DNA from: a virus
Reading direction: 5' to 3' (one strand)
IMG/VR virus record: IMGVR_UViG_3300020474_000993
Length of the DNA: 64,000 nt
The translations under genes were made by a program, and so were the position numbers. A model generated the notes under the pieces. The model had not been told where the DNA came from and searched no databases. It saw nothing but the letters and a program-made list of their open reading frames with translations. Shown one piece after another: positions 1 through 64,000 of the stretch (positions within the stretch are counted from its first letter, which is position 1; each line of letters starts with the position of its first letter).

Positions 1-23
1 ATGTACCTACCGCGTACTTCGAT

Positions 24-2360
24 TTGAAGTCTAGGAAGATTGTACTTCCCAATTGGAAGGACATGCCTGATTTCTTGTATGATTTATTGATTGGTCATGA
101 AGTTGGTCACGCTCTCGTAACTCCCGCTGAAGGTTGGCACTCTGCCTCTTCTAGTAAGGGTGCAAATTTCAAATCATTCTTGAATGTCGTAGAAGATGTT
201 AGGAATGAGAGACTAGTTAAAATCAGATATCCAGGCTTGGTCAAGTCATTCTATAAGGGATATCAAATGCTTTACAAGAAAGACTTTTTCGGTCTTTCAA
301 AATTACAAAAGACTCCCCAAGAATTACCACTAATTGATAGAATCAATCTTCACGCTAAGGTTGGTGCTTTCCTTACTCTACAATTCACTGCTGAGGAACA
401 GGTCATACTTGACAAGTGTTTCGCTGCTGAGACTTGGGATGAGGTTGTCGCCATCGCTGAGGAATTATATGATTTCTCTAAGAATGAAGATGCGATGCAA
501 GATCTTTTAGAAGAACAAGGCATGGGTATGCCTCAGTTTGGTGAAGATGAAGATGACTTTGACCAAGATGAAAATGGTGAATGGTCAGAGTCACCATATG
601 GTGAAGAGGAGTCTGAAGAGGGCGACTCTGAGTCTGGTGAAGGTGAAGAGACTGAATCTGTAGAAGGTGAAGAAGGTGACGCTCAGTCTGGTGAAGGTGA
701 AGAGACTGAAGAAGAAACTGAAGAGACTACTGCTTCTACTGAAGAAGATAAAAATACTGAAGACGCTGCTGAGTCTGGTGATAGACCAGAAGATGGCGAT
801 ATCATGGAAGGTTCTGAAAATTCTGAGGGGTATAACCCCCATGATTTCGATGACGCGGAACCTAAGTCATTTACCGATGAGGCTTTTAGAGAGAATGAGG
901 GCAACCTAGTAGAATCTGGCAAGACCAATGGTGTTGTTACTGCTACCATGCCTAAGTTCAAGTCTAAGTACTTTGTTTTCCCAACTACCGATGTTTGGCC
1001 TACTAAAGATTTTGAGTATGTTTGCGGTGGAAGGTATGATAACATTGCTGCTGGTTCTGCTCAAGATGTAGAGAAAGATTTACTTGACGAATTCATGAAA
1101 AGAAACAAGGCGTCAATTAATCAACTAGTTATGCAGTTTGAGATGAAGAAAAAAGCCACCCTACTAAGGAAGGCCAAAATCAATAAAACTGGTAAGTTGA
1201 ATGAAGATAAGTTGTGGGCATACAAGTTGACTGAAGACTTGTTCCTATCAAGTACTACTGTGCCAGATGGTCAGAACCATGGCATGATGATGTTTGTAGA
1301 CTTCTCTGGTTCAATGGGTAGACACATGGCTGGTACTATTGAACAGACACTAATTCAAGTTGCCTTCTGTAAAAAAGTTGGTATCCCATTTGATGTGTAC
1401 GGTTTTTCAAACTGTGCTAACTCTCTCCAAGGTGAGAAGTTCGGAAATGCTTCTAGGGGTTCTGCTTTCCAATCTTGTGAAGAGGGTGAGTTGTTTATTG
1501 AGTCTGGTGGGTTCGCTCTGCTTCAGTTGATATCTTCTGAATTGCCTCAGAGTGAGTACAATAGATGTTTCAAAAAGTTACTTGGTTACAAAACTTCATT
1601 TGAGTGGAGAGATATGAAACCAAGAATGGAAAGATACGATGTACCTTACCATCTTTATCTTGGTTCTACTCCGCTGTCAAGTTGTATGATAGTTGGTGCT
1701 AAGATTGCTAAGAAGTTCAAGGAAAGAAATAGAATTGAGGTTATGAACACAATCGTTCTTTCCGATGGTGGAAACACTTCTGATTTAGAAGTAATCTCGG
1801 ATGGTGAGTATGAAGAGAATGGTAGGTTCAGATATTCAAATGCCATTCAAAAAGAGTTTGGTCATGGATACGGCGAAGAAAGAACTGACATTGGTAAATT
1901 CCAATTGAGAGGCAACGGTCTGTCAGTTACCACTAACATCAAAGGGATGTATGGAACAAACTACGGTAGGGTCAGTTATGAAAGTGCTACTGCTGTTACT
2001 TTTGACTACTACAAAAAGTTTGTCGGTTCCAGAATAGTTCACTTCTTCTTAGTTGATAACAACATTAGAGAAGCGAGACAGGCGTGGACTGATATGACAG
2101 GTGAGTATGCCGAGTATGATGAAAACTTTGCTAAAGAAAAGGCAACTAACTGGAAAAACAATAACTTCATGTCTTGCCAGTCTAAGTTGGGAAGTGATGC
2201 TACCTTCATTCTGAAGGGTGCTAAGTCTCTTAATGAAGAGGCAGAGTTTGAAGTCAGTTCTGATAGTAAGGCTGACATTTTGAGAGGGTTCAAGAAATTC
2301 CAGAAAGGCAAGTCCAATTCCAGACAGTTCTTGAACAGATTTATTGATGAGGTCGCGTAA
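24..2360 (+). CDS. CobT-like protein: N-terminal HExxH metallopeptidase-like domain, acidic linker, C-terminal VWA domain (probably 5'-truncated by the window edge)
   Basis: HEVGH motif; long D/E-rich linker; MIDAS-like FVDFSGSM and IVLSDG; directly upstream of a MoxR/CobS ATPase. Confidence 0.8.
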   Translation: MKSRKIVLPNWKDMPDFLYDLLIGHEVGHALVTPAEGWHSASSSKGANFKSFLNVVEDVRNERLVKIRYPGLVKSFYKGYQMLYKKDFFGLSKLQKTPQELPLIDRINLHAKVGAFLTLQFTAEEQVILDKCFAAETWDEVVAIAEELYDFSKNEDAMQDLLEEQGMGMPQFGEDEDDFDQDENGEWSESPYGEEESEEGDSESGEGEETESVEGEEGDAQSGEGEETEEETEETTASTEEDKNTEDAAESGDRPEDGDIMEGSENSEGYNPHDFDDAEPKSFTDEAFRENEGNLVESGKTNGVVTATMPKFKSKYFVFPTTDVWPTKDFEYVCGGRYDNIAAGSAQDVEKDLLDEFMKRNKASINQLVMQFEMKKKATLLRKAKINKTGKLNEDKLWAYKLTEDLFLSSTTVPDGQNHGMMMFVDFSGSMGRHMAGTIEQTLIQVAFCKKVGIPFDVYGFSNCANSLQGEKFGNASRGSAFQSCEEGELFIESGGFALLQLISSELPQSEYNRCFKKLLGYKTSFEWRDMKPRMERYDVPYHLYLGSTPLSSCMIVGAKIAKKFKERNRIEVMNTIVLSDGGNTSDLEVISDGEYEENGRFRYSNAIQKEFGHGYGEERTDIGKFQLRGNGLSVTTNIKGMYGTNYGRVSYESATAVTFDYYKKFVGSRIVHFFLVDNNIREARQAWTDMTGEYAEYDENFAKEKATNWKNNNFMSCQSKLGSDATFILKGAKSLNEEAEFEVSSDSKADILRGFKKFQKGKSNSRQFLNRFIDEVA
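615..720 (+). repeat. Imperfect 54-bp tandem repeat in the acidic linker
   Basis: AGTCTGGTGAAGGTGAAGAGACTGAA occurs twice, 54 bp apart (SGEGEETE x2). Confidence 0.75.
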
Positions 2361-2442
2361 GTGGTTGAATTTAAAGGGAAAGAAAATGAAAATAATTTCG
2401 TTTTGGCCCTTGACATTTGCTCCCAAATATGGGATCATGATC
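2358..2442 (+). promoter_or_regulatory. Early sigma70-type promoter with upstream IHF-like site and GATC in the -10 box
   Basis: TAAGTGGTTGAAT 2358-2370 (1 mismatch to reversed WATCAANNNNTTR); TTGACA 2410-2415; 17 bp; TG-n-GATCAT 2433-2438, then a second GATC. Confidence 0.8.
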
Positions 2443-2472
2443 AGGTAATTGAGAAAAAGTGAGAGGTAAATT

Positions 2473-3711
2473 ATGAGTGTAAAACAAAAAGAACAGTTCC
2501 TTCAGGCCCTTGCCGATGCGAACAATTCCGCGTCTGCCGTGTTCTCCAAAGCGGAGGCAATGCAGATTGCAAAATCAAGTGGGTTGAAAAATCCCATGTG
2601 GTTTTTTAAAGAGTGTAAAGTTGGTAGAAACCAATTTTCGCCAAACATGGCAACTCTAATGACAGTGGGTAATACTGCTCTCAAACCTGTCGCTGCTGAG
2701 GCGACTGCCCTTGAAGAGTCAGTATCTACCCTAGAACCGATTGAGACAATTCAATCGCAGCCATTAGATTCCAAGATTGTAAAACAGGCAAAACTTGCGG
2801 TGGAAATAGATAACTTAGTTCCAGATTCAGATAGTACTTATGTCCCATTTGGGTTTCATAAAGATTTGGTGAACATCATCAAGTCTGGTATGTTCTATCC
2901 TACATTTATTTGTGGTCTATCTGGTAACGGTAAGACTATGATGGTGGAACAAGTTTGTGCCAAACTCAAGAAAGAAGCTATTAGGGTTAACATCTCTATC
3001 GAAACCGATGAAGATGATTTAATCGGTGGCAATACTCTTGTCGATGGTAATGTTGTTTACAGGGAAGGCCCTGTTCTGACTGCCATGAAGAGGGGTGCGA
3101 TTCTTATCCTAGATGAGATTGATAGGGGTTCTAACAAGTTGATGTGCCTTCAGGCAATCCTTGAAGGGAAACCTTACTTCAATAAAAAGTCTGGTGAGGT
3201 CATCACGCCTGCTACTGGTTTCAATGTGATTGCTACTGCGAACACTAAGGGTCAAGGTTCCGATGACGGTAAGTTCATGGGTGCTCAAGTTCTTGATGAG
3301 GCGTTCCTAGAAAGGTTTGCTATCACGGTTGAACAAGAATATCCATCTAGTGTTCAAGAGAAAAAAATCATTATGAACAAGATGGGTGTCGCTGAGTGTG
3401 TCGATGAAGACTTCGCTGACAAGTTGGTCATGTGGGCTGACATAATCAGAAAGACTTTCTATGAAGGTGGAATCGATGAGTTGGTTTCTACCAGAAGATT
3501 GGAACACATTGTCAAGGCATATGCCATGTTCTCTGATAGACTCAAGGCAATTCAGTTGTGTGTCAATAGGTTTGATACCGACACCAAGACTGCCTTCATT
3601 GACCTTTACACTAAGGTTGATGCTGGTGCCTCTGTTGAAGAGTTGATGGACACTCCTACCGATGGTTCTACTGAAGAAACTTCTGAGGGGAATGACACTT
3701 ATGACTTCTAG
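2473..3711 (+). CDS. cobS: CobS/MoxR-like AAA+ ATPase
   Basis: Walker A GLSGNGKT, Walker B LILDEID, ATANTKG, LDEAFLERF; typical of marine T4-like phages. Confidence 0.9.
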   Translation: MSVKQKEQFLQALADANNSASAVFSKAEAMQIAKSSGLKNPMWFFKECKVGRNQFSPNMATLMTVGNTALKPVAAEATALEESVSTLEPIETIQSQPLDSKIVKQAKLAVEIDNLVPDSDSTYVPFGFHKDLVNIIKSGMFYPTFICGLSGNGKTMMVEQVCAKLKKEAIRVNISIETDEDDLIGGNTLVDGNVVYREGPVLTAMKRGAILILDEIDRGSNKLMCLQAILEGKPYFNKKSGEVITPATGFNVIATANTKGQGSDDGKFMGAQVLDEAFLERFAITVEQEYPSSVQEKKIIMNKMGVAECVDEDFADKLVMWADIIRKTFYEGGIDELVSTRRLEHIVKAYAMFSDRLKAIQLCVNRFDTDTKTAFIDLYTKVDAGASVEELMDTPTDGSTEETSEGNDTYDF

Positions 3712-3979
3712 TCCAGACTATAAGTATAATGAAGGAGCTCTTATCAAAGAGCTCCAATCTTATATTGATAACACTTATGGTGAACATTATTCACAAAACA
3801 GTTTTCAGGCAACCGAGTTTATTATTGATGGTGGCCATGGTGAAGGGTTTTGTATCGGTAATATTTTGAAGTATGCTCAGAGATATGGCAAGAAAGACGG
3901 TTATAACCGCAAAGATTTAATGAAAGTATTGCACTATGCAATCATCGCCCTCCATGTACACGATTTGGAGCACGATTAA
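3701..3979 (+). CDS. DUF3310-like conserved phage protein
   Basis: TYGEHYS...GFCIGNILKYAQRYGKK...DLMKVLHY pattern; ATG at 3701. Confidence 0.7.
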   Translation: MTSSPDYKYNEGALIKELQSYIDNTYGEHYSQNSFQATEFIIDGGHGEGFCIGNILKYAQRYGKKDGYNRKDLMKVLHYAIIALHVHDLEHD

Positions 3980-3985
3980 CCAGTT

Positions 3986-4057
3986 TGCCCCCAGCGGGCA
4001 GTCGGGGCTTGATACGCCTCTCTCTTACTCTCTCACAAGAAGTATCAAGTTCCCGAC
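3986..4057 (+). ncRNA. Intergenic double hairpin with a 26-nt CU-rich loop (candidate regulatory RNA)
   Basis: TGCCC/GGGCA hairpin; GTCGGGGCTTGATAC (4001-4015) pairs with GTATCAAGTTCCCGAC (4042-4057); loop GCCTCTCTCTTACTCTCTCACAAGAA. Confidence 0.55.
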
Positions 4058-4065
4058 AACTTTAT

Positions 4066-4073
4066 TATAAATA
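4066..4073 (+). promoter_or_regulatory. T4-type late promoter
   Basis: TATAAATA upstream of the 4106 ORF. Confidence 0.75.
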
Positions 4074-4105
4074 AGAGAGTAAGAAATAAATTAGAGGAAT
4101 GAACA

Positions 4106-4465
4106 ATGGCATATAGATTAACTTACACTAGTACTCGACCAGACACATCGGCAGATTGGTATTTCTTTTATGAAACCGCTGATGCTGGATTTGAGACTAA
4201 TGCGACACATTTTAGAAACTGGCTTGACGCGAGAAGTGATGTAACTGTTACTTTGACTGTGGCAGAAGATAATCTTTCTTTTAAATGGGAATTAGATTTT
4301 GCTGATGAAGCAGCTTACGATGCATTTGTAGTTGATAGGACTGCCCTGTTTGCAGCTGCTCCTTACAATGGCACTGCCCATTTACAGGAAACAGCTTACT
4401 TGGATTACTTATCTGCTAACAGTATGACTGGCGCTGAGACTCCAGCAGGCGGAGCAGAAGTCTAA
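4106..4465 (+). CDS. Hypothetical late protein
   Basis: 119-aa ORF with AGAGGA RBS behind a late promoter. Confidence 0.7.
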   Translation: MAYRLTYTSTRPDTSADWYFFYETADAGFETNATHFRNWLDARSDVTVTLTVAEDNLSFKWELDFADEAAYDAFVVDRTALFAAAPYNGTAHLQETAYLDYLSANSMTGAETPAGGAEV

Positions 4466-4479
4466 AGTAAAATAAGGGG

Positions 4480-4509
4480 TTGACATTTGCCCCTAACAAA
4501 TGTTATTAT
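4480..4509 (+). promoter_or_regulatory. Sigma70-type promoter for gp45
   Basis: TTGACA 4480-4485, 18 bp, TATTAT 4504-4509. Confidence 0.6.
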
Positions 4510-4537
4510 ATGATGTTTAATTTGATTGAGGTATATT

Positions 4538-5188
4538 ATGAAACTATCTAAAACAACTTTGGAGTTGTTGAAAAACTACGCCACCATTAACACAAATCTT
4601 TTGGTTAAGGAAGGTAGTAGTTTGTCAACCGTGTCCGCTTCTAAGTCAATTCTTGCAAAGGGCACAATCGAAGAGAGCTTCCCACAGGAGTTCGCAATCT
4701 ATGATTTGAATCAATTCTTATCTCTGGTCACCATGAGTGATGATACTGAGATAGAATTTTCAGATGAATATCTAACCTGTAAGTCTGGGGCTGGTAGATT
4801 TAAATTCTACTATGCAGAACCATCTATTATTGTGGCCGCACCAGACAAAGAAATTGAACTTGATAATTTCTATCAGTTCAACATCACCAAAGAACAACTC
4901 AATACTATCTATAGGGCAGCAAGTGTAATCTCTGCACCTACTCTTAGTGTTGTTTCTAATACTGGTGGTGTAACAATGAGTGTTGGTGACCCGAATACTC
5001 CTAAGAGTAATTCATTCACCACAGACATTGGTCAGGCGAATGTACAATTCGATGCTAGACTTAGTATAGAGAATCTAAAAGTAATCGCAGATGATTATGA
5101 GGTTACTGTTAGTCAGAAGAAAGCTTTTAAGTTTTCAAATTCAAAAAGAACTTACTTTTTGGCACTAGAACCGAGTTCAAATATTTAA
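4538..5188 (+). CDS. gp45: Sliding clamp (gp45)
   Basis: MKLSKTTLELLKNYATINTNL...FAIYDLNQFL...YFLALE; position in the replication module. Confidence 0.92.
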   Translation: MKLSKTTLELLKNYATINTNLLVKEGSSLSTVSASKSILAKGTIEESFPQEFAIYDLNQFLSLVTMSDDTEIEFSDEYLTCKSGAGRFKFYYAEPSIIVAAPDKEIELDNFYQFNITKEQLNTIYRAASVISAPTLSVVSNTGGVTMSVGDPNTPKSNSFTTDIGQANVQFDARLSIENLKVIADDYEVTVSQKKAFKFSNSKRTYFLALEPSSNI

Positions 5189-5358
5189 TGGCTTGGGTTG
5201 AAGGAATGATTGCCGTTTATGGAATGATATTATCTTTCATGGCGGGATGGTTAATGCCGAGAGGTAATTTTATTAGAAAATTTCAGTTGTGGTTAACCAA
5301 AAGAATATACAATTGGTTGGCTCATGAAAAAGAAAAGATTAAGGAGAAAAGTAAATGA
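5188..5358 (+). CDS. Small membrane protein (56 aa, translated by hand)
   Basis: MAWVEGMIAVYGMILSFMAGWLMP...; TAATG overlap with gp45 and ATGA overlap with the next gene. Confidence 0.6.
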   Translation: MAWVEGMIAVYGMILSFMAGWLMPRGNFIRKFQLWLTKRIYNWLAHEKEKIKEKSK

Positions 5359-5969
5359 AGATTGAAGTTGGTCAAAAGTTACCAGAAGACATCACTTTCC
5401 ACATGAGGGTAAGGGATGAAAAAATGGTAGAGGCTGGTGATGAAAATCCATATCAGTGGCAACTAGTTAACTCAAGTGACTTGTTCAAGGACAAGAGGGT
5501 TGTACTGTTTGCTTTGCCTGGCGCATTTACTCCAACATGTTCAACATATCAATTACCAGATTATGATAACAACTATGAGTTGTTCAAAAGAAATGGTATT
5601 GATGAAGTATACTGCCTGTCTGTTAATGATAGTTTTGTTATGAACAAATGGGGTGATTGGTTAGACATTGATAATGTAAAACTAATTCCAGATGGAAGTG
5701 GTTTCTTTACAGAAGCTATTGGTGCTTTGGTGAAGAAAGACAACTTAGGATTTGGGCCAAGGTCTTGGAGATATTCAGTCCTTGTCAATGATGGGGTTGT
5801 GGAAGTAGCATTTGTCGAGGAAGGATGTGAAGACGATTGTCCTGCTGACCCATATGAAGTATCTGACCCACTGACCATGATGAATTACATTCAAACTGAA
5901 AGTCCTGTAGGACAACAATATGAGTTAAATCTTCAAGATGGTGCTGGAACAGACGAAACATTTGCATAA
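5355..5969 (+). CDS. Peroxiredoxin (Prx5/AhpC-TSA family)
   Basis: LPGAFTPTCS peroxidatic motif, SVNDSFVM, RSWRYS. Confidence 0.92.
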   Translation: MKIEVGQKLPEDITFHMRVRDEKMVEAGDENPYQWQLVNSSDLFKDKRVVLFALPGAFTPTCSTYQLPDYDNNYELFKRNGIDEVYCLSVNDSFVMNKWGDWLDIDNVKLIPDGSGFFTEAIGALVKKDNLGFGPRSWRYSVLVNDGVVEVAFVEEGCEDDCPADPYEVSDPLTMMNYIQTESPVGQQYELNLQDGAGTDETFA

Positions 5970-6753
5970 AGTTGATTATGATTTAAAACCTTTATCGAAG
6001 GAACTCGCAATCGATTTTATACAGACGCATCATTATTCACCGATGATGCCTAAACTAACAAAGCATTATCTAGGATGTTTTCTCAATGGTGAATTAGTAG
6101 GTGTATTGACTCTAGGCTGGGGAACTCAACCTAGACAGACAATCAATAAAATGTTTACTGGTCTGGAGTCAAAAGATTATTGGGAGATTGGTAAGATGTG
6201 CATGACAGATGAAATGCCAACCAACTCCGAATCACAAATGATATCTCAATCAATAAAATGGATAAAGGAAAATACACCAGAGGTATCGTTCCTTTATACA
6301 ATGGCAGATGGTATCATGGGTAAATGTGGATATGTATATCAGGCAAGTAATTTTCTTTATGGTGGACAATACTTCACTCAAGTATATGAGATAAATGGAG
6401 AGAAGGTTCATCCGAGAGCTACAAGAAAATTATGCGAAGAGAACGCAAGGTTCTCTGGCAAAGACAGGATTTTTTGGTTGACTTCAGACTTTATGAAAGA
6501 GAAGGGAATCAAAAAAATAGAGGGATATATGTTTAGATATATCTTTCCGCTGAATAAGAAGGCAAAAAAATTATTAAAAAAATCAAATATGGAATGGACT
6601 AGGGTATACCCCAAAGACCACAATCTAAAATGGTTTGACAAAACATCCAATCCGAAGTTTGAAATTGAACAACCCCACTTCACATATGAAGAAGTTCTAC
6701 ACAACGCGAGAAACATATCTGGTGGTGGGGCATCTTTAAGAGGTATATTATGA
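5938..6753 (+). CDS. Mom-like GNAT-fold DNA adenine modification enzyme
   Basis: FIQTHHYS, GELVGVLTLG, WEIGKMCM..NSESQMIS, YTMAD...GYVYQASNFLYGG resemble phage Mu Mom-family motifs. Confidence 0.7.
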   Translation: MVLEQTKHLHKVDYDLKPLSKELAIDFIQTHHYSPMMPKLTKHYLGCFLNGELVGVLTLGWGTQPRQTINKMFTGLESKDYWEIGKMCMTDEMPTNSESQMISQSIKWIKENTPEVSFLYTMADGIMGKCGYVYQASNFLYGGQYFTQVYEINGEKVHPRATRKLCEENARFSGKDRIFWLTSDFMKEKGIKKIEGYMFRYIFPLNKKAKKLLKKSNMEWTRVYPKDHNLKWFDKTSNPKFEIEQPHFTYEEVLHNARNISGGGASLRGIL

Positions 6754-7517
6754 GCAAAATTGTTTTAGTATCTGGTGGATTTGACCCACTACATAAGGGA
6801 CACCTTGACCTATTGAAAGAAGCTAAGAAGATGGGTGACCATCTATCGGTAGGTCTCAATAGCGATGCGTGGTTAACTAGAAAGAAGGGGTCACCGTTCA
6901 TGTCACAATGGGACAGAATGGATATGTTGATGGAATTAGAATGTGTTGACCATGTAGTTCCTTTCAATGATGATGACGATACTGCCAAAGACTTTATAGA
7001 AAAAGCATTAGGCACATGGGGAATAGACCACAAGTTTTTATTTGTGAATGGTGGTGACAGGACAGAAGATAATATTCCAGAGATGGAACTGCGAGAAAAG
7101 TTTTCTCATGCTCATTTAGAATTTGTTTTTGGTGTTGGTGGAGATAAAACTTATTCTAGTAGTTTGGTAAACAATGTAGAAAGAGCTTGGGGTGACTATA
7201 AAGTTATTCACGAGGAACAAACTGCTAAGGTAAAAATATTGAATATTGATATTGGTAAAAGTATTAGTTACCAAAGACATTTTTATCGTGGAGAAATCTG
7301 GCATATCGTAAATGGTATGGCAATGATTAAAACCAGCAAAGGTAGGTTAGAGAATTATACATACGACTACTTGACTTCTGGTCAACACTTTAGTATAATA
7401 CCCTACGAATGGCATCAAGTGACAAATGTGGGTAATGAACCCCTAAAGATAATTGAAATTCAACATGGTTCTTATGTCGAAGAAGATGATATTGAACGCG
7501 AGGAGATAGTTCATTGA
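6750..7517 (+). CDS. Cytidylyltransferase (HxGH) fused to a mannose-6-phosphate-isomerase-type cupin
   Basis: SGGFDPLHKGH, NGGDR, KTYSSS; C-terminal RAWGDY...SYQRH..R.E.W...WHQ...IEIQHG..VEEDDIER. Confidence 0.85.
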   Translation: MSKIVLVSGGFDPLHKGHLDLLKEAKKMGDHLSVGLNSDAWLTRKKGSPFMSQWDRMDMLMELECVDHVVPFNDDDDTAKDFIEKALGTWGIDHKFLFVNGGDRTEDNIPEMELREKFSHAHLEFVFGVGGDKTYSSSLVNNVERAWGDYKVIHEEQTAKVKILNIDIGKSISYQRHFYRGEIWHIVNGMAMIKTSKGRLENYTYDYLTSGQHFSIIPYEWHQVTNVGNEPLKIIEIQHGSYVEEDDIEREEIVH

Positions 7518-7705
7518 AGAAGAAAGGTATTAAGGAAAGACGAATAGTCGCCTTAAAAAATTTGGAGAAGTCAAAGTTTACCCCAAAACAGGTAAAGTCT
7601 GGCAAGTTTGTAAAAGGTAAGCCTGAGATGGTAGACCGTTCTGAAGACAACTGGAACATCAAAAAAGATTACCAGATTGAGGTGCTTAAGAAAAGAGTAC
7701 AGTAA
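7514..7705 (+). CDS. Small basic hypothetical protein
   Basis: 63-aa K/R-rich ORF filling the gap between flanking genes. Confidence 0.55.
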   Translation: MKKKGIKERRIVALKNLEKSKFTPKQVKSGKFVKGKPEMVDRSEDNWNIKKDYQIEVLKKRVQ

Positions 7706-7707
7706 TC

Positions 7708-9441
7708 ATGTTTGATTACAATCTAATAGATGAATATCAGATTGAGGTTACTACTTACTGTAACGCCGCTTGTCCTCAATGTCCGAGGAATGTAAACGGT
7801 GGTAAGACTAATCCCTATCTACCAGTTTGTCATTTAGATAGAGATGTAATAGATGTTGCATTTCCTAAGTCCCTAGTAAAGAGACTGAGACAGGTTTTCT
7901 TTTGTGGCAGTTATGGTGACCCTATTATGCATCCAGAGTTCTTGGATATACTCAAGGATTTTAGGAGTAAAAACCCAACTCTGCATCTCTACCTTCACAC
8001 TAACGGAGGAGTCCGTGATATTAAATGGTGGGAAGAGATTGCTGAAGTGCTGGGTGACCATGGCAAAATTGATTTTGGTATTGATGGAATATGGGATACC
8101 AATCATCTTTACCGAAGAAATGTAGATTTTTCTCGCGTGATTGAAAACGCGAAAGCATTTATAAATGCTGGTGGAAAAGCACAATGGAACTATCTGGTAT
8201 ACAAACACAATGAACACCAGATATCAGAAGCAAAAAAGATGTCTGAAGAACTGGGGTTTGATGATATACTGTTTAGGTCAACTGGTAGGTTTATGAACCA
8301 CAAAACTCTTACTGAGTTAGAAAAGTGGCCAGTGCAAAACAGAGATGGTGAAATAGAATATTATTTAGAACCACCCACAGACAAACAGTACCACAATAGT
8401 AGTGTTGAGAATCTACCCAGACTACATGAAGAGTATCCAGATATAAAGGATTACTTCAACGAGACCAAAATAAAATGTGACGCTCTCACTGGAAAGAAAG
8501 TGGCAATTACTGCCGAAGGTTTAGTCTTACCATGTAATTTCTTTGAACACAATCTTTACGACATGAGATTTCATAAAAGAGATTCATTTCCTAGTAGTAA
8601 TGATTATCACTTTGATGAAGATGGCAATAACCAAGTTATGTCTCTTATCAATAGACATAATGGTGATGACCAGAATTTAAACATTCACAGTCAACCATTA
8701 GATAAAATTTTTAAAAGTGAGTTTTGGAAAGAGATTGTATGGTCATGGGAACAAGATATAGGGTGTGGCAAAATATTTGAGTGCGCTATGACTTGTGGAC
8801 AGAAGTTAACTAAAGTATGGGATCAAAATAAAAAGATGAAAGAAACTTATCGATATTATATCACAGGTAACAATCGCGGATTGGGACTAGACTTAGCAAA
8901 ACATTTTAATGGTGATGGATGTTCCAGAAGTACTGGCCAGATGCTTACTGATATTACAACTAAGGTTGGTATTCAAAGAATAGTAGAACAAAGTTTACAC
9001 TATGATGTGTTTATCAATAATGCATTTGATGGCCCGCCAGATGAACCTTGGGGTAATTTCGCTCAAGTAAATTTATTGTTAGCGGTATTTAAGGCATGGA
9101 AAGAAGAAAACAAGTCTGGATATATTTTTAATATCGGAAGTACTGGGGCATTAAGTGCCAGAGTTAGTCATGACAGATATGCAATTGCTAAGGACGCCCT
9201 TGCTACCGCGAGTAGACAATGTTCCAAGGCATTTAAAGATGACCTAGTTAAATTTAAAACTACCTTGATTACGCCAGGCAGATTGGACACACCATTGAGT
9301 AGAGGTAGAGAAACATGGACAGGCAACGGTGTGAAAACGCTTGACATTTGCAAGTTTATAGAGTATACTATGGGCATAGAAAATAATAGTATAATTGAAG
9401 ACATCATTATTGATGTTAATTTGGAGTATGGTAATGAGTGA
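7708..9441 (+). CDS. Radical SAM protein with SPASM/twitch-like Cys, fused to a C-terminal short-chain dehydrogenase (SDR)
   Basis: CNAACPQC; GSYGDP; LPC...CAMTCG; then ITGNNRGLG, FINNA, NIGS, YAIAK. Confidence 0.8.
   Translation: MFDYNLIDEYQIEVTTYCNAACPQCPRNVNGGKTNPYLPVCHLDRDVIDVAFPKSLVKRLRQVFFCGSYGDPIMHPEFLDILKDFRSKNPTLHLYLHTNGGVRDIKWWEEIAEVLGDHGKIDFGIDGIWDTNHLYRRNVDFSRVIENAKAFINAGGKAQWNYLVYKHNEHQISEAKKMSEELGFDDILFRSTGRFMNHKTLTELEKWPVQNRDGEIEYYLEPPTDKQYHNSSVENLPRLHEEYPDIKDYFNETKIKCDALTGKKVAITAEGLVLPCNFFEHNLYDMRFHKRDSFPSSNDYHFDEDGNNQVMSLINRHNGDDQNLNIHSQPLDKIFKSEFWKEIVWSWEQDIGCGKIFECAMTCGQKLTKVWDQNKKMKETYRYYITGNNRGLGLDLAKHFNGDGCSRSTGQMLTDITTKVGIQRIVEQSLHYDVFINNAFDGPPDEPWGNFAQVNLLLAVFKAWKEENKSGYIFNIGSTGALSARVSHDRYAIAKDALATASRQCSKAFKDDLVKFKTTLITPGRLDTPLSRGRETWTGNGVKTLDICKFIEYTMGIENNSIIEDIIIDVNLEYGNE
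9341..9369 (+). promoter_or_regulatory. Sigma70-type promoter for gp44, internal to the upstream gene
   Basis: TTGACA, 17 bp, TATACT. Confidence 0.65.
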
Positions 9442-10363
9442 ATTTTTATGGGTGGAGAAATATAGACCCCAAACTATTTCCGATTGTGTTCTACCAGATA
9501 GAATCAAAAGTATTTTTCAAGAGTATGTTGATGCTGGTGAAATATCCAACATGCTTTTGTGTGGCACCGCTGGTACAGGAAAGACCACGGTTGCAAAAGC
9601 ACTTTGTAATGAACTTGGTTGTGACTTTATTGTTATCAATGGTTCGGATGAAAGTGGTATTGATGTATTGCGTACTAAGATAAGAGACTTTGCTAGTACG
9701 GTAAGTTTTGAAAGTAAACCCAAAGTTGTGATTATGGATGAGGCGGATTATCTAAATCCCAATTCCACGCAACCAGCACTTAGAGCTTTTATTGAGGAGT
9801 TTTCTGGCAATTGCAGATTTATTTTCACATGCAATTTCAAGAATCGAATCATCGAACCTCTTCACAGTAGAACATCTGTTATTGAATTCAAACTCAATAA
9901 GGATGAAAAACAAAACATGGCTGGATTGTTTCTTAATAGAATGAAACATGTATTGGATTCTGAGGGAGTCACATATTCTACTCCAGTTCTCGCTGAGTTG
10001 TTAATGAAACACTTCCCAGACTATCGTAGGGTTCTAAACGAACTACAACGGTATTCGCGTAGTGGTACAATCGATGAGGGTATCCTAAGTAACATTGCTG
10101 AGATAAACACCAAGGGATTGATTGACAGTCTCAAGGATAAGGATTGGAAGAAGATGCGACAATGGGTAGTCAACAATGTTGACAATGACCCACAAGGTGT
10201 CTACAGGAAGGTCTATGACTCTCTTATCGATAAGGTGAAACAAGTACCCCACTTGGTACTATTGATTGCTGACTACCAGTACAAGAGTGCATTTGTGGCA
10301 GACCAAGAGATTAACTTGACCGCGTGTCTAACTGATATCATGGCGAGTGTGGAATTTAAATGA
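9434..10363 (+). CDS. gp44: Clamp loader large subunit (gp44)
   Basis: LWVEKYRP, GTAGTGKTT, IMDEADYL, PLHSR, FPDYRR. Confidence 0.95.
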   Translation: MSEFLWVEKYRPQTISDCVLPDRIKSIFQEYVDAGEISNMLLCGTAGTGKTTVAKALCNELGCDFIVINGSDESGIDVLRTKIRDFASTVSFESKPKVVIMDEADYLNPNSTQPALRAFIEEFSGNCRFIFTCNFKNRIIEPLHSRTSVIEFKLNKDEKQNMAGLFLNRMKHVLDSEGVTYSTPVLAELLMKHFPDYRRVLNELQRYSRSGTIDEGILSNIAEINTKGLIDSLKDKDWKKMRQWVVNNVDNDPQGVYRKVYDSLIDKVKQVPHLVLLIADYQYKSAFVADQEINLTACLTDIMASVEFK

Positions 10364-10803
10364 TTGAGGGGTTAGGTGAACCAGTAAAGACCTATGATGC
10401 TGAAGAGTTCAAGGTAAAGAAAAAAGCAATCAGTCCCTTTGATTTTGCGAACAGTATCAACTACAGTAAAGAGGATTTGATTGTAGATGATTGGTCTGAG
10501 AAACAGTACAATGCTTTTATTGTGAACAAGTCATTGTCTCATGGAATGGATACGGTTGTGGCATCTAATGAAATGAATGCTAGACCACACCTTGATGCAA
10601 AATTGCAGTATGATTTTCTAAGGGGACTTGTTCGTAAGAAGAAAAGATTTAACAAGTGGTTGAAACCAGAAAAAGAAGAACATCTGGAAATAGTAAAAGA
10701 ATATTTTGGTTATAGTAATGTCAGAGCTCAAGAAGCACTTAGACTTTTGACTGACGAAAACATCATGGAGATAAAAAAACTTTTAACAAAAGGTGGAAAA
10801 TAG
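10360..10803 (+). CDS. gp62: Clamp loader small subunit (gp62)
   Basis: SPFDFANSIN...QYDFL...KKKRFNKW...YFGYS; follows gp44. Confidence 0.9.
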   Translation: MIEGLGEPVKTYDAEEFKVKKKAISPFDFANSINYSKEDLIVDDWSEKQYNAFIVNKSLSHGMDTVVASNEMNARPHLDAKLQYDFLRGLVRKKKRFNKWLKPEKEEHLEIVKEYFGYSNVRAQEALRLLTDENIMEIKKLLTKGGK

Positions 10804-10809
10804 AAAAAC

Positions 10810-10852
10810 CATAAATACTTTTCATATTAATTAACAAAATTATGAAGGTATT
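10810..10852 (+). promoter_or_regulatory. Late-type promoter (CATAAATA) overlapping an RBS-sequestering hairpin before regA
   Basis: CATAAATA 10810-10817; AATACTTTTCATA pairs with TATGAAGGTATT, which contains the GAAGG RBS. Confidence 0.5.
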
Positions 10853-10855
10853 ATC

Positions 10856-11272
10856 ATGGTGGATGATTTTTTTGACATTGATTTTCCAGATTACAAACCA
10901 GTAGAAGTATTATTAGAAAAGGAAGATGACTTCCTAAAGGTTAGGGAAACTTTGTCTCGTATTGGAGTGGCATCAAAGAAAGACAAGACATTGTATCAGT
11001 CTTGCCATATTCTCCATAAACAGGGTAGGTATTTTATAACTCATTTCAAAGAACTTTTTGCTCTTGATGGCAAAGAAGCAGATTTGACAGATAATGATTT
11101 AAAAAGAAGAAACGCAATATCCAAACTGCTGAGTGATTGGGGTTTGGTAAAACTTCTTGATAAATCAGTTGAAGAAGACATGGCTCCATTGAGTCAGATA
11201 AAGATTTTGTCCTTCAAAGAGAAGGATGAATGGTCGCTCGTTACTAAATATAATATCGGGCGAAAACGATAA
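10856..11272 (+). CDS. regA: Translational repressor RegA
   Basis: DDFLKVRETLSRIGVAS, LYQSCHILHKQGRYFITHFKELFALDG. Confidence 0.96.
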   Translation: MVDDFFDIDFPDYKPVEVLLEKEDDFLKVRETLSRIGVASKKDKTLYQSCHILHKQGRYFITHFKELFALDGKEADLTDNDLKRRNAISKLLSDWGLVKLLDKSVEEDMAPLSQIKILSFKEKDEWSLVTKYNIGRKR

Positions 11273-11296
11273 CCCTAAACGCACAGAAGGAGAGCT

Positions 11297-11683
11297 ATGA
11301 AGGGAAAAGTGGCGGCTATGGTCGCATTGGTTTTTATGATGGCAATACCTCTTGAATCCATCGCTGAAGAGGAAAAAAACAGGATTCACACACTCTGTAA
11401 ACAAGAGATTAAACAAAACTATTCCGACTCACTCGCAAGAATAAGACTCAATGGATTTGCTAAACAAAACCGCAAACCTATTGCAAAATATCGCGTAGCG
11501 ATTGAGGGAGGACAGACTTTGTTCCTAAGATGTGGTATTGACCCCACTTCTGGTTCCATTATGGTCTGGGATAGAGATGATTTTTACAGAATTGCTAAAC
11601 TGAGTGAAGGTCTTCAAAAGAAAATCAATGAAGAACTTGCAATCATTATGCATGGGATGGTTTTAAAATTAAACAACGGATAA
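11297..11683 (+). CDS. Hypothetical exported protein
   Basis: GGAG RBS; N-terminal signal-peptide-like segment ending SIA-EE. Confidence 0.6.
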   Translation: MKGKVAAMVALVFMMAIPLESIAEEEKNRIHTLCKQEIKQNYSDSLARIRLNGFAKQNRKPIAKYRVAIEGGQTLFLRCGIDPTSGSIMVWDRDDFYRIAKLSEGLQKKINEELAIIMHGMVLKLNNG

Positions 11684-11728
11684 AATTAAATTTTTGCCCT
11701 TGATTTTTGGAAAAAAGTCCCCATATAT

Positions 11729-11736
11729 TATAAATA
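11729..11736 (+). promoter_or_regulatory. T4-type late promoter
   Basis: TATAAATA upstream of hsp20. Confidence 0.7.
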
Positions 11737-11794
11737 ACAGTAGTAGATGCTCGGGTGAGGTCTACACTTTAACTCGCTTAATAAGGAGAAAACT

Positions 11795-12247
11795 ATGAAT
11801 ACTTTAAGCACACAAGCGCACTGGGATAATCTTGTCTCAGCGTTTCCACAAATCCGCAGACAATTCGTTGGTTTCGATAGGGTAGTTGATTTACTCAATC
11901 AGAACTTTGAAGTATCTGTGCAAAATTTCCCACCATTTAATATAGAAAAACTAGATGATGAAAACTACGAGATTCAAATGGCTCTCGCTGGTTACAAAGA
12001 ATCTGATTTAGATATTACTGTGGAAGATGGCACTCTTACTGTAGAAGGTGGCCAAGAGTCGGGGGAAGACGAATCAAATTTTATTCACCAAGGTATAGCA
12101 CAAAGAAAATTCCGTAAGGTATGGAGTCTAGCTGACACTGTAATAGTGAAAGATGCTAAACTCACTGAGGGAATTCTTAGAATATCCTTGGAGAATCAAA
12201 TCCCAGAGGAGAAGAAACCTCAAACAATCAAGATTAAAACTAAATAA
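11795..12247 (+). CDS. hsp20: Small heat-shock protein (Hsp20/IbpA-like)
   Basis: FVGFDR, FPPFNIEK, MALAG, HQGIAQRKF, IPEEKKP. Confidence 0.95.
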   Translation: MNTLSTQAHWDNLVSAFPQIRRQFVGFDRVVDLLNQNFEVSVQNFPPFNIEKLDDENYEIQMALAGYKESDLDITVEDGTLTVEGGQESGEDESNFIHQGIAQRKFRKVWSLADTVIVKDAKLTEGILRISLENQIPEEKKPQTIKIKTK

Positions 12248-12258
12248 ATAGTTTTATC

Positions 12259-12285
12259 GGGGGGCGATATTTGCCCCCCATTTTT
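12259..12285 (+). terminator. Rho-independent terminator
   Basis: GGGGGGC-loop-GCCCCCC followed by ATTTTT. Confidence 0.8.
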
Positions 12286-12299
12286 GAAAAGGAAATATT

Positions 12300-12707
12300 A
12301 TGACAAAGAAAAAGAAAGTAGTGAAGGAAGTAAAGATTCCTAATCCAGAAATGGAAGTCACCGAAGAAGAACTTGAGAAACAACAACTTCCACCAGCTTC
12401 ATTGGTGGGTGTAAAGTCTGCTGGTACGGCTGAAATTATCTGTTACTTACAGAAAGATGATGAGGGCGGTAGATATATTTTATCAAACCCAGCTCAGATA
12501 TCTTATTTGCCTGTTGAAGGAAAACAGGGACAATTTAAAATTGCATTTGTTCCACAAACTCCATCAAGTACTGGTACTTTATTTGTACCGTATGGCAAAC
12601 TTGAATACTTGTTTGAAGTCAAACCAGATTTGGCTAAAGAGTATCAAGACAAGTTTGAACACACCGCAGTAACACAGACAAAGAAAAAACCAAAATTCAC
12701 TGGTTAA
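12300..12707 (+). CDS. Hypothetical protein
   Basis: 135-aa ORF with AAGGA RBS, between hsp20 and gp43. Confidence 0.65.
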   Translation: MTKKKKVVKEVKIPNPEMEVTEEELEKQQLPPASLVGVKSAGTAEIICYLQKDDEGGRYILSNPAQISYLPVEGKQGQFKIAFVPQTPSSTGTLFVPYGKLEYLFEVKPDLAKEYQDKFEHTAVTQTKKKPKFTG

Positions 12708-12804
12708 AAAATTGCTCGAAAAAGGTAGCGCTTTTTATATCAAAAATAGCGCAAAAAATAAATCCTCGGCCAAAAACGCCTGTAGGATTTTCAAAAAATA
12801 ATGC

Positions 12805-12833
12805 TTGACTTCTGATGTCTGTTGTGTTATTAT
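12805..12833 (+). promoter_or_regulatory. Sigma70-type promoter for gp43
   Basis: TTGACT, 17 bp, TATTAT. Confidence 0.6.
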
Positions 12834-12860
12834 ATCTCTAAATGAAAAATCGGTTTTATT

Positions 12861-15362
12861 ATGTCTAACTTCTATACCTATGCGTGGCAATATGGAAATT
12901 CAATCCTTACTCGTGGAGTGAGGAATGGTAAGCGCTTTACTGAGAAACATCCATTCAATCCTACATTGTATGTTAGAAGCAATGAGGAATCTGAATTCAA
13001 AAACATCGATGGTCATTATCTAAAACCAATTCAGTTTGGTGACAACGGTGATGCTAAAGAGTTCCTAGACAAATATTCTAAAGTAGATAACTATCCTATA
13101 TACGGTCAAACTGATTTGACTTATCAGTATATAGCTTCTATGTATCCCCATAATATCGAATTTGACCTTAGTAAGATGAATATCTGGTCAATAGATATTG
13201 AGACAACAGCAGAACATGGTTTCCCAGACACGGAAAATCCTATTGAAGAAATCCTGTTGATTACTATGGTAAACAATTACACCAAAGAAATATTTACATG
13301 GGGTTCTGGTGAGTGGAAGCCTGGCGAAGAGACCAAAGACCTACCAGTTACATATACATATTGTTCCGATGAGTTTGACTTGTTGGAAAAGTTTATGACA
13401 TGGTGGGCGCAAGATTATCCAGATGTAGTTACTGGTTGGAATCATGAACTGTTTGATATGCCTTACTTAGTTGGTAGGATTGACAGACTATTTGGTGACT
13501 CAGCTAAAAACAATCTTAGTCCATTCGGTATGACTAGGAAGAAAACTGTTCGCGGTCATAACAGAGAGTTATTGAAGACTGACATCAAGGGTGTCATTCA
13601 ACTTGACTATATGGATTTGTACAAAAAGTTTACTTACACCTTCCAAGAAAGTTATCGACTTGATTACATTGCTGAAGTAGAACTAGGTAAGAAGAAACTG
13701 GAATCTGGATTTGAAACATTCCGCGAGTTCTACGAGAATGATTGGAATAGGTTTATTGACTATAACATTATCGATACTGTTTTGGTTGACGAACTTGATG
13801 ACAAGATGAAATTCTTGGAACTTATTATCACTATGGGATATGACTGTAAATGTAACTACAATGATATCTTTTCATCTGTGAGAACTTGGGATTGTTTGTT
13901 ATATAACTTCTTACTTGAAAAGAACATTATGATTCCTCAGAAGAAGGAACACTTCTCCAAGGGATTCGCTGGTGGTTATGTCCAAGACCCGAAAGTGGGT
14001 AAGTACAAGTGGGTGGTATCAGTTGATGCGACTTCCCTATATCCATCTATCATCATGCAACACAATCTATCACCAGAGATGTTGGCAGAGGGACACAAAC
14101 CCCTAGACTGTACAGTTGATAGTATTCTGGAAAGGAAACACTCAACTAAAAAATTGGTGGAGGCAGACTTATCGATGGCTGCTAATGGTTACTTGTTTGG
14201 TAGAACATCTCAAGGATTCATGGCAGAAATTACTCAAAAGTTTTTTGACGATAGACAGAAGTACAAAAAACTCATGAAGAAAGCAGAACAAGAGTATGAG
14301 GATACAAAGAATCCTAAACTCAAAAATGATATCGCCAAGTTTAACAACTTCCAGATGGCAAGAAAGATTCAATTGAACTCTCTCTTTGGTGCGATAGGTA
14401 ACAAATGGTTCAGATATTTTGATGAAAGGATTGCAGAGGCAATCACATTGAGTGGACAACTTATTATCCGTGACACAGGTAAAGCGGTGGATGAGTTTCT
14501 AAACAAGTTTCTTGGCACAGAAGATGAAGTCTATTCTTTCTATACTGATACAGATTCTTGTTATGTTACACTGGACAAGATGGTAGAACTTCACATGAAG
14601 GATAAGTCTCAAGAAGAGATAATTGATATCCTTGATAAGTTTACGGAAGATAAACTAGTACCAGCAATCAATGGTCGTATGGCAGAGTTGGGTGACTACA
14701 TGAATGTATTCCAACCCAAGATAGATTTCAAACGCGAGGCAATTGCCGATACAGGTATATGGGTTGCAAAGAAACGATACGCATTGAATGTATGGGACAA
14801 TGAAGGTGTTAGATATCACGAACCCCATCTAAAAGTTATGGGTCTGGAGATTGTAAGGTCTTCCACACCAGCACCAGTTCGTTCAAGTCTCAAAAAGGCA
14901 GTTGAGTTATGTTTGAACAAAGATGAAAAAGAATTACAGGATTTCGTTGAGAATACATGGCAGGCATTTAGTAAGATGTCTCCAGAAGAAATCGCTTTCC
15001 CACGCGGTTGTAATAACATAGATAAGTATTCATCACGCGAAACAGTTTACACCAAGGGAACTCCGATGCATGTTCGGGGCGCATTGGTCTACAATCACTT
15101 GCTTAGGACTCAGAAACTAGAGAAAAAATATCAAGTTATCCAAGATGGTGACAAGATTAAGTTTCTCTATCTGAAGGAACCTAATCATGTGAGAGAAAAT
15201 ACCGTAGCGATGAATGGTCTAATGCCAAAAGAGTTTGACTTACATCGATACATAGATTATGAAACAATGTTTGAGAAAGCATTTATTGACCCATTGAATA
15301 CTATTGTTACTAGTTTGGATTGGAAGACTAGACCAGTGGCAACATTGGAGTCGTTATTTTAG
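12861..15362 (+). CDS. gp43: Family B DNA polymerase (gp43)
   Basis: Exo DIET; DATSLYPSII; KIQLNSLFG; YTDTDS; KKRYAL; uninterrupted. Confidence 0.98.
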   Translation: MSNFYTYAWQYGNSILTRGVRNGKRFTEKHPFNPTLYVRSNEESEFKNIDGHYLKPIQFGDNGDAKEFLDKYSKVDNYPIYGQTDLTYQYIASMYPHNIEFDLSKMNIWSIDIETTAEHGFPDTENPIEEILLITMVNNYTKEIFTWGSGEWKPGEETKDLPVTYTYCSDEFDLLEKFMTWWAQDYPDVVTGWNHELFDMPYLVGRIDRLFGDSAKNNLSPFGMTRKKTVRGHNRELLKTDIKGVIQLDYMDLYKKFTYTFQESYRLDYIAEVELGKKKLESGFETFREFYENDWNRFIDYNIIDTVLVDELDDKMKFLELIITMGYDCKCNYNDIFSSVRTWDCLLYNFLLEKNIMIPQKKEHFSKGFAGGYVQDPKVGKYKWVVSVDATSLYPSIIMQHNLSPEMLAEGHKPLDCTVDSILERKHSTKKLVEADLSMAANGYLFGRTSQGFMAEITQKFFDDRQKYKKLMKKAEQEYEDTKNPKLKNDIAKFNNFQMARKIQLNSLFGAIGNKWFRYFDERIAEAITLSGQLIIRDTGKAVDEFLNKFLGTEDEVYSFYTDTDSCYVTLDKMVELHMKDKSQEEIIDILDKFTEDKLVPAINGRMAELGDYMNVFQPKIDFKREAIADTGIWVAKKRYALNVWDNEGVRYHEPHLKVMGLEIVRSSTPAPVRSSLKKAVELCLNKDEKELQDFVENTWQAFSKMSPEEIAFPRGCNNIDKYSSRETVYTKGTPMHVRGALVYNHLLRTQKLEKKYQVIQDGDKIKFLYLKEPNHVRENTVAMNGLMPKEFDLHRYIDYETMFEKAFIDPLNTIVTSLDWKTRPVATLESLF

Positions 15363-15370
15363 GAGATACT

Positions 15371-16429
15371 ATGAGTACATTAGATAAATTAAAAAAGAAC
15401 TCAACGATAAAACAAACTGAAATTTTATCCAAGAGTAAATTTCTGAACAACAAAGATGTTGTACAGACAACTGTTCCCGCTTTGAATGTGGCGTTGAGTG
15501 GTAAATTGGATGGTGGACTTGCTACAGGTCTAACAGTTTTTGCTGGCCCATCTAAACATTTCAAAACTGCTTTTGCCATGTTATTGTCAAAATCTTATTT
15601 GGATAAATACGAAGATGGAGTGGTGTTATTTTATGATTCAGAGTTCGGCGCTCCTCAAGGATATTTCGACAGTTTCGGCATAGACACAGATAGAGTTATT
15701 CATACACCTGTCACAGACATAGAACAACTCAAACACGATGTGATGTCCCAACTCCAAGGTATTGAAAGAGGTGACCGTGTAATTATAATTGTGGACTCAG
15801 TAGGTAACCTTGCCTCGCGTAAAGAAGTAGAAGATGCGATAGATGGTAAGTCAGTTGCCGATATGACTCGTGCAAAACAAATGAAATCCCTGTTTCGTAT
15901 GGTGACTCCTCACCTAACAATCTTAGATATTCCAGCGGTGGTTGTAAACCACACATACAAAGAAATCGGTTTGTTCCCCAAAGATGTAGTGTCTGGTGGA
16001 ACTGGTGTTTACTACAGTGCTGATAATATCTTTATTATAGGTAGACAACAAGAAAAACAAGGGAAAGATGTTGTAGGATACAACTTTATTATCAATGTCG
16101 AGAAGTCAAGATTTGTTCGGGAGAAGTCCAAGATACCCATTGAAGTTACATGGGAAGGTGGCATCAGCAAGTGGTCTGGTCTCCTTGATATGGCTCTTGA
16201 GTCTGGTCATGTTGTCAAACCATCAAACGGATGGTATGCGAAATCTGATGACCCAGATGCGCCGAAATTCAGACTTAAAGATACATACACAAAAGACTTT
16301 TGGATACCTATCCTTAGTGAAAAAAGTTTCATCCAGTGGATTGAGGATAGATATTTAATGTCAGCAGACTCCATCATGCAGTCTGAAGTAAGCGAAGAGG
16401 ATATTAAGGATGCTTACTCCGAAGTGTGA
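15371..16429 (+). CDS. uvsX: UvsX RecA-like recombinase
   Basis: AGPSKHFKT, FYDSEFG, DSVGNL, VADMTRAK, SGGTG. Confidence 0.96.
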   Translation: MSTLDKLKKNSTIKQTEILSKSKFLNNKDVVQTTVPALNVALSGKLDGGLATGLTVFAGPSKHFKTAFAMLLSKSYLDKYEDGVVLFYDSEFGAPQGYFDSFGIDTDRVIHTPVTDIEQLKHDVMSQLQGIERGDRVIIIVDSVGNLASRKEVEDAIDGKSVADMTRAKQMKSLFRMVTPHLTILDIPAVVVNHTYKEIGLFPKDVVSGGTGVYYSADNIFIIGRQQEKQGKDVVGYNFIINVEKSRFVREKSKIPIEVTWEGGISKWSGLLDMALESGHVVKPSNGWYAKSDDPDAPKFRLKDTYTKDFWIPILSEKSFIQWIEDRYLMSADSIMQSEVSEEDIKDAYSEV

Positions 16430-16586
16430 TAAATGTGGGACTAGTATCGATGAAGAAAATGATGCTGGAATATGTTTTCGACATGCTGACGGAGATGCAT
16501 ATCTCTGTGAGAAATGTGTAGAAGAAGTGAAACGAGATTTTTATAATGAGATTAGAACAAACAATACTATCGAATCTGATACATAA
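16410..16586 (+). CDS. Small C4 zinc-finger protein (58 aa, translated by hand)
   Basis: MLTPKCDKCG...YLCEKCVEE; fills the uvsX-gp41 gap. Confidence 0.6.
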   Translation: MLTPKCDKCGTSIDEENDAGICFRHADGDAYLCEKCVEEVKRDFYNEIRTNNTIESDT

Positions 16587-17925
16587 CGAAGATTATGTCA
16601 GACAAGCAATTGCACATTTAAAGGCATCTTATTTCCTAGATGCTGAGTATCGTGAGGTATTCAGATGTATTCGTGATTATGTCACGGCATACAATTCCCC
16701 ACCACAAGCAAGCGCGCTTAAAATTGCACTACAAGATAACAGAAAGATTACTGAAGACCTTTACGAAAAATGTGAGGAACTTATTAATGGTCTTGGTGAA
16801 TATGAGGTTGATAACAGATGGTTGATTGACCAAACAGAAAAATTCTGTAAGGACAAGGCAGTTTACAATGCTATCATGCAATCTATTCAGATTATCGATG
16901 GACAGGATAAAACATATTCAGTAGATTCTCTGCCTTCTATATTGTCAGATGCTCTTAGTGTTGGTTTTGATAATAACATTGGTCACGATTATGTTGGTGA
17001 CGCGGAAGCACGATTTGATTTCTATCACAGGCACGAAGAAAAATTACCATTCGACTTAGAATATTTCAACAAGATTACTGAAGGTGGATTGATAAACAAG
17101 ACACTCAATATTGCTCTTGCTGGTACAGGTGTGGGTAAATCTCTTTTCATGTGTCATGTGGGTGCAGCCATGATTGCTCAAGGTAAGAATGTTTTGTATA
17201 TCACATTAGAGATGGCAGAGGAAAGAATCGCTGAAAGAATCGATGCGAACATGATGGATGTTTCCATGCAAGATTTGAGAGACCTATCCAAGTCTATGTA
17301 CACAGACCGTATTAAGAAAATTCAAAACAAAGTTGATGGCAGATTGATTGTTAAAGAATATCCAACTGCAACTGCCCATGCTGGTCATTTCAGAGCACTT
17401 CTTGAAGAGTTGAAACTCAAACAAAACTTTTCTCCAGACATAATTTTTATCGATTATCTAAATATTTGTGTGAGTCAACGACTCCGAAATAATGCTGGTG
17501 CAAACTCATATACCATAGTCAAGGCAATTGCTGAGGAACTAAGGGGACTGGCAGTAGAGTATGATTTACCAATAGTATCCGCAACCCAGACCACGCGAGG
17601 TGGTTTTAACAACAGTGATGTTGACTTGACAGATACTTCAGAAAGTTTTGGTTTGCCTGCTACTGCTGACTTGATGTTTGCTCTTATAAGTACAGAGGAA
17701 TTAGAACAACAAGGTCACATGATGGTTAAACAATTGAAGAATAGATATAGTGACCCGACAAGAAACAAACGATTTATGATTGGAGTTGATAGGGCGAAGA
17801 TGAGATTGTATGATTTAGAAGATGCTCAACAAAATCTAGTAGACTCTGGACAGGTAGATGTACAGCCAGTTTTTGACCAAGGTGCCTTTGGACAAAGATT
17901 AGGCTTGGGGGATATTAAAGTATAA
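16546..17925 (+). CDS. gp41: Replicative DNA helicase (gp41)
   Basis: AGTGVGKS, ITLEMAEE, IDYLNI, SATQTTR, SESFGLPATAD, QLKNRY. Confidence 0.97.
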   Translation: MRLEQTILSNLIHNEDYVRQAIAHLKASYFLDAEYREVFRCIRDYVTAYNSPPQASALKIALQDNRKITEDLYEKCEELINGLGEYEVDNRWLIDQTEKFCKDKAVYNAIMQSIQIIDGQDKTYSVDSLPSILSDALSVGFDNNIGHDYVGDAEARFDFYHRHEEKLPFDLEYFNKITEGGLINKTLNIALAGTGVGKSLFMCHVGAAMIAQGKNVLYITLEMAEERIAERIDANMMDVSMQDLRDLSKSMYTDRIKKIQNKVDGRLIVKEYPTATAHAGHFRALLEELKLKQNFSPDIIFIDYLNICVSQRLRNNAGANSYTIVKAIAEELRGLAVEYDLPIVSATQTTRGGFNNSDVDLTDTSESFGLPATADLMFALISTEELEQQGHMMVKQLKNRYSDPTRNKRFMIGVDRAKMRLYDLEDAQQNLVDSGQVDVQPVFDQGAFGQRLGLGDIKV

Positions 17926-17928
17926 ATA
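17921..17928 (+). promoter_or_regulatory. T4-type late promoter
   Basis: TATAAATA immediately before the spanin-like genes. Confidence 0.7.
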
Positions 17929-17933
17929 GGGCT

Positions 17934-18317
17934 ATGATTAGTAAAGTATTATTAGGTGTAATATTAGCTGGAGGCTTTGTTGGGTATTTGTACTACACAA
18001 ATACGCAAGCAGAACTTATTGAGCTCCGAGAATATAATATGGCGATGGAATTACAAGTCGCTACACAAAATGATACCATAGATAAGATGTCTAAACAATA
18101 CGAAACACAGGCAAAAGCGCTTGGTGAGTTGACTTCAAAGAATGCTGTTATTGAAGCAGAGATGACAAGATACCTTGACATTTTCCGCAGACATGACCTT
18201 AGTAAACTTGCAGCTGCTAAACCAGGCCTTATTGAACCAAGGGTGAACAATGCGACAAAAGATGTATTCGACAGTCTCGAAACTGATTCCAGTTTTGAGT
18301 TTGATACTGATAATTAA
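17934..18317 (+). CDS. Probable i-spanin (Rz-like)
   Basis: N-terminal TM helix plus coiled coil; overlaps a downstream lipoprotein gene; late promoter. Confidence 0.6.
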   Translation: MISKVLLGVILAGGFVGYLYYTNTQAELIELREYNMAMELQVATQNDTIDKMSKQYETQAKALGELTSKNAVIEAEMTRYLDIFRRHDLSKLAAAKPGLIEPRVNNATKDVFDSLETDSSFEFDTDN

Positions 18318-18681
18318 CGGTTGTAGTTTAATACCAAAACAACCGCGTGAGGTAGAAATCAAAACGATAGAGGTGCGTGTGCCTATACAGCATCCTGTAT
18401 ATCCTCGACCAATAGATATGAAAGAACCAAAGTGGTATGTTGTATCTGACAAAAACTTAGACGAATTCCTAGTTAAAATAGAAAAAGAATCTGGAAAGAT
18501 GGTCTTTATGGCAATGTCTGTACCAGATTACGAATTAATGGCGTATAATCTCCAAGAGATTAAACGATATGTAAAAGAAACCAAAGAAGTGATAGTGTAT
18601 TACCGAACCGTTATGTCTGATGATGAAGAAAAAGAAAAAGTCACAGGAGAGAAAGATGACGGAAGAGGAAACAAAAACTAA
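18250..18681 (+). CDS. Probable o-spanin lipoprotein (Rz1-like)
   Basis: Lipobox-like IINGC followed by a Pro-rich segment; overlaps the 3' end of the i-spanin. Confidence 0.6.
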   Translation: MRQKMYSTVSKLIPVLSLILIINGCSLIPKQPREVEIKTIEVRVPIQHPVYPRPIDMKEPKWYVVSDKNLDEFLVKIEKESGKMVFMAMSVPDYELMAYNLQEIKRYVKETKEVIVYYRTVMSDDEEKEKVTGEKDDGRGNKN

Positions 18682-18982
18682 AATATTACCAGCAGATGTA
18701 AATGGTGATGGTAAAGTTGATGACGAAGAAAAGGCGATGTATATGGAATTTAAGCGTAGAGAGCTTGAAGACCAAGATGCAATGCGAGACAGTCAACGCA
18801 AGATGGCATGGTTTGCTTTGGGTGGTATGTTATTATATCCATTCGCCGTTGTACTCGCTGTGTTATTTGGATTGGAACAAGCAAGTAAGATTCTAGGTGA
18901 TATGGCAGCTACTTATTTTGTTGCTGTTGCTGGTATCGTAGCAGCTTTCTTTGGGGCTCAGGCTTTCCAAAAAGGCAAATAA
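18656..18982 (+). CDS. Holin-like two-TM protein with an EF-hand-like loop
   Basis: DVNGDGKVDDEE loop, then two hydrophobic helices; follows the spanins. Confidence 0.5.
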   Translation: MTEEETKTKILPADVNGDGKVDDEEKAMYMEFKRRELEDQDAMRDSQRKMAWFALGGMLLYPFAVVLAVLFGLEQASKILGDMAATYFVAVAGIVAAFFGAQAFQKGK

Positions 18983-19063
18983 TTTAAGAGGTGTAAAATC
19001 AAATCTTCTCCGAATCAGTGGTTTCAGATTCCCCTTACAATATCAGAAGAACTGAAGGAGGAA

Positions 19064-19498
19064 TTGCTCACATTCGATATAGCTAATGCTAAAAATTATT
19101 TTATACACGAACCAGAAGAAAACCATAGACTAGAATTTTTAGAAATATCATTGGACATGATTAAAGAGGTAGCTGATAAGTTCATGGTATCACCTACTAA
19201 GGCTACACTGGTTGCTATTGCTCCCACCGATATTGTTCCATGGCATGTCGATGGTCTGTCCCACGATTACCATAGACCAGCGATAGCTTGTTTTCCACTA
19301 TTTCCCAATTCTAAGACCTATGAATGTACTGAGTACAGGGATGGATTTGTGCCATATTGTGACTCTTACATCTTCAACACGCAAGAAGAACACAGGGCAA
19401 AAGCACTGGATACGCGAAGATTAAACCTACAAATATGGTTCCAACAGGACTTTAAGGAACTAAAAAAATTGTCCGATGAAGGTAAGTTGTTGATTTAA
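19064..19498 (+). CDS. Cupin/2OG-Fe(II) oxygenase-like protein
   Basis: PWHVD...FNTQEEH.A...RLNLQI (HxD...H...R); start uncertain. Confidence 0.5.
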   Translation: MLTFDIANAKNYFIHEPEENHRLEFLEISLDMIKEVADKFMVSPTKATLVAIAPTDIVPWHVDGLSHDYHRPAIACFPLFPNSKTYECTEYRDGFVPYCDSYIFNTQEEHRAKALDTRRLNLQIWFQQDFKELKKLSDEGKLLI

Positions 19499-19567
19499 CT
19501 AGGGATTTATTTTCACTTTTTTTCGCTTTGGCCCTTGACATTTGGGGTAAAATATGAGATCATGATC
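19483..19567 (+). promoter_or_regulatory. Early promoter with IHF site and GATC in the -10 box
   Basis: TAAGTTGTTGATT 19483-19495 (perfect reversed IHF consensus); TTGACA 19535-19540; 17 bp; TG-n-GATCAT-GATC. Confidence 0.85.
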
Positions 19568-19594
19568 ATATAAATTAGAGAAGTGAGAGAAAAT

Positions 19595-19945
19595 ATGCAA
19601 AAAGAAATCGAAAACCTAAAAGAATTGATAGTGAATGACTATCAAAACTGGACATCTAGGTCTGCTTATTCAGACGAAGAGAGGGACAAAGAAAGGGTCG
19701 CTGAATTCGCCTCTAAAATAGAGGTATCAGAAGGTCAGAAATACATCAAAATAATTTCTGACAGGTCTGTTTGGGGTTTCATCGTCAAGACTGAAACCGA
19801 TAAATTATTCCAAAAGGGTGACATTTTGAAACCCGCTGGTTGGGCTGCCCCCGCTAGGAACAAACCTAGAGGCAATGTCTTTGAGATGTTGGGTGGTAAA
19901 GGAACTGGTTGGGTAAGATGGACTGGCCCACAGTACTTACGGTAG
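19595..19945 (+). CDS. Conserved early hypothetical phage protein
   Basis: GQKYIKI...VWGFI...GDILKPAGWAAPARN..RGN...WTGPQYL. Confidence 0.7.
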   Translation: MQKEIENLKELIVNDYQNWTSRSAYSDEERDKERVAEFASKIEVSEGQKYIKIISDRSVWGFIVKTETDKLFQKGDILKPAGWAAPARNKPRGNVFEMLGGKGTGWVRWTGPQYLR

Positions 19946-19954
19946 GAGGCAGTT

Positions 19955-20365
19955 ATGAGTAGATGCAGAATGGATTCAACTTGTGGAGACACAATTGCTG
20001 AAAAAGGTTATCTTAAAACCCAGATAGAAAAATGGGAAAAGATATCCGATGAATTATCTTCAACAGTTAGTCGAGTCAATGATGAGACTAAAGTTATCAA
20101 GTACAACGATGTTCCTAGTAACATTTACTTGAAGGTTGAAAGTATTGCTGAAGAGTTGAAACTTTCTGACGCACAGAAAAAGGAACTTGAATCTAATATT
20201 GAATATCAAGTTCGCCAAGTGCGTGAGGCAGTTAACAATCTTGAGTCTGAAATTTACAAACTAGTAGAACCATTTGAAGAGTTGCAAAGGGATGCTGAAA
20301 ACAAGAAAGATGATTTTGAGTACGAACTTGATGACTTGGAATGGGAACTAGAAAAGGCTTCATAA
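19955..20365 (+). CDS. Hypothetical coiled-coil protein
   Basis: GGAGG RBS; E/K-rich helical ORF. Confidence 0.65.
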   Translation: MSRCRMDSTCGDTIAEKGYLKTQIEKWEKISDELSSTVSRVNDETKVIKYNDVPSNIYLKVESIAEELKLSDAQKKELESNIEYQVRQVREAVNNLESEIYKLVEPFEELQRDAENKKDDFEYELDDLEWELEKAS

Positions 20366-20371
20366 ATATTA

Positions 20372-20450
20372 TAGGCAATTACAGAGTGCCTGCTAAAGTC
20401 TGTAAAGGTTGATGACCGAACATCCATGAGGGGAATGAAAACGCCCCTCG
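20372..20450 (+). ncRNA. Candidate structured leader (H-type pseudoknot plus two hairpins)
   Basis: AGGCA/TGCCT stem whose loop TTACAGA pairs with downstream TCTGTAA; GGTT/GACC and GAGGGG/CCCCTC hairpins; follows CATAAATA at 20361. Confidence 0.45.
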
Positions 20451-20471
20451 TCTTTTATATATGGAGAAATT

Positions 20472-20744
20472 ATGAATCAAAATGATATAGTATCGGTGAT
20501 TACACCCGCTGGTGAGTTTATAGGTAAACTTGCTTTAGAAACAGACACGCGATTGAAATTGAATGACCCACGCATGTTGATTACAACAAATGAAGGCATG
20601 GGGTTTGCTAGGGGAGTTTGTCTTACTGGTGTTGAAAATCCAGATGAGATGACTTTTTATTCTGGCGGGATTGTTTTTGTTTCCCCGACCAATGAAGATG
20701 TACAAAAATCTTATCGTAAATTTACAAGTGGGATTATAACATGA
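20472..20744 (+). CDS. Hypothetical protein (Sm-like beta fold suspected)
   Basis: GGAG RBS; DIVSVITPAGEFIGK...LNDPRML. Confidence 0.65.
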   Translation: MNQNDIVSVITPAGEFIGKLALETDTRLKLNDPRMLITTNEGMGFARGVCLTGVENPDEMTFYSGGIVFVSPTNEDVQKSYRKFTSGIIT

Positions 20745-20962
20745 CGGAAAAATTGCAAAAGATTGCTGATGAAATTTCAAAGTGGGATGATGAACACGAA
20801 CCACTTGCCCAAGAAATTTTGGATGCATACAAGTTTATATATAGATTACTAGACCCAGAAGGGTTTGGATTTGCTGTATCCGCTGAGGTTAGGGATGCTG
20901 CTCGAGTAGTCGTAGGACTAGAACCAGTGGAACAAAACTTATATAAGACCAAGGATGAGTGA
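20741..20962 (+). CDS. Hypothetical protein
   Basis: Overlaps both neighbours; LLDPEGFGFAVSAEVRDAAR. Confidence 0.6.
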   Translation: MTEKLQKIADEISKWDDEHEPLAQEILDAYKFIYRLLDPEGFGFAVSAEVRDAARVVVGLEPVEQNLYKTKDE

Positions 20963-21329
20963 GGATACCAAACAACTAGAATTAGACCTAGATTTCCCAA
21001 AGGAAGAAGAGAAGGAGCCAGAGGTGTCCCATCAAAAATTCGCCCCAGAAGAAATAGAAAATTCAAATCGCATATTTAAGTCTGCTACACCAAAATATGA
21101 CCTTAGTTGGTATGTGAAATGGATTTCATCTATATTAATATTAGTAGCACTTACAATTAGAGCTGCTGATTACCCACGCATATATGATATGTGGTTTGGG
21201 TTTTTTGGTATGATTGGATGGACTTATGTGGGAATTCTTTGGAAAGATAGGGCGATTATCATCATGAATGTTATCAGTACAATCCTTCTGGCTATAGGTC
21301 TCTTAACACACTATAGAGGATTATTTTAA
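20955..21329 (+). CDS. Small multi-TM membrane protein
   Basis: Three hydrophobic segments; WYVKW...W..VG.LWKDRAII.MN. Confidence 0.65.
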   Translation: MSEDTKQLELDLDFPKEEEKEPEVSHQKFAPEEIENSNRIFKSATPKYDLSWYVKWISSILILVALTIRAADYPRIYDMWFGFFGMIGWTYVGILWKDRAIIIMNVISTILLAIGLLTHYRGLF

Positions 21330-21649
21330 TGCCACTTTACGAAATCGAAAACACCGAAACAGGTGAAATCTTTGAAGTTATGATGAAGATTGATGACAAA
21401 GAAAAAATGTTACAAAAAAATCCACATTTCAAACAAATTCCAAGCGCTCCCAATATCAATAAAGGTGGTGTGGGTGACAGGGTTAAACCCGATGGTGGAT
21501 TCAAAGATGTTTTATCTAAGATTGCTGATGCAAATCCAACATCTAAACTTGCTGATGACTATGGAAAGAAAGATAAAAAATCAGTCGCTGTCCGTGACAG
21601 TATGAAACGAGTCAAAAAGAAATTAGGTTCTATTACAGACGGTTCATAG
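21329..21649 (+). CDS. FmdB-like conserved T4-like phage protein
   Basis: MPLYEIENTETGEIFEVMM...NPH...DGGFKDVLSKI. Confidence 0.6.
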   Translation: MPLYEIENTETGEIFEVMMKIDDKEKMLQKNPHFKQIPSAPNINKGGVGDRVKPDGGFKDVLSKIADANPTSKLADDYGKKDKKSVAVRDSMKRVKKKLGSITDGS

Positions 21650-21653
21650 TATT

Positions 21654-22094
21654 ATGAAGATAATGACATTGTGGGGTGAAGAAGAAGTTCATAACACAAG
21701 AATGTGTATACACTGTAAACAGGTAAAACACGAAGAAGAATTTGGTATAAGGTCATATACGAAAAATGGAGTTAAATCAGAAAGAAGAAATGATTGCAAT
21801 TCCTGTCGTAAAAAAGAAACTAAAATAAGAAATCAATTAAAGAAACAATATCCTAGACCTATTAATAAGGACTATAGATGTCCTAGATGTAATAGAAGTC
21901 AACAAGACTTTATTGATGAGGGTAGATTTGTTCATACCAAGAAGAAGTCTATATTTGTTTTAGACCATGACCATGAAACAGGACAATTCAGAGGATGGAT
22001 ATGTGACTACTGTAATACTATATGTGCAAGAGCATACGATGACCCCAGTATATTAGAGGCAAATGCAAGGGCATTAAGAGAATTCAGATTGTGA
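21654..22094 (+). CDS. Endonuclease VII-family (His-Me) endonuclease, probably homing type
   Basis: CxxC pairs and LDHDHETGQFRGWICDYCN. Confidence 0.8.
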   Translation: MKIMTLWGEEEVHNTRMCIHCKQVKHEEEFGIRSYTKNGVKSERRNDCNSCRKKETKIRNQLKKQYPRPINKDYRCPRCNRSQQDFIDEGRFVHTKKKSIFVLDHDHETGQFRGWICDYCNTICARAYDDPSILEANARALREFRL

Positions 22095-22134
22095 ATATTA
22101 CCATTATCCGATATTGATTTTTACTGCTATTCCA

Positions 22135-22142
22135 TATAAATA
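22135..22142 (+). promoter_or_regulatory. T4-type late promoter
   Basis: TATAAATA. Confidence 0.7.
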
Positions 22143-22197
22143 TGTTAGTGTCAAATAATTGACACACTCGATTCATAACCGAAAAGAGGACATTGTT

Positions 22198-23070
22198 ATG
22201 AAATGGTTTAAAATCATTACTGCAATCTTTTTGATTTCAGTAGTAAATGTGGGGTGTGCTTCAGCCTCTGGTGGTAATTACTATGAAGCAGTGCAAAAGG
22301 CAGCAGAAGCGAAAGCGAAAGTGTCTGAAGCACGATATCGAGCTCTTGCTCAAGTCGCATCTAGTGGTGATGGTCAGGCTGCATCCGCAGCTGTTATGGC
22401 AATCGCACTATCTAATGATGCTACAATTGTTCCACAGTATGTCGAATCTTCTGCTCTGAAATGGGCGCAAGTCTTGACACCAACTATCGGAACACTAGGA
22501 TTGGGTATCGTTCAAGCAAATGTTGCTAAGAACGCTGCTAACAAGGCTGCTGAAGTTCAAATGGCTTCTATGCAGGCCAATGCAGATATCCAACTAGGTC
22601 AACAAAGTATGATTAGTAACATGGGTGGACAGTGGGCTGATGTCGCAGCTGCTGGTGGGCAAGCAACAGTAGATGTTGCTCTCGCTGGATTTGGTGCATT
22701 GAATACCGCTGGTGACCAGACTGTTACACTCGGTCTCGCTGGGTTGGATACTGCTACAGTTGGTATGAACAATCTCAATGAGTTGGGTCAGTTTGGTATG
22801 ACTACTATTGGTGCAGTCTCTACCACTGGTATGAACAATCTCGTTGGGTTGGGTCAGTACGGTATTGATGCAGCTGAAACTCTAGGTATTCAAGGTATGT
22901 TGGGTATTCATGAGACCAATGAAGATTGGTTAACTTATACCGCTAGTAGTGATACTAACTTTGCTACGATTCTCGCAGACTTTAACGCGACAATCAAACA
23001 ATTTGGAACAGATTTGGGAACCCCTATCACATGTAACGCTGATGCAAACGGAGTGTTTACTTGTCAATAA
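22198..23070 (+). CDS. Late Gly/Ala-rich lipoprotein
   Basis: GAGGA RBS; signal peptide ending NVGC; internal GMNNL..LGQ[FY]G repeat. Confidence 0.7.
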   Translation: MKWFKIITAIFLISVVNVGCASASGGNYYEAVQKAAEAKAKVSEARYRALAQVASSGDGQAASAAVMAIALSNDATIVPQYVESSALKWAQVLTPTIGTLGLGIVQANVAKNAANKAAEVQMASMQANADIQLGQQSMISNMGGQWADVAAAGGQATVDVALAGFGALNTAGDQTVTLGLAGLDTATVGMNNLNELGQFGMTTIGAVSTTGMNNLVGLGQYGIDAAETLGIQGMLGIHETNEDWLTYTASSDTNFATILADFNATIKQFGTDLGTPITCNADANGVFTCQ

Positions 23071-23084
23071 TTACATAAAAGTTG

Positions 23085-23117
23085 TATAAATATAGGGGAC
23101 AATAAGTCCCCTTTTTT
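23085..23117 (+). promoter_or_regulatory. Late promoter immediately followed by a terminator-like hairpin
   Basis: TATAAATA 23085-23092; AGGGGAC/GTCCCCT plus T-run. Confidence 0.65.
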
Positions 23118-23134
23118 AATTATGAGGTAATATT

Positions 23135-23581
23135 ATGGAAAAGAAAGAAATAAAGAAAGTATTGGATGGTGCAGAATTCGTGATGAAGGACATGCCTGAA
23201 GAGTTAAAAGAAGTTTTGAAAACACAAATTGTGAATCCAAAACTAATGGATGAATTTGATAACTTATACGATGAAGATATCGATGCTGAAACAGTCAAAG
23301 CATTATCCCACGCATTAGAATTAGACTACATTGAAAAATGGAAAGTCTTTGCTCAAATGAAACTCCTAGAAAAGAATTTTGCTATTGCTGAACAGGCAAG
23401 GGTTGCTTTGCGTGAACAATTAACAACTGCTAATGCCAATGTTCAAGTTCTTTTGAGGAACTATGAAGAGAAAAAAATTGGATTAGACCACGAAATAAAA
23501 GAGAAACTAAAAGTAAAAGAAGAACTTAAATTAGTTCGTGCTGAATTGAAGAACCTTAAAAAGAAGACGCCTGAATTATAA
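23135..23581 (+). CDS. Hypothetical coiled-coil protein
   Basis: GAGG RBS; heptad-rich C-terminus. Confidence 0.65.
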   Translation: MEKKEIKKVLDGAEFVMKDMPEELKEVLKTQIVNPKLMDEFDNLYDEDIDAETVKALSHALELDYIEKWKVFAQMKLLEKNFAIAEQARVALREQLTTANANVQVLLRNYEEKKIGLDHEIKEKLKVKEELKLVRAELKNLKKKTPEL

Positions 23582-23584
23582 ATA
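23577..23584 (+). promoter_or_regulatory. T4-type late promoter
   Basis: TATAAATA. Confidence 0.7.
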
Positions 23585-23615
23585 GTGGCAAACAAAATGT
23601 TTATGGAAAGAGTTA

Positions 23616-24869
23616 ATGGTCGGATTTTTATCATATCTAAACGAAGATGCACAGGGCAAGAACCTACATCTTGAACACCTAGAAGACGAAATATTAAATT
23701 TCGGAATAGGTGGAGCTCGTGGTGCAATTAATTTCTTACAGGCATTGAGAGATATGTTGTCGGGAAGTTCTCGTTCATCCGTAAATATGACAGTTAAATG
23801 GGACGGTGCTCCTGCTATATTTGCTGGTATTGACCCCAGTGATGGTAAATTTTTTGTTGCTAAGAAAGGTGTATTCAATAAGACACCACTATTATATAAG
23901 TCCACACAAGAAATAAACAAAGACAGTAAATTGCCACAGGCATTAAAACCCGCCTTTACAATCGCGTTACAAGAATTTAGCAAACTCGGCATCAAGAGTG
24001 TATTACAGGGTGACTTAATGTTTACACAGGCATCTCTTGAATCTGAAACTATAGATGGTGAGAGGTACACCACATTCCAACCAAACACTATAGTCTATGC
24101 TATTCCAAAGATGTCAGAACTGGAACAAAGAATTAAAGCTGCTAAGATTGGTGTTGTTTGGCACACATCATATACAGGTAACACATTAGAAGGTATGAAG
24201 GCATCTTTTGGTGTAAACATTAGTAGTCTTAGAAAATCAAGAAGTGTCTGGATGGATGATGCTAGTTATAGAGATACTAGTGGAACTTCTACATTTACGC
24301 AAACAGAGACATCTGCTGTTACTACAAAACTATCCGAGTGTGGTAGAATATTTAAGAAAATAAATTCAGCACAATTAAACAATTTCTTAAAATTTCAAAA
24401 TGGGTTTTCTGGAAAAATGGTTGGCGCCAATATCAAAACCTATAATAATTCAAAAGTAAAGGTTGGTGCGAAGATAACTAATGTCTCTGGCCATGTGTCT
24501 GGATACGCAAAGTGGGTAGAAGACAAATTTGATACAGAGATAAATAAGTTAAAAACGGAACAGTCACAGAAAAAACTAGAGATAAAAAAGAAAGAAACTT
24601 TAAGGGAACTAAATCAATATACTGCTCTTCTTATAAATGTTATCAATTTTCAGAACTCTATGGTAGATGCTAAAATGATAATTGTTAGTAAACTAAATAG
24701 AGTAAAACAGTTGATGGATACTTTTGTCAGAACTAAACAAGGATTTAAAGTTACAAATCCAGAAGGATATGTTGCAATCGATAGGGTGTCTGGTAATGCT
24801 GTTAAACTGGTAGACAGAATGGAATTTAGTTATAATAACTTTACTGCAATTAAGGCGTGGGATAGATGA
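23616..24869 (+). CDS. Conserved T4-like protein with RNA-ligase-type nucleotidyltransferase motifs
   Basis: VKWDGAP (motif I KxDG), QGDLMF, EGYVAI, VKLVDR; N-terminal HLEHLED. Confidence 0.6.
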   Translation: MVGFLSYLNEDAQGKNLHLEHLEDEILNFGIGGARGAINFLQALRDMLSGSSRSSVNMTVKWDGAPAIFAGIDPSDGKFFVAKKGVFNKTPLLYKSTQEINKDSKLPQALKPAFTIALQEFSKLGIKSVLQGDLMFTQASLESETIDGERYTTFQPNTIVYAIPKMSELEQRIKAAKIGVVWHTSYTGNTLEGMKASFGVNISSLRKSRSVWMDDASYRDTSGTSTFTQTETSAVTTKLSECGRIFKKINSAQLNNFLKFQNGFSGKMVGANIKTYNNSKVKVGAKITNVSGHVSGYAKWVEDKFDTEINKLKTEQSQKKLEIKKKETLRELNQYTALLINVINFQNSMVDAKMIIVSKLNRVKQLMDTFVRTKQGFKVTNPEGYVAIDRVSGNAVKLVDRMEFSYNNFTAIKAWDR

Positions 24870-25453
24870 AAACATTAGTATATGCATTTGGAAGGATGAA
24901 CCCGCCTACTGCTGGTCATGGAAAACTTGTACAGAAGGTAAAACAACTTGCTCAAAGAGAAAGAGCAGACCACCTTATTGTAGTTAGTCACAGTCAAGAT
25001 AAACATAAGAACCCATTGACCCCACAGAAAAAAGTTGCCCATCTTAAAAAGATGTTCACAGGAACTAAATTCAAGGCATCTGATAGAGTCAACCCAAACT
25101 TCATAAAACAATTAGGTCTACTTACAGGAAAGTATGATAAGGTTATTATGGTTGCTGGTTCAGATAGGGTTCAAGAATTCCAGAGGATACTGGATAGATA
25201 CAATGGTAAGGATTTTAAATTTGACGAAATAGATGTAATCTCTGCTGGACAAAGAGACCCAGACGCGGAAGGCGTAACTGGTATAAGTGCTAGTAAGATG
25301 AGACTGTTCGCCAAGAACAATGATTTTAACTCATTCAAAAGAGGGTTGCCCGCTGGTTATAGTGGGTCTCAAGCTTTATTCAAAGATGTGAAGAGTGGGA
25401 TGGAGTTAAAGGAAGATAAACACTACACTTTTTCACAATTTTTAAGAGGATAA
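24866..25453 (+). CDS. Cytidylyltransferase-like (HxGH) nucleotidyltransferase
   Basis: FGRMNPPTAGH, KNPL, VAGSDR, SASKMR. Confidence 0.85.
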   Translation: MKTLVYAFGRMNPPTAGHGKLVQKVKQLAQRERADHLIVVSHSQDKHKNPLTPQKKVAHLKKMFTGTKFKASDRVNPNFIKQLGLLTGKYDKVIMVAGSDRVQEFQRILDRYNGKDFKFDEIDVISAGQRDPDAEGVTGISASKMRLFAKNNDFNSFKRGLPAGYSGSQALFKDVKSGMELKEDKHYTFSQFLRG

Positions 25454-25456
25454 AAT

Positions 25457-26119
25457 ATGTCAAAATATCTAAAGGGTTTATTACCCACAACAGGATTGAA
25501 GTTCGACCCTAGTTCGGCACCTCATGGATACGCAGACCCCACTTCTAGTGGCGATGCTTTTTTACCAGACCTTGATTTCCCAAATGGGAAATGGGGATTA
25601 TTCGGGGCAAAATCAAGTGGGCCTGGCATCAGTGAACCAACTGATTTACCAGATGAATACTATGAAGAAGTAGCAGATAGAGAAGAACTTCTTGAACAAC
25701 TAAAAGAGGATGAAGGAGTAAAATATGAAATCTATCTCGACCACCTTGGGTACGCCACCTGTGGTATCGGTCATCTCCTCAAAGATGGGGACGAAGAATA
25801 TAACAAAGAAGTCGGAACCGAAGTCTCAGAAGAAAGAGTCATTGAACTCTTCAAACAAGATATCGGAATTGCCTGCCGAGACGCCGTTAATTTATACGGC
25901 TGGTCTGGATTTTGTGAGTGGCCAGAGGAAGTCCAAAATATCTGTATTAATATGATATTCAATATGGGTATGACTAGACTTAGCAAGTTTAAAAACATGC
26001 ACAAGGCATTAGAACAACAGAATTGGAAACAAGCAGCCATTGAAGGCCGCGACTCTAAATGGTACACACAAGTAACCAATAGAGCAGAAAGATTAATGAG
26101 TAAACTTGAAGAAGTATAA
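25457..26119 (+). CDS. T4-type lysozyme (GH24) with an N-terminal extension
   Basis: DEG...YLDHLGYATCGIGHL, NMIFNMG, SKWYTQVTNRAERL. Confidence 0.9.
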   Translation: MSKYLKGLLPTTGLKFDPSSAPHGYADPTSSGDAFLPDLDFPNGKWGLFGAKSSGPGISEPTDLPDEYYEEVADREELLEQLKEDEGVKYEIYLDHLGYATCGIGHLLKDGDEEYNKEVGTEVSEERVIELFKQDIGIACRDAVNLYGWSGFCEWPEEVQNICINMIFNMGMTRLSKFKNMHKALEQQNWKQAAIEGRDSKWYTQVTNRAERLMSKLEEV

Positions 26120-26166
26120 ACTGTATTTACACGGACGAATACACAAACAGGGAAGGATATGAACAA

Positions 26167-26751
26167 ATGGAGTGGATACTAGATTTAGCTATGACTTTTT
26201 GGATGTGGACGGTATTAATTGCCATCATCTTGATAGGTTGGATTATTGATAGATTAGACATGAGGGAAGAGACAGGATTAACATTTTCAATGAAGGAAAT
26301 GCCAGTCTTAAAACCAATTGTCATAGAGACAAAGGGTAAGGGGTTTTGGAAATCAATGCTTCATTGGTTTTTGTCTACAAGAAATTGGGAAGTAACCAAA
26401 GACTGGCACTACACAATAGATGATATTGAGTATGTTATTCCGAAAGGATTTCAGTTTGATGGTGCTAGTATTCCAAAATTTCTGAGAACATTTTTTTCTC
26501 CAGTAGGTATAATGCTGGTTGGTGGATTGGTACATGATTATGGATATAAGTATGAGACTTTGCTAATGAAAGGCAAAAAGAAAACAGTTGGAATTAAAGA
26601 CCAAAAGTGGATGGATGAAGTATTCAAAGACATTAATATTAATGTTAATGGGTTCTATCTATTTAACATTCTATCTTATTGGTCATTGAGATTGGCTGGA
26701 TTCATTGCTTGGAATGGGCATAGGAAACGGAACTTATCACCAAATATTTAA
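26167..26751 (+). CDS. DUF1353-family protein with an N-terminal TM helix
   Basis: IPKGFQFDGASIP...LVHDYGY...D.VF. Confidence 0.75.
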   Translation: MEWILDLAMTFWMWTVLIAIILIGWIIDRLDMREETGLTFSMKEMPVLKPIVIETKGKGFWKSMLHWFLSTRNWEVTKDWHYTIDDIEYVIPKGFQFDGASIPKFLRTFFSPVGIMLVGGLVHDYGYKYETLLMKGKKKTVGIKDQKWMDEVFKDININVNGFYLFNILSYWSLRLAGFIAWNGHRKRNLSPNI

Positions 26752-26763
26752 TAAGGTTAAATT

Positions 26764-26979
26764 ATGACAGAAGTAGAATTGGTACAAAAATATAGCAACA
26801 AACTTGCTGAGTTGAACGAATTGCGAGACAGTGGTATGCTTAGTTTTGACGAATATAATGATTTAGTTGAGGACTTTCGAGATGTAAAAGCAATCGAAGC
26901 AGATATTGATGACCCCAAGTTAAAAGTATTTGCTAGTGCGGTAGTCAATAGTGTCTCATCCCAGATTAAAACATTATAA
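26764..26979 (+). CDS. Hypothetical protein
   Basis: AAGG RBS; 71 aa. Confidence 0.55.
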   Translation: MTEVELVQKYSNKLAELNELRDSGMLSFDEYNDLVEDFRDVKAIEADIDDPKLKVFASAVVNSVSSQIKTL

Positions 26980-26982
26980 ATA
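26975..26982 (+). promoter_or_regulatory. T4-type late promoter
   Basis: TATAAATA. Confidence 0.7.
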
Positions 26983-26990
26983 GTCTTACT

Positions 26991-29336
26991 ATGGAAAAGA
27001 CTTTTGCAGACTTTGTAGACATACCAGAGCTTGAAGAAGGTGTCAATGACCCTGCCATTTTCAAGGCAATTTTCCTTGCCGGCGGGCCTGGGTCTGGTAA
27101 GTCTTTCATGGTTGGACAAACAGGTCTAACTGGATTGGGTTTCAAGATAGTCAACTCCGACCAACAATTTGAAATCGCCTTAAAAAAAGCAGGATTAACT
27201 CAAAAACCAGAAGACATATTCTCAACAAAAGGTCAATCTCTCAGAGACCGAGCTAAATTACTCACTGGAAAAAAACAAGATGGATATCTTGGTGGTAGAC
27301 TTGGATTAGTCATTGATGGTACTGGTAGAGAGTACGACAAAATCTCAAAACAAAAAACAGAACTAGAAAAACTGGGATATGAAACTGCCATGATAATGGT
27401 AAATACATCCCTACAAACTGCTGTTGGCAGAGACCAAGCAAGAGACAGGACATTGGGTAAGGCCGCTATCACTCCAATGTGGAAAGCGGTTCAGACAAAC
27501 ATTGGTAAATTTTCAAACCTTTTTAAACAAAATATGTACATCGTAGATAATTCGGATGGTGCAGATTTTAAAAGAGGTGCATTGTCTGTATATAGAAGTC
27601 TTATGTCTTGGTCAAAGAGACCACCTCAAGACAGGCGGGCAAAAGCATGGATTAAAAACGAAAAACAAAAACGCAATATCAAAGAAGAAAAAAAGAACTG
27701 TGGATGTGGACAAGACCCTTGTATCACATATGGCAAAAAAGAATTAAAACAAAAAATTAAAGAAGAATTACCACCGCATTTAAAAAGACATTTCGATAAG
27801 AAAGGAAATGTAGTACAGGGTACATGGAAAGATGGTAAGTGGAGTCCGAACAAGAAACAACCAAAAATCAAGACCACTATCAGAGATGTGACACCAAAAG
27901 GATATGGCCCAACCGAAGATATCAAGAACATGGATATGGGTGATGTAATCACAGATTTCTATAATAGTGATGCACCTCAGTTCAAAGGTAAATCTAAAAA
28001 GAAACGCAGAGAGATGGCGATTGCCGCTAAACTTTCTACTGAAGGAGTTTTTGACAGGGATTCTAAATCAAACTCTTTTAACAGAACTAAGTCTAAAACC
28101 ACAAAAGTAAAAATGGGTACTAAGGGTGGTAAACCAGTATACGGAAAATCTACCACACCTCAAGGATTCCCAAAACTATCAGAAGATTTAAGAAAGTGGT
28201 TTGGTAAAGGTAAGAAGGGGGATTGGATTCGCGTAGGCACAGACGGTGACATCAAGGGAGATTGTGCAAGAGAGCCTGGCGAGGGTAAACCGAAGTGTAT
28301 GCCTAGAGACAAAGCACACAGTATGTCTAAAAAAGACAGGGCGACATCTGCCAGAAGGAAACGCAGAGAAGACCCAGTTGCAGATAGAAAAGGTAAAGGT
28401 GGAAAACCAGTAATGGTTAAAACCGATGTCAAAGAAGATGTTCAAATTAGTAGGTACGAATGGGGTAGACCAGATGGTACTGCTTATATGAAAGCGCTGA
28501 CGCCTGGCGAGCCTGGTAAGACAACTAAAAAGAACAGGTCTAACGGAAACAAGAAACATTACAAGGCAGTAATGGAAGCAGGAGATAAAGAAGAATTAAA
28601 ATCAATATCATCTGCAACTCATGACCAAATGCATAAAGATGTAGATGGGACTCAAGATGACTTTGAAGGAATCATTACTCTTGATACTATGGATAATGAT
28701 TGGACTGCAATATTCACAGAACCAGAAATAGAAGCGATTGAACACGAAGTTGATGAACTTTCATTTGAAGATATGATGGGTCTGGGGATGTATGACAAAG
28801 AAGAATTAGAAGACTTTGAAGCATTTGACCAAGATATAGATTGGCATGATGATATACAAATAACTGAGGTTCTATCTATTCAAGGTAGAATGAAAAGGCG
28901 ATTCGCTGCTAGGAGAAATAGACAAAAACTTAAAGTTGCTCGTATGAGGGCATCAAGAAGGGCTGCTGACCCTGCTAGGTTGAAGAAGCGTGCTACTCGT
29001 GGTGCGAGGAATATGCTTAAGAATAGGATTGCTAGGGGTAGGGATTTAACTGCATTGCCACCCGCTGAGAAGGCTCGTATTGAAGGTATGGTAATGAGAT
29101 TTTCTGGATTAGTATCTAGGATTGCTCAGAGAATGATACCTATTGTTCGTAGGAATGAGATGAAAAGATTGAAATCTGGGTCAAGACAGAAATCACAAAA
29201 GGCGAAGAAGTATAATCCTAAGAAAGCATTAGCTTCTGCTTCAAAACAGAAGGGTAAAAAGTTTAAAGCAAGTAAGAAAACCTTTGCTAAACCAAAATTA
29301 GCAAGTAAACCAAAGGCGGCAACAAAAACGAAATGA
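26991..29336 (+). CDS. Multidomain late protein: N-terminal P-loop kinase (zeta-toxin/Pnk-like) plus basic and acidic modules
   Basis: FLAGGPGSGKS, VNSD, LVIDGTG, RDQARDR; modules separated by IKEE/LSTE/LSE/VKE/ITE. Confidence 0.7.
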   Translation: MEKTFADFVDIPELEEGVNDPAIFKAIFLAGGPGSGKSFMVGQTGLTGLGFKIVNSDQQFEIALKKAGLTQKPEDIFSTKGQSLRDRAKLLTGKKQDGYLGGRLGLVIDGTGREYDKISKQKTELEKLGYETAMIMVNTSLQTAVGRDQARDRTLGKAAITPMWKAVQTNIGKFSNLFKQNMYIVDNSDGADFKRGALSVYRSLMSWSKRPPQDRRAKAWIKNEKQKRNIKEEKKNCGCGQDPCITYGKKELKQKIKEELPPHLKRHFDKKGNVVQGTWKDGKWSPNKKQPKIKTTIRDVTPKGYGPTEDIKNMDMGDVITDFYNSDAPQFKGKSKKKRREMAIAAKLSTEGVFDRDSKSNSFNRTKSKTTKVKMGTKGGKPVYGKSTTPQGFPKLSEDLRKWFGKGKKGDWIRVGTDGDIKGDCAREPGEGKPKCMPRDKAHSMSKKDRATSARRKRREDPVADRKGKGGKPVMVKTDVKEDVQISRYEWGRPDGTAYMKALTPGEPGKTTKKNRSNGNKKHYKAVMEAGDKEELKSISSATHDQMHKDVDGTQDDFEGIITLDTMDNDWTAIFTEPEIEAIEHEVDELSFEDMMGLGMYDKEELEDFEAFDQDIDWHDDIQITEVLSIQGRMKRRFAARRNRQKLKVARMRASRRAADPARLKKRATRGARNMLKNRIARGRDLTALPPAEKARIEGMVMRFSGLVSRIAQRMIPIVRRNEMKRLKSGSRQKSQKAKKYNPKKALASASKQKGKKFKASKKTFAKPKLASKPKAATKTK

Positions 29337-29809
29337 TAAAATTTACAGAACTATTAGAAAAAAATGTACCGACCAATCCAAAGTTATGGTCTAAGTTTAA
29401 ATCACAGGCGAAATCAAAGTTTGATGTCTATCCCTCAGCATACGCGAATGGGTGGGCTGCCAAACAATATAAGAAAGCTGGTGGTGGATGGAAGACTGTA
29501 TCAGAAGAACTATCAGAGGAGACTGGCGAACAAATCACCATCATTAGTGAAGAGGGTGAAAAGAAGAAAGTCAAACTGGGTAAAGTTCAGAGAGGCGGTA
29601 GTAAGAAATTTTATGTACATGTCAAAAACGATAAAGGTAATGTTGTCAAGGTATCGTTTGGTGACCCAAATATGGAAATAAAACGAGATGACCCAGAACG
29701 CAGAAAGTCATTTCGTGCAAGGCACAATTGCGACAATCCAGGCCCTCGCTGGAAGGCAAGATACTGGAGTTGTAAGCAATGGAGGGCCGGTTCCAAAGTA
29801 GAGGATTAG
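29333..29809 (+). CDS. Basic two-module conserved phage protein
   Basis: KFDVYPSAYANGW..K.YK..GGGW; KVSFGD...RRKSFRARHNC...ARYWSC. Confidence 0.7.
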   Translation: MIKFTELLEKNVPTNPKLWSKFKSQAKSKFDVYPSAYANGWAAKQYKKAGGGWKTVSEELSEETGEQITIISEEGEKKKVKLGKVQRGGSKKFYVHVKNDKGNVVKVSFGDPNMEIKRDDPERRKSFRARHNCDNPGPRWKARYWSCKQWRAGSKVED

Positions 29810-29810
29810 T

Positions 29811-30050
29811 ATGATTGAGTGGTTAAAAAAGATATTCTACGAGGAGTGGGAAATAACAATTTTCTATCCTGCTGAAACTAGAGTATTAGCAGATGGAACC
29901 AGAGTCGAAAGTCTAAAACCAAAAACATATAGGGCAAAAGCTCTAAAAAAGATATCTGAGAAACATTTTAAGTTTATTGATACTGAAGGTGTACTACATG
30001 AAATAAAAGTAGTCAACCCAGTTGGATACGATATTAAAAAGGTGTATTAA
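29811..30050 (+). CDS. Hypothetical protein
   Basis: 79-aa ORF, tightly packed. Confidence 0.6.
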   Translation: MIEWLKKIFYEEWEITIFYPAETRVLADGTRVESLKPKTYRAKALKKISEKHFKFIDTEGVLHEIKVVNPVGYDIKKVY

Positions 30051-30253
30051 TGGAAGGACAAAGTATTAGTTCAGTTCCACCTGTATCCAGTATTGCTTCT
30101 TCATGGAGTGATAGACAGGTTGTTACAAGAGTATATTCTGGTGATAATGGACAAGTTAAAGTTCAACAGGATATATACAATATAACTGTATATGACGCGA
30201 TGGGTAACAAACAAACTGTGACAACTTCACACAGTATTGATTACCTAGTTTAA
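30050..30253 (+). CDS. Hypothetical protein
   Basis: TAATG coupling with the upstream ORF. Confidence 0.55.
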   Translation: MEGQSISSVPPVSSIASSWSDRQVVTRVYSGDNGQVKVQQDIYNITVYDAMGNKQTVTTSHSIDYLV

Positions 30254-30291
30254 TTATGTTCCTGTGATTGGTATCCCTAGCACTTGAACTT

Positions 30292-30299
30292 TATAAATA
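30292..30299 (+). promoter_or_regulatory. T4-type late promoter
   Basis: TATAAATA. Confidence 0.7.
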
Positions 30300-30333
30300 A
30301 TACCTATAAACGAATTTATATTGGAGATACCAA

Positions 30334-32451
30334 ATGTCCAGCAACTTAGACAGAATAATTAGAGAAGTCCTCACAGAAGGACAAAGTACTCTATTAGAAG
30401 CGGATATGTCAAGGAGACTTGATATGTTAGTGAGACAGGGATTAATGCCTGCATCACAATTACCTATTTTAAAACGCGGTTTAGAGAAATTCAACCAAGG
30501 TAAAGTGCCTGCTCCGAATGAAAGAAACGCGGTCAACACACTATTAAACGGTATGATGTTCATCGTATTGGGTGACGATACTGTATTCAATAGAGCAAGA
30601 ACCTCTGTACAACAGAAAAAATATCAAACAGAAGACTTAGAGGAATGTAAATCCGAAGAAGATTTCAAACCTCATATGATGTATGACCCTAAGACAGGCA
30701 AAGGCGTAAAAGCAGAAACTTACGAAGACCATGTAAAATTAGATAAAAAGGGATATACTCACGAGAAACCAGATGTTACTGAAGAATATGAGATAGTATC
30801 TGAAGCATATAAAACTGGTCACAAGTCTTATACCGATGCAGTTAATCACGCAATGGATCATCACAAAAAAGGTGGATTAGAATCTTCAGCAGATGACAGG
30901 GCACAACATATAGGTCTGGATTCCAAAAAGCCAGGCGAGGGTAAAACTACTCGCGTGAATCTTCCTGCTAAAGATAAAAATGGCAAGAAACATATGGTTC
31001 ATATGCAAGTCTATAACAAGGGTGGTTCACATCCATATGAGTTAAACACATACTCAAGTACAACAAAAGCATTGCAAAAAGAAGAACAACAGTTAGATGA
31101 GTATGGTGCAATGAGAAACGATAATCCATCTGCAAATACTGGTGGAATGAGAATTTCAAATAAAGACGCAGCTGCTGCCAAAGAAAGAGCAAAGAAAAAG
31201 AGTGCAGAGAAACGCGACAAGTTATCAAACATTATCAAAAAGAATACCATCCAGAAGGGCCCCATGAAAGGTTACATGACGGATGAAACTAATCAAGAGG
31301 AACAACAAATGAAAATAGATTGGTCTAAAAATCCTTTCGCTCAAGCAAAAGCAATGGAGGAAGGTGCATTTAAACGAATGGCCACCGATGCTGAAGAAAA
31401 TAGATTAGCCGCAGAAAGGAAGGCCAAGAAATTATCTGCTAAGAAAAGTAAAGAAGAAAAAGATACAGACCCCGGCATAGAGGAATCTGAATATTCAAGA
31501 CCCAAAGAGAAATCTGAGGACGAAACCAAAAAGATAAAGGCAAAGATGAAGGCGAAAGCAGAAGAAAAGCCTAACTATCAATCAGAAGGTGTCGCTAAGA
31601 ATACTCTTGATATCTATCAGGCACATGCTGATGCGAAGGGTAAGAAAACCCTCAAGTCTATTAGTAAACAAATGAATAAGGCGGTTACTAAAGCCAACGC
31701 AAAACTAAAGGAAGACTTAGAAGGTTTACCAGAGTTGGATGACATGGACTTAGAGATGCAAGAGAACTATCAGTCACCTACTAAGAACAACTATTCTGAT
31801 AAAGAACTTAGACAGGCCAAAGGTATCGCATTTGATAAGAGATACAAAGGTGGTAACATGACAGGTGCTGCTAAGGCAATGGAAAAAATCAAGAAAGGTT
31901 TATCCGACCATCCTGTTGCCTCTAAAGCATTACGAAAGGCAAATGAAGAACATTTAAAAGCCGAATATATTGACATGTTTGATGTAGAAAATTTCTCAGA
32001 TATCTTTGAAATGGATTATAAAGAAAAATTTCAATCCATGTTAAAAAAGACAGGTAAGAAATTATCAGATATGTCCGATGAAGATAAGAAGAAATTCTTC
32101 AATAAAGTAGATGGCGCTCATACAGCAGTAAATGAAAACAAAGCATTCAGAGATGCTGCTAGGGACTACGCGAAAGATGATAAAAGAGGTCTTGCACCGA
32201 CTAAGAAGGATGCACCTAAAGTATCAGACGCGAAGAACGCTAAAGAAATCGAACATATCGTACCTCAAATGAGGAAAGCAATATCAGTAGGTAAAAAGGT
32301 GCAATTTAAAGATGGGAAACATCACACAGTTTCTAAAGCACATGCCGCTAAATTCTTGAATAAATATATGAGTGGCAAACCTCAAGATAAAGAAAAGATG
32401 CAATCGCATGCCCACGCAAGTCATAAGAACTTCATGGATCATGCAAAATAG
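30334..32451 (+). CDS. Large charged late protein, probable processed internal head protein
   Basis: K/E-rich modular 705-aa ORF with many [LIV]xE junctions; late promoter. Confidence 0.6.
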   Translation: MSSNLDRIIREVLTEGQSTLLEADMSRRLDMLVRQGLMPASQLPILKRGLEKFNQGKVPAPNERNAVNTLLNGMMFIVLGDDTVFNRARTSVQQKKYQTEDLEECKSEEDFKPHMMYDPKTGKGVKAETYEDHVKLDKKGYTHEKPDVTEEYEIVSEAYKTGHKSYTDAVNHAMDHHKKGGLESSADDRAQHIGLDSKKPGEGKTTRVNLPAKDKNGKKHMVHMQVYNKGGSHPYELNTYSSTTKALQKEEQQLDEYGAMRNDNPSANTGGMRISNKDAAAAKERAKKKSAEKRDKLSNIIKKNTIQKGPMKGYMTDETNQEEQQMKIDWSKNPFAQAKAMEEGAFKRMATDAEENRLAAERKAKKLSAKKSKEEKDTDPGIEESEYSRPKEKSEDETKKIKAKMKAKAEEKPNYQSEGVAKNTLDIYQAHADAKGKKTLKSISKQMNKAVTKANAKLKEDLEGLPELDDMDLEMQENYQSPTKNNYSDKELRQAKGIAFDKRYKGGNMTGAAKAMEKIKKGLSDHPVASKALRKANEEHLKAEYIDMFDVENFSDIFEMDYKEKFQSMLKKTGKKLSDMSDEDKKKFFNKVDGAHTAVNENKAFRDAARDYAKDDKRGLAPTKKDAPKVSDAKNAKEIEHIVPQMRKAISVGKKVQFKDGKHHTVSKAHAAKFLNKYMSGKPQDKEKMQSHAHASHKNFMDHAK

Positions 32452-32484
32452 TTTTAATAACCAAAAACACATAGGAGAGAAAAA

Positions 32485-33075
32485 ATGAGTGGATGGGGAG
32501 CAACTGATTCAGACGAATCAAAACCAAAGTGGTTAACAGCAGACCAGAAAGAAGATGTCATTGCTAACTCTAGTGGTTGGGTTGTAAAGGCTGGGTCAAC
32601 TATGACAGGAAATGGCAGAACTGGTGCCACTCCAGAAGTTCTAGTTGCACTTGGTTCACTTGCAACTTCACTAGGACAAGCAACTATTGATGCTGTAGAT
32701 TGGGAGTCAACAACATTTGATGTCTCAGCTGGTGGTCAGATTATAGTTAATGTTCACTACAATGAGGAAATCACAGTCGCTGGTGCTTCACCTCTAATGT
32801 ATGTAGAGAACGGTCAAGAAGGTGGCGGTTCAGCATCTAGTGTTACATTAACAATGGATGGAAGTTTACCGTTTACTGGTGACAAACTTACATTCAGTAA
32901 TACAATTGGTGCCGGTGGTTCAACGATTTCTGCTGGTGATGTTTTAACATTCGCAGCTCAATCGATTAACCTCAACGGTTCTACAATGGTAGACAAAATC
33001 GGTGGTGGAAATGCGGAGAGAGCAATCTCAGCTGCACAATCAACCGCTGGTGGAACAATTACCGCAGTAGCATAA
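32485..33075 (+). CDS. Probable virion structural protein
   Basis: MSGWGATDSDESKPKWL...GWV...EVLVAL; G/T/A-rich beta composition. Confidence 0.6.
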   Translation: MSGWGATDSDESKPKWLTADQKEDVIANSSGWVVKAGSTMTGNGRTGATPEVLVALGSLATSLGQATIDAVDWESTTFDVSAGGQIIVNVHYNEEITVAGASPLMYVENGQEGGGSASSVTLTMDGSLPFTGDKLTFSNTIGAGGSTISAGDVLTFAAQSINLNGSTMVDKIGGGNAERAISAAQSTAGGTITAVA

Positions 33076-33086
33076 GGAGCTGAAAC

Positions 33087-33137
33087 ATGTGTAAATGTTG
33101 CAAGTGTTGTACATGTACATGTCCAGAGTGTAACTAA
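33087..33137 (+). CDS. 16-aa Cys-rich micropeptide MCKCCKCCTCTCPECN
   Basis: AAGGAG RBS 7 nt upstream; stop TAA overlaps the next ATG (TAATG). Confidence 0.6.
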   Translation: MCKCCKCCTCTCPECN

Positions 33138-33583
33138 TGGCTGATAGTAAACTTTCAGAATTAACGGCTGCTACATCTGTAGCAGCCGCTGATACCTTTT
33201 ATCTAGTACAAAGTTCTACTAGTAAAGGTGTGACAGCTGCGAATCTATTCGCTGATGTGGCGACACCTGTATCTTTTTCGGATAAGGTATCAATCGCAGA
33301 CGCGGATACAGTAACAGGGCCAGGCGCAGTCTCAGTCACAACGAATGTGACCAGACTGACAAACCCAAGCACAGGTGGTACACTAACCATTGCTGCTGGG
33401 ACAGAAGGTCAATTGAAAATTATTGTCATGGATGGTAATTCTAGTGCAGTGACGCTGACACTGGATGATTCGGACTTAGGTCACGATACCATAACATTCA
33501 ATAATAAAGGCGATACGGCAACCCTCATATATACTAATAGTAAATGGTGGTTGATAGGGGGAACTGCCACAGTCGCTAACTAA
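33137..33583 (+). CDS. Probable virion/fibre protein
   Basis: MADSKLSELTAAT start; T/A/G-rich; GTEGQLKII...GDTATLIY...WWLIG. Confidence 0.6.
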   Translation: MADSKLSELTAATSVAAADTFYLVQSSTSKGVTAANLFADVATPVSFSDKVSIADADTVTGPGAVSVTTNVTRLTNPSTGGTLTIAAGTEGQLKIIVMDGNSSAVTLTLDDSDLGHDTITFNNKGDTATLIYTNSKWWLIGGTATVAN

Positions 33584-33603
33584 TAATATTAAAAGATTTA
33601 TGA

Positions 33604-33981
33604 ATGATTGAATTGAATGACGATAATTACCTAGTTTATGCATTAAAGAATTACAATAGTCCAGAATGTTCTGGTATGGATGATTTTGAAGAAGATGTAA
33701 AGCGGTTTAAATATTTAAAAAGACTGTTTCGTAGATATGAAAGAACAGATACTTTAAATGATAGACTAATTCTAAATCATCTAATTGTATTATATAATGT
33801 ATTTGATAAGGCGGCCACGCCTTTATTGTTTTTTAAAATAGATAGAGAACATTGGTCTATATTAAAAACATTTTTGGTATTCTTAAACAGAATGCCTATG
33901 GAACAAATAGTCACTGGTGGTGTTAGAGGAGATGATATTCAACTCGACATGAAAGTGATAAACATATTAAGGAAAATTTAG
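33604..33981 (+). CDS. Conserved T4-like hypothetical protein
   Basis: YALKNYNSP...FEEDVKRFKYLKRL...RLILNHLIVLYNVF. Confidence 0.75.
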   Translation: MIELNDDNYLVYALKNYNSPECSGMDDFEEDVKRFKYLKRLFRRYERTDTLNDRLILNHLIVLYNVFDKAATPLLFFKIDREHWSILKTFLVFLNRMPMEQIVTGGVRGDDIQLDMKVINILRKI

Positions 33982-34523
33982 TGTCCAGAATAGTAGACAG
34001 TCTTATTGCATATCGAATACTTAGGATGTTCTCGCAACCTATTAAGAAACATCCAGCGTATTTGATGGGGATTGTTGATGCAGACGGTAACAAATTAAAA
34101 GAACCATCTGGTTCTCAAGAGTTGGATGCCTACACATTACTGGACAAACTCGCTTTTAAAATAAAACGAGCTTTAATGAAGTCTCCAGATAGAACTGCCA
34201 AGAGACTTCTCACATTTGCTGCCGCTATTGCAATTCTACGAGAGAACAAAGATGTAGAAGAAATGCAAGATGGTGAGTTTGAGGCGCTGATTGATTTATA
34301 TTCACAAGATGACATTGTAATAAAAGAATCAAAAATGTTAGAAATGGGAAGGACACCTTTCTCCTATTTCGCTTTAAACGAAGAGATTGCAAATGTAGCT
34401 GGCCCGATGGGTGGTGGTGCAATTGCTGGGATAGGAACTGGCGCTCAAGGCGAGCCTGGCAGGAACCCTAACTTAATGCCTCTTCAACGAAGGAAGAAGA
34501 AGAGGCGAGTAAATGGCAAATAG
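33981..34523 (+). CDS. Conserved T4-like hypothetical protein
   Basis: D.LIAYRIL...AY.MGIVDADGNKLK; GTG start. Confidence 0.7.
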   Translation: MSRIVDSLIAYRILRMFSQPIKKHPAYLMGIVDADGNKLKEPSGSQELDAYTLLDKLAFKIKRALMKSPDRTAKRLLTFAAAIAILRENKDVEEMQDGEFEALIDLYSQDDIVIKESKMLEMGRTPFSYFALNEEIANVAGPMGGGAIAGIGTGAQGEPGRNPNLMPLQRRKKKRRVNGK

Positions 34524-34959
34524 TATCGAAACCAAGGTAGCAGTATTAGAACAAGACCTCAGACAAATGGGTGGATTGTTTGATAGGCTTGATATATCCA
34601 TAGAAAAAATCACAGAACTAAATATTAGTATAAAGGAAGTTTTGGCGGTGCATGAACAAAGGATAACTGCCACGGAGGTAGACATAGAGAGAACATACGA
34701 TACATTTGAGGAAAAGTACGAACAATTACACTCTCGTATATCAACAGTAAACCGAGAGATATCTAAAGAACTCAAAGACAATACTGCTTCCGTACAGGAT
34801 GCATTGAAGGATATTACTGCTTTAATATCAGAACACGCGAGTCAGCATGACGATAGAATAAGGGCACTTGAGAAGAGACAATGGATGATGATGGGTGCTG
34901 CTGCTGTTTTGGGCTTTCTAATAGGCAATACCGAGTTTTTCCAACTCATTTTTTCTTAA
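34513..34959 (+). CDS. Coiled-coil protein with a C-terminal TM helix
   Basis: VAVLEQ...LAVHEQRI...RIRALEKRQWMMMGAAAVLGF. Confidence 0.7.
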   Translation: MANSIETKVAVLEQDLRQMGGLFDRLDISIEKITELNISIKEVLAVHEQRITATEVDIERTYDTFEEKYEQLHSRISTVNREISKELKDNTASVQDALKDITALISEHASQHDDRIRALEKRQWMMMGAAAVLGFLIGNTEFFQLIFS

Positions 34960-34976
34960 AATAATTAAAAAAAGAC

Positions 34977-35005
34977 TTGACATTTGGCCTAGTCTGGCGT
35001 ATAAT
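34977..35005 (+). promoter_or_regulatory. Sigma70 consensus promoter for primase
   Basis: TTGACA, 17 bp, TATAAT. Confidence 0.8.
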
Positions 35006-35015
35006 GTACCATATT

Positions 35016-36059
35016 ATGATTTATGTAGATGTGAAATATATAAACTTGATATCTCATCACTTTGAGAAATTCAAGAAAAAGAATGATTATCTTTGGAATG
35101 TAAGATGCCCGTTCTGTGGCGATTCACGCAAAAATCTCAACAAAATGCGTGGATATTTTTTCCGCAAAGAAAACAATATGATATACAAGTGTCATAACTG
35201 TGGTTTTGGCGCAAGTATTAATACTGTGCTCAAGGAACTTGCTCCCACAACGCACAAGGAATATTGTCTTGAAAAATTCGGTTCAAATGAGAACAAGAAT
35301 TGGGAACCCACAGGTGCAAACTGGACACCAAATGGCCATAAATTGTTTGATGACAAACCAGTAGAACCACCAAAATTCACACCAAAATTTAGTTTATTTG
35401 ATAAACTTGTGGACAGATTGGATACCCTTCCATATGACCACGAGGCAGTTCAATATGTGCAAAGTAGAAATATCCCAAATGATAAATGGGATCGACTTTA
35501 CTATATTGATAATATAAAGAATATAGTACAACTCAACGACAAGTATCAAAAATCGATAGTAACCGAAGAACCCAGATTGGTCATCCCCTTCTTTGACCAA
35601 GATGGACAGTTGATGTCGGTGTCGCTGAGGGCTATGAGAGGGGAAACACTGAGGTACATTCTCGTAAAAATTAAAGAGGATGCGCCTACAGTATTTGGTT
35701 TAGATAAAGTTAATATGTCTAAACCTATATCGGTTGTTGAAGGCCCGCTAGACAGTCTGTTTCTTGAAAACAGTATTGCCTGTTCGGGAACATCCTTCAA
35801 CAAAATTGATGAATTGGGTATTGACCGTGATAAAATTACAATCATATTCGACAATCAACCAAGAAACAAAGATGTTGTAAAATTGGTTGAAAAGTATGTT
35901 GACATGGATTATAATGTTGTCATATGGCCAGACCCATTGACTCAAAAAGATATAAATGATATGGTGAACGATGGTATTGATGTACGCGATATAATTAGTT
36001 GTAATACACACAGTGGACTCACTGCCAAGTTTTTGTTAAACCAATGGAAAAAATGTTAG
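35016..36059 (+). CDS. gp61: DNA primase (gp61)
   Basis: RCPFCGDS, YKCHNCG, RLVIPF, VEGPLDSLF, FDNQPRN, KDINDM. Confidence 0.95.
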   Translation: MIYVDVKYINLISHHFEKFKKKNDYLWNVRCPFCGDSRKNLNKMRGYFFRKENNMIYKCHNCGFGASINTVLKELAPTTHKEYCLEKFGSNENKNWEPTGANWTPNGHKLFDDKPVEPPKFTPKFSLFDKLVDRLDTLPYDHEAVQYVQSRNIPNDKWDRLYYIDNIKNIVQLNDKYQKSIVTEEPRLVIPFFDQDGQLMSVSLRAMRGETLRYILVKIKEDAPTVFGLDKVNMSKPISVVEGPLDSLFLENSIACSGTSFNKIDELGIDRDKITIIFDNQPRNKDVVKLVEKYVDMDYNVVIWPDPLTQKDINDMVNDGIDVRDIISCNTHSGLTAKFLLNQWKKC

Positions 36060-36064
36060 GAGCA

Positions 36065-36415
36065 ATGATGGAAAACCAAGTAATAAATCTAGTTGATGGG
36101 TCTATATTTCTGGGTGTTCTTGTAGTTCTTGCGCTTATCTCTGGCATTTTTGTTAGACAATCTAAACAAGCAGAAGACAAGGTTAAAACTTTTAAAGATA
36201 AGTTAGCTGAACAGTCTGCAAAGGTTGATAAGAGTGTACACGGTGTTAGTGTATCTGCTTTCAAACTAGAAGAGTTAGAAAAGTTAACAAAAGTTAAGTT
36301 AGATGAGTTTGGTGAAGCTAAAGGTATTAAGCTTGACCGTAGGAAGACTAAAAAGAACATGATTGAAGATTTACTTAATTCAATTGATGGTAGTAATCAC
36401 AAACTAGGAAAATAA
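36065..36415 (+). CDS. Membrane-anchored hypothetical protein
   Basis: TM helix; C-terminal LEKLTKVKL...GIKLDRRKTKKNMIE (Rho-N-like). Confidence 0.6.
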   Translation: MMENQVINLVDGSIFLGVLVVLALISGIFVRQSKQAEDKVKTFKDKLAEQSAKVDKSVHGVSVSAFKLEELEKLTKVKLDEFGEAKGIKLDRRKTKKNMIEDLLNSIDGSNHKLGK

Positions 36416-36418
36416 TAT

Positions 36419-37090
36419 ATGTTATCGAATGTGAGTTTGGTTGGGGTGACCCAACCTTCTGCTGCTACTGGATGTCGAACCGCAAATGAATTAATCGCAT
36501 ATGCGGCTAGAGTCAGTAACCCAGAAAATCAAGCGAACACCAAAACCGCACCAAAGTTATTGGCTTATCTTATTAAGCACGAACATTGGTCACCCTTTGA
36601 AATAGTATCCTTGACAATGGAAATTAAAACAACAAGAGATATCGGTAGACAAATACTGAGACATCGTAGTTTTGCTTTTCAAGAGTTTAGTCAGAGATAC
36701 GCAGTGTCAGAGGATTTTGAAACCAGAGATACAAGAATACAAGACGAAAAAAATCGACAGAATTCTATTGAGACAGATGATAATCATCTCAAAGAACAAT
36801 GGAGTATGAAACAGGCGAAAGTAATACATGAAGCTAAAAAGTCCTATAAATGGGCGCTTGATAATGGTATTGCGAAAGAACAGGCTAGAGCAGTTCTACC
36901 AGAAGGTAATACTCTTACCACCATATACATGGCTGGTACATTGAGGTCTTGGATTCATTATTGTGGTCTTAGAGGTGGGCATGGTACACAGTTAGAACAC
37001 ACACAGATAGCTAATTTATGTTGGAGTGTCATTGAAACCCATTTCCCAGATGTAGTAAAGGCAGTGAACGATGCGAGACAAAGCGACTAG
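36419..37090 (+). CDS. thyX: Flavin-dependent thymidylate synthase
   Basis: HWSPFE, QILRHRSFAFQEFSQRY, EQARAVLP, GTLRSWIHY. Confidence 0.96.
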   Translation: MLSNVSLVGVTQPSAATGCRTANELIAYAARVSNPENQANTKTAPKLLAYLIKHEHWSPFEIVSLTMEIKTTRDIGRQILRHRSFAFQEFSQRYAVSEDFETRDTRIQDEKNRQNSIETDDNHLKEQWSMKQAKVIHEAKKSYKWALDNGIAKEQARAVLPEGNTLTTIYMAGTLRSWIHYCGLRGGHGTQLEHTQIANLCWSVIETHFPDVVKAVNDARQSD

Positions 37091-37910
37091 TAGATATAAA
37101 GCATTCGAGCGTATATTTTTTGGTAAAACAGAAGATGAAGATAAACATGTAGAATCGGTGAACGGTAGAATTCCATATGCTTTTGGTTGGAATAGAAAAC
37201 TAAATGAACCTAGTAGACAGAAGTTTAGTTCTACTGATAGTGAAGATGCTTGGGAGTCTAATTTAAAAAACCAGAAAGACCTTTTGGAAAAGTATGGTTG
37301 GTTGGACACGGAAGTTTATTATGATTTAAACTCTCATGGTTATCGTGATGAAGAGTTTAAGGAGTCGCCAAACTCTATTGTTGCTGCTGGTGAGTGTTTC
37401 ACATACGCGACAGGATTACCAATAGAGATGTCATGGCCATATCTTTTAGGGAAAGAACTTGACACTAAGATATGGAACTTGGCATTATGTACTACAGGAC
37501 TTGATGTTACTTTCAGAAGTCTGCTGAGTTGGTTGCCTGTAATAAAACCCAAGATGGTTCTATTATTGGAGAACAGTCAATTGGGTAGGGAAGTGTGGTA
37601 CATAGATGAAGAGAAGGATGAGTGGAATACACAAATTGGATTTTGGTCTGACTATGACTGGCAAAAAGAATTGGTAGAATCTAAGACAGAGAGATTTATA
37701 TCAAGACAAAAGAATTTACTTGCCATAAAACAGTTGTGTCAAATACACGATATAGAGTTGAAAATCGTATCTGCAAGAGAAAGGAATGAGATAGGGTTAT
37801 CAAATTGGAACGAACATAAAGAAGAAAGATATGCATTGTCTAGGGATTTAATGCACCCAGGCCTTGCATTTCATGAAGCTATAGCGGAACGCTGGAAAAA
37901 GGAACTATAA
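37071..37910 (+). CDS. SGNH/GDSL-like hypothetical protein
   Basis: NSHGYR..EF; AGECFTY..G...SWP.LL; WNLA; C-terminal DLMHPG. Confidence 0.55.
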   Translation: MRDKATSRYKAFERIFFGKTEDEDKHVESVNGRIPYAFGWNRKLNEPSRQKFSSTDSEDAWESNLKNQKDLLEKYGWLDTEVYYDLNSHGYRDEEFKESPNSIVAAGECFTYATGLPIEMSWPYLLGKELDTKIWNLALCTTGLDVTFRSLLSWLPVIKPKMVLLLENSQLGREVWYIDEEKDEWNTQIGFWSDYDWQKELVESKTERFISRQKNLLAIKQLCQIHDIELKIVSARERNEIGLSNWNEHKEERYALSRDLMHPGLAFHEAIAERWKKEL

Positions 37911-39709
37911 TGGCGACAGAAGATTATTTAGGAATTAGGATAGACAAAGAGAGAGACCAATTATTTGATAAATTGGGTATCCAGCGTCTACAAGAAAGTT
38001 ACATGAAAGAGGACGAAGACAGTCCACAACAGAGGTTTGCTTTTGTGAGCAAACAATTCTCATCAAATGATGAACACGCACAGAGATTATATGATTACGC
38101 GAGTAAACATTGGTTGTCTTACTCTACACCTATCCTATCATTTGGTAGGTCTAAAAAAGGTCTGCCTATTTCATGTTTTCTCAATTATATAAACGATACA
38201 GCGGAGGGATTAGTTGAAAATTTATCGGAAACAAATTGGCTTAGTATGCTTGGTGGCGGTGTTGGTATTGGGTTTGGTATCCGAGCTAGCGATGATAAGT
38301 CTACTGGTGTCTTGCCACACCTCAAAACATATGACTCAAGTAGTCTGGCATACAGACAGGGTAGAACACGAAGGGGTAGTTATGCCGCTTACCTCGACAT
38401 TAGTCACCCCGATATTACAATGTTTCTCGAAATGCGTAAACCAACAGGAGACCAAAACCTTAGATGCCTAAATTTACACCACGGTGTAAACATTAGTGAT
38501 AGGTTTATGGAAATAATTGAACGGTGTATGTCAGACCCAACTGCTGATGATAGGTGGAACTTGACAGACCCACATACAGGTGAGGTAAGAGACACGGTAT
38601 CAGCAAAAGCATTATGGCAAAAGATACTAGAGATGAGAATGGAAACAGGTGAACCTTATTTACATTTTGTTGATGCTAGTAATCGTGGACTACCAGAGTG
38701 GTTGAAAGAAAAAGGATTAAAAATTAGTCAATCTAATCTTTGTTCAGAGATTATACTACCAACAAATGAAAATAGAACTGCCGTGTGTTGTCTCTCATCT
38801 GTTAACTTAGAACACTATGACGCATGGTCAAAAAGTACCACATTCTTAAAAGATGTGGCAGAGATGCTGGATAATGTATTACAGTATTTCATTGAGAACG
38901 CACCACCTACAGTTTCTAGGGCAGTTTATTCTGCCAAACAAGAACGCAGTATAGGTATTGGTGCTTTGGGATTCCATGCTTACCTACAGAAGAACAGTAT
39001 TCCATTTGAGGGTTTCATGGCGAAATCCACTAATATAAGAATGTTTAAATTAATAAGAGGAAAACTTGATGAAGCAAACTTGGACTTGGGTAAAGAAAGA
39101 GGGGAGGCTATTGATGCGAAGGGGACAGGAAGAAGATTTAGCCATGTTATGGCTATCGCTCCTAATGCTAGTAGTTCTATTATTATGGGAAACACCTCGC
39201 CGTCTATTGAACCTTATCGTGCAAACGCTTACCGACAAGACACATTATCGGGAGCGTATCTCAATAAGAATAAGCATCTTGATGTTATCATTAAAGATAA
39301 ATGCGAAGAAAATAAAAGACTCAATTACGACCAGATTTGGTCATCAATAATTGCTAATGATGGTTCAGTACAACATGTGCCATGCCTTGACAACAAAGAA
39401 AAAGAAGTATACAAAACTGCCATGGAAATTGACCAACGATGGGTAGTAGAACACGCATCTACTAGACAGGAATGGATTGACCAAGGACAGTCAGTTAATC
39501 TATTCTTTAGACCAGATGTCAACATTAAATATTTACATGCAATACATTATCTAGCGTGGAAACAGGGCATGAAAACTTTATATTACTGTAGGTCTGAGAA
39601 GTTGGGGAAAGCAGACAAGGTATCTAAACGCATAGAAAGAGAAGTAATCAAAGAGATTGATTTTCAGAGTATGATAGCTGGTGAAGACTGTGTTGCTTGC
39701 GAAGGATAA
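37910..39709 (+). CDS. nrdA: Class I ribonucleotide reductase alpha subunit (short, no ATP cone)
   Basis: PISCFL, GGGVG, SNLCSEI, AVCCLSS, AIAPNASSS, KTLYYCRS, C-terminal CVACEG. Confidence 0.96.
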   Translation: MATEDYLGIRIDKERDQLFDKLGIQRLQESYMKEDEDSPQQRFAFVSKQFSSNDEHAQRLYDYASKHWLSYSTPILSFGRSKKGLPISCFLNYINDTAEGLVENLSETNWLSMLGGGVGIGFGIRASDDKSTGVLPHLKTYDSSSLAYRQGRTRRGSYAAYLDISHPDITMFLEMRKPTGDQNLRCLNLHHGVNISDRFMEIIERCMSDPTADDRWNLTDPHTGEVRDTVSAKALWQKILEMRMETGEPYLHFVDASNRGLPEWLKEKGLKISQSNLCSEIILPTNENRTAVCCLSSVNLEHYDAWSKSTTFLKDVAEMLDNVLQYFIENAPPTVSRAVYSAKQERSIGIGALGFHAYLQKNSIPFEGFMAKSTNIRMFKLIRGKLDEANLDLGKERGEAIDAKGTGRRFSHVMAIAPNASSSIIMGNTSPSIEPYRANAYRQDTLSGAYLNKNKHLDVIIKDKCEENKRLNYDQIWSSIIANDGSVQHVPCLDNKEKEVYKTAMEIDQRWVVEHASTRQEWIDQGQSVNLFFRPDVNIKYLHAIHYLAWKQGMKTLYYCRSEKLGKADKVSKRIEREVIKEIDFQSMIAGEDCVACEG

Positions 39710-40319
39710 GTTAGAAAAAGACATACCACTAAATAAAAGGATTGCAGTTTTATTAAGTGGTGGATGGGACAGTGCTGTTATGTGGTACATGGTCAAATCT
39801 ATATGTATGGAACGCAATCAAGAATGTAACCCCTTTACCGTACCGAAGATAGATGGTGCGGAACATTATGCTAATAAGGTCTTAGAATGGTCTTCAGACC
39901 GTCTAGGACACGCTCTAATGACTACAACTTTAGTCGGGGATGTATCATCCGATAATCCTTCAGACTATGTTACAAGTGGTGGTTGGGATATATGGAACAG
40001 GGGTTTGGGAGAACATTTATTCAGTGCAGTAAATGCTTATCCACCTAATCAGAGGTCTATGTTACCAGAGGGTTATCCCTTACCCAATGATAGATTTCAA
40101 AAAACAGATGAACATAAACATTTGAGTCAACCTTTTGCTGAATTAACAAAAGATGCAATAGTACAGTTGGGGTTTGACTTAGGTATAGCGAATGAAATTG
40201 CGCCCATTACGCATAGTTGTACCGAATTAAATAGAGGTAGATGTAATAACTGCTGGTGGTGTAAAGAAAGAGAATGGGCATTTAAACAAATTGGACAGGA
40301 AGATATTGGAGAGAATTGA
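39681..40319 (+). CDS. QueC-like PP-loop ATPase
   Basis: LLSGGWDSA; PF..LTK; THSC...C..CWWC.ER. Confidence 0.7.
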   Translation: MKTVLLAKDKLEKDIPLNKRIAVLLSGGWDSAVMWYMVKSICMERNQECNPFTVPKIDGAEHYANKVLEWSSDRLGHALMTTTLVGDVSSDNPSDYVTSGGWDIWNRGLGEHLFSAVNAYPPNQRSMLPEGYPLPNDRFQKTDEHKHLSQPFAELTKDAIVQLGFDLGIANEIAPITHSCTELNRGRCNNCWWCKEREWAFKQIGQEDIGEN

Positions 40320-41308
40320 TGGCCCCTAAACAAGATTTAACAAGTAAAAGAGAATATTTTAAACCATTTAATTACCCTTGGGCTTATGATGCATGGTTAA
40401 AACACGAGCAATCTCATTGGTTGCACACAGAGGTTCCTATGGCAGAAGATGTCAAGGATTGGAAAGAACGATTGACAACTAATGAGAAATCATTTCTTAC
40501 GAATATATTTCGATTTTTTACACAAGGTGATATAGATGTGGCAGATGGGTATGTAACTAATTACCTACCATATTTTCCACAACCAGAGGTACGAATGATG
40601 TTGTCTGGATTTGCCGCTAGAGAAGCATTACATGTTGCCGCCTACTCACACTTAATAGAAACCCTTGGGATGCCCGAGAGTACATACAGTGAGTTCTTGG
40701 AGTATCAAGCAATGGCAGATAAACATGAGTACTTCATGGACTTATCAAAAGCAAATGGAACAAAAGAAAGTGTTGCTACAAACATCGCCGCCTTTAGTGC
40801 ATTTACTGAGGGTATGCAATTGTTCTCTTCATTTATCATGTTGTTGAACTTCCCACGCCACGGTAAAATGAAAGGTATGGGTCAGATTGTTACATGGTCT
40901 ATTGTAGATGAAACTATGCACGCTGAGTCTATGATTAAGTTGTTTAGGACATACATAGAGGAGAACAGGTCACTATGGAAAGATTCTCTCAAGAAAGAAA
41001 TATATACTATTGCCGAGAACATGGTGGAACTAGAGGAAAAGTTTATTGACCTTGCATTTGCTATGGGCCCGATGGAGAATCTAAAACCAGAAGATGTTAA
41101 AACATACATTCGATACATTGCAGACAGGAGACTTATTAGTTTAGGTATGAGAGGAATATTCAAAGTAAAACGCAATCCGCTACTGTGGGTTGAGGAAATG
41201 ATTAACGCACCGACACATACAAACTTCTTTGAAAATAGAGCAACAGACTACGCTAGGGGGGCGCTTCAAGGTAAGTGGGATGATGTTTGGGGAACAGCGG
41301 CACAATAA
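40319..41308 (+). CDS. nrdB: Ribonucleotide reductase beta subunit
   Basis: KPFNYPW, FFTQGD, EALHVAAY, EGMQLFSSF, DETMH, NFFENRATDY. Confidence 0.96.
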   Translation: MAPKQDLTSKREYFKPFNYPWAYDAWLKHEQSHWLHTEVPMAEDVKDWKERLTTNEKSFLTNIFRFFTQGDIDVADGYVTNYLPYFPQPEVRMMLSGFAAREALHVAAYSHLIETLGMPESTYSEFLEYQAMADKHEYFMDLSKANGTKESVATNIAAFSAFTEGMQLFSSFIMLLNFPRHGKMKGMGQIVTWSIVDETMHAESMIKLFRTYIEENRSLWKDSLKKEIYTIAENMVELEEKFIDLAFAMGPMENLKPEDVKTYIRYIADRRLISLGMRGIFKVKRNPLLWVEEMINAPTHTNFFENRATDYARGALQGKWDDVWGTAAQ

Positions 41309-41490
41309 TGTCAGACCCTTCAAAGATAATAGAATGTGAAAGTTGTGATGCAGTTTACAGGATTAAACATGATATGTCAGTGTCGCATTATCGCGTGACA
41401 TATTGTACATTTTGTGGTTCTAGGTTAGAACTTGAAGAAGAATTAGAACAAGAAGATTGGGATAAAGAGGAAGTATTAGAGGATTGGTAA
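41308..41490 (+). CDS. Small zinc-ribbon protein
   Basis: CESC...CTFCG, acidic tail. Confidence 0.65.
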   Translation: MSDPSKIIECESCDAVYRIKHDMSVSHYRVTYCTFCGSRLELEEELEQEDWDKEEVLEDW

Positions 41491-41921
41491 TGGATAAGTT
41501 TGACAAAGCGCATATGCAGACTGCTAAAGTATATGCTAAATTGTCACCAGCAAGAAGACTAAAAGTTGGTGCGATTTTGGTTAGAGAAGGTAGGATTATT
41601 TCGATAGGATATAACGGTACACCTTCTGGATGGGACAATGATTGTGAATATGCTAAACGAGGTGCATTGACAGGAAACATCGTGGAGTTGGTTACTAAAC
41701 CAGAAGTCTTACACGCGGAGACAAATGCAATTGCTAAGGTTGCTAGGTCTACAGAGAGTGCTGAGGGTTCGGTGTTGTATACTACACACGCACCATGTTT
41801 GGAATGTTCTAAATTGATATATCAGTCTGGTATAGTTTCAGTTTATTACGAAAAAGAATACAGGTCACAGGAAGGAATTAAGTTTTTAAAGAAATCTGGA
41901 ATCCCAGTTTTCAATATGTAG
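41490..41921 (+). CDS. dCMP deaminase
   Basis: KVGAILV, GYNGTPSG, HAETNAI, PCLEC. Confidence 0.93.
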   Translation: MDKFDKAHMQTAKVYAKLSPARRLKVGAILVREGRIISIGYNGTPSGWDNDCEYAKRGALTGNIVELVTKPEVLHAETNAIAKVARSTESAEGSVLYTTHAPCLECSKLIYQSGIVSVYYEKEYRSQEGIKFLKKSGIPVFNM

Positions 41922-41929
41922 GAGAAATA

Positions 41930-42604
41930 ATGGAAGTAGAATTTTATGGGTACGAGTTGAAACATGATGAAAGTTGTTTTACACCAACAACAATAACAAA
42001 GTACACAGCAATTAATGTGCCGGTGGAAGGCAAGAAGGTATTAGACCTTGGGTGTGGTATTGGCCCACTTGCCATATACTACGCTAAAAATGGTGCTGAA
42101 TCGGTGACTGCTGTTGATGTGTATGATAAACACTGTTACTACACAATGATTAATTCTGCTACTAATAATGTTCAAGACAAAGTAAAAGTTGTACAGAGTG
42201 ATTTGTTTGAAAACATTGATGAGAAATTTGATATCATATCATGTGATGTATCTGGTGTAGACAGGAGAGTTGCAGAAATGACAGGTTGGTTTCCAAATGG
42301 AGTACCAACCGCAGACGAAACAGGTGCAGATATAATATGCCGTGCAATCAAAGATGCCCCCAATTATCTAAATGAGGGTGGTGATTTTTATTTGTGTACT
42401 GCTCAGTTTTCAGACTTACAAAAGATACAAGTACAGATGGCCCAGACTCAAGGGTTGAATCAAGGGGAGAAAGTATTTGAGAAGTCTATACCTTTTTCAA
42501 GACGGTTGTTAGAAAATATAGATAACCTAGACCCCAAACATTACAATAAGAAAGGGTCAAGATATTTTTGGAACTTTGGTTTATGGCGCATGGGATTGTT
42601 GTGA
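41930..42604 (+). CDS. Class I SAM-dependent methyltransferase (HemK/PrmC-like)
   Basis: VLDLGCGIG, AVDV, SDLFE...FDII. Confidence 0.85.
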   Translation: MEVEFYGYELKHDESCFTPTTITKYTAINVPVEGKKVLDLGCGIGPLAIYYAKNGAESVTAVDVYDKHCYYTMINSATNNVQDKVKVVQSDLFENIDEKFDIISCDVSGVDRRVAEMTGWFPNGVPTADETGADIICRAIKDAPNYLNEGGDFYLCTAQFSDLQKIQVQMAQTQGLNQGEKVFEKSIPFSRRLLENIDNLDPKHYNKKGSRYFWNFGLWRMGLL

Positions 42605-42870
42605 AAAAACTTTTAACATTATTTTTATTGTCGAGTGGTTGTGCTTCTAATCCACATCTAGATTTAAAAAGAGGTAATGGATACGGTGACGAATATTGTC
42701 CTACAAGTGGATATCTTCTCATAGGTTCTGTATCAGGAGTAGGTGCTGGAGTTATCTCTGGTTCAGCTGCAACAGGTGGTATAGTAGCACTTGTAACTGG
42801 ATTTTTTATATGGGGTAATACTGTTCCTTGGCATGAAGTTAATTGTGAACCTATAGAGGAAAATGAATGA
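42601..42870 (+). CDS. Small lipoprotein with a glycine-zipper-like segment
   Basis: MKKLLTLFLLSSGC lipobox; GSVSGVGAGVISG. Confidence 0.6.
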   Translation: MKKLLTLFLLSSGCASNPHLDLKRGNGYGDEYCPTSGYLLIGSVSGVGAGVISGSAATGGIVALVTGFFIWGNTVPWHEVNCEPIEENE

Positions 42871-43163
42871 AGAAACTTACTACATTATGGATGATTTTTC
42901 TATGGTTTTTATTACTACCTATCATAGCATTCATACCACATTCTAATTGCTGGTACTACTCTGTAAAGAGATGGATATTGGAGGGGTTTAAAGGTAAAGT
43001 CATTCCAGTTGAAAGTAGAAGATGGAGAGGATATCATTGTGTCTATCAAGATGTAGATGGTGTTCTATGGGAGTATACACTAAAGAAAATGCCTAGGTTT
43101 ATGCCATGGTGGAAACTTATAGTATACAGAGGTATTGAAAGAAAGTATCGTGGAAAAGTTTGA
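42867..43163 (+). CDS. Membrane-anchored hypothetical protein
   Basis: N-terminal TM helix; Trp-rich. Confidence 0.55.
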   Translation: MKKLTTLWMIFLWFLLLPIIAFIPHSNCWYYSVKRWILEGFKGKVIPVESRRWRGYHCVYQDVDGVLWEYTLKKMPRFMPWWKLIVYRGIERKYRGKV

Positions 43164-43767
43164 AGACATTCCTACTATGGGCCCAGAATGGGACTTTAGA
43201 CAGATAGTAAAGGATTTGCCCAAACAAGGGAATTTATTGGAGATAGGTAGTTTTTTGGGTGCATCTGCTATTGCTTTTGCTAGAGAGTTTAAATCCGCGA
43301 AGAAACAATGGAACATACATTGTGTTGATATGTTTAGAGGTATGGAAGCACTTGGGCCAACTCCAAAGATTCGTGAATACATGAAAAAATTCACAATGGA
43401 TGAAGAACTACACTTGAAGTTATTTAAAAAAAATATAGAAAAGTGGGATAATATAACATGGGAAAAAACATGGTTGGGTACAGAACTGGAAATTGAAGAT
43501 TACGAACCACCATTTAAGGCAACAGCTTTATTTTATGATGGAGACCATAAATATCAACCATTAATGAGGTTCCTAGAATCTCACTGTAAAAATATACCTT
43601 ACCTTTTTATAGCTGATTATGAATTGAACTTCAAAGGAACAATCAAAGCAGTTGATGAATATGTTACAAAATATAATAAACAACTTATTGTACTTAATTG
43701 TGCTAGATGGAACCCAAAGATTATGGTAAGATTTGAACATGAGTCCCCAGTGGCGTGTATATTATGA
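43135..43767 (+). CDS. Class I SAM-dependent methyltransferase (Methyltransf_24-like)
   Basis: LEIGSFLGAS, CVDMF, FYDGDHKY. Confidence 0.8.
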   Translation: MKESIVEKFEDIPTMGPEWDFRQIVKDLPKQGNLLEIGSFLGASAIAFAREFKSAKKQWNIHCVDMFRGMEALGPTPKIREYMKKFTMDEELHLKLFKKNIEKWDNITWEKTWLGTELEIEDYEPPFKATALFYDGDHKYQPLMRFLESHCKNIPYLFIADYELNFKGTIKAVDEYVTKYNKQLIVLNCARWNPKIMVRFEHESPVACIL

Positions 43768-44399
43768 ATTACTTAGACTTTTTAGAAAAGAATGTTTTTA
43801 GTGGTAGAGTAGAAAATCAATCTGTATTAGAACTTGGTGCTTTGAATAGTAAAATAACTAATGTTATTGGTAGGTGTAATCCAAATTCAATATACACAGT
43901 AGACCCAGAGTCTTCTGGCAAACCAGATTTTAGGGGTACTGCTAATGATTTTTATGCTGCTGACCATTTTACAGAACCATATGATGTTGTGGTGTGCATG
44001 GGATTATTATATCATTTGCACAGTCCTTGGCATTTAATAGAATTAATTATTAATCATTCTCGACCAAAGATATTAATATTAGAAACTGCTCATAGTATTA
44101 GACACTCCGCTGGAGTAACAGTTGACTATGAAGAATATAATACATTTGGTAATGCCTACGCAGATAAAGAAATAAAATACCCCATAAAAAGGAGGAGTGC
44201 TGTCGTAAAAGAAGATTGGATTGATGGAATACAAACAACACCATTGAAATTAGAACAGTTGTGGGACTATAATGAAATGGATGGATTTTTTGAACAGGAT
44301 AAGTTCTTCACACAATCAAAAAGAAATATGTGGATGGGGGTATTTAAATGGGAAAATCGATATGTCGGTGGACAATTACGATATCGAATGGCAAAATAG
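43764..44399 (+). CDS. Class I SAM-dependent methyltransferase
   Basis: VLELGA, YDVVVCMGLLYHLHSP, LILET. Confidence 0.8.
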   Translation: MNYLDFLEKNVFSGRVENQSVLELGALNSKITNVIGRCNPNSIYTVDPESSGKPDFRGTANDFYAADHFTEPYDVVVCMGLLYHLHSPWHLIELIINHSRPKILILETAHSIRHSAGVTVDYEEYNTFGNAYADKEIKYPIKRRSAVVKEDWIDGIQTTPLKLEQLWDYNEMDGFFEQDKFFTQSKRNMWMGVFKWENRYVGGQLRYRMAK

Positions 44400-44410
44400 G
44401 GAGTGTTTAA

Positions 44411-44593
44411 ATGGGAAAATTAAGTAAATGGTTATATGACAAAATGGAACCATACAGAGAATGGCAAGATACTTTGCCTTTTTGGAAACGATTGCTGGTT
44501 GAAATTATCGGAATCATAGTAATAACATCACCATTCATATTTTTAATATGGTTAATAACAGGAGAGGTATGGATATTCCTACCTAGTGCGTAA
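44411..44593 (+). CDS. Small membrane protein
   Basis: GGGAG RBS; hydrophobic C-terminal half. Confidence 0.55.
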   Translation: MGKLSKWLYDKMEPYREWQDTLPFWKRLLVEIIGIIVITSPFIFLIWLITGEVWIFLPSA

Positions 44594-44594
44594 C

Positions 44595-44798
44595 ATGGCA
44601 AAAATAAAAAAACCAATAAATTTTAACAATAAGAAACCAAAGATTAAAACTGTGCCGAAGGAAGAGGCGTGGGAGAGATTATGGGGTTCTGAAAACACCA
44701 TAAATAGTAGTTCCATAAGTGAGGAATTACCAGATGGTTATGAATGGAACGAAAAGAAAACGAAAATCATCCCGAAAGAAAGTACCGAAGACTCATAG
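44595..44798 (+). CDS. Hypothetical protein
   Basis: Short ORF in operon context. Confidence 0.45.
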   Translation: MAKIKKPINFNNKKPKIKTVPKEEAWERLWGSENTINSSSISEELPDGYEWNEKKTKIIPKESTEDS

Positions 44799-45093
44799 AG
44801 TTTATTGTACATACTTTCCAGATGGGAGATACTACATAGGTTACTCATGCAAGACCGAAAAGTTGTATGAAAAATATTATGGTAGCTCTAATATAGTAAA
44901 AGAGTATGAAGGTGAACTAACCAAAGAAACCATTGTCGAGTATAATACCAGAGCTCCTGCCAAGATACAGGAATTCTTGTTACAATGGCAACAACGCAAA
45001 GACGAAAACTGTTTGAACGATATGATTCATATAAGACTAAGAATGAGTTATTTAAAAGATTTTGAACCAATAGAATGGTCACCACAGTGTTAG
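44740..45093 (+). CDS. Stand-alone GIY-YIG (Seg-like) nuclease domain
   Basis: RVYCTY...RYYIGYS...YYGSS...KETI...E...CLN. Confidence 0.65.
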   Translation: MNGTKRKRKSSRKKVPKTHRVYCTYFPDGRYYIGYSCKTEKLYEKYYGSSNIVKEYEGELTKETIVEYNTRAPAKIQEFLLQWQQRKDENCLNDMIHIRLRMSYLKDFEPIEWSPQC

Positions 45094-45545
45094 TACTGGA
45101 GACTAGTAAACACGCATTTGGAATAATGGGTAGGTGTGGTTCTACTGCTATGATACGGCGGTCTAAAAAGACACGCGAAACTAATACCAGAACATATGAT
45201 TTCTGGAATGAATTAGAGAAAGAAAAATATATTATTCTGAGGAACCCTATCACTAGGTGGTACTCAGCTGAAAATTCTGGCATGGGTATAGACCCATATC
45301 ACGCTTTGCCTTACATGCATAATATTGATTGGGCTAAAGTTACTGGTATAATACCTTTTGAAGATTTGGAAACTTATTTACCAAGGGGTAATTTTATATC
45401 TAGGGGCAGTGGTAGAGTATATAAGGGAAACCAACCATCGTCTGTAATAGACCATGAGTTGACTTTATATCACATTATGAGAAAGAACAAACCAGTTCTT
45501 ATGCCAGATAAGTTTAAGGAGATAGTAAAAGAATGGGATTATTGA
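45075..45545 (+). CDS. Sulfotransferase-like hypothetical protein
   Basis: GRCGSTAM (5'-PSB-like) and ILRNPITRWYS (3'-PB-like). Confidence 0.45.
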   Translation: MVTTVLVLETSKHAFGIMGRCGSTAMIRRSKKTRETNTRTYDFWNELEKEKYIILRNPITRWYSAENSGMGIDPYHALPYMHNIDWAKVTGIIPFEDLETYLPRGNFISRGSGRVYKGNQPSSVIDHELTLYHIMRKNKPVLMPDKFKEIVKEWDY

Positions 45546-46873
45546 TAGGATTATTATTCTCAGCATTAGCAGTATCGGTAGTTGCCGCTTACTTTTCTAT
45601 TGTTGGGTTGATGGCAATTTTTAGTGGACTACCACAGTCTATATTTGCTATGGGTGCGGTGTTAGAAATTGCAAAATTAGTTACAGCGTCATGGGTGTAT
45701 CAGTATTGGAACAAGACACAATTTTTAATGAAGACATACATGGTGGCTGCTGTTGTTATATTATCAATTATTACATCCGTTGGCATTTTTGGATTCCTAT
45801 CTAAAGCACACCTAGACCAATCAGCTTCTACTGGTGACGCAGTGGCACAAGTCGAGAGGATACAAGACCTAGTACAACGAGAACAGGTAAGAATAACCAC
45901 AGCAGAAGAACAAATAGACCGTATCCAGAAAGGTGGTGTTCTGGATGTGTCAGAGAGTATCAAACAACAAGAGGAAATAAGAAACACGGCATGGGACAGA
46001 ATACAGGATGATGTCCAGTACGCAGAAAATCAAATCGCAAAGATACGAGAATCACTGGAGTCTGATTTAAGTAAGAAACAATCAGAGTTAGATGCTCTTG
46101 ATGATATAGTAAAATCATATACAGAACAAGGCACCACTGGTGGCGTATTCACTAGGGAAGATAATGTAGCGAAGGGTATAGAAATTAGAGAGACACAGAA
46201 ACCAGAGAGGGATAGGATTGCCCTTGAAATGGGTGAACTGAGAGGATACGCAGAGACACAGATTGCTGGATATCGTAATAACATAAAAGGATATCGGGAT
46301 TCGGTACAGAGTACTATTGATGGTGCGGATAGAGAAATAAACAGATTAAGAGAACAGGGTGCTGATGACCAAGCATCCAGAGATGAACAAATTGACACTA
46401 TACAAGGCAGAATTGATAGTGCGTATATAAAGATTGATGATTATAACATTGAGTTGTTTGATAAACAATCTATTGTAAGGGACATAGAAAAAGAAGTAGG
46501 CCCAATTAAGTATGTTGCCCAGTTGCTCTATGGTAACAGTGGTGCTGGTGCGGTAGATAATGCCGTTACTATTCTTATTCTATTGCTAGTGTTTGTATTT
46601 GACCCATTGGCGATTATGTTAGTACTTGCAGCCAACCTTAGTTTTAAGGAAAGGCAAGGGGAACTCATAACACCAATGTCAGTTGACGAAACAGTAGTTG
46701 AAGAGCAGATAATACCAGAGGAAGAACCATCGGGTATGCCTAGCGATGATTTACCAGAAATGGCGGATTGGGTCAAGGATAAGTATGGGACTAGCTCTGG
46801 GGTGGACAACCTTCCAGAACACGATAAAAGAAAATTGGAATGGTTGATTGATAAACGAAAAAACATGGAGTAA
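45533..46873 (+). CDS. Multi-TM coiled-coil membrane protein
   Basis: AAYFSIVGL..IF...LE.AKLV; GIFGFLSKAH; EVGPIKY; VFDPLAI. Confidence 0.75.
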   Translation: MGLLIGLLFSALAVSVVAAYFSIVGLMAIFSGLPQSIFAMGAVLEIAKLVTASWVYQYWNKTQFLMKTYMVAAVVILSIITSVGIFGFLSKAHLDQSASTGDAVAQVERIQDLVQREQVRITTAEEQIDRIQKGGVLDVSESIKQQEEIRNTAWDRIQDDVQYAENQIAKIRESLESDLSKKQSELDALDDIVKSYTEQGTTGGVFTREDNVAKGIEIRETQKPERDRIALEMGELRGYAETQIAGYRNNIKGYRDSVQSTIDGADREINRLREQGADDQASRDEQIDTIQGRIDSAYIKIDDYNIELFDKQSIVRDIEKEVGPIKYVAQLLYGNSGAGAVDNAVTILILLLVFVFDPLAIMLVLAANLSFKERQGELITPMSVDETVVEEQIIPEEEPSGMPSDDLPEMADWVKDKYGTSSGVDNLPEHDKRKLEWLIDKRKNME

Positions 46874-46874
46874 A

Positions 46875-48446
46875 GTGAAAAATATAATCATGATTGCATT
46901 GGCGATGCTAAGTTTCGGCGCCTATGCAGAAGAAATAGAAGAAACTATCGTGGTCGGTGCCAAAATATATAATGGATATTCAGACCCAATGTACGACACA
47001 AATCTTTTAGAAGGTATTCTATACACAAAAAGAGATATTGCTGGTGGTTTGGGTGGATTTCATGGTATACAATTAAATGGTACTGATACGAAACATACCG
47101 CAGTATACAAAAACGGCGTGCCTGTCAATGACCCCAGTTCTGGGTGGTACGATTTTGGTAACGATTTACCAGCACATCAAAACATAAGAACTATATCTGG
47201 GCCTAATAGTGCCAAGTATGGTAGTGGTTCTATGGCTGGTGTAGTACTCATAGAGGATAACTTTGAGAGAAATCTTACAGTAGAGGGTGGTGAAGACTTA
47301 TCTAAAATAGTAGCTAGTTATGAATGGTTCAATGAACAACAAGAGGTAGGAGTACAACTTGCTCACTACAATGGTACTACTGGTTCTGCTATGACATATA
47401 ACAATGAGTTGGATTGGTATGAAAACACCACAACAAAGTTTGCCTATGCAAATGCATATGGAAAACTAAATATTGAAAATGTAAATTACAGTTACGATTA
47501 TGACCAGTGTTGGTATATGATGCCACCTAGTGAATGGGAAGATTGGATGTGTAATACTAAGGGTGAGAAGACCACAGTATCATTGAGAAATGAATGGTTC
47601 ACTTTTGGATATACATCTAACGAAGCAGAACACAATACTGGATATGGTATGGAGTCTGAAAGGTTATACGGAAATATTGTTGCCTATAAAGATACACAAC
47701 ATGAACTTGGAGTGACTTTACAAGAGGAAAAATACGACAATAGAGATAGAGACACCCAAGCGATATACTATAACTGGCAAAATGATTTTTTTGGTATTGG
47801 ATACAGATATGAGGAAGGTCAAAATATTGGAAGAATTGGCCTGCAACAGGGAGAATTCAGATTTTCAATTGCAAATAGTTACAGACTGCCCAATTTATAT
47901 GAGCAGTTCGGTGATGCGTGGGTTTCTGATAATCCAGACCTACAACCAGAATCGGGGATAGGAGTGGAATTTGGATACAAGGATGTGTCCATTTACCATT
48001 ATGAATTCGATGAAGGTATTGATTTTGACTACAACAGGTATCAATATGTGAATTCTGGTGAATATTCTACACATGGAATCCGCTATCAAGACCAAATTTT
48101 GCTTGACAATGGGTCTCTTTTCGTGTATACTGAGTACACAGAAACAGATAAAATTAGAGTACCTAGATATAAGACCAAATTAAGTTACTGGACATCTGGG
48201 AATTTTAATGGTATCCAATGGGATACCGCTTTGGAATACATAGGCGAATTTAAAAAGGGAAAAGACTTTGATGCAAGAGCAATTGATGATGTTAATACTA
48301 TTAATTTTAAGTTCGGGGTTTATGCAAACCCTACTGTCTATGTTATGATTTCAGTTGATGATTTAATGAATAACAAATACGAGGTTTTACCAGATTATGC
48401 TTCTGGAGGAAGAACAATACGACTTAGTATCGACAAAGTATTATAA
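46875..48446 (+). CDS. TonB-dependent outer-membrane receptor (compact, BtuB-like)
   Basis: Signal peptide; TonB box EETIVVGA; plug NG...HT.V..NGVP.ND and GP.S..YGSGSMAGVV.I; SYRLPNLYE.FG...NPDLQPE; C-terminal GRTIRLSI. Confidence 0.85.
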   Translation: MKNIIMIALAMLSFGAYAEEIEETIVVGAKIYNGYSDPMYDTNLLEGILYTKRDIAGGLGGFHGIQLNGTDTKHTAVYKNGVPVNDPSSGWYDFGNDLPAHQNIRTISGPNSAKYGSGSMAGVVLIEDNFERNLTVEGGEDLSKIVASYEWFNEQQEVGVQLAHYNGTTGSAMTYNNELDWYENTTTKFAYANAYGKLNIENVNYSYDYDQCWYMMPPSEWEDWMCNTKGEKTTVSLRNEWFTFGYTSNEAEHNTGYGMESERLYGNIVAYKDTQHELGVTLQEEKYDNRDRDTQAIYYNWQNDFFGIGYRYEEGQNIGRIGLQQGEFRFSIANSYRLPNLYEQFGDAWVSDNPDLQPESGIGVEFGYKDVSIYHYEFDEGIDFDYNRYQYVNSGEYSTHGIRYQDQILLDNGSLFVYTEYTETDKIRVPRYKTKLSYWTSGNFNGIQWDTALEYIGEFKKGKDFDARAIDDVNTINFKFGVYANPTVYVMISVDDLMNNKYEVLPDYASGGRTIRLSIDKVL

Positions 48447-48459
48447 GGAAACTTACCAC

Positions 48460-49500
48460 ATGCCCACTCTTTTGACGAATGGATGTTCTATAACTCTTGG
48501 CGCAGAACTTGGCGAAACAACCAAGACACACAAGTCTGGGTTTGAGTATCAACATTGCGACACTAATTATAGAGATAATAATAGATGGTCAAGTAAACTT
48601 GCCTCTAAATTTGATATGAAAGCCATTAATCTGGCTAGAGGTGGTGGTTCTAATTGGCGTATATGGAGAAGTACACAAGATTATCTATTAGATAACCCGA
48701 ATCAACCATACGCTGCTGTCATACAGATGACAGAACCAAGTCGATTTCAGATACCTATCAGTTATGATTTTGTAAAAAAGTGGAGACCAAGCAATAAGGT
48801 AAGAAATTTCCACGATTGGGCTGGTGGTGGTATATACGGCAGCTCTGATTATGGTGGGCAGTACGAAGAATATAGTCATTGGAATTGGGGCGAACAACAC
48901 CAGTTGCAAAGTTTTATGAATGATAGGGTTGATAAGGGTATAGAAAATGGTAAGGTAGTTGATGAAAATCACTATGTTGACATGGCAGATGAGATTACAG
49001 GATATTTCCTAATCAATGACCAGATACACTGTTATTTTGACTATCTTAGACATATTCTATATCTACATCATTTATTTGAGTCATATAATATGCCACACCT
49101 AATTGTAGATATGCTAGAGGGGTTTACTATATGTCAGTTCATACGAGATGAGTTAAGTCAAGTCGAAGAGATGCCAGTTGATGTTTCAGTTAACAAGTTC
49201 TTCAATTACATTATACCACAAGACGCAGACCCAGAAAAGGTAAAGGTATGGTTTGATTATATAAAACGGTCAAACATGCATACAAAATTCAGCAATCTAT
49301 TTAAGACGGTGGCCACCGCTAATTGGTTTGATGGTCACCCATACAGGAATTACTTTTCAAAAGTAACCAGAGAATGCCCACGCGAGGGCATGAATGACAT
49401 GTATATCGGAGAGATGCCCAGAGGACATCCCAATGAGGTGTGTCATACAGTAATCGCGGAAAGAATGTTTAGTGAAATACAAAGGAGAAATATATTATGA
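48460..49500 (+). CDS. SGNH/GDSL-like hypothetical protein
   Basis: LTNGCSIT.G; W...LA; INLA.GGGSN.RI.R; C-terminal GHPNE..H. Confidence 0.6.
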   Translation: MPTLLTNGCSITLGAELGETTKTHKSGFEYQHCDTNYRDNNRWSSKLASKFDMKAINLARGGGSNWRIWRSTQDYLLDNPNQPYAAVIQMTEPSRFQIPISYDFVKKWRPSNKVRNFHDWAGGGIYGSSDYGGQYEEYSHWNWGEQHQLQSFMNDRVDKGIENGKVVDENHYVDMADEITGYFLINDQIHCYFDYLRHILYLHHLFESYNMPHLIVDMLEGFTICQFIRDELSQVEEMPVDVSVNKFFNYIIPQDADPEKVKVWFDYIKRSNMHTKFSNLFKTVATANWFDGHPYRNYFSKVTRECPREGMNDMYIGEMPRGHPNEVCHTVIAERMFSEIQRRNIL

Positions 49501-49769
49501 CTAAATTAAACCGAGACCAACTAGTTGAAATGCTAGTAGAGAGTGAAGCTAAAATTGCCTATACCAAGAAAGATGGTACGGCAAGAGATGTATTTGCTAC
49601 ATTAAAACCTAGTATGATTCCAGAGGTGACTAATCCAGCACCAGTGAAAGAAACGCATTTAACTGTTTTCGATACAGAAAAACAGCAATGGAGGACTTTA
49701 TTGGTAGACCAGATTGGAGAAATCGCAGTTGGAGTACCACAAAAGACTCTTGTTGGCGCTTTAGCGTAA
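49497..49769 (+). CDS. WYL/SH3-like beta-barrel protein
   Basis: I.YTKKDGTAR...ATL...VFDTEKQQWRT. Confidence 0.7.
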   Translation: MTKLNRDQLVEMLVESEAKIAYTKKDGTARDVFATLKPSMIPEVTNPAPVKETHLTVFDTEKQQWRTLLVDQIGEIAVGVPQKTLVGALA

Positions 49770-49776
49770 AAAACGC

Positions 49777-49806
49777 TTGACACTTGGACTAGACTTGTGT
49801 TATCAT
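49777..49806 (+). promoter_or_regulatory. Sigma70-type promoter
   Basis: TTGACA, 18 bp, TATCAT. Confidence 0.55.
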
Positions 49807-49836
49807 ATATAGCTATGATACACAAGGAGTCCAATA

Positions 49837-50349
49837 ATGGCAAAGAGAATAACTAAGGACGATTTTCGTTCTAACAAACCGATGCGTAGGCGTAGAAAAC
49901 CTATGACTGAGGAACAGAAAGCTGCTGCTGTCGAAAGGTTAGCAAAAGCACGAGAGGTGAGGTTAAAAAAGAACCCACCAAAATTGAAGCATGTACATCC
50001 AGATGTATTAGCAAAACCCGATGATGATTGGTTATCATATGAGAAAGTAAAGGGTTGGATTAAATACAATAAAGATTTGATACCATCTCTCAACCAAGAG
50101 ATAAGGGCAAATCAAAAGGGTGCTATTGCTAAACTAGAATCAGTAAAAGGTTACATCCGACAGATGGAGACATATCTTAGACATGGTGTATGGTTATCAA
50201 ATTTTTGTGGTGAAAACCAGAACAGAAAAGTAGTCTGGGAATGTATTGTTCCATCATACGACAAAGACGGTAATATCAATCGTCAAAGGGGGGTCTACTA
50301 TAAAGACCTTGGATTTGTATGGGGAGAACAAGACAATGATATTGATTGA
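49837..50349 (+). CDS. Conserved T4-like hypothetical protein
   Basis: RKPMTEEQKAAAVERLAKARE...YLRHGVW. Confidence 0.7.
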   Translation: MAKRITKDDFRSNKPMRRRRKPMTEEQKAAAVERLAKAREVRLKKNPPKLKHVHPDVLAKPDDDWLSYEKVKGWIKYNKDLIPSLNQEIRANQKGAIAKLESVKGYIRQMETYLRHGVWLSNFCGENQNRKVVWECIVPSYDKDGNINRQRGVYYKDLGFVWGEQDNDID

Positions 50350-51220
50350 TTATAATCAAATTAGTATCAGCAATCTCATGGCAGAACTCAATGGTTCTAA
50401 AGATGGTGATATTAATATAGATTTGGTTCGCCACATGATACTCAATACTTTACGGAGTTATAAAACAAAGTATGGTGAAGAGTATGGTGACCTAGTAATT
50501 GCCTGTGACAATAGGAGATATTGGCGCAGAAAAGTGTTCCCACAATACAAGGCAAGTCGCAAGAAAACGCGAGAAGATAGTGGATACGATTGGTCATCTA
50601 TCTTTGAGGGTCTTTCACTAGTCAAACAGGAACTACAACAACACATGCCATATCCAGTAATTGATGTGGATGGTGCTGAGGCAGATGATGTAATTGGTAC
50701 ACTGGCAGAATGGAGTCAGACAAATGATTTGGTACAGGAAGGTTTATTTGAATCCCCTAGACCATTTCTTATTGTGTCTGGTGACCATGACTTCCAACAG
50801 TTGCAGAAGTGGGATAATGTCGCCCAGTTTTCACCACTGAAGAAAAGGTTCGTGAAGATTAAAGAATCCGCTGAACAAATACTGAGGGAACATATCATAC
50901 GCGGAGACAAGGGTGATGGTGTTCCTAATATTCTTAGTGAGGATGATTCATTCGTTGAGGGTATAAGACAGAGACCTATACGAAAAACATTGGTCGCTGA
51001 GTGGAAATCCACTAAACCAGAAGAATGGGTAACTGGAGAAATGGCAGCTGCGTATATCAGAAATAAAACAATGGTAGATTTATCGCAGACACCCACTGAA
51101 ATAAAAGAACAAGTAATATTTCAGTATGAGAAACAACTGAATAAGTCAACTGAGGACATGTATAAATACTTCATGAACTACAGTCTTGATAGACTTGTTG
51201 AAGTGATTGAAGAATTTTAA
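50336..51220 (+). CDS. rnh: T4-type RNase H (5'-3' exonuclease)
   Basis: ILIDYNQI, YWRRKVFPQYKASRK, EADDVIG, SGDHDFQQL, GDKGDGVPN. Confidence 0.93.
   Translation: MILIDYNQISISNLMAELNGSKDGDINIDLVRHMILNTLRSYKTKYGEEYGDLVIACDNRRYWRRKVFPQYKASRKKTREDSGYDWSSIFEGLSLVKQELQQHMPYPVIDVDGAEADDVIGTLAEWSQTNDLVQEGLFESPRPFLIVSGDHDFQQLQKWDNVAQFSPLKKRFVKIKESAEQILREHIIRGDKGDGVPNILSEDDSFVEGIRQRPIRKTLVAEWKSTKPEEWVTGEMAAAYIRNKTMVDLSQTPTEIKEQVIFQYEKQLNKSTEDMYKYFMNYSLDRLVEVIEEF
51161..51168 (+). promoter_or_regulatory. Possible late promoter inside rnh
   Basis: TATAAATA about 65 nt upstream of the 51232 ORF. Confidence 0.45.
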
Positions 51221-51231
51221 ATGAGGTAATT

Positions 51232-51723
51232 ATGCAAAAATTTAGACAAATGAATGAAGGGTTCAATTTCGTATTTGAAGTTGATACCATAGACGAGCAA
51301 GTGACTCGCTTAAAACAATGGGGTCAAACCAATCAAACATTGGTGCCAATAGTTAGACTAGGTATTGGTGCTGATAAGGCTGATTGGGGATTGCCAGACG
51401 GCATGCCCGAAACTACCAAATTAGAAGAAGGTACGCCAGATGGATTGGGTGCTACATCTATCCAATTGGAGTGGCGTAGGATTAAACAATTCACAGACCC
51501 AAATTCTAATATGAAAAATCTTCCGCCATGGAAGCAGGAAATGAATTGGTTACAGATTCTTGAGGGTATCCATCCAGAAGAGGCAAAAGTATTAACTGCC
51601 GTGAAGGATGGTAAACTATTAGATTTGTATCCTAAATTAGAAAAACTCATGGAGCCGCTTGGGATTACTGAATACAATAAACCCAAAAAGAAAAGAGCTC
51701 CACGCAAGAAAAAGGAAAAGTAA
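51232..51723 (+). CDS. Conserved T4-like hypothetical protein
   Basis: W.LPDG.P...QILEGIHPEEAKVL..VKD.KL...YP. Confidence 0.7.
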   Translation: MQKFRQMNEGFNFVFEVDTIDEQVTRLKQWGQTNQTLVPIVRLGIGADKADWGLPDGMPETTKLEEGTPDGLGATSIQLEWRRIKQFTDPNSNMKNLPPWKQEMNWLQILEGIHPEEAKVLTAVKDGKLLDLYPKLEKLMEPLGITEYNKPKKKRAPRKKKEK

Positions 51724-51980
51724 TGCCAGATTTCACACCGCAATTAACACTATCTCTGAAACACTATTTCGAGAGCAATATAGAACGACATAAAATAAAT
51801 GTACAAGTTCTAATGCAGAATGGCGTGGGAGTTGCTGAACACCCAGATATAATGAAAACCATTGAGGACGAACTTGGCAAGATTGCTGAATACAAGGATA
51901 AACTAGAAGCACTAGATACACTTGAACCACATCCGCAATCGACACTGAGTTTTTTAAAGGAAGATGGAACGAGCGACTAG
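51723..51980 (+). CDS. Conserved hypothetical protein
   Basis: HKINV.V...N.VGVAEHPDI..TIE.EL. Confidence 0.65.
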   Translation: MPDFTPQLTLSLKHYFESNIERHKINVQVLMQNGVGVAEHPDIMKTIEDELGKIAEYKDKLEALDTLEPHPQSTLSFLKEDGTSD

Positions 51981-52497
51981 ATTCTTTTTATTTAAATGTG
52001 GCGGATGGAAGAATGAGTTTTGGATAGTAGATGAAAAGAGTCTACAGGAAGTACCAAAACCACGCGAGATGATAATTAAGTTCTCTAATATAGAACAGAT
52101 TAGAGAATACGCAATCACCCAAAACCCACAAGACTTACCAATAGTCGATAGGTGCAGAGACCGTACCGCTTGGCACACGCCAGAGGGTCGAGAACGCATA
52201 AAACAGGCTAAACTGGGTCAAAGTAACCCCAATTCTAGGGGACTGTCAGAAGCGCATAGGGCGAAGATATCACAAACGATGACAGGTACGCGGAGGGGTG
52301 AATTCAATCCCATGTATGGGAGACAACACAAAGCACATACCATAGAACTAATACGACAGAAGGCATATGCTCGCCCCAAGATGAGATGGGCAGTAGAACC
52401 TACTGGAAAATCCCATTTGATACGCGCTGACGGTGAAATACCCCAAGAATGGCAATGGGGACGATATTACGACAAATACAGACCAAATGAGGAGTAA
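51964..52497 (+). CDS. NUMOD3 DNA-binding-motif protein without a recognisable nuclease domain
   Basis: HTPEGRERIKQA, LSEAHRAKISQ, GEFNPMYGRQHKAHT, W.WGR. Confidence 0.7.
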   Translation: MERATRFFLFKCGGWKNEFWIVDEKSLQEVPKPREMIIKFSNIEQIREYAITQNPQDLPIVDRCRDRTAWHTPEGRERIKQAKLGQSNPNSRGLSEAHRAKISQTMTGTRRGEFNPMYGRQHKAHTIELIRQKAYARPKMRWAVEPTGKSHLIRADGEIPQEWQWGRYYDKYRPNEE

Positions 52498-52529
52498 AAA
52501 AAGTTGAATTATTTTGCTTTTTCCTTGTA

Positions 52530-52598
52530 TATCAATGACTTACAAAGGCGCTTTTATCGCCGAAACGCTTGACTTTTGCTCCCATATCTGTCATGATC
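52530..52598 (+). promoter_or_regulatory. Early promoter with IHF site and GATC overlapping the -10 box
   Basis: TATCAATGACTTA 52530-52542 (perfect IHF consensus); TTGACT 52569-52574; 17 bp; TG-t-CATGAT-C. Confidence 0.8.
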
Positions 52599-52631
52599 AC
52601 TATGTAATTAATTAAAAGTGAGAGAAAAAAT

Positions 52632-52862
52632 ATGATAGATTTTGTTGGTGCGAAGAATGGTGGTTTAGAGTTTACAACGATTTGTGACACTAAGATTTTT
52701 GGTGGTACACTTGAAGAGTGTGCTTTGATTATTGCGAAACAAGGACTCGCCGACAGGGTGATGGGTTCTTCTTCTATGGACTTTGCTGATGAGTATGGTT
52801 TTAAGACTCAAGAAGGTGCCATGGAAATGTATCAATACGCAATTAAGTTAAGTGGAGTATAA
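52632..52862 (+). CDS. Early hypothetical protein
   Basis: GTGAGAG leader; SSSMDFADEYGF motif. Confidence 0.65.
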   Translation: MIDFVGAKNGGLEFTTICDTKIFGGTLEECALIIAKQGLADRVMGSSSMDFADEYGFKTQEGAMEMYQYAIKLSGV

Positions 52863-52865
52863 AAT

Positions 52866-53093
52866 ATGACAGGATTAGTAGAAACAGAATTGACCGTGAC
52901 TATGGAACAGTTGATTGAGAAGTTAGGTGCGCCCAAAGGCACTACCTATGAACAGTTGGATGAGGGACAACAGGCCCATGTCGATGGGTACTGTGAACAG
53001 TTTGACGATGAGATTGACCATGACGGAGGTCAATGTTATTGTGGTGAGTACAATTGCCCAGACAACTATGTACATGCAACGAGCGGATGGTAA
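52866..53093 (+). CDS. Small acidic protein with a Cys/His cluster
   Basis: CYCGEYNCPDNYVHATSGW. Confidence 0.6.
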   Translation: MTGLVETELTVTMEQLIEKLGAPKGTTYEQLDEGQQAHVDGYCEQFDDEIDHDGGQCYCGEYNCPDNYVHATSGW

Positions 53094-53701
53094 TGGTTAA
53101 GGTAAACAAAGAAAAAATAATTCTAACAGACTGTGATGGGGTTTGCCTTGATTGGGAATTCTCTTTCACACAATGGATGGCCCACAATGGGATGAATCCA
53201 GTTGGTGAAGACCACAAACTCAAGTATAAAGTTTCTGATAGATTTGGAGTTACAGTCGCTGAAGGTCAGCGATTAACAGGACAGTTCAACAGTTCTGCCG
53301 CTATCGGATTTCTACCGCCTCTGAGAGATGCACAACACTATATGAAGTTGTTGGCAGAGAAACACGGATATCGATTCGTGGCAGTCACTAGTCTACACAG
53401 TGACCCATATGCTCAAGAGTTAAGAACACAAAACCTTAAAAAGTTATTTGGTGAGGATACATTTGTTGAGTATCACTATTTAGAATGTGGTGCTGACAAG
53501 GACGAAATCCTATTAGAATTGGCGAATAAATACGAGGGATGCCCTTGGATTGAAGATAAGTATATCAATGTTGAAGTTGGTATGAAAGTCGGATTCAAAG
53601 GATATCTGATTGAACATGGGCATAACCTAAACTATGAAGGTAATGCTACTGTAGTCAAAAACTGGGAGCAAATCTATGACGCAATTACTCAAGGAAGTTG
53701 A
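53087..53701 (+). CDS. HAD-family 5'-nucleotidase-like protein
   Basis: ILTDCDGVCLDW, VTSL, K...WIEDK. Confidence 0.8.
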   Translation: MVMVKVNKEKIILTDCDGVCLDWEFSFTQWMAHNGMNPVGEDHKLKYKVSDRFGVTVAEGQRLTGQFNSSAAIGFLPPLRDAQHYMKLLAEKHGYRFVAVTSLHSDPYAQELRTQNLKKLFGEDTFVEYHYLECGADKDEILLELANKYEGCPWIEDKYINVEVGMKVGFKGYLIEHGHNLNYEGNATVVKNWEQIYDAITQGS

Positions 53702-53861
53702 CCACGATTCAGGCGCAGAGTTTGAATCATTCTGTCACGAGTTATTTCACCAAAACTGTTCTGAGAGGGAGGCGTATAATGAACCGCTTCTTTCGTATGA
53801 GGAATATGTGACTAAGGCACGAAAATTTCTATTAGAGGAATTTAAAAAACAAAGGGGATAA
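53676..53861 (+). CDS. Hypothetical protein
   Basis: Short ORF in operon. Confidence 0.55.
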   Translation: MTQLLKEVDHDSGAEFESFCHELFHQNCSEREAYNEPLLSYEEYVTKARKFLLEEFKKQRG

Positions 53862-53862
53862 A

Positions 53863-54096
53863 ATGATAGGATTAGAACTGGCAGGAATTCTGCTCGGTAT
53901 CGGTTTATACATTTCATATCACATGGGGTTTCGTAAAGGAACCGCAACATCAGCGCAAGCTACGATGATACTCATGCGAGAATTTCTTGCAGATAAAAAA
54001 GGATATGATTGGACTGATATCACACTAGGAAAAAACTTCAATCGACTAACCCGCTGGATGGAACAGTTGGAAAATGGTGACGAAGAGAAGTCCTAG
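53863..54096 (+). CDS. Small membrane protein
   Basis: N-terminal TM helix. Confidence 0.55.
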   Translation: MIGLELAGILLGIGLYISYHMGFRKGTATSAQATMILMREFLADKKGYDWTDITLGKNFNRLTRWMEQLENGDEEKS

Positions 54097-54412
54097 TATA
54101 AGACAATACCAAGTTATGCTCAAAGACCATCACTTTACATGGGAAATGGACTATGAGATGAAGAATGGAGATGCACCGCCAGTAAGTATTCGCCGTAAAC
54201 ACGAACAACGCGAAGACATTTTGATAGAGTATTCTCAATTATCTGAGATGCACAGCGAGTTATACAACGCTCATTTTAATCATGCGACAGTAAAGGATTC
54301 GCCCAAACCGAAACTGGTAGAGGCGGGAAGAGAAAACGGAAAAATCGTCTATAAAATAATACATGATACAGGGGACGGTTTAATTTTTGATTGGAGGAAA
54401 CAACATGTATGA
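54074..54412 (+). CDS. Hypothetical protein
   Basis: 112-aa ORF overlapping neighbours. Confidence 0.55.
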   Translation: MVTKRSPSIRQYQVMLKDHHFTWEMDYEMKNGDAPPVSIRRKHEQREDILIEYSQLSEMHSELYNAHFNHATVKDSPKPKLVEAGRENGKIVYKIIHDTGDGLIFDWRKQHV

Positions 54413-54770
54413 ATATAATGTAGTGATACAACGCTGGGTAGATGGCGACACGGTTGATGTGGACATAGACCTAGGCTTTGGTGTATGGTTAAATGACCAG
54501 AGAGTACGCCTTGCTGGCATCAACGCACCAGAGAGTAGAACGCGAGACTTAGAAGAGAAGAAACTAGGACTGGCGGCAAAAGACTTCTGTAAAAACTTTA
54601 TCAATGAAGGGTCATATGCTAAATTGGTATGTAAGCAGTATGATGCCAAGGGTAAGTTTGGTAGGATTTTGGGGGAGATTTGGAGCGTAACGAATTTCGC
54701 AGACAAATCATTAAACGAATATTTACTTGACAAAGGACACGCTACAGTATACAATGGCGGCAAAAGATAG
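54405..54770 (+). CDS. Thermonuclease (SNase-like) protein
   Basis: VDGDTVDVDIDLGF, RVRLAGINAPESRTRD, GKFGRILG. Confidence 0.88.
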   Translation: MYEYNVVIQRWVDGDTVDVDIDLGFGVWLNDQRVRLAGINAPESRTRDLEEKKLGLAAKDFCKNFINEGSYAKLVCKQYDAKGKFGRILGEIWSVTNFADKSLNEYLLDKGHATVYNGGKR

Positions 54771-55746
54771 AGACTACGGCAAACCTAGATTACCAAGAAC
54801 GCTAATCACTGGTGGTTGCTCATTTACAGCACACCAAGTAGAAGAAACTCTTTCTTGGGCAAATCAGTTAGACCAGAAATACGATAATGTAATTAACACC
54901 GCTGAGATGGCAAGTGGGAATCAGATTATCTGTGACAGGATATGCTACGAATTAAGCAAACCCGAAGTCACGAGTGAAAACACAATGGTCGCTGTCATGT
55001 GGTCATCGCCATGGAGAAAAGAGTTCTTGCTCACATCCGATTACCCAGACTGGCAAGAATTATGGCAGAAATTTCATAGGGACAAGACAGGATTTAGCAA
55101 CTATATTCTAACAGATAAAGTCCATGAGAAACATCCAACATCTAACTGGCTCATCGTAGGGGGCGGATATGGTATATGGAATTACGAAGTAAACGCGCTG
55201 GACGCTAAATTGGAGAACTATTTTAGAGATATCTGGAGTCCAGAGGAAGCGTATGTAAGCACTCTGAGGGCCATGATTACTGTACAAGCGCTGTGTGAGG
55301 CAAAAAGAATTCCGCTGTTAAACATGACATGGCAGAGTATTTTCCATGACCTAGGCAGTAAAGATTTCGAGAGTGAAGAGAGTTTTTGGAAGAAGGATAT
55401 AGTCAGCACGACAGGATGGTTATATACAAGACTGAGAACAGCATTTAGCAACAGATTAAGAAAAGCGGGATTGGATGAACAGGAATTAAAATCCGATATG
55501 CATAACAAAAGAATTGATAGATTGTACCCTAATACAAAACACTGGTTTGAGCTAGTCGATTGGGGTACATGGCACTTCTATGAAAATGATTTGGTAGAGA
55601 AAGGTGGATTACAGGAGTATTCGCATTTTGAGTGTGGCACACCAAGTGAAGAATTAAAAGTACATCCCAGTAAAGAAGTGCAGAAAAAATGGTTGAATAG
55701 AATAATGAAAGTACTTGAGGAAAAATATGGCATGGAAACGAATTAA
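54754..55746 (+). CDS. SGNH/GDSL-like hypothetical protein
   Basis: ITGGCSFT; SW...L; INTA...SGN..I; VMWS..WR; C-terminal HPS. Confidence 0.6.
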   Translation: MAAKDRDYGKPRLPRTLITGGCSFTAHQVEETLSWANQLDQKYDNVINTAEMASGNQIICDRICYELSKPEVTSENTMVAVMWSSPWRKEFLLTSDYPDWQELWQKFHRDKTGFSNYILTDKVHEKHPTSNWLIVGGGYGIWNYEVNALDAKLENYFRDIWSPEEAYVSTLRAMITVQALCEAKRIPLLNMTWQSIFHDLGSKDFESEESFWKKDIVSTTGWLYTRLRTAFSNRLRKAGLDEQELKSDMHNKRIDRLYPNTKHWFELVDWGTWHFYENDLVEKGGLQEYSHFECGTPSEELKVHPSKEVQKKWLNRIMKVLEEKYGMETN

Positions 55747-55933
55747 AGAAACTCTATGGGGAAACCCAAATAAAGGTATCAGTGGGGTTAGAGAAGCAGA
55801 CCCGAATGACTTAACACTAGAGAACGCATATAAGACAAGATGGATATGGTATCACACAATATTAGGAATCGAATTATTAATCGTTATTATAGTACAAGTC
55901 GCTATCTTAACACTACTGGCAGTGAAATTATGA
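55727..55933 (+). CDS. Small membrane protein
   Basis: NAYKTRWIWYHTILGIEL plus hydrophobic tail. Confidence 0.6.
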   Translation: MAWKRIKETLWGNPNKGISGVREADPNDLTLENAYKTRWIWYHTILGIELLIVIIVQVAILTLLAVKL

Positions 55934-56046
55934 TAGGATTCTTAGAAAGAGTATTCTTCATTGCTTTAGGTTATTGGTTAGCAAAAGGGATGCCAACACC
56001 AGATTGTATATTTGGTTGGTGTCAGACAGTAAACACAACGACATAA
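55930..56046 (+). CDS. Very small membrane protein
   Basis: ATGA overlap; MIGFLERVFFIALGYWLAK. Confidence 0.45.
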   Translation: MIGFLERVFFIALGYWLAKGMPTPDCIFGWCQTVNTTT

Positions 56047-56057
56047 GGAGAAACAGT

Positions 56058-56150
56058 ATGGTGTTTGAGTGCTTCATACAGATAGCATTAGCATTTATTA
56101 TTGGATATCTTATAGGAAAGTACAGGGGAGATGGTGACCATTATGCCTAA
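56058..56150 (+). CDS. 30-aa hydrophobic peptide (translated by hand)
   Basis: AAGGAG RBS; MVFECFIQIALAFIIGYLIGKYRG. Confidence 0.45.
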   Translation: MVFECFIQIALAFIIGYLIGKYRGDGDHYA

Positions 56151-56295
56151 AAAACATGGTGTAAAGGTAAACATCGTAAACAGTCTGAGTCGCTCTGAGA
56201 CAAAAAGGAATAAACGACATAGTAATAAGACAATCAGACAGGCAGGGAGAAGAAGTTCTGTGCTTGAACTGAGAGGGGGGAAAAGTGGGAAATAG
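56143..56295 (+). CDS. 50-aa basic peptide (translated by hand)
   Basis: MPKKHGVKVNIVNSLSRSETKRNKRHSNKTIRQAGRR...; overlaps the upstream stop. Confidence 0.4.
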   Translation: MPKKHGVKVNIVNSLSRSETKRNKRHSNKTIRQAGRRSSVLELRGGKSGK

Positions 56296-56299
56296 TGGT

Positions 56300-56384
56300 G
56301 ATGTAAATCCGCGTGAGGGCAGGAGTGAGCGCCGCTGCCCGACTAAAAAATCAGACACCGCTGCCGCTCCCAGACGCGATTTAA
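56300..56384 (-). ncRNA. Candidate GC-rich small RNA transcribed leftward
   Basis: Starts just after a minus-strand promoter; closing stem TAAATCGCGT/ACGCGGATTTA and internal GGGCAG/CTGCCC hairpin. Confidence 0.4.
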
Positions 56385-56387
56385 AGA

Positions 56388-56417
56388 GATCATACCATAG
56401 GCAGTGGCAATTGTCAA
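56388..56417 (-). promoter_or_regulatory. Minus-strand sigma70 promoter with GATC overlapping the -10 box
   Basis: On - strand: TTGACA (56417-56412), 17 bp, TG-g-TATGAT-C. Confidence 0.7.
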
Positions 56418-56490
56418 GCGAAAGGCGCCCTCTATGGACACAGTGGCAGGAGTGGCTCTGATCTTTTTTCACATAAAACGAAAATAATGC

Positions 56491-56519
56491 TTGACAAGTG
56501 CTTATCTAATGTGTATAAT
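56491..56519 (+). promoter_or_regulatory. Perfect sigma70 consensus promoter
   Basis: TTGACA, 17 bp, TATAAT. Confidence 0.8.
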
Positions 56520-56554
56520 AGGGTGTTCCCTTTAAGAAGAGTAATGGCTGCTGC

Positions 56555-56626
56555 TAAGTCATTGATATATAAGGGAATAATAAAGTAAAATAATCCTTGA
56601 CATCTGGTTCGTACTGTGTCATGATC
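56555..56626 (+). promoter_or_regulatory. Early promoter with IHF site and GATC overlapping the -10 box, driving the large ncRNA
   Basis: TAAGTCATTGATA 56555-56567; TTGACA 56597-56602; 17 bp; TG-t-CATGAT-C. Confidence 0.8.
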
Positions 56627-56631
56627 ACTAA

Positions 56632-57030
56632 GTAATTGAGATGAGGAGAGACCATTGAGTTGACAATAGATTAAACCCCAGTTAAACCGCACCATCTCAC
56701 CGTGATTGAGGTTCAGAAAGAGTGCTATCGGGGTCGGATATGAATCACGGGGCCAATGTGAAAGGTGGCATGACCACGCTCCGCATTGACCAAGGCAGGG
56801 GGGACGCAGCCCCATCAAAAGGCGGAGAGACAACTAAAAGGAGAGTCCAGTAGCGAAATTGCAAGCCGGCAAAGATGCGTGAATGGACAGGGCAGTTCGC
56901 TGCTAACGGTGTGGTGACCTAATACACCCGCCGCTCCCCCACGGTTAGGGGAGCACCACCCAGCTCGAAGCGGCCTATGCTTTGGGATCGAGGTGGTCGC
57001 CCTTACAAGGGCATCTGGCATCCCCCCTAG
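56632..57030 (+). ncRNA. Large (~400 nt) highly structured non-coding RNA of unrecognised class
   Basis: GC-rich island without a credible ORF; at least 10 helices incl. CCGTGATT/AATCACGG, CAATGTG/CGCATTG, AGTAGCGAA/TTCGCTGCT, GCTCCCC/GGGGAGC, ACCACC/GGTGGT, GCCCTT/AAGGGC and long-range AGGGGGGA/TCCCCCCT. Confidence 0.7.
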
Positions 57031-57097
57031 TACATTGCTAAAAAAAGATTTTGCCCAGTACAGGATTGCCACACAGAATTTTTTTCGGGATATAATT

Positions 57098-57535
57098 ATG
57101 GCAGATATAATTTTTGATGTAGACGGCACTCTTATGGATATAGAACATAGGAGACAATTCGTCACACAGCGTCCCAAGGACTTTAAATCGTTTCGTGAAC
57201 ATACCCAATTCGATACAAGGAAAGAGGACATCTTTGCCATTGCGGATGCGTTACAGGCACAGGGTCATCGTATTCTTATATCTACTGGTCGTATTAAATC
57301 AGAACATGATATCACCGTTAAACAGATACGAGATGGCGGTATAGACTTTGAAGCAATATACATGCGTTCTGATACAGACTACCGTCCCGATGATGAATTA
57401 AAAGAAGGATACCTAGAGAAGATGCGTAGAGATGGTTACAATCCTACTATGGCATTTGATGACCGTCAGCGTGTTGTAGATATGTTTCGTTCTAAGGGAT
57501 TAACAGTATTTCAAGTGGCAGAAGGAGATTTTTAA
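57098..57535 (+). CDS. HAD phosphatase resembling the 3'-phosphatase domain of polynucleotide kinase (PseT-C)
   Basis: IFDVDGTL, STGR, MR...DYRPDDELK, FDDRQRVVDMFR.KGL.VFQVA.GDF. Confidence 0.85.
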   Translation: MADIIFDVDGTLMDIEHRRQFVTQRPKDFKSFREHTQFDTRKEDIFAIADALQAQGHRILISTGRIKSEHDITVKQIRDGGIDFEAIYMRSDTDYRPDDELKEGYLEKMRRDGYNPTMAFDDRQRVVDMFRSKGLTVFQVAEGDF

Positions 57536-57720
57536 TGTATACATACTTAAAAGAAATCACAGAGTGGGATGAACCTATACCCAATCACACATATATATTT
57601 AATGAAAAGAATCAGAATGTCGGTTATATAAAGACTGGCACTACTGAGTCTATATTCTATGCGAAACCTTCTACATTGTTTAGTAAGTCGCGTAGGAAGT
57701 TTATTACTCTTAAACGGTGA
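57535..57720 (+). CDS. Hypothetical protein
   Basis: LKEITEW...PNHTY...GYIK...FSKSRRKF. Confidence 0.6.
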   Translation: MYTYLKEITEWDEPIPNHTYIFNEKNQNVGYIKTGTTESIFYAKPSTLFSKSRRKFITLKR

Positions 57721-57872
57721 AATATGAATGAAACAAAAAACAGTAAATATCCTAGTACAAACAATCTTTTGGGGTTGCGTAATATTGGGAGCAATTTTTA
57801 TTACAGTGCCAGTGCATTAGCATTCCTTACTTGGGCATTATATGATAGTCTTTATATGATGGTACTAGAGGT

Positions 57873-58658
57873 TTGGTGTGTAGCATATGGAATTCTTATG
57901 TAATGGGAGTTTATGGTGGGCATCAACCGAAAGAGATATCTTTTGAACTGACAAAGAATCAGCGGAAAGGTCAACTTTGGGTATATGGAGATTCATTCGC
58001 AGCTCAACCAGCACCTTGGTTGGATATCGTTGCAAAAGATTTAAATCTAACTCAAGCAAATCATGCGTGGCCTGGTTCTTCACTGGAATACACCAGCGTA
58101 CAAATCAACAAAACAATGGATTTGTGGGAAAAACAGGATGTCGTTATTGTTTGTCTTACTGAGGTATTGCGTATATGGGAAAGATGGGAACATAAAGACC
58201 ACGGTACTAAACATTTCAGAGGACAACATGTACCCGAATCTGCAATTCTTGATATGAAAGACAGCAAGGGTTCCAAGGGTCTTGAGAATCTACCTCTTCA
58301 ACCTACCATACAGATTAACACTGCACTACGCAATCATCTCATAAGAGTTTTATCCTATGCGAATGTGCGTGCCGTGGTGGTGCTTGATGGGTTTAAGAAC
58401 AAGGCAAACAGTTCCATGACTATTCCGAGCAATCTAATCTATAGTGAAGAGGGATATCTCATGGAGGTTAGTATCAAGGAACCAGAGGGTTGGTACAATT
58501 TCAGCACATTCGGGCCAGACTGGCGTAAGAATCACCTATCGGAAGTTAACCACCCTATCCTAGCGGAAAAGGTAGTAACAGGAGTACTGGAAAAATCGTC
58601 CGTAAACCTTACCTTCGGTTTTGAAAAAGATATATTTAGGGTCGGTGAGGAAAAATAG
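57873..58658 (+). CDS. SGNH/GDSL-like hypothetical protein (start uncertain)
   Basis: WVYGDSFA; NHA.PGSS; C-terminal NHLSEVNH. Confidence 0.6.
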   Translation: MVCSIWNSYVMGVYGGHQPKEISFELTKNQRKGQLWVYGDSFAAQPAPWLDIVAKDLNLTQANHAWPGSSLEYTSVQINKTMDLWEKQDVVIVCLTEVLRIWERWEHKDHGTKHFRGQHVPESAILDMKDSKGSKGLENLPLQPTIQINTALRNHLIRVLSYANVRAVVVLDGFKNKANSSMTIPSNLIYSEEGYLMEVSIKEPEGWYNFSTFGPDWRKNHLSEVNHPILAEKVVTGVLEKSSVNLTFGFEKDIFRVGEEK

Positions 58659-59684
58659 GTGGATTATCAGATTGATGGTATAGACGGGCTTGGCGTTAAG
58701 GGGGAACTATGGGGTATAATTGTTTCGGGGAAGTTTAAAGAACATGATTTATTAGTCTATAACGCATACGAAGCAGAACTGGGCCCAGAAACCGATTACT
58801 ATGAGATGGGTAAGTATGTCAAAAGTTATACAGAGATTACTGGCGCATCCAATCTAAATCGTTTCATACCTAGACTAGATAATGTACATATAATTTCATG
58901 GCCATATCACTGGTTAAATGATACAATATGTCGATACGGTTCAAAGGGTGACCAGATTGACCTTAATTATTTCAAAGAGATTAACGCATATCCACCACCA
59001 AAACATCTATTTACCAGTATGATACGACAACCAAAACCCCATCGTGAAATGCTTTGGGATTTATTAAAGAGTCGGGACATGGTAAACGAGTTTTGTAGTT
59101 ACGCACCAGAGGGTGTACACATTGATTTGAAAGAACAAAAATCTGAGGGTCAGATTTTCTTTCACAATGATGACGAGGATATACAGGCAAGAACGCATAT
59201 GCCTCCGACTTGGTATAAAGATGTATTATTCGATGTTATCTGTGAAACACATCATGAAGATAATATGATGTTCTTCACCGAAAAGACTTGGAAGGCATTT
59301 CTTGGTATGAAGTATCCGCTTATTCTAGGTGCGAAAGGTATACATGCACATTTGGAAAAGTTGGGATTTAGATTTCCGTGGAATCTACCATATCGATTCG
59401 ATGGAGAACCTCACATATACAATAGGGCAAAACAACTAGTGCTTACTCTGGAGTATGTACAGGAGGCAACGGTGAAAAGGGTATCGCAATTTGGAAAAGA
59501 GGCCACCGTTGGGGATTTATATAAGGAATGGTATAATGACTTACTATGGAATCAGCGATTAGCACTCAATTTATGTGCTGAGAACCCCCCAGATTGCTTC
59601 GGATCAGTCCCATGTCCGCCAGAATGGTATCGACATTGGTTATTTTCGAGTTCAATAGCGACAAATACAACAGCAAATTTATAA
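58659..59684 (+). CDS. Hypothetical glycosyltransferase-like protein
   Basis: R.PKPHR; FDVICET...FFTEKTWK...P.ILG...LEKLGF pattern. Confidence 0.45.
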   Translation: MDYQIDGIDGLGVKGELWGIIVSGKFKEHDLLVYNAYEAELGPETDYYEMGKYVKSYTEITGASNLNRFIPRLDNVHIISWPYHWLNDTICRYGSKGDQIDLNYFKEINAYPPPKHLFTSMIRQPKPHREMLWDLLKSRDMVNEFCSYAPEGVHIDLKEQKSEGQIFFHNDDEDIQARTHMPPTWYKDVLFDVICETHHEDNMMFFTEKTWKAFLGMKYPLILGAKGIHAHLEKLGFRFPWNLPYRFDGEPHIYNRAKQLVLTLEYVQEATVKRVSQFGKEATVGDLYKEWYNDLLWNQRLALNLCAENPPDCFGSVPCPPEWYRHWLFSSSIATNTTANL

Positions 59685-59715
59685 AAAAATTCAATTATTT
59701 TGCTTTATCTAGGAA

Positions 59716-59777
59716 TATCAATGGCTTACAGAGGCAGCTTTTTCTTGACATTTGCTTCAAATTATGGGATCATGATC
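59716..59777 (+). promoter_or_regulatory. Early promoter with IHF site and GATC in the -10 box
   Basis: TATCAATGGCTTA 59716-59728; TTGACA 59745-59750; 17 bp; TG-g-GATCAT-GATC. Confidence 0.85.
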
Positions 59778-59806
59778 CTGTAATCAATTGAGAGAGGTCT
59801 AAAACC

Positions 59807-60169
59807 ATGGCGTATGTATCCCAAGAAAAGAAAAAAGAACTTGCGGTTGGAATCAAATCGGTACTGAAAAAGTACGGTATGAAAGGTTCTATCGCGGTTA
59901 ACAATCATTCCACATTAGTGGTCAATCTGAAGTCTGGCCCCATCAACTTCAAGGCGCAAAACGAACATTATCAAGTTAATCCTTACCATGTCGAGTCACA
60001 ATGGACTGGCGTTGCTAAGGAGTTTCTGCTTGAGTTGTTGGAAGCGATGAAGGGTGAAGGTACTGGATGGTTCGATAAGTCGGACATCATGACTGACTAC
60101 TTCCACACTGCTTGGTACAATGATATCAACATTGGAAAGTGGAACAAAACCTACGAACTAACTGTTTAA
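59807..60169 (+). CDS. Conserved early phage protein
   Basis: MAYVSQEKKKEL...KYGMKGSI...WFDKSDIMTDYFHTAWY.DINIGKW. Confidence 0.75.
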   Translation: MAYVSQEKKKELAVGIKSVLKKYGMKGSIAVNNHSTLVVNLKSGPINFKAQNEHYQVNPYHVESQWTGVAKEFLLELLEAMKGEGTGWFDKSDIMTDYFHTAWYNDINIGKWNKTYELTV

Positions 60170-60187
60170 CTTTGAGAGAGTAATATT

Positions 60188-60451
60188 ATGAGTGTAGAAA
60201 CTATCAAGAAAGAAATGCTGACCATGAGTCAAGAAGAGTTGAGTATGATTATTCATTATGCCCAACGCATCAAAACGGTATCCGCGACTGCCACCTTTTC
60301 GGTGGGTCAAAAGGTTACCGTCATTCAGAAAACCAAACGCCGTGAGGGTGTCATTCTCAAGATGAACACCAAGAAGGCTCTTGTCGAGATGCCTTGGCAA
60401 GGTCGAATCGCTTCGGTTTCTGTTCCCTATTCTATGTTGGAGGCTGCGTAA
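60188..60451 (+). CDS. Early hypothetical protein (SH3-like C-terminus)
   Basis: FSVGQKV...GVILKMNTKKALV...VPYSMLE. Confidence 0.7.
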   Translation: MSVETIKKEMLTMSQEELSMIIHYAQRIKTVSATATFSVGQKVTVIQKTKRREGVILKMNTKKALVEMPWQGRIASVSVPYSMLEAA

Positions 60452-60702
60452 TGATACGAGTGAAAAATCAAAATCGTAAACAGGTCATTGACCTTGATGG
60501 GTCTGACGGCAATGCTTTCGTTTTAATGGGCATTGCCCGTAGCGTATTGCGAAAAGGTGGTTCCAATGAATATTGTGAATTGGTTCTTAAAGAGATGCAA
60601 TCAAGTGACTACAATAACCTAGTCAAAACTTTTGACAAGTATCTTGGTGAGTACTTCACCCTCGAAACCTCAAATGAGGAACTACTAGAGGCGATTGCTT
60701 AA
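60451..60702 (+). CDS. Conserved hypothetical protein
   Basis: IDLDGSDGNAFVLMG...EMQSSDYNNLV.TFD. Confidence 0.7.
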   Translation: MIRVKNQNRKQVIDLDGSDGNAFVLMGIARSVLRKGGSNEYCELVLKEMQSSDYNNLVKTFDKYLGEYFTLETSNEELLEAIA

Positions 60703-60823
60703 TGAGTTGTCATTTTACTGAAGCATTTCTGGAACGGTACTATGAGGAAGGCCTTGAAATGGGCATGACCGATGAACAGGCCTCCGAGTATGCAAACAAA
60801 ATGCTAGAGGAGGCGCCTCAACC

Positions 60824-61315
60824 TTGAGTCTGGTTCTTCGCGTGACAGGTGGAAACAAATTCCAAAAACAACTAGTGTTTGGTACGGTGCAATTTTGTAT
60901 GCACCGTCTTCTACCTAATGTGCGTAAACTAGATATTAATGTACATATCCGAAACTTCAAAGAAGATTCAAACATTGGATACTGTACCGATGATTCATCT
61001 GATGCCACTGACTTTGTTGGCAAATCACCTAGACGATTTCAGATTGAAATATCAAAAGACTTGAACTTGACAGATTTTATTAAGTGTGTCTTACATGAGT
61101 TTGTCCATCTCAAGCAGTTTGTACTTAGAGAGATGGTCGAATTAGATAGACAACGAACACGATGGAAAAGTAAGGTCATACCAGATACTACAAAATACTA
61201 TGACCAGCCTTGGGAGAAAGAGGCGTATCGACTTGAATCACAATTACTCTGGGAGTGCCTAGAGAATCAAGAATTTTTAACGAATAATATTAATGTAAAT
61301 GGAGTGAGAATATGA
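60824..61315 (+). CDS. HExxH metallopeptidase-like protein
   Basis: VLHEFVHLKQ...YYDQPWEKEAY. Confidence 0.75.
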   Translation: MSLVLRVTGGNKFQKQLVFGTVQFCMHRLLPNVRKLDINVHIRNFKEDSNIGYCTDDSSDATDFVGKSPRRFQIEISKDLNLTDFIKCVLHEFVHLKQFVLREMVELDRQRTRWKSKVIPDTTKYYDQPWEKEAYRLESQLLWECLENQEFLTNNINVNGVRI

Positions 61316-61470
61316 TTAGATGGTGTGTAGGATTCTTTTTAGTACTTGGTAGTGTTGGTGGTTTGGAAAATATGACCATGACTGTTACTGAGACTTTGGC
61401 GTTTGCCTTTATGGGGCTTGCGTTGATGGGTTGGGCGACTGCCGATTTCAATAAGCAATATGGCGAGTAA
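61312..61470 (+). CDS. 52-aa two-TM protein (translated by hand)
   Basis: MIRWCVGFFLVLGSVGGLE...LAFAFMGLALMGWA; ATGA overlap. Confidence 0.55.
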   Translation: MIRWCVGFFLVLGSVGGLENMTMTVTETLAFAFMGLALMGWATADFNKQYGE

Positions 61471-61473
61471 TTA

Positions 61474-61806
61474 ATGGGTATGATGCACATGGGTGGCAGT
61501 CTTCGATATGATATGTCTGGTCGTAAACGCAAGGCGTACAAGAAGAACAACCCAAAATCGAAAAACACTTTCGTGACAAAGACTATGCAACCCCTAAAGA
61601 TTGACCGTAGTCGCATTGAGGCAATGGAGGCGCATCGTAAGAAGTATCCTTCATTAGATACCTTGGGTGGTGGCAGTGGCACTAAGAATGACAAGTGGAT
61701 ACGAGAGAAACAAGAAATCTCATCTGGTTACACGGTTGCACCAGCATACAATAAAGGTGCCTACCAAGTAATCGGCAAATCCAATATAAAAGACATTGGA
61801 AAATAA
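61474..61806 (+). CDS. Conserved basic phage protein
   Basis: YPSL...YTVAPAYNKGAYQVI...IKDIGK. Confidence 0.7.
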   Translation: MGMMHMGGSLRYDMSGRKRKAYKKNNPKSKNTFVTKTMQPLKIDRSRIEAMEAHRKKYPSLDTLGGGSGTKNDKWIREKQEISSGYTVAPAYNKGAYQVIGKSNIKDIGK

Positions 61807-61819
61807 TTGAAAAAAACAC

Positions 61820-61869
61820 TTGACATTTGCAAAAAAGATCAGTATAATAGTTGTTAATGGTTATAAATA
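61820..61869 (+). promoter_or_regulatory. Tandem sigma70 and late promoters upstream of the tRNA
   Basis: TTGACA 61820-61825, 17 bp (GATC at 61837-61840), TATAAT 61843-61848; TATAAATA 61862-61869. Confidence 0.8.
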
Positions 61870-61874
61870 AGCAT

Positions 61875-61944
61875 GCGGTGGACGGTATTCGTACAATCCG
61901 TTTCCAACGGACAAGGTTAGGTGAGACTCCTAGACGCCGCTCCA
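61875..61944 (+). tRNA. Non-canonical tRNA-Gly(UCC), 70 nt, encoded CCA
   Basis: GCGGTG/CGCCGC acceptor with U73-CCA; anticodon arm TCCG-TTTCCAA-CGGA; mini D-arm GTA-TTCG-TAC; T-arm TTAGG-TGAGACT-CCTAG. Confidence 0.8.
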
Positions 61945-61949
61945 ATTAT

Positions 61950-62205
61950 ACAGTTGTAGTCCTAGGCAAAGACTCCATCCTGTCACAAGTTAAACTGCCT
62001 CGACTGAATGACGGTACTATAAGTACAATGCAGAGTAGGTCGTTAAACCATAAGGAGCCCTGAGCAGTGGCGCTAGGTAACACACAGACCGAAAAAGGCT
62101 CAGTCCATCGACTACAGAGGTCAGTGATGCCCTCGCATACAAAGATGGACGCAAGGGAGCTGGGCACCTCTCTGTATTTAAACTGCCCACTATTAATGGA
62201 GTTGT
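61950..62205 (+). ncRNA. Candidate ~250-nt structured RNA or riboswitch-like leader
   Basis: CTGAGC/GCTCAG, GTCCATC/GATGGAC and TGGGCA/TGCCCA hairpins; loop-loop TACAGAG/CTCTGTA; ACTCCAT/ATGGAGT covers the RBS of the next gene. Confidence 0.55.
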
Positions 62206-62208
62206 ACA

Positions 62209-62352
62209 ATGAAATACATTAGTATTTTTATCGTGTGTTTAATGATTTCGGCATGTTCTAGTAGGATAACACTTACCGCTGACACTGCCAAAGGTCAAGA
62301 TTTGGATGTCACAATCAGAACATCTCAATCAGGCACACCGACAGTAGATTGA
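62209..62352 (+). CDS. 47-aa lipoprotein (translated by hand)
   Basis: GGAG RBS; MKYISIFIVCLMISAC-SS lipobox. Confidence 0.65.
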   Translation: MKYISIFIVCLMISACSSRITLTADTAKGQDLDVTIRTSQSGTPTVD

Positions 62353-62425
62353 AAAGTTATAGAGAAAGATAATAAAGTCTGTCTGTCATATGCACCGAAC
62401 TTTTGTTACGATGCATCGAAATAGA

Positions 62426-62789
62426 ATTTGTGGGTGGTTAACATTTGTTAACTTTTATTTGAAAGAAAACGGAGTATAGTATGAAAAAAACTTCACAAGC
62501 AACAAAGGTAATTTCTGCCTTAGAGTCTACAGACAATGGTCTTACGGCTAATGAAATGAAAAATAGGTTTGGCGTAGTTAATGCGAGAGCATTAGTGACA
62601 CACCTTCGACAGAACGGTTTCGCCATTTATTTAAACAAAACCCCAAAGTACACTGACCGTAATGGTAATGTACGCAAAGGTGTCTCACGATATCGTTTGG
62701 GCACACCGTCTAGGGCAATTATTGCTGCTGGATACAAAGCTCTGGCTGCATCTAGCTAGAGTTAATTGAACCGTTAACTACCCACAAAT
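62426..62789. repeat. 17-bp inverted repeat pair flanking the 62481 gene
   Basis: ATTTGTGGGTGGTTAAC (62426-62442) and GTTAACTACCCACAAAT (62773-62789); 1 mismatch that is G-U in + strand RNA. Confidence 0.75.
62481..62759 (+). CDS. Winged-HTH DNA-binding protein
   Basis: LTANEMKNRFGV.NARALVTHLRQNGFAIYLN...YRLGTPSR. Confidence 0.75.
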   Translation: MKKTSQATKVISALESTDNGLTANEMKNRFGVVNARALVTHLRQNGFAIYLNKTPKYTDRNGNVRKGVSRYRLGTPSRAIIAAGYKALAASS

Positions 62790-62795
62790 ATTCGG

Positions 62796-62828
62796 AAAAA
62801 GGGGCGTCTTGCGATGCCCCTTTTTTTT
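62796..62828. terminator. Bidirectional intrinsic terminator between convergent genes
   Basis: AAAAA-GGGGCGTC-loop-GATGCCCC-TTTTTTTT. Confidence 0.85.
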
Positions 62829-62831
62829 AGC

Positions 62832-63002
62832 TTACACGCTCCACTTAGAACCGCGATAGATTCCAGATGTAGCAGGAATCCATTGCTCTCTTAGAGTGGG
62901 ATTATGTTTGACGCCACGATATAACATCTCTTGAGACTCAATTGTCTTATGAGTTATAGTTCCGTTATATTTAACGCCTCTGTAGTTTAGCTGTGTAGTC
63001 AT
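62832..63002 (-). CDS. DUF4278-like YRG-repeat peptide (56 aa, translated by hand)
   Basis: MTTQLNYRGVKYNG...MLYRGVKHNP...GIYRGSKWSV; AGGAGG RBS. Confidence 0.8.
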   Translation of the reverse strand: MTTQLNYRGVKYNGTITHKTIESQEMLYRGVKHNPTLREQWIPATSGIYRGSKWSV

Positions 63003-63024
63003 TTAACACCTCCTGTATTAAGAG

Positions 63025-63088
63025 ATGCGTTCCTTCGGCGGAATTGCCTACTTCCGTCCACCGCTACATTTAGGGTGGATGAACGAAT
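63025..63088 (-). ncRNA. Glutamine riboswitch (glnA motif)
   Basis: - strand ATTCGTTCATCCACC...GGTGGACGGAAGTAGGC...GCCGAAGGAACGCAT matches the CGUUCA..GACGGAAGUAGG..CCGAAGGAACG core. Confidence 0.85.
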
Positions 63089-63134
63089 GTAGTCTTTTCA
63101 CCCATGACTTATGGAGTACCGATTGGTACAGTAT

Positions 63135-63142
63135 TATTTATA
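63135..63142 (-). promoter_or_regulatory. T4-type late promoter driving the riboswitch transcript
   Basis: TATAAATA on the - strand. Confidence 0.7.
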
Positions 63143-63991
63143 CTAACTTATCTTCACAAAGAAAGAAGATTGGTCAACATCTGAACTCGCGTATCTAAAC
63201 ATCTTTGTTATAAGGTCATGTTGTTTTGCCTTACTTGTACCAGTTGATGCAAATGCTTCTATGAACATTAGACAGATAGACTTAGACATTCTAAAGTTGT
63301 CACCTTGTTCGTGGTTTGCCCACTCTTGTAGAAAGACCTTTTCCGATACTAGGTCTATTGATGGTTTACTTTTGGAGTTATGTTTCTTGTAAAGTTGATA
63401 TGCCTTTGATGGCCACTTCTTATCCGTCTTGATAGAAGATAGAAATGCTTTTTCAGAACCTTTACCATTGTAAATGTCATTATTGAATATTTGTTTACAG
63501 TAGAAGTCTACATTACCTCCACCTATCTTACCACCAGCTGCAGAACCGCCTTTTATCTCACCCTGCCATGAAGTGTCGCCACCAAATGTTCTGAATTGTA
63601 TCTCACCACCATTAGTATCTATGTAGATGTCTTGAGAACTAAAGAAGTCCCCAGTTTTACCGAACTTGAAACTACCGTATGTAAATGTATCTCTGTTCGC
63701 TATTTGTTTCGGGGTATTGAACTCTTTCGCGGTTGCAGGCGAACCCTTACCTAGTTTCTTGAGTGATATACCAAGAAGTTTACCCGCCTTTGCGAGTCTC
63801 ATTACTTCTGCTTGCAAGTCTCCCCAACTAGATGTGCTTTCTGATAAAGGGGTTTCTAAAGAACCAAATGTAGTTGCCCATATATCGCCTGGGTTCCATT
63901 TGTCATGTGAAAATGAACCTGGCGCTTGTGGGTTATCTGACGCTTTATCTATCTTATGACATTCTGCCTTGGCATCATATAGTCCTTTCAT
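63143..63991 (-). CDS. Conserved phage protein, possibly PD-(D/E)xK-like (probably 5'-truncated by the window edge)
   Basis: KWNPGDIWA and LLGISLKK motifs. Confidence 0.55.
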   Translation of the reverse strand: MKGLYDAKAECHKIDKASDNPQAPGSFSHDKWNPGDIWATTFGSLETPLSESTSSWGDLQAEVMRLAKAGKLLGISLKKLGKGSPATAKEFNTPKQIANRDTFTYGSFKFGKTGDFFSSQDIYIDTNGGEIQFRTFGGDTSWQGEIKGGSAAGGKIGGGNVDFYCKQIFNNDIYNGKGSEKAFLSSIKTDKKWPSKAYQLYKKHNSKSKPSIDLVSEKVFLQEWANHEQGDNFRMSKSICLMFIEAFASTGTSKAKQHDLITKMFRYASSDVDQSSFFVKIS

Positions 63992-64000
63992 GAAAGGTGA

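Follow-up and report, generated by a model that had tools for sequence, protein, structure and literature searches.

An early promoter class with a phased IHF-type site and GATC in the -10 box of an uncultured marine T4-like phage

The window analysed here is 64,000 nt of IMG/VR record IMGVR_UViG_3300020474_000993, from an uncultured marine T4-like phage whose genome is 62% A+T. Five plus-strand promoters in it share a common geometry, with TTGAC[AT], a spacer of exactly 17 bp and a TGn-extended -10. In class A (-10 at 2433, 19558 and 59768) the -10 reads GATCAT and is followed by GATC, and in class B (52592 and 56620) it reads CATGAT followed by C, so that GATC occupies positions -12 to -9 and -6 to -3 in the former and -9 to -6 in the latter. 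A preliminary description had reported these promoters (-35 at 2410, 19535, 52569, 56597 and 59745), together with an upstream match to the IHF consensus WATCAANNNNTTR at each, perfect in four cases and with one mismatch in the fifth. Direct reading and a pattern search bore out the geometry and the GATC overlaps, and the IHF matches and their gaps to the -35 (39, 39 and 29 bp in reverse orientation, 26 and 16 bp in forward) are as it gave them.

The first class A promoter (2410..2442, plus strand) has its -35, TTGACA, at 2410-15, an extended -10, TGG GATCAT, at 2433-38 and a second GATC at 2439-42; its transcript is predicted to start near 2445 (GTAAT), ahead of a cobS-like AAA+ gene (2473-3711). 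Its IHF-like element (2358..2370, minus; gap 39) overlaps the stop codon of a cobT-like gene and carries one mismatch, unlike the perfect copies in relatives. At 19535..19567 (plus), a class A promoter with its -35 at 19535-40, GATCAT at 19558-63 and second GATC at 19564-67 follows a perfect element (19483..19495, minus; gap 39) and drives a DUF7717 early gene with its ATG at 19595. The third class A promoter (59745..59777, plus; -35 at 59745-50, GATCAT at 59768-73, second GATC at 59774-77) lies 16 bp from a perfect forward element (59716..59728, plus) and serves a widely conserved 120-aa early gene (59807-60169, phrog_10415). Of the class B promoters, that at 52569..52598 (plus; TTGACT, extended -10 TGT CATGAT at 52592-97, GATC at 52595-98) has a perfect forward element (52530..52542, plus) at a gap of 26; compared with the promoter at 59745, it contains a 10-bp insert (a small hairpin, 52547-61), equal to one extra helical turn, and downstream lie a 76-aa ORF (52632) and further genes. 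The other (56597..56626, plus; -35 at 56597-602, CATGAT at 56620-25, GATC at 56623-26) has a perfect element in reverse orientation (56555..56567, minus; gap 29) and drives a non-coding GC-rich stretch followed by a PNKP-type HAD phosphatase gene. The gene set of the class comprises cobT-like, cobS-like, DUF7717 and phrog_10415 genes and one non-coding RNA.

Two further promoters named in the preliminary description are also real. A leftward sigma70-like promoter (56388..56417, minus) consists of TTGACA, 17 bp and TATGAT followed by C, with GATC overlapping the -10 in the class B register; it has no IHF-like site, and its GATC is kept in the 161-kb relative G001 despite a different spacer. The promoter at 61820..61848 (plus) is a canonical TTGACA-17-TATAAT whose spacer GATC (61837-40) adjoins the -10, and its copy in G001 is identical. 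GATC overlap with the -10 hexamer, a trait of Dam-sensitive sigma70 promoters, is therefore present in both classes and in the leftward promoter. The promoters at 4480, 9341, 12805 and 34977 have a canonical -10 with neither GATC nor an IHF-like match, as had been claimed.

Alignment shows the cassettes to be repeats of an early sigma70 promoter, Shine-Dalgarno and start codon placed at module borders, with a conserved leader (GTAAT...GAGAG). The five promoters represent only two or three homologous families and so should not be counted as independent cases. Folding of the 70 nt of DNA before each -35 scored no better than folding of shuffled sequences (z -0.91 to +1.53), giving no indication of an upstream stem-loop, and no terminator-like sites were found at the two promoters within positions 1-20000.

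Over the whole window the IHF consensus is not enriched (9 matches versus 7.1 expected); four of the nine lie no more than 40 bp upstream of the five promoters. The tighter motif WATCAANNNCTTA occurs four times in the window where 0.86 are expected, a count reached by none of 100 shuffles. Among marine T4-like phages, WATCAA-N3-CTTA was present in 40 of 371 promoter clusters, compared with 3 to 5 for control motifs, and 36 of these 40 elements sit at gaps of 5, 15-17 or 26-27 bp (forward) or 28-30 or 39-41 bp (reverse), whereas control motifs were scattered. The gaps fall on discrete positions (5, 16 and 26 forward; 18-19, 28-30 and 39 reverse) separated by steps of 10-11 bp, and the 39-bp gap is kept exact across highly divergent intervening sequence. 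The element is thus held in a fixed helical phase relative to the promoter. In the window and G001 together, all six GATC-type promoters have an IHF-like site (at one promoter it departs from the consensus by one base in either genome), and about 20 canonical promoters have none. Since relatives include a class A promoter without the site, and since the site also accompanies TATAAT-type -10 boxes in phages lacking the GATC purge, the two features are not obligatorily coupled. The proposed architecture is real, conserved and non-random.

Judged by its distribution, the IHF-like element is old and widespread among marine T4-like phages, and its reading as an IHF-type bend site is well supported at the sequence level. 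T- or A-rich runs lie 8-20 bp past the W end of all five copies, as seen by eye in a genome of 62% A+T. We take the IHF dyad to lie at the W of WATCAA, after the 1IHF structure, and the coincidence of bend centres between the two orientations depends on this placement. One preprint goes no further than locating WATCAR between kinks 9 bp apart (10.1101/382655).

GATC is rare in this phage. The window contains 18 copies where about 215-226 are expected, a 12- to 16-fold purge; ACGT is absent (70-215 expected), and CCGG is about 4- to 8-fold below expectation in the clade. Ten of the 18 GATCs lie inside seven promoter cores, and an eleventh (56460) falls between two of those cores; for 13 promoter cores covering about 0.9% of the window, holding 10 of 18 has a binomial P of about 2e-16. 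Every GATC in the window that was picked up by a crude non-coding mask is in a promoter core, against about 18 expected in non-coding DNA. G001 has 34 GATCs (555 expected), 13 of them at promoters, and several coding GATCs are also common to it and the window. When the cassettes are collapsed, promoter GATCs reduce to about five origins versus 1.9 expected without a purge, a marginal excess (P about 0.04, by our own estimate). Among non-IHF promoters, 3 of about 20 carry GATC, with about 0.14 per promoter expected without a purge. The cultured OM43 phage Melnitz is purged as well (4 GATCs versus 176 expected in 50 kb), and neither it nor certain other GATC-purged relatives have promoter GATC. 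A genome-wide purge implies, though only indirectly, that some enzyme of the host recognises GATC, the likeliest candidate being a GATC methylase.

The preliminary description had made its case depend on conservation in related phages, and the class A pattern recurs at 54 IMG/VR loci, about 45 of which are true relatives. Several long contigs carry three to four class A copies each, and G001 has six GATC-type promoters in total. In 596 Gb of bacterial genomes the same pattern gave only 20 matches, a chance-like number. When orthologous promoters were retrieved through their downstream genes, independently of the motif, a GATC -10 was confined to the close clade and some other GATC-poor lineages (L255, L089/L093 and L086), and more distant orthologous promoters had TATAAT in GATC-poor and other genomes alike. 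The GATC -10 is thus specific to this clade. The tetramer behaves as a unit: bases flanking GATCATGATC vary freely, and the constrained block stops exactly at the GATC borders. Promoters with a single GATC exist with either site alone (84166 and 16913 in G001, and L086). L113 has a class B cassette with CATAAT, and the cobS promoter is class A in the window and class B in L255, a register shift of 3 bp. As the GATCs survive the 12- to 16-fold purge and the block ends at their borders, functional retention is plausible. The spacer, however, is nearly as conserved as the -10 and the clade is shallow, which counts against claiming purifying selection on GATC itself.

Searches of G001 and two further relatives (G002 and G003) found no Dam-type (PF02086, PF05869), N6/N4 (PF01555) or C5 (PF00145) methyltransferase, and a 91%-complete relative contained no DNA methyltransferase, HU/IHF protein (PF00216) or MutH. 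The phage dam gene that had been envisaged outside the window was therefore not found in these relatives, and any GATC methylation would have to be host-derived. The host is probably a proteobacterium: cultured relatives of two of the early genes all have Proteobacteria as hosts.

Regulation by a Dam site that overlaps the -10 is known from the IS10, dnaA p2 and glnS promoters (PMC3701705), and that of the IS50 transposase promoter involves two GATCs (PMC4265352). For IS10, it is the contact of polymerase with the promoter that methylation directly affects (PMC3701705, PMC4265352). Like IS10 pIN, IS50/Tn5 T1, dnaA p2 and glnS, the phage class has GATC on a sigma70 -10, and the two GATCs of IS50 resemble class A. 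In contrast to IS10 and IS50, the phage feature defines a whole early-promoter class of a lytic T4-like phage, the genome is otherwise purged of GATC, an IHF-type site is added and the methylation is putative. Another parallel comes from Mycobacterium tuberculosis, where MamA sites keep a constant place on -10 boxes (PMC3701705): several promoters share one arrangement of methylation motif and overlapping -10, which suggests a common mechanism as opposed to a separate one at each locus. The motif, organism and direction of effect differ, however, and GATC takes three registers relative to the -10 in the phage compared with one for MamA, which leaves no obvious single stereochemical mechanism.

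The purge itself has precedents: according to the passage of PMC5014478 that cites McClelland 1984 and Deschavanne & Radman 1991, GATC is counter-selected in phiX174 and other coliphages. Our phage shares their strong genome-wide underrepresentation and has ACGT and CCGG purged too, but its residual GATC is concentrated in promoter -10 regions and its host is marine. The cassettes also recall the PeSLs of T4-type phages, mobile regulatory cassettes that join an early promoter to a stem-loop (PMC2839356, PMC4122927). Both are repeated cassettes, located where variable gene modules begin or end, in which a near-consensus sigma70 early promoter is preceded by an upstream element and followed by a Shine-Dalgarno and a start codon, and the swap of cassette class at one orthologous gene (the cobS promoter) adds to the likeness. 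Unlike PeSLs, the phage cassettes lack the stem-loop, have an IHF-type site in its place and carry GATC in the -10.

Lambda pL and Mu Pe are IHF-assisted phage early promoters, and the phage elements presumably lie closer to the -35 than that of lambda pL. With such promoters (geometry in 10.1101/382655) the present class shares a perfect WATCAANNNNTTR, a strong sigma70 promoter and a fixed helical face. It differs in that its sites, which are predicted, number many per genome and hundreds across marine T4-like phages, with quantised gaps.

The anatomy, conservation and phasing of the cassettes, the GATC purge and the lack of a methylase in the relatives searched are observed; we infer IHF binding, GATC methylation and an effect on transcription together with its direction, in a scheme where composite early-promoter cassettes would be read by host sigma70 RNA polymerase. 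Relative to the start site, the bend site would be centred at roughly -65 or -75, a distance of about 30 or 40 bp from the -35, in either orientation, and a host IHF-like protein would most likely wrap upstream DNA back onto the polymerase. The -10 is TGn-extended yet deliberately non-consensus, the clade having apparently rewritten it to GATCAT-GATC or CATGAT-C, with one or two GATCs in the melting region. As at the transposase promoters of IS10 and IS50, open-complex formation may depend on whether these GATCs are methylated, which would give the class a response absent from canonical TATAAT promoters. The switch proposed in the preliminary description, in which methylation state or IHF level would time the immediate-early genes, is still hypothetical. 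We hold this role for promoter-GATC methylation tentatively, as a possibility somewhat short of an even chance. An extension that we consider rather unlikely is that the promoter GATCs let the phage genome sense its own past epigenetically: virions from a GATC-methylating host would deliver marked DNA, whereas DNA that came from a different host, or had just been replicated, would be unmarked. With these adenines in the melted -10, the IHF-assisted class would fire differently on marked and unmarked DNA, serving as a restriction-history alarm or an early shut-off timer without a phage methylase.

The GATCs may instead have no regulatory meaning, if a GATC -10 had one or two origins and then spread with duplicated, recombination-homogenised cassettes comparable to PeSLs, escaping the purge through constraint on promoter sequence or through shielding by early-bound polymerase and IHF. 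Cassette copying is evident in about 100 bp of similarity shared by the promoters at 2410 and 19535, and likewise by those at 52569, 59745 and 84143 of G001; the class change at the cobS promoter is as cassette exchange predicts, and window-G001 alignment blocks break or restart at cassette borders (e.g., 59682, 61798 and 12802). The collapsed promoter count near the unpurged expectation, the 3 of about 20 non-IHF promoters with GATC and the conservation of several coding GATCs agree with such copying. Against it, single changes (CATGAT to CATAAT; GATCAT to TATCAT or GATAAT) would both remove the GATC and improve the -10, and none is fixed in the clade, including the G-to-A change that would turn the class B box into the CATAAT of L113. 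Moreover, the second GATC hardly varies although the bases around it do, and it occupies -6 to -3, a part of sigma70 promoters under weak constraint; L146/L147 lost this second GATC and gained one in the spacer; and non-coding DNA outside promoter cores is purged. On balance we doubt this explanation, while giving it real weight. We find it improbable that the palindrome GATCATGATC, or the core TCATGATC(A), is an operator for a protein that occludes the -10, such as a phage early-shut-off repressor or a host regulator. In its favour, repressors most often act from operators that overlap the -10, the 10 bp of GATCATGATC form a perfect palindrome, CATGATC is common to both classes and the class is limited to a defined gene set. 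The shared core nevertheless shifts by 3 bp relative to the -35 between classes A and B, each GATC is found without the other or at a different place (within the spacer, or following TAGAAT or TATATT), and the palindrome has no constraint on its flanks. No protein emerged as a candidate to bind it, and the motif has no detectable role in bacterial genomes.

A separate question is whether the upstream element is an IHF site at all. It might instead be bound by a different protein, of the host or of the phage, or act as a phased intrinsic bend or UP-like element, and match the E. coli consensus by coincidence. Its sequence (AATCAA[TC][GA][AG]CTTA, with the "N4" part conserved) varies less than the IHF consensus allows, no copy is present in the examined regions of two cultured relatives, Melnitz and Mosig, and two copies overlap the stop codons of upstream genes. 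Yet WATCAANNNNTTR is matched perfectly in both orientations, T- or A-rich tracts (by eye only) lie on the non-consensus side, and phasing is a strict 10-11 bp, with the orientation series converging on the same centres if the dyad is at W. The phage has no HU/IHF-family protein of its own, and its early-gene relatives infect Proteobacteria, where IHF is standard. A non-IHF identity therefore seems to us the less likely outcome.

Marine T4-like phages lack MotA/AsiA, and their temporal control is poorly understood: published work on pelagimyophages and the OM43 phage Melnitz either found no middle promoters (PMC9004378) or was unable to predict middle or late ones (PMC7029224). About a tenth of sigma70-like early promoters in this large and abundant group carry a phased IHF-type site, which would constitute a second, host-factor-dependent promoter class, and one clade has put an otherwise-purged GATC into the -10 of exactly this class. 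Even if the GATCs are without function, purge patterns would provide sharp host-range signatures for uncultured phages: this clade lacks ACGT and is depleted in GATC and CCGG, and other clades purge other tetramers. Our data suggest, without proving, that host GATC methylation and DNA bending tune the first genes of this phage. If methylation does matter, the phage would provide the first described case, among T4-like phages, of epigenetic control over early genes that relies on host enzymes alone, and restriction avoidance would be tied to gene regulation.

Direct reading and a pattern search agree on five promoters in the window, named for the first base of the -35 (P2410, P19535, P52569, P56597 and P59745), which share TTGAC[AT], a 17-bp spacer and a TGn-extended -10, as the preliminary description had claimed. 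The -10 reads GATCAT followed by GATC in class A (2410, 19535 and 59745) and CATGAT followed by C in class B (52569 and 56597). Upstream matches to the IHF consensus (WATCAA-N3-CTTA type) are present at the gaps first described, namely 39, 39 and 29 bp to the -35 for reverse elements and 26 and 16 bp for forward ones. The promoters at 56417 (minus strand) and 61820 do bear GATC, and the canonical promoters at 4480, 9341, 12805 and 34977 have neither GATC nor an IHF-like match. The original observation is confirmed; its interpretation, in which methylation state or IHF level would time immediate-early genes, is partly supported.

Transcripts are predicted to start at a conserved GTAAT, with GAGAG-type ribosome-binding sites. 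The GTAAT start and a repeated GAGAG ahead of ATG are common to the leaders at 2445-2472, 19570-19594, 52604-52631 and 59780-59806, and leaders like GTATAAACTGAGA...GAGAG also lie 3' of canonical promoters in distant relatives, so conservation of the leader extends beyond that of the -10. Four of the window's 18 GATCs fall within 600 bp (56388-56986) around three promoters: the leftward one at 56417, a perfect consensus at 56491 directed through the IHF-like site, and P56597. A GC-rich non-coding stretch follows this cluster, and the region could be a control hub or origin-like.

The promoter GATCs stand out against a genome largely purged of this tetramer (18 observed in the window versus 215–226 expected). 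Ten of the 18 lie within 13 promoter cores, which together cover ~0.9% of the window (P ~2e-16), and all GATCs caught by a crude non-coding mask are at promoters, against an expectation of ~18 for non-coding DNA. Our reference relative G001 (IMGVR_UViG_3300020421_001669; 161 kb and 91% complete) aligns collinearly to the window at 76–90% identity and contains 34 GATCs versus 555 expected. Thirteen of these are at promoters, one being a further class A promoter ahead of a cobT-like gene, just upstream of the window's start. Counter-selection of GATC is known in coliphages (PMC5014478).

Neither Dam-type, N6/N4 or C5 methyltransferases nor a MutH/Sau3AI-type nuclease are encoded by G001 and two further relatives (G002 and G003). 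The phage dam gene that the preliminary description proposed seeking beyond the window was thus not found in these genomes, and any methylation must therefore be host-derived. The purge is indirect evidence for a host system that reads GATC; a GATC methylase is usually part of such systems.

A class A pattern search of IMG/VR returned 54 loci, ~45 of which are true relatives with orthologous promoters, the motif being conserved in these related phages. One relative, IMGVR_UViG_2778261681, seems, judging by its record number, to derive from sequencing of a single cell or genome and not of a metagenome. A fourth class A promoter (GATCATGATC), which has no IHF-like element, occurs in relatives ahead of a gene starting MSHWVNDR (loci L016, L030, L033, L040, L041, L044, L047, L049 and L050). 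It sits directly after a coding region, and the gene was not seen in the window or G001. The same pattern had 20 matches in 596 Gb of bacterial genomes, in unrelated taxa with normal GATC content and no flank similarity; these resemble chance and therefore point neither to a host nor to a bacterial regulon. When promoters were also fetched motif-free, via their downstream proteins, a sigma70-like promoter proved to precede these early genes in nearly all marine T4-like phages. The -10 is TATAAT in distant relatives, most of which lack GATC depletion; outside the close clade, the GATC -10 turns up only in a handful of further GATC-poor lineages (L255, L089/L093 and L086). Promoter GATC as a general trait of GATC-purged relatives was rejected, there being none in the OM43 phage Melnitz or in GATC-free clades (L166, L169, L174 and others).

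The upstream element has a geometry of its own. The IHF consensus is not enriched across the window (9 versus 7.1 expected), with four of the nine matches at these promoters, and a tighter motif, WATCAANNNCTTA, occurs four times versus 0.86 expected. Across the window and G001, a site is found at 6/6 GATC-type promoters (one of these sites has one mismatch in each genome) and at none of ~20 canonical promoters. Among 371 non-redundant promoter clusters, leaving out loci selected through the GATC motif, 40 have the consensus within 100 bp upstream (reversed motif, 5; swapped motif, 3). Gaps there cluster at 16 bp (n=10; 15–17, n=13), 26–27 bp (n=5) and 5 bp for forward elements, and at 39 bp (n=8) and 28–30 bp (n=8) for reverse ones. 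The 39-bp gap is exact despite intervening sequence diverged beyond recognition, and is also kept with -10 boxes such as TAAGCT, TATACT or TATTAT. An obligatory coupling of IHF site and GATC -10 was rejected from the promoters of relatives. If the IHF dyad lies at the W of WATCAR, where we take it to be from the 1IHF structure, both orientations would put the bend centre 29–30 or 39–40 bp upstream of the -35. WATCAR is flanked by the two kinks, 9 bp apart, that IHF introduces into DNA (10.1101/382655). Compared with its homolog P59745, P52569 has a 10-bp insert at 52547-52561 (a small hairpin, GGCG...CGCC) downstream of the IHF-like site and ahead of the -35, which shifts the site exactly one helical turn (gap 16 to 26). 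Separately, we consider it rather unlikely that the element is bound by something other than IHF. No HU/IHF-family protein was found among phage-encoded proteins, which argues against a site for a TF1-like phage protein of that family. By eye, none of the Fur, LexA, CRP, PhoB, CtrA or DnaA boxes fits either motif.

Our analysis leads us to favor, tentatively, a reading in which these are sigma70 early promoters assisted by IHF, and in which GATCs within the melted region would confer sensitivity to GATC methylation by the host. The GATCs might instead be retained passively in cassettes that recombine, are constrained or are shielded, a doubtful but real contender. The cassettes are homologous, so that ~5 origins versus 1.9 expected without purge is a marginal excess only, and column-wise conservation within the clade, which is too shallow for this and whose promoter spacers are conserved as well, does not tell selection on GATC apart from conservation of promoters in general. 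That the GATCs form part of a palindromic operator for a sequence-specific protein seems improbable. Bases flanking GATCATGATC vary freely on both sides among relatives; a single GATC, either one, stands alone at G001 84166, G001 16913 and L086; L146/L147 have lost the second GATC and have a new one in the spacer; and the cobS promoter, class A in the window, differs by 3 bp in register in L255, where it is class B. The class B cassette in L113 has CATAAT, so one transition would improve the -10 and remove GATC, and this change was not seen in the clade. Together these patterns favor selection on GATC itself over a longer operator, subject to the caveats above on homologous cassettes and the shallow clade.

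The methylation sensitivity proposed for these IHF-assisted promoters would resemble that of the IS10 and IS50 transposase promoters (PMC3701705, PMC4265352), and in their working they would recall both Dam-sensitive -10 promoters and IHF-assisted phage early promoters. Their cassettes resemble the PeSL cassettes of T4-type phages (PMC2839356, PMC4122927) but were rejected as members on the stem-loop. Our literature search found no paper that connects marine T4-like phages with IHF or with promoter GATC.

The source is an uncultured marine T4-like phage (window G+C, 38%) whose gp43 DNA polymerase shares at most 47% identity with cyanomyophage counterparts. A near-identity search of cultured phages gave short gp43 matches to cyanophages only, with none similar at the DNA level, and in a sensitive search with one promoter cassette no cultured phage carried it. 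For two early genes, every cultured relative comes from a phage that infects Proteobacteria: Pelagibacter phage Mosig has the DUF7717 gene (42%), and the 120-aa gene at 59807 occurs in Melnitz (63%), a Paraglaciecola virus, and Sinorhizobium and Agrobacterium phages. Relative to G001 (142368-142454), the window has ~1.1 kb extra at 58573-59682 (ORF 58659-59684), ending exactly at the start of the P59745 cassette, and other alignment blocks also restart, at 12802 and 61798, shortly before promoters. These borders are compatible with module exchange at promoter cassettes.

Avoidance extends to other short words. ACGT is absent from the 64-kb window (70–215 expected) and from G001 (173 expected in 161 kb), and CCGG occurs six times in the window versus 47 expected; the hexamers ACGCGT, TCGCGA and TCTAGA are close to absent from the window and G001 (L055-L063). 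Melnitz (L245, 1-50000) has four GATCs versus 176 expected, none at promoters, with CGCG at 0 versus 17 and CCGG at 3 versus 15; a text search of the Melnitz paper (PMC9004378) found no mention of GATC. Marine T4-like clades differ in the tetramer purged, some being GATC-free with normal ACGT and others the reverse (L101, L106, L111, L112, L129, L166, L169, L174, L175, L177 and L182), and each seems to have its own restriction-avoidance fingerprint. So complete a purge of ACGT points to a nuclease, of the host or perhaps the phage, for this tetramer, and its absence could serve as a host-range signature.

Follow-up and report, generated by a model that had tools for sequence, protein, structure and literature searches.

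In bacteriophage T4, the leaders of e, soc, 49 and I-TevI carry the late promoter TATAAATA between an upstream RNA segment and a downstream leader able to pair with it, and the structure is possible on early read-through RNA only (PMC3014915). The locus described here shares both properties. It lies at the 3' end of an early operon headed by cobS, in a 64,000-nt window (the whole stretch of DNA analysed) from an uncultured marine T4-like myovirus with 38% G+C. In T4 a simple local helix buries the Shine-Dalgarno (SD) sequence or the AUG. In contrast, the phage element would pair through the loop of a separate stable hairpin, giving a pseudoknot, its complement lies mainly upstream of the SD, and four of its clades have no such complement.

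T4 also inactivates early mRNAs by means of a protein, the endoribonuclease RegB, which acts through GGAG SDs (PMC3014915). The logic at our locus would be the same in so far as a class-specific flavour of early SD (GGAG in T4, GAGAG here) allows selective inactivation; the agent in T4 is a protein nuclease, whereas the candidate agent here is an RNA. A RegB search of G001, a complete 165-kb relative with terminal repeats, gave no match, which is a weak negative, the control genomes being silent too. A review of T4 notes that no regulatory small RNA has been characterised in this phage and asks whether T4-related genomes will supply candidates (PMC3014915). The element analysed here is a concrete and conserved candidate regulatory RNA, present once in the window and once in G001, with a defined seed, predicted targets (the cobS leader and a few early first genes) and a well-marked place in the temporal programme.

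Outside T4-type phages, the icaR mRNA of Staphylococcus aureus carries in its 3'-UTR a pyrimidine-rich anti-SD motif that complements the SD of its own first gene (PMC3868564). The cobS operon likewise has a 3'-UTR motif complementary to the SD of its own first gene. It is a non-homologous phage operon, in which the terminal hairpin carries the motif in its loop, other operons have matching leaders as well, and the interaction is a predicted one. SD-blocking RNAs with C/U-rich loops are also known from S. aureus, namely hairpins 7, 13 and 14 of RNAIII and RsaE, and in enterobacteria 3'-UTR-derived sRNAs arise from mRNA ends. The phage element resembles these RNAs in showing a conserved pyrimidine seed in a hairpin loop (terminator loops included) and in facing the purine-rich ribosome-binding sites of several mRNAs; it differs in having no sequence or Rfam relationship with them, in a seed that is (CU)n and not UCCC, and in being a predicted RNA. 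In the c4 antisense RNA of phages P1 and P7, which is released by RNase P, hairpin loops complement the ribosome-binding region further down the same transcript, in a different type of phage and a different structure with no homology to ours.

The hairpin element and its conservation

A first-pass annotation of the window had described a stem of about 15 bp displaying a CU-rich loop at the 3' end of the cobS operon, and all its coordinates proved right (Table 1). When the element is folded alone both hairpins form (-30.2 kcal/mol) and the loop has an unpaired probability of 0.86. A comparison with the covariance models of Rfam 15 returned chance-level scores only (20 and 15 bits against gathering scores of 60 and 38). 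G-U pairs in the stem would be C-A mismatches on the other strand, so the RNA is read from the + strand, and from sequence comparison we conclude that the interval encodes a structured RNA on that strand. An open reading frame (3936-4070) also runs across the element; a coding reading was ruled out, because the stems covary as pairs and the differences in loop length are not multiples of three.

Table 1. Features of the hairpin locus and of the early leaders complementary to its loop; positions refer to the 64,000-nt window.
Feature	Position	Strand	Description
cobS early promoter, sigma70-like	2410-2438	+	TTGACA, 17 nt, GATCAT; GATC class; one of five copies of repeat family D1
cobS GA-type leader	2459-2466	+	GUGAGAGG; complement of the 3' half of the loop, exact match 2459-2465
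Early operon body	2473-3979	+	cobS 2473-3711; DUF3310 gene 3701-3979 (last gene)
Small 5' hairpin	3986-4000	+	5 bp, 5-nt loop; directly 3' of the stop codon
Main hairpin	4001-4057	+	4001-4015 pairs with 4042-4057; 15 pairs, one G-U, U4050 bulged
CU-rich loop	4016-4041	+	26 nt, top of the main hairpin
U-rich tail	4058-4065	+	Weak in the window: two A first, then CUUUAUUAU
T4-type late promoter	4066-4073	+	TATAAATA; invariant across the window clade
GA box	4074-4084	+	11-nt perfect complement of loop 4023-4033; straddles the expected late start site
119-aa late gene	SD 4094-4098; ORF 4106-4465	+	SD AGAGG; precedes gp45
Sigma70-like promoter upstream of the gp45 clamp gene	4480-4509		TTGACA, 18 nt, TATTAT, with TG; near-consensus
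GA-type leader of early gene 19595	19583-19590	+	Exact loop complement
GA-type leader of early gene 52632	52618-52625	+	Exact loop complement
GA-type leader of early gene 59807	59789-59797	+	Exact loop complement at 59790-59797
11-nt loop complement	60173-60183	+	Before the second gene (60188) of the 59807 operon

Nearly all genes of the window lie on the + strand. The window DNA polymerase shares only 47% identity with cyanomyovirus polymerases. Neither the DNA of the region nor the 119-aa protein found a match among cultured phages, so the element is absent from laboratory phages. The cobS operon and the gp45 gene each have a sigma70-like promoter of their own, so that the 119-aa gene forms an island under a late promoter, flanked by two early units. 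Its product matched no Pfam or PHROG family, and its structural model (pLDDT 62.5, low confidence) gave only weak matches to ferredoxin-like and dimeric alpha-beta-barrel folds. Two giant metagenomic proteins carry this domain as repeats, P0018 (3694 aa) with 11 copies and P0022 (2721 aa) with 19.

Relatives in the clade of the window were gathered via the downstream protein, a route unbiased with respect to the hairpin, which yielded 15 loci (10 distinct). An 18-nt loop core is invariant in all ten distinct relatives, the GA box is invariant at 10 of its 11 positions, and three stem pairs show compensatory changes with A-U, G-U and G-C intermediates. A larger set from the same clade had partly been collected by matching the loop core and was therefore used for the flanks only; it varies at 84% of third codon positions and at 8 of 9 spacer positions. 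Conservation is higher in the intergenic element than in the genes on either side, and not all loci even have the same upstream gene. Conservation of the loop, which the first-pass annotation had named as a check on its proposal, is thus confirmed, the core being invariant while stems, spacers and third codon positions vary.

More distant members were sought by a profile search with the 119-aa protein followed by retrieval of contigs, by a covariance-model search, and by a loose pattern scan of viral contigs, which returned mostly chance matches and from which only those with a flanking stem were kept. The resulting family comprises at least 10 clades of uncultured marine T4-like phages with a shared layout: a small hairpin, a stem of 12-20 bp, a CU-rich loop of 20-26 nt, a U-rich tail and the late promoter TATAAATA, which follows the hairpin in all members listed except L095, where it is degenerate (TATAAAAA). 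The stem sequences are unrelated between clades; the loops are similar, with CUCUC-type repeats that often end in CUCUCA. The small hairpin differs in sequence by clade and is missing only in L029. L029 is also the one clade in which a gene other than the 119-aa type comes next downstream. In the loci L117 and L123 a ketoacyl-synthase gene ends the cobS operon, between the DUF3310 gene and the hairpin.

In a model-fitted alignment of 16 sequences, both sides change in 14 of the 15 main-stem pairs and at all five pairs of the small hairpin, and 97% of cells are paired compared with 31-45% in slid-partner controls; the fit to the model inflates these pairing figures somewhat, and the raw sequences still show perfect stems. 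Judged by this covariation, the RNA structure is far beyond chance.

As to termination, every clade has a G+C-rich stem behind the final gene of the cobS operon, and clean U runs follow it in L125, L126, L121, L095 and L017. The loop is 20-26 nt in all clades, not the about 3-8 nt of an intrinsic terminator, and a terminator scan did not flag the element. Elsewhere in the window (23085-23135) a late promoter is followed, within the 5' leader, by a terminator-like perfect G+C hairpin with a short loop and a T run.

Loop complements at early gene starts

The first-pass annotation had further proposed that segments of the loop are antisense to the ribosome-binding leaders of early genes. All six complements that it gave, in the four leaders of early first genes, before gene 60188 and in the GA box, were recovered exactly (Table 1). 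Most genes of the phage carry ordinary SDs (GGAG, GAGG, AGGA), and distinct UGAGAGAGG or GUGAGAG leaders stand before the first genes behind TTGAC promoters. Such a promoter precedes 4 of 8 genes with a GAGAG leader in the window, as against 15 of 82 others (odds ratio 4.5, p=0.06), and 9 of 17 in G001, as against 24 of 196 others (odds ratio 8, p=2e-4). The proposal would have failed if GAGAG leaders were equally common on non-early genes; they are enriched behind early promoters in both genomes.

When the 91 start regions of the window are ranked by duplex energy with the loop, the four early first genes take ranks 3 (cobS), 5 (the 19595 gene), 6 and 19, and the 60188 gene takes rank 2. None of 300 shuffled loops reached the mean energy of the early genes, and two of 300 reached their mean rank. 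In G001, which has a different loop, cobS ranks third and the ortholog of the 19595 gene second among 213 start regions, and the three longest exact complements (12, 12 and 11 nt), one of them the cobS leader, are each placed 13-16 nt ahead of a start codon. Among 55 reciprocal-best ortholog pairs of the two genomes, cobS and the 19595 gene come out jointly on top and the 59807 gene sixth. The suggestion that early genes should rank at the top was borne out in that they stand near it in both genomes and the orthologous targets agree. The loop thus presents a conserved seed that is predicted to be single-stranded, with complements at the ribosome-binding sites of orthologous targets. The earlier caveat that the matches are short and of low complexity holds for their total number, since 72 loop matches of at least 7 nt in 64 kb are roughly what is expected for 20 seven-mers; it does not hold for their placement at early start regions, which is non-random.

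The cobS leader is of the GAGAG type in nine of the ten hairpin-bearing variants listed, the tenth (L021) reading GAGAAGAGG, and it contains a loop complement of 7-11 nt in every clade for which a cobS leader is available. In L013, L017 and L020 this leader lacks GG and is therefore a poor classical SD. The leader of L013 (about 1345-1391) is a pure (GA)n run, of which 10 nt complement the 5' half of the loop. Among more distant phages, the 14 listed that lack the hairpin have ordinary SDs before cobS, save for a mis-assigned start in L022; the L022 leader reads GAGAGAGG, yet there is no hairpin in its locus.

Several observations limit what can be read from this complementarity. In a swap comparison, start regions in the window and in G001 were matched by loops from other clades just as well as by the genome's own loop, which makes the complementarity a generic one of (CU)n against (GA)n. 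Covariation between loop and leaders, which the earlier annotation had put forward as a check, was not found, and specificity for the own loop is likewise missing. The early leaders are part of a repeated promoter cassette and do not represent independent events. Together with the co-occurrence of hairpin and GA-type leader in one clade, this leaves few independent events, and the co-occurrence itself may be a single evolutionary event. RNAcofold of hairpin and leader was uninformative, because a loop paired to a linear strand counts as a pseudoknot in this program, which opens the stem instead. The original interpretation of a small RNA exerting feedback on early genes is, on these sequence comparisons, partly supported.

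The repeated cassette is 68 nt long and occurs five times in the window (2409-2476, 19534-19601, 52568-52635, 56596-56663 and 59744-59811). Each copy comprises a TTGAC -35 box, a -10 region reading GATCATGATC or TCATGATCA, and a GA-type leader, and the cassette has the look of an early promoter-plus-leader module that is mobile or has been duplicated. Two of the cassette promoters are directly preceded by a 62-nt repeat (52497-52558 and 59683-59744, 79% identity) that could be an upstream regulatory or protein-binding element.

What the element may do

The explanation we tentatively favour, at somewhat less than even confidence, is that the element is a 3'-end hairpin of the terminator type and that its loop pairs with early leaders of the GA type as well as, in the presence of a GA box, with read-through RNA. 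The RNA of the early cobS operon would end in a module of small 5' hairpin, long G+C-rich hairpin and U-rich tail, in which the long hairpin may provide a stop resembling an intrinsic terminator and insulate the operon from the late promoter behind it. Its large loop would display a conserved CU-rich sequence akin to the ribosomal anti-Shine-Dalgarno. A terminated or processed RNA of about 75-80 nt may then persist and pair through its loop with the UGAGAGAGG-type leaders that mark the first genes behind early promoters; if such pairing beats 16S rRNA, early translation would shut down as the RNA accumulates. The cobS leader heads the very transcript that ends in the hairpin, so the partners could sit on different molecules or at the two ends of a single mRNA. 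For cobS, pairing could take place within one mRNA, as in icaR; the other early leaders could be paired in trans. In clades with a GA box, that of the window included, the loop may in addition pair in cis on read-through RNA, so that the late gene would not be expressed from early transcripts. The small 5' hairpin and a conserved CAGUU before it, which we take to resemble the preference of RNase E, would fit a discrete processed RNA. Two points count against this explanation: the RNA of one operon must act on many abundant early mRNAs, and a loop of 20-26 nt is atypical of an efficient intrinsic terminator, with a U tract that is weak in the window.

The strongest competitor, unlikely in our judgement, takes the element for a terminator and insulator whose loop has been kept for a protein or for transcription and not for RNA-RNA pairing. 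Candidate partners of the loop would be ribosomal protein S1, the YC-dinucleotide-binding surface of Rho or an RNA-binding protein of the phage, and the GA-type leaders would be an unrelated SD flavour of early genes. In favour of this idea are the location, with an early operon on one side, a late gene on the other and a separate promoter for gp45, the U runs that most clades have behind a G+C-rich stem, and the lack of covariation between seed and targets. G001 also encodes RegA, so protein-based translational control exists in the lineage. Any protein partner is hypothetical, however, and the phage has canonical short-loop terminators elsewhere (near 23100), which means that a large conserved loop is not needed for termination. 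The idea also leaves unexplained why the best genome-wide complements fall on early ribosome-binding sites.

Rather unlikelier still is a silencer of the T4 lysozyme type that acts in cis only. Here the loop would pair with the GA box and the SD of the late gene on early read-through RNA, transcripts from the late promoter would lack the hairpin and be translated, and the matches to early leaders would be a by-product of an anti-SD-like loop. The late promoter of the window indeed lies between loop and box, in a layout like that of T4 e, soc, 49 and I-TevI (PMC3014915). Duplex folding finds the 11-bp complement of loop and box plus CCUCU:AGAGG, and the loop/box helix is part of the minimum-free-energy fold of 3975-4110. 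Within the window clade the box does not vary, and none of the nine other late promoters of the window has one. In six clades (that of the window, L013, L020, L017, L018 and L121) the 16 nt after TATAAATA fall in the top 0-2% of 47 control late leaders for complementarity to the loop, and they do so in different registers, which suggests selection for complementarity itself. Against this, L123/G001, L117, L126 and L029 keep the hairpin and the CU loop with no loop complement above background after the late promoter, and the late-gene start region of G001 ranks only 102nd of 213 for loop pairing. The pseudoknot in cis that the first reading had offered as an alternative therefore stands in the clade of the window and falls in four others, the complete genome of G001 among them, and purely cis silencing cannot be the family-wide function. 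Conserved sequestration of the SD or AUG, as in the T4 leaders, is not seen: in the window 11 bp of the cis pairing lie upstream of the SD and only 5 bp on it, the box itself being 10 nt upstream. Nor would a purely cis role account for the small hairpin on the 5' side or for early leaders of the GA type.

A functionless loop and a role at the DNA level are together improbable. Low-complexity coincidence, that is, a plain hairpin with a functionless loop sequence, could account for matches that are short and repetitive, at chance as a total of 7-mers and equally good with loops of other clades; it is disfavoured and most improbable in view of the invariant loop core amid varying stems, spacers and third codon positions and of the retention of CU-rich loops on unrelated stems in at least 10 clades. 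The inverted repeat adjoining a promoter might also suggest a cruciform, a protein site or an antisense RNA from the minus strand, which we consider the least credible of all, since the G-U pairs of the stem become C-A mismatches on the other strand or in a cruciform and nearly all genes lie on the + strand.

To return to the hairpin whose loop pairs with early leaders, a conserved hairpin with a loop matching GAGAG leaders may be an RNA brake on early gene expression. A further step, which we regard as doubtful, is that such an RNA has replaced a protein-based, RegB-like early shut-off, as an anti-Shine-Dalgarno mimic that recognises class-specific GAGAG leaders on early mRNAs, its own among them, and times the switch from early to late expression. 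If true, abundant ocean phages would switch off their early genes without RegB, by a simple and portable anti-SD RNA module, and T4-type phages would have their first example of a small regulatory RNA that acts globally. If the element is only a terminator and cis silencer, it would extend the logic of T4 lysozyme to a pseudoknot form.

Two further RNA structures were seen in passing. On the minus strand of another viral contig, L214 (3786-3900), the arrangement is a different one: an 11-bp hairpin with a CU-containing loop is followed by a second, canonical terminator and then by TATAAATA. The sole Rfam match of the window is a glutamine riboswitch aptamer (RF01739) at 63024-63087 on the minus strand, which scores 60 bits against a gathering score of 35.

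Follow-up and report, generated by a model that had tools for sequence, protein, structure and literature searches.

A structured non-coding RNA gene at an early-promoter locus of an uncultured marine T4-like myovirus

The locus and its source phage

Here we describe a locus on the + strand of the 64,000-nt viral DNA IMGVR_UViG_3300020474_000993 (the window, by which we mean the whole stretch analysed), where two early promoters are followed by a GC-rich region and a phosphatase gene. All long open reading frames (ORFs) of the window lie on the + strand, and among the proteins it encodes are a NUMOD3 protein, a DnaB-type helicase and a family-B DNA polymerase whose identity to the gp43 of cyanomyoviruses is only 47%. 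The window gave no nucleotide match to cultured phages among 50,697 deposited phage records. The source phage is an uncultured marine T4-like myovirus. Other features of the window are a 532-aa protein with a TonB-dependent-receptor plug domain (46848-48446, +), a 177-aa protein with a NUMOD3 motif of the homing-endonuclease type (51964-52497, +) and a glutamine riboswitch aptamer (63024-63087, -; RF01739, 60 bits, E 1e-10).

The upstream early promoter, P1 (56491-56519, +; TTGACA-17-TATAAT, 12/12), reads into the RNA described below and heads a near-empty cassette (56544-56588, +), which consists of a Shine-Dalgarno sequence (SD) and a 14-codon ORF that stops just 5' of the -35 box of the second promoter and has shrunk to 5 codons in the related contigs L003/L004. 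One contig from an RNA library begins at 56525, near P1, a contig end that cannot prove a transcript start. The second early promoter, P2, which the initial annotation had placed at 56597, is present there as TTGACA-17-(TG)CATGAT (56597-56625, +) with an extended -10 TG and a predicted start at about 56632, and is conserved across all full-length relatives of the RNA. The downstream gene (57098-57535, +) encodes a PNKP-type HAD phosphatase of 145 aa that lacks a kinase domain (PF25109, E 1.3e-27). The next promoter of the sigma70 type, of the same kind as that of the RNA, lies at 59745. Between 56625 and 59745, sigma70-type promoter matches occurred at chance level only and no canonical terminator was found, so that the phosphatase and four further genes are probably transcribed from the promoters of the RNA. 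From 57000 to 62500, canonical intrinsic terminators on either strand numbered 0, as against 3.1 expected from shuffled sequences, and the phage seems to end its transcription units without them.

Just upstream of P1 lies a second GC-rich (about 0.5), ORF-poor stretch (56296-56480) that is 75-77% conserved in relatives and is closed by a U-run at about 56461-66; its fold has a z-score of only -1.44. It contains a strong leftward promoter-like site (56417-56389, -; TTGACA-17-TATGAT with TG). It is preceded by a very basic 54-aa ORF (56131-56295, +; MPKKHGVKVN...RQAGRRSS...), the product of which may be a small nucleic-acid-binding protein encoded near the RNA. A counterpart of this ORF forms the C-terminal part of an ORF at 8337-8693 of a class-E contig (L095; classes are defined below), and none was seen beside class D or the minimal class.

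Relatives and non-coding character of the RNA

Relatives were first searched by comparing the downstream phosphatase with viral contigs, which yielded five contigs with phosphatases 83-95% identical to it and with upstream DNA that matched the RNA region at 75-81%. Further relatives were collected from viral contigs and marine metagenomes with short invariant motifs and were sorted with nhmmer and by eye. The full-length relatives comprise 15 distinct sequences from marine viromes and metagenomes, which fall into three classes: class W (the window, L065, L076, L001-L004 and L050/L055/L062), the divergent class D (L052/L053/L061, equal to L028) and class E (L093 and L095). At roughly 60% identity, the three classes share one architecture, and invariant blocks persist in otherwise diverged sequence. 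Class E was retrieved by a pattern from the 5' domain alone, yet it has GGCCUAUGC and AUCUGGUAUC, so the 3' motifs are truly conserved and not an artefact of the search. The additional matches of the pattern GGCCTATGC...ATCTGGYATC in viral contigs were false positives in coding sequence, and the sole match in the genome collection (L082) was a chance match within GC-rich sequence; both were discarded. The family is small and narrow, with all members so far in one clade of uncultured marine T4-like myoviruses.

Classes D and E occupy the same syntenic region with other genes directly downstream, and the downstream neighbour is, depending on the class, the phosphatase, a 65-aa ORF, a 356-aa protein or tRNAs. 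The position just upstream of a Pnk-type phosphatase, to which the initial annotation had drawn attention, therefore characterizes one class (PNKP-type phosphatase at 57098) and is not a general tie. Across the classes, the RNA has no constant companion among protein genes that would indicate a partner, and a search for trans targets in the rest of the 64-kb window found no complementarity of at least 12 nt to the RNA.

Part of the stretch was present in sequencing runs of several marine studies, and 19 of the 24 runs listed were RNA libraries. Within 56493-57127, two studies contributed contigs at 95-100% identity, assembled from four marine metatranscriptome runs. Such contigs place the stretch in RNA libraries and no more, with strand, ends and level invisible and DNA carry-over possible. 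Parts of the stretch were uncovered, and in run X1 contig depth was about 50 for the RNA contig and about 3 for the phosphatase-gene contig, values that cannot rank expression.

The G + C content is 0.55-0.59 across 56700-56999 and about 0.33-0.45 in the surroundings, which agrees with the GC-rich island noticed originally. The absence of a credible ORF across 56626-57033 (+) was likewise confirmed: the longest + strand ORF inside the region has 43 aa, and the minus-strand frames are longer, yet neither conserved nor matched by Pfam, which gave no match in the RNA region. Substitutions among relatives have no 3-base periodicity and leave no frame conserved, and only 4 of the 48 indels listed have lengths divisible by three. 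Conserved protein coding was thus looked for on either strand and found on neither.

A comparison with Rfam 15 (cmscan), as the initial annotation had proposed, matched the RNA to no family of any class at gathering thresholds (window and 15 related loci), nor, for the window region together with five related loci, at the permissive cut-offs E<=10 and E<=5; the output otherwise consisted of noise, tRNAs elsewhere and the glutamine riboswitch elsewhere. The families covered included GOLLD, ROOL, HEARO, IMES-1 to 4, raiA, OLE, RNase P, tmRNA, group I/II introns, 6S and self-cleaving ribozymes, in agreement with the by-eye judgement that signatures of RNase P, tmRNA and group I/II introns are missing. 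The folding energy of the single sequence is unremarkable and alike on both strands (z -2.18 and -2.10); these z-scores neither stand out nor separate the strands, so the evidence for structure is comparative and not thermodynamic. An enrichment of CsrA-type GGA motifs, judged by eye, was rejected.

The RNA combines the generic properties of structured non-coding RNAs, with base pairs kept by compensatory changes beyond controls and no coding signal. Judged from this comparative evidence, about 56632-57028 (+) is the gene of a structured non-coding RNA whose family is uncatalogued, and the gene possibly extends from about 56526 and as far as the U-run at 57085.

Modules and covariation

On the same grounds, the RNA is modular, consisting of a promoter with an SD/minigene leader, a body of about 270 nt, and the 3' modules M1 and M2. 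The leader contains an SD (GAGGAG, 56643-48) and a two-codon minigene (UUG AGU UGA, 56655-63), which together span 56643-56663 (+). The succession of SD, 6-10 nt, ATG/GTG/TTG, one or two sense codons and TGA is kept in all eight leader types (11 distinct leader sequences), each of which thus has every sequence element expected of such a minigene. Most leaders have one sense codon and L093 has two; the sense codon and the bases between these elements differ from leader to leader, and the UGA lies 10-11 nt 5' of the ACCCC of the first helix in every class. Because the sense codon differs by lineage (Ser, Leu, Ala, Asn, Asp), the sequestering of one tRNA is unlikely. The same promoter and SD leader serve gene-bearing cassettes at this locus and at others, so the minigene could be no more than a shortened ORF start, a relic of an ORF-type cassette without a function of its own. 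That three classes have retained it, at a fixed distance from the fold, suggests a use. Two-codon minigenes are translated and matter in lambda bar, according to PMC2490762 (ref. 20), and that of the EHEC LEE1 leader is translated and affects downstream expression (PMC3262186). The element described here resembles both in that a strong SD, a start, one sense codon and a stop head a long structured leader; it differs in being known from sequence alone and in being followed by a non-coding fold.

The 5' domain was tested on an alignment of 11 sequences (56675-56813) with a structure of 38 pairs obtained from a column-pair scan, RNAalifold and inspection. The proportion of paired cells was 95.2% (84.7% in shuffles), the number of pairs altered on both sides was 16 (7.5 in shuffles) and the covariation score was 0.311 (0.116 in shuffles), and none of these values was reached in any of 500 shuffles (0/500). 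In slid controls, in which the partners were moved by 1-3 columns, merely 35-48% of the cells were paired. The collection of homologues and test of covariation that the initial annotation had called for thus spoke for the RNA, with 15 relatives gathered and a 5' domain that surpasses both kinds of control. Its argument that G-U-compatible positions favour a + strand RNA also proved sound, since many G-U pairs, among them an invariant U-G, are compatible with the + strand only. Indels concentrate in hairpin tips.

The pseudoknotted part of the 5' domain (56675-56750, +) comprises the invariant helix S1 (56675-79/56730-34, ACCCC/GGGGU), which could stack below hairpin Y (56694-98/56708-12; two pairs altered on both sides, in class D); a possible 4-bp helix Z (56689-92/56722-25), which is rated weak because in class D it can form only with a register shift of 2 nt; and helix X (56700-06(07)/56744(43)-50), formed by the loop of Y and downstream sequence. 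Helix X, already drawn at 56700-07/56743-50 in the initial annotation, is the best supported of all: five of the seven counted pairs are altered on both sides, and its variants CCGUGAU, CCUGUGU and CCUGUAA are matched by their partner strands. Because the loop of Y supplies the 5' strand of X, the two helices either combine in an H-type pseudoknot, with A56699 and U56707 as linkers, or represent alternative folds. The domain continues with a three-tier hairpin (56751-56791, +; d 56751-54/56788-91, e 56757-60/56782-85, f 56765-68/56774-77) and with hairpin g (56798-56813, +; GGGG/CCCC here, GCAG/CUGC and GAGG/CCUC in relatives), both of which have compensatory changes. An independent minimum-energy fold of class D alone reproduced the three tiers, in which tier f and the tip are much longer, and the previously proposed helix 56754-60/56782-88 equals helices d and e. 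Another proposed helix, 56638-43/56693-98, is possible in two classes and absent from the divergent class.

The central region begins with a conserved purine-rich linker with invariant columns (56814-56844, +; AAAAGGYGGRGAGA ... AAAGGAGA). It is followed by the variable hairpin h2 (56845-56888, +), in which the closing pairs GUCC/GGAC, GCCC/GGGC and GACC/GGUC replace one another; by this comparison h2 is clearly real. In L003 it is reduced to a tetraloop hairpin, and in L050/L055/L062 it holds an insertion of about 200 nt (L050:231-818(-), L055:1163-1748(+), L062:1-533(+)). This insertion has a GGTTCGAT motif, yet gave no tRNA call (ARAGORN) and no Rfam match. Hairpin i (56891-56904, +; GGCAG-UUCG-CUGCU) has GGCGG/CCGCC around a longer insert in relatives. 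For the central and 3' helices together (h2, i, M1a, M1b, k, Hc) support was modest, with 82.3% of the cells paired and 78.7% in shuffles.

Module M1 (56913-56954, +) consists of two hairpins, 56913-16/56925-28 with the loop ACCUAAUA and 56933-39/56948-54 with the loop CACGGUUA; the second is supported by comparison as originally drawn, and the first had been placed off register at 56908-12/56924-28. M1 with a U-run also occurs after an ORF stop in unrelated phage contigs (L032:3608-4414, also L035, L040, L041, L045 and L046), which carry several tRNAs and a permuted tmRNA of the alpha-proteobacterial type, with a near-identical M1 one ORF further. These near-identical copies suggest, from their sequence, that small RNA modules are exchanged between co-occurring marine phages.

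Module M2 (56955-57027, +) is a helix, 56955-60/56992-97, around the invariant GGCCUAUGC (56972-80), followed by a small hairpin (56999-57003/57008-12) and the invariant GCAUCUGGCAUCCCCCC (57011-27). Comparison supports the larger helix, as initially proposed, by changes that are one-sided and wobble only. The small hairpin had been drawn as 56999-57004/57007-12, which leaves a 2-nt loop, and its feasible form has uncompensated changes. M2 is nearly invariant and was partly required by the search patterns, so its pairings are beyond a covariation test. The pairing of the invariant AUCUGGCAUC with GGCCUAUGC had 100% of the cells paired and no covariation, both changes in class E being from G-C to G-U, and an alternative partner of AUCUGGCAUC is GCC(C)CAGA just 5' of the U-run. 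The 3' 60-150 nt of the RNA are modules common to early mRNAs. No further copy of M1 or M2 was found in the 64-kb window, and M2, single in the window, was absent from the other early cassettes examined and is specific to the RNA locus. The A/U-rich spacer that ends at the next start codon (57028-57097, +) contains UUGCCCAG (57051-58) and UUGCCACACAGAA with U7 (57066-85), and GCC(C/A)CAGAR with a U-run occurs in every class. An intrinsic terminator in the sense of a G+C-rich hairpin with a 3-8 nt loop and a U-run was not found at the 3' end of the RNA; the only hairpin that can be drawn there, UCUGGCA with UGCC(C)CAGA and U7, is non-canonical and has a loop of 35-60 nt. It is possible that UUGCCACACAGAA and U7 are the 3' strand of a non-canonical terminator.

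About half of the helices of the initial annotation are conserved. Its long-range pairings did not withstand the comparison: 56849-57/56896-904, AGGGGGGA/TCCCCCCT and GGCGG/CCGCC together had 69.3% of the cells paired and 68.6% in shuffles, and both segments of the presumed GTCCA/TGGAC pseudoknot instead form an ordinary variable hairpin (56845-48/56885-88). A whole-length RNAalifold consensus gave unstable long-range pairs, and a closure of the 3' end (GGGG-UC-GGA/UCC-CCCC) that can be drawn in classes W and D is not claimed, as class E is without the C-run. Of the original picture of a new, large, multi-helix phage RNA from an early promoter, the core thus stands (non-coding, covarying, in no Rfam family and present in RNA-library contigs), whereas the long-range pairings, the pseudoknot as drawn and the tie to Pnk fall away, and the modular build and the accessory status described below had been missed. 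The functions suggested there (ribozyme, protein sponge, decoy or primer) are guesses.

Exchangeable cargo and possible function

Three contigs (L005, L054, L080) are syntenic with the window, sharing its upstream genes (a 334/339-aa gene and small membrane ORFs) and, on the downstream side, the phosphatase. L005 and similar contigs have a Cys-rich 147-aa ORF in place of the first 270 nt of the RNA and keep M1 and M2. In a minimal class (L049/L083, L058, L067, L070/L077/L084/L086, L074, L075/L085, L087, L072), a perfect sigma70 promoter at the same locus drives an 80-aa winged-helix gene. Downstream of this gene come a hairpin of 16-20 bp, covarying among lineages and topped by the invariant cap CCUA-UGCUU-UGGG, then CCCUUACAAGGGCAUCUGGCAUCCCC, an A/U-rich spacer with GCCCAGAA and a U-run, and often tRNA genes. 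The body of the RNA had no match in relatives that are 91% (161 kb) and 100% (165 kb) complete, so that the body counts as accessory cargo within an early region that is hyperplastic.

T4-type phages have hyperplastic regions where small early genes are shuffled by promoter/terminator cassettes (PeSL, promoter-early stem-loop; PMC2839356; PMC4122927). The locus shares with these cassettes a near-consensus sigma70 early promoter, of the type that recurs at 59745, and a small, exchangeable cargo that differs among close relatives. It departs from them in that the cargo is an RNA and not an ORF, and in that no stem-loop terminator was found just 5' of the promoter on the + strand around 56491, around 56597 or after the RNA. 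Instead of a G/C stem-loop terminator, the 3' element is a conserved, locus-specific module of 60-150 nt that is not repeated at other cassettes.

The reading we prefer, with a probability of about 50%, combines a trans-acting early RNA body with a minigene whose ribosome shields the 5' end and a 3' part (M2 and spacer) that shapes the 3' end and meters read-through. The body would be the product of the cassette, a stable and abundant early RNA that acts in trans by binding or decoying a host or phage factor, as the small early proteins of T4-type phages do. The 5' end would be shielded by a ribosome that loads onto the minigene and halts at its weak UGA, just ahead of the fold, and M2 with the U-rich spacer would shape and protect the 3' end. 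M2 may also let part of the transcription continue into the phosphatase and the four genes that lack a sigma70-type promoter of their own, in which case it would mark the boundary between immediate-early and delayed-early transcription.

The same position directly upstream of read-through genes, with neither an above-chance sigma70 promoter nor a canonical terminator between 56625 and 59745, fits equally well a cis-acting leader, where the whole RNA, or mainly M2, would be an attenuator, a riboswitch-like switch or a processive antiterminator for the phosphatase and the four following genes; we regard this as the main alternative, a possible but doubtful explanation. In its favour, M2 always lies between the early unit and the downstream genes or tRNAs, AUCUGGCAUC can pair with GGCCUAUGC or with GCCCAGA before the U-run in the manner of a classical choice between anti-terminator and terminator, and helices X and Y either exclude one another or form a pseudoknot. 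The order of promoter, winged-helix gene and M2 in the minimal class recalls the layout PR-cro-nutR-tR1 of lambda, where nut, like put of HK022, is an antitermination RNA. Like these elements, the RNA follows an early promoter or a first small regulator gene and precedes read-through genes, and a hairpin GCCC-UUACAA-GGGC resembles lambda boxB in form only; unlike nut and put, it has no match in sequence or model and no N-like protein was identified, so that the resemblance is positional only. A gene-specific sensor is hard to reconcile with downstream genes that differ by class, and the replacement of the 270-nt body by protein genes while M2 stays marks the body as cargo and not as a control element. 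The terminator proposed for such a switch, moreover, has a 'loop' of 35-60 nt, was missed by the terminator scan and has no covariation.

The remaining explanations fare worse. Transcripts prime replication at T4 origins and, as RNA II, in ColE1, and a GC-rich early transcript that forms a persistent RNA-DNA hybrid near the A/T-rich spacer could likewise prime the leading strand here. Like ColE1 RNA II, the transcript is long, structured and early and lies beside an A/T-rich tract (57028-57090), a likeness of layout only, and its strong early promoter and an M2 that is locus-specific and single in the 64-kb window would suit an origin. We nevertheless consider an origin primer improbable, as an R-loop has no need of conserved G-U helices with compensatory changes, iterons and a change of skew are absent at the locus, and a body missing from near-complete relatives is a poor fit to an origin. 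Those same relatives, which manage without the body, would be expected if the region were a functionless remnant, a decayed gene or a recombination scar between cassettes, kept by the close kinship of the phages; the repeated promoter cassettes of hyperplastic early regions (PMC2839356, PMC4122927) and the likeness of the minigene to a truncated ORF start point the same way. Against this stand compensatory changes in many helices, far above shuffled and slid controls, and three classes at about 60% identity that keep the architecture and the invariant blocks in diverged sequence, which make a remnant very improbable. Least credible is a highly diverged representative of some known class (RNase P, tmRNA, group I/II intron, 6S, GOLLD/ROOL/HEARO) or a hidden small protein gene. 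By eye, GGAGAGUCC...GGGCAGGGC bears a faint likeness to the CR-I region of RNase P, but the P4-like pairing is lost in the divergent class D and was rejected; cmscan was negative for all classes at gathering thresholds and, for the window and five loci, at permissive cut-offs; and a protein gene is opposed by the lack of a conserved ORF, of periodicity and of a Pfam match.

A large orphan structured RNA in a phage is a known kind of object. Like GOLLD, ROOL, HEARO, IMES, raiA and OLE, the RNA spans several hundred nucleotides with multiple helices supported by covariation, and it shares with such large orphan RNAs its phage-borne, marine occurrence and its presence in RNA libraries. It differs in that it matches none of their models, is smaller than GOLLD and ROOL, begins with a translated-looking minigene, ends with 3' modules common to mRNAs and has so far been found in one T4-like clade. 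Fremin et al. 2023 predicted about 10,000 viral structured RNAs (PMC10690425). The unnamed predictions of that study lie outside our comparison; in the searchable literature, the combination of a minigene, a pseudoknotted body exchangeable for proteins and a locus-specific 3' module is undescribed.

Large structured RNAs of obscure function are rare and have repeatedly been a source of new biochemistry. The RNA described here is well defined by its promoter, boundaries, three classes and covariation, is short enough for structure probing and cryo-EM, and has natural controls in close relatives with a protein gene or nothing in its place. It raises the questions of whether a ribosome parked on a minigene 10-11 nt before a pseudoknot can stabilize or fold a non-coding RNA, of how T4-like marine phages end or pass early units without canonical terminators, given the invariant 3' module, and of how RNA and protein cargo are exchanged at one locus. 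More tentatively, and rather unlikely on present evidence, the RNA may represent a new class of phage effector, pseudoknotted, made at the earliest stage of infection and stabilized by a ribosome, that catalyses a reaction or mimics a host RNA against host defence or machinery, with the 3' module as a boundary signal. Such an effector would play, as an RNA, the part that small early proteins play in T4-type phages and would be interchangeable with protein genes at the locus, and its 3' module would represent a novel kind of RNA signal for the boundary between immediate-early and delayed-early transcription in the absence of canonical terminators.

Follow-up and report, generated by a model that had tools for sequence, protein, structure and literature searches.

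The window analysed here, a stretch of 64,000 nucleotides from the IMG/VR virus record IMGVR_UViG_3300020474_000993, encodes a T4-type DNA polymerase and RNR genes, and its contig belongs to a marine T4-like phage. A stretch of about 250 nt that we describe as an RNA lies between a gene for a 110-aa protein (61474–61806) and a 47-aa open reading frame (62209–62352), and the G+C content is 0.48–0.49 over 61900–62199, compared with about 0.35–0.44 in the flanks. The features of the locus, of which the pseudoknots PK1–PK3 (stems S1 and S2, loops L1 and L3) are predictions, are as follows:

61820–61848, plus strand: sigma-70-type early promoter, TTGACA-17 nt-TATAAT, matching the consensus at 12 of 12 positions, with a predicted start near 61855
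61875–61944, plus strand: 70-nt tRNA-Gly-like gene with UCC in a triloop and an encoded CCA, the 5' neighbour of the ~250-nt RNA on the same transcript
61958–62000, plus strand: PK1, a module-like H-type pseudoknot from a blind scan; S1 61958–61/61971–74, S2 61964–68/61996–62000, 21-nt L3 ending in TTAAAC
62008–62033, plus strand: variable hairpin between PK1 and PK2, found in three versions or deleted (alignments A2 and A3)
62054–62103, plus strand: PK2, a diverged pseudoknot; S1 62054–59/62069–74 with an A.G mismatch, S2 62060–65/62098–103 (hairpin 1), A-rich L3 of 23 nt
62103–62150, plus strand: bipartite hairpin with an outer 7-bp stem 62103–09/62144–50 (hairpin 2) and an inner stem 62117–22/62129–34
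62154–62189, plus strand: PK3, the canonical module member; S1 62154–59/62168–73, L1 C62160, S2 62161–66/62184–89 (hairpin 3), 10-nt L3 ending in TAAAC
62198–62352, plus strand: Shine-Dalgarno (SD) sequence GGAG (62198–62201) and 47-aa lipoprotein gene (62209–62352), from the list of open reading frames and the lipobox
62481–62759, plus strand: 92-aa winged-helix (wHTH) gene, the last gene of the transcript (Pfam HTH_39, 1.1e-7; phrog_4973)
62798–62829, no strand assigned: G+C-rich hairpin between an A-run and a T-run, read from the sequence, a likely bidirectional intrinsic terminator

The stretch is present in 13 runs recorded as RNA. When RNA contigs from four metatranscriptome studies were compared with the region 61000–63200, their combined cover was 61875–62787, and no high-identity RNA contig from these studies fell within 61000–61470 or 62850–63200. 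One contig (X1) covers 61875–62787 as a single 916-nt sequence with zero differences and a 5' end exactly at 61875; the others cover 61883–62644 and 62621–62786 (X5), 61972–62785 (X7), and 61895–62048, 62153–62645 and 62616–62784 (X10). The contigs thus read through the wHTH gene, and in all four studies they end at 62784–62787, about 40 nt before the terminator hairpin, with the proviso that assembled RNA contigs do not show true ends or levels, so that the ends at 61875 and 62784–87, like the gaps, are weak hints. Since 61875–62787 is covered and its flanks are not, the tRNA-Gly-like gene, the ~250-nt RNA, the lipoprotein gene and the wHTH gene appear to lie on one early transcript. The pattern appears to fit a single transcript running from the promoter towards 62798–62829, and to argue against DNA carry-over. 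Together, these data show an early phage transcript of about 0.95 kb that is composed of the promoter, the tRNA-Gly-like gene, the ~250-nt RNA, the lipoprotein gene, the wHTH gene and the terminator, and the ~250-nt stretch is a conserved, strongly transcribed non-coding RNA of a marine T4-like phage. Beyond the wHTH gene, Rfam identifies a glutamine riboswitch on the minus strand (63024–63087), and the candidate terminator at 62798–62829 is common to the early transcript and to the converging riboswitch gene.

Homologues of the cassette were gathered by exact-word scans with invariant pieces, which yielded five IMG/VR contigs and eleven metagenome contigs; the ten distinct sequences, window included, make up alignment A3, which thus holds nine distinct relatives. 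The order of promoter, tRNA-like gene, RNA and lipoprotein start is kept in 10/10 sequences, and the promoter is identical across all relatives in alignment A1. Identity of the RNA is 85–90% to most relatives, 78% to L134 and 96% to L201, while the upstream 110-aa gene is 70–76% identical to those of the relatives and the lipoprotein DNA, where a match was found, only about 72%. The RNA is, in other words, more conserved than the adjoining coding DNA. The tRNA-Gly-like gene was not called by ARAGORN or by Rfam; its anticodon-like and T-like stems carry compensatory changes in L183, L196 and L134. An option raised in an earlier note on this DNA, that the stretch is a non-coding RNA co-transcribed with an odd tRNA, therefore holds, as the cassette is conserved in every relative and RNA contigs join its parts.

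Several of the same comparisons could be taken to mean that the cassette is mostly a passenger, namely a mobile early-promoter unit whose folds are left over from duplicated module copies and now have little function. Each of four different invariant probes recovered the same five IMG/VR contigs and no others, so that the family is a narrow one. A wider search with a degenerate pattern for the acceptor stem gave one chance match besides the contigs already known, and blastn of 61800–62360 against GenBank phages gave no match. The cassette is missing at 80 loci with homologues of the upstream 110-aa gene, so that more distant relatives have this gene without the cassette downstream of it, and one of the hairpins has been freely replaced or deleted. 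However, the higher conservation of the RNA relative to the neighbouring coding DNA, the presence of compensatory changes and the expression in several studies all speak against a passenger, and we regard this explanation as very unlikely.

From the window sequence alone, there is no listed complementarity that exceeds chance. The minimum free energy (MFE) fold of 61856–62215 (360 nt) has a z-score of +0.22, with 55 of 100 shuffles folding equally well, and leaves the SD region unpaired. A blind scan for H-type pseudoknots reported three sites, the best with 6 + 6 bp, and an equally good pseudoknot occurs in 7% of dinucleotide shuffles (p about 0.07). Rfam 15 gave no match at the gathering threshold, nor any at E ≤ 10 for 61700–62500 or 62145–62200, and the number of 10-mers complementary to the RNA within the window (30, against about 30 expected) is that of chance. 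Support for structure therefore comes from the ten-sequence comparison rather than from a single-sequence fold.

This comparison separates the pairings proposed in the earlier note into two groups. All of them are present where they were placed, including three hairpins (62060–65/62098–103, 62103–09/62144–50 and 62161–66/62184–89), a loop-loop contact between TACAGAG and CTCTGTA, a helix between ACTCCAT and ATGGAGT, and every other complementarity listed there, and the 47-aa reading frame with its lipobox is likewise confirmed. Of the hairpins, 1 and 3 are supported by covariation, and hairpin 2 is invariant in 10/10 sequences. For hairpin 1 the evidence is a compensatory G-C to A-U change, and for hairpin 3, which is invariant in the family of the window, it is covariation across the wider module family described below. 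The loop-loop 7-mer, on the other hand, is intact in only 2/10 sequences (window and L201); the others have CTCTTCA with no compensation. Likewise, the helix 61972–78/62196–202, which would sequester the SD, is intact only in the window and L201, with 54% of its alignment cells paired; the SD region reads GAAGGAC in the other 8/10 sequences, and the 5' strand ACTCCAT is invariant in 10/10. Across the ten sequences, both the anti-SD and the loop-loop pairing are thus shown to be putative contacts that arose as lineage-specific coincidences.

The anti-SD helix was the basis for the proposal that the RNA is a riboswitch, or another switch, that hides the ribosome-binding site of the lipoprotein gene by pairing 61972–78 with 62196–202. 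Its 7-nt complementarity does exist in the window and L201, and the different SD region of the remaining relatives has a possible 5-nt partner in GTCCT (61960–64), but a complement of 5–7 nt within 250 nt is near chance, and the invariance of the 5' strand has other reasons, as this strand forms the 3' side of S1 and part of L3 in PK1. The pairing, absent from eight of the ten sequences, is also absent from the MFE fold, and the Rfam scan suggested as a check finds no family and no aptamer. The homologue comparison, a second such check, upholds the core helices and fails to find the anti-SD helix conserved; lack of conservation had been named beforehand as the outcome that would count against masking, and that idea fails for this reason while the core helices stand. 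Furthermore, PK3 ends 8 nt before the SD and recurs before unrelated genes, tRNA genes and promoters, which does not fit a ligand-specific switch, and where an SD-masking leader would be consistently associated with a gene family, the 128 genes downstream of the module among the listed matches gave hits to 57 Pfam families. We therefore consider it highly improbable that the RNA works by masking this SD.

What the alignment supports instead is a putative chain of small autonomous folds, three H-type pseudoknots and two hairpins, and not one large aptamer. PK1 to PK3 would share a common layout, a short hairpin whose loop forms pairs with sequence on its 3' side. In PK3, this is a 6-bp S1 around C-TGGGCA-C, where 62161–66 is predicted to pair with 62184–89 after TTTAAAC; a G.U pair in S1 is A-U in 8/10 sequences. 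In PK2, the S2 pair 62064–62099 changes from G-C to A-U in the L134 lineage, a change that rules out the competing GAGCC/GGCTC pairing, and the S1 pair 62058–62070 changes from C-G to G-C in L134 (seen by eye, as gap placement hides it in the MAFFT alignment). In PK1, the loop TAGGCA pairs with 61996–62000; all pairs are invariant in the ten sequences and hold no covariation information, and RNAalifold gives an equally conserved nested alternative. In the bipartite hairpin, the outer stem is invariant in 10/10, the inner pair 62120–62131 goes from G-C to A-U in L134, and one position of the inner stem is mismatched in every sequence. The compensatory changes within the phage family all come from one lineage, that of L134.

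In the relatives, PK1 and PK3 have CATCCT...TAAACTGCC in common, which is the repeated TTAAACTGCC that the earlier note had seen and that we confirmed at 61990 and 62178. This common element suggests that PK1 and PK3 may have arisen by duplication. The hairpin between PK1 and PK2 behaves like an expansion stem: it has 4 bp in the window, L201 and L183, is longer in L194, L128, L109, L197, L198 and L196, and is absent from L134. Long unpaired tracts, for example 62075–62097, are invariant. Two further candidates were rejected, namely a long-range helix proposed by RNAalifold (62034–46/62178–91), which is broken without compensation in L109 and L198 and competes with S2 of PK3, and a tag-peptide reading of the short frame after PK1, which by eye has a stop codon in L134.

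A probe derived from PK3 matched unrelated contigs that carried the same 17 letters followed by the same ten further letters. The alignment of these and further matches shows a predicted module of about 32 nt consisting of a stem of any sequence, C, UGGGCA, the return strand of the stem, N-UAAAC and UGCCCA; that is, an S1 of 3–4 bp with free sequence, a one-nucleotide C loop, a purine-rich S2 of 6 bp that is usually UGGGCA/UGCCCA, and the N-UAAAC loop. Scanning with a pattern that fixed only both S2 strands and TAAAC, and left S1 free, we found the module at no fewer than 118 viral loci (IMG/VR) and at least 120 genome loci (GTDB). The genome matches listed span Omnitrophota, Planctomycetota, Bacteroidota, Chloroflexota, cyanobacteria, CPR and others, with Nostoc, Scytonema and Thermosynechococcus among the listed cyanobacterial genomes. 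Gap length has a sharp preference for 6 nt (97/125 viral and 68/125 genome matches among those listed), where the chance expectation is flat.

Although S1 was left free in the scan, its three inner pairs are formed in 140/145 listed instances, using several pair types, and 0/500 shuffles reach the observed covariation. Among 76 unique listed viral instances, 46 have 4/4 S1 pairs, whereas 6.1 would be expected if partners were shuffled; 28 different S1 tetramers occur among the 46. For S2, an unbiased search that required S1, C and TAAAC and asked nothing of S2 gave a bimodal result, with 25 candidates forming 0–3 pairs and 30 forming 5–6 pairs. Variants in the latter group include TGAGCA/TGCTCA, TAAGCA/TGCTTA, TAGACA/TGTCTA and others, which retain only a purine/pyrimidine strand bias. 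Both predicted helices of the module are thus shown to covary strongly in the aligned instances. A covariance model (R1) built from the 145 instances, which have short loops and from which the family of the window was excluded, has PK3 as its sole significant match in the 64-kb window (18.3 bits, E 2e-4). By this comparative measure, PK3 is shown to be a predicted member of the widespread pseudoknot module. PK1 and PK2, with long inserts in loop 3, lie below R1 detection; neither reaches E ≤ 10 with this short-loop model, and by eye both have the module layout, as C-TAGGCA...TAAAC-TGCCT and C-TGAGCA...GCTCAG, respectively.

The module has no family in Rfam 15 (module loci and 56–61-nt pieces searched). 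Literature searches with the motif letters returned unrelated vector and primer sequences only, and the module was not described in anything that turned up on Rrf2, pseudoknots or intergenic phage motifs. No module occurs in the 41.7 kb of the cultured cyanophage S-EIVl, which is related to one of the contigs that bear it.

Most listed instances are intergenic (90/109 viral and 58/72 genome instances). In phages, S1 begins 5–9 nt past the stop codon of an upstream gene on the same strand in 43/134 listed instances, the module ends a median of 28 nt ahead of the next start codon (listed instances), and the genes upstream of the listed modules include those for SSB, Hsp20, major head protein and RNR; it is also found ahead of tRNA genes and, in some contigs, of a promoter. 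In bacterial genomes, most of the listed instances are found in 5' leaders, and many of these also have a U-run and a leader ORF. The cases from Omnitrophota and other bacteria include a conserved leader ORF of 25–27 codons whose stop codon overlaps the module; a U-run comes next, and Rrf2/RNR genes lie downstream. This position in bacterial leaders points to attenuation rather than protection in bacteria.

Extended to the phage, such an arrangement would make the RNA a transcription attenuator or pause array, in which the knots, through an effect on RNA polymerase, determine how much tRNA-like RNA is made relative to the mRNA downstream. Beyond the leaders of Omnitrophota and related bacteria, the T-run that follows the module in 35/252 listed instances fits this idea, but these are 35 only, and most of the listed phage instances lack a U-run. 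In the window, there is no U-run after 62000, 62103 or 62189, a terminator scan of 61800–62400 gave no terminator-like site, and RNA contigs bridge all three knots, with similar depths on the two sides in X10 (29.8 against 21). For the phage RNA, we find attenuation or pausing quite unlikely.

Certain known RNAs resemble the module or the cassette in part. GP20-b RNA (RF03003), a phage cis-regulatory candidate, is named as a previously predicted motif (PMC10690425). Like the module, it is phage-borne, and its consensus shares the module's layout over the 5' half, where a short 5' strand is followed by a hairpin closed by ...GCA/UGC... and, immediately ahead of the 3' strand, by an A-rich UAAAA. 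However, a canonical module instance scores 9.1 bits against it, in a partial alignment, where the gathering score is 36.2, and the window has no match; GP20-b also contains another hairpin and is associated with a single gene family, while the module adjoins many. The H-type pseudoknot in the 5' mRNA leader of T4 gene 32, cited in PMC10690425 and PMC3014915, likewise comes from a T4-type phage and lies upstream of the ribosome-binding site without overlapping it, as do the knots described here. It differs in being the operator for gp32, found before gene 32 only, and has no sequence similarity to the module, while the knots of the window come after a tRNA-like gene and before a lipoprotein gene and recur beside unrelated genes.

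The cassette as a whole, with a tRNA-like domain and a series of pseudoknots, is reminiscent of tmRNA and of the 3' ends of TMV and TYMV. In the latter, the order of the parts is reversed. As to tmRNA, ARAGORN finds none; the tRNA-like domain here is contiguous, has a local acceptor stem and is located at the 5' end, and in place of a conserved tag frame there is a variable region with indels and, by eye, stop codons. T4 species 1 and 2 (rnaC/rnaD) are small stable RNAs that derive from early transcripts of the tRNA cluster and are released by tRNA-processing enzymes. The RNA studied here is similarly a non-coding RNA from the same early transcript as a phage tRNA-like gene, but it continues into two ORFs. 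Frameshifting pseudoknots of the BWYV/luteovirus type are small; C is present in their loop 1 of 1–2 nt, and their A-rich loop 3 lends itself to minor-groove triples. The module shares the small size, the C in loop 1 and the A-rich loop 3, and lies 5–9 nt downstream of the last decoded codon. In contrast to these knots, it follows stop codons, mostly TAA (by eye), no slippery sequence was seen, and a separate SD and start serve the next gene; in the window, moreover, the knots follow a tRNA-like gene and not an ORF.

The explanation that we favour, tentatively and at a little less than an even chance, is a role in cis, in which the tRNA-like RNA would be excised and the knots would cap and insulate the downstream message. 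tRNA-processing enzymes would cut out the tRNA-like part, and the knots left at the new 5' end would serve as mechanically stable 'punctuation' in cis. In that position they could block exonucleases or 5'-end-dependent decay, and could shield the downstream ribosome-binding site from upstream folding; regulation would not operate by hiding the SD. The message for the lipoprotein and the wHTH protein, or alternatively a stable RNA by-product, would in this way be kept abundant early in infection. Compact, triplex-rich knots resist helicases and exonucleases, and the leader of T4 gene 32, with its pseudoknot, stabilises its mRNA. We favour the role in cis because the module is compact and probably triplex-stabilised, because it appears as intergenic punctuation by highly expressed genes, and because the gene 32 leader offers a precedent. 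The homologues of the lipoprotein in the relatives have 53 aa, and they conserve the signal peptide, the lipobox (I-[ST]-A-C) and a DLDV motif; the lipoprotein of the window matched no Pfam, PHROG or PADLOC family, and a homologue search returned only its own cluster. These results speak neither for nor against the superinfection exclusion, of the Llp/Cor kind, that the earlier note put forward as its putative role.

The invariant unpaired tracts, such as that at 62075–62097, suggest sequence-specific recognition, which a pure stability role does not explain. They are in keeping with an RNA that acts in trans as a decoy, that is, as a processed, stable and abundant early non-coding RNA that would use its tandem knots and invariant loops to sequester a factor, of host or phage origin, which normally recognises the module. 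The tandem arrangement of three module-like units, the consensus promoter and the presence in many metatranscriptomes are in keeping with a decoy, and a host partner could exist, given that the module occurs in the genomes of the cyanobacteria Nostoc, Scytonema and Thermosynechococcus. Yet the bare purine/pyrimidine strand bias of the S2 variants is explained by a self-contained fold, the RNA contigs join the RNA to the ORFs at similar depth, and complementary targets within the window do not exceed chance. On balance, we think a decoy unlikely. Tandem knot-forming units in an early phage RNA also bring to mind a mimic of a type III antitoxin (pseudo-ToxI), whose pseudoknot repeats would neutralise a ToxN-like abortive-infection toxin of the host. 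This is a matter of resemblance only: the units have different sequences and lengths (43, 50 and 36 nt), the module usually occurs as one copy beside unrelated genes, and PADLOC detected no defence-family protein among the neighbours, which are the lipoprotein and wHTH genes and include no ToxN/AbiQ-type toxin. We find this last idea hardly credible.

A more general reading, which we put forward as possible but doubtful, takes in the module as a whole. PK3, and probably all three knots, would belong to an uncatalogued and very widespread class of pseudoknots that fold by themselves and that phages, as well as bacteria from many phyla, set just after stop codons or in leaders. Such knots would serve as general RNA punctuation by stalling or blocking some universal machine, be it the ribosome, an exonuclease or RNA polymerase. 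In this phage, three copies would have been lined up behind a private tRNA-like RNA to armour its early message or to titrate the machine.

In place of a riboswitch, an attractive idea that finds no support, the analysis offers a concrete anatomy and delimits a transcription unit that is open to cloning and testing. The link between the phage RNA and a widespread module is new. Being small, conserved and widespread, and having a preferred location 5–9 nt behind stop codons, the module may well represent a general mechanism by which mRNAs are punctuated, protected or attenuated, and its shortness makes it amenable to direct biochemical and structural study.

The surroundings of the cassette (promoter, tRNA-Gly-like gene, ~250-nt RNA and lipoprotein gene) contain the following features:

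61474-61806, 110-aa gene, 5' neighbour of the cassette
62426-62442 and 62773-62789, arms of a 17-nt complementarity with one G.U pair, enclosing the entire wHTH ORF
62832-63087, minus strand, glutamine riboswitch (RF01739; 60 bits, E 1e-10) with a 56-aa DUF4278 ORF

The 110-aa gene matched no Pfam or PHROG family, and has 535 confirmed homologues in marine viral contigs, including loci L001-L080. At the other end of the cassette, metatranscriptome contigs from all four studies stop at 62784-62787, that is, within the 3' arm of the 17-nt complementarity and about 40 nt short of the terminator hairpin; these ends could mark a processing site, or else they could be an effect of assembly. The DUF4278 ORF, which lies 3' of the glutamine riboswitch, encodes three copies of a YRG[VS]K repeat, and this unit and the cassette converge on one common terminator.

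The ~32-nt H-type pseudoknot module of the RNA also occurs in several consecutive intergenic gaps of some phage and MAG contigs, with four copies each in L319 and L396, and two or three each in L256, L264, L213, L302, L187, L356 and L368. In L319, the copies immediately adjoin the SD of four successive small genes, and are accompanied by a conserved 10-nt 5' extension. In Omnitrophota, Planctomycetota and other genomes (L330, L362, L382, L387, L416, L334, L349, L414, L410), a conserved leader ORF of 25-27 codons, for whose peptide (consensus ...KYMLRPVAHCKEGCS..SWARR) there is no NCBIfam family, has its final codons and stop within the module, usually followed by a U-run, 5' of genes for an Rrf2-family regulator and ribonucleotide reductase.

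Elsewhere, the module lies directly 5' of tRNA genes in phage contigs L225, L281, L287, L298 and L254; the L281 match to the Rfam tRNA model, four nt 3' of the module, is weak (20.9 bits, below the gathering score of 29). In L183 and L196, relatives carrying the cassette, the tRNA-like gene shows numerous differences from that of the window (61875-61944), to which it is 79% identical, and its stems carry paired changes, whereas the RNA downstream is still 87-90% identical, and the two parts have therefore evolved at different rates.
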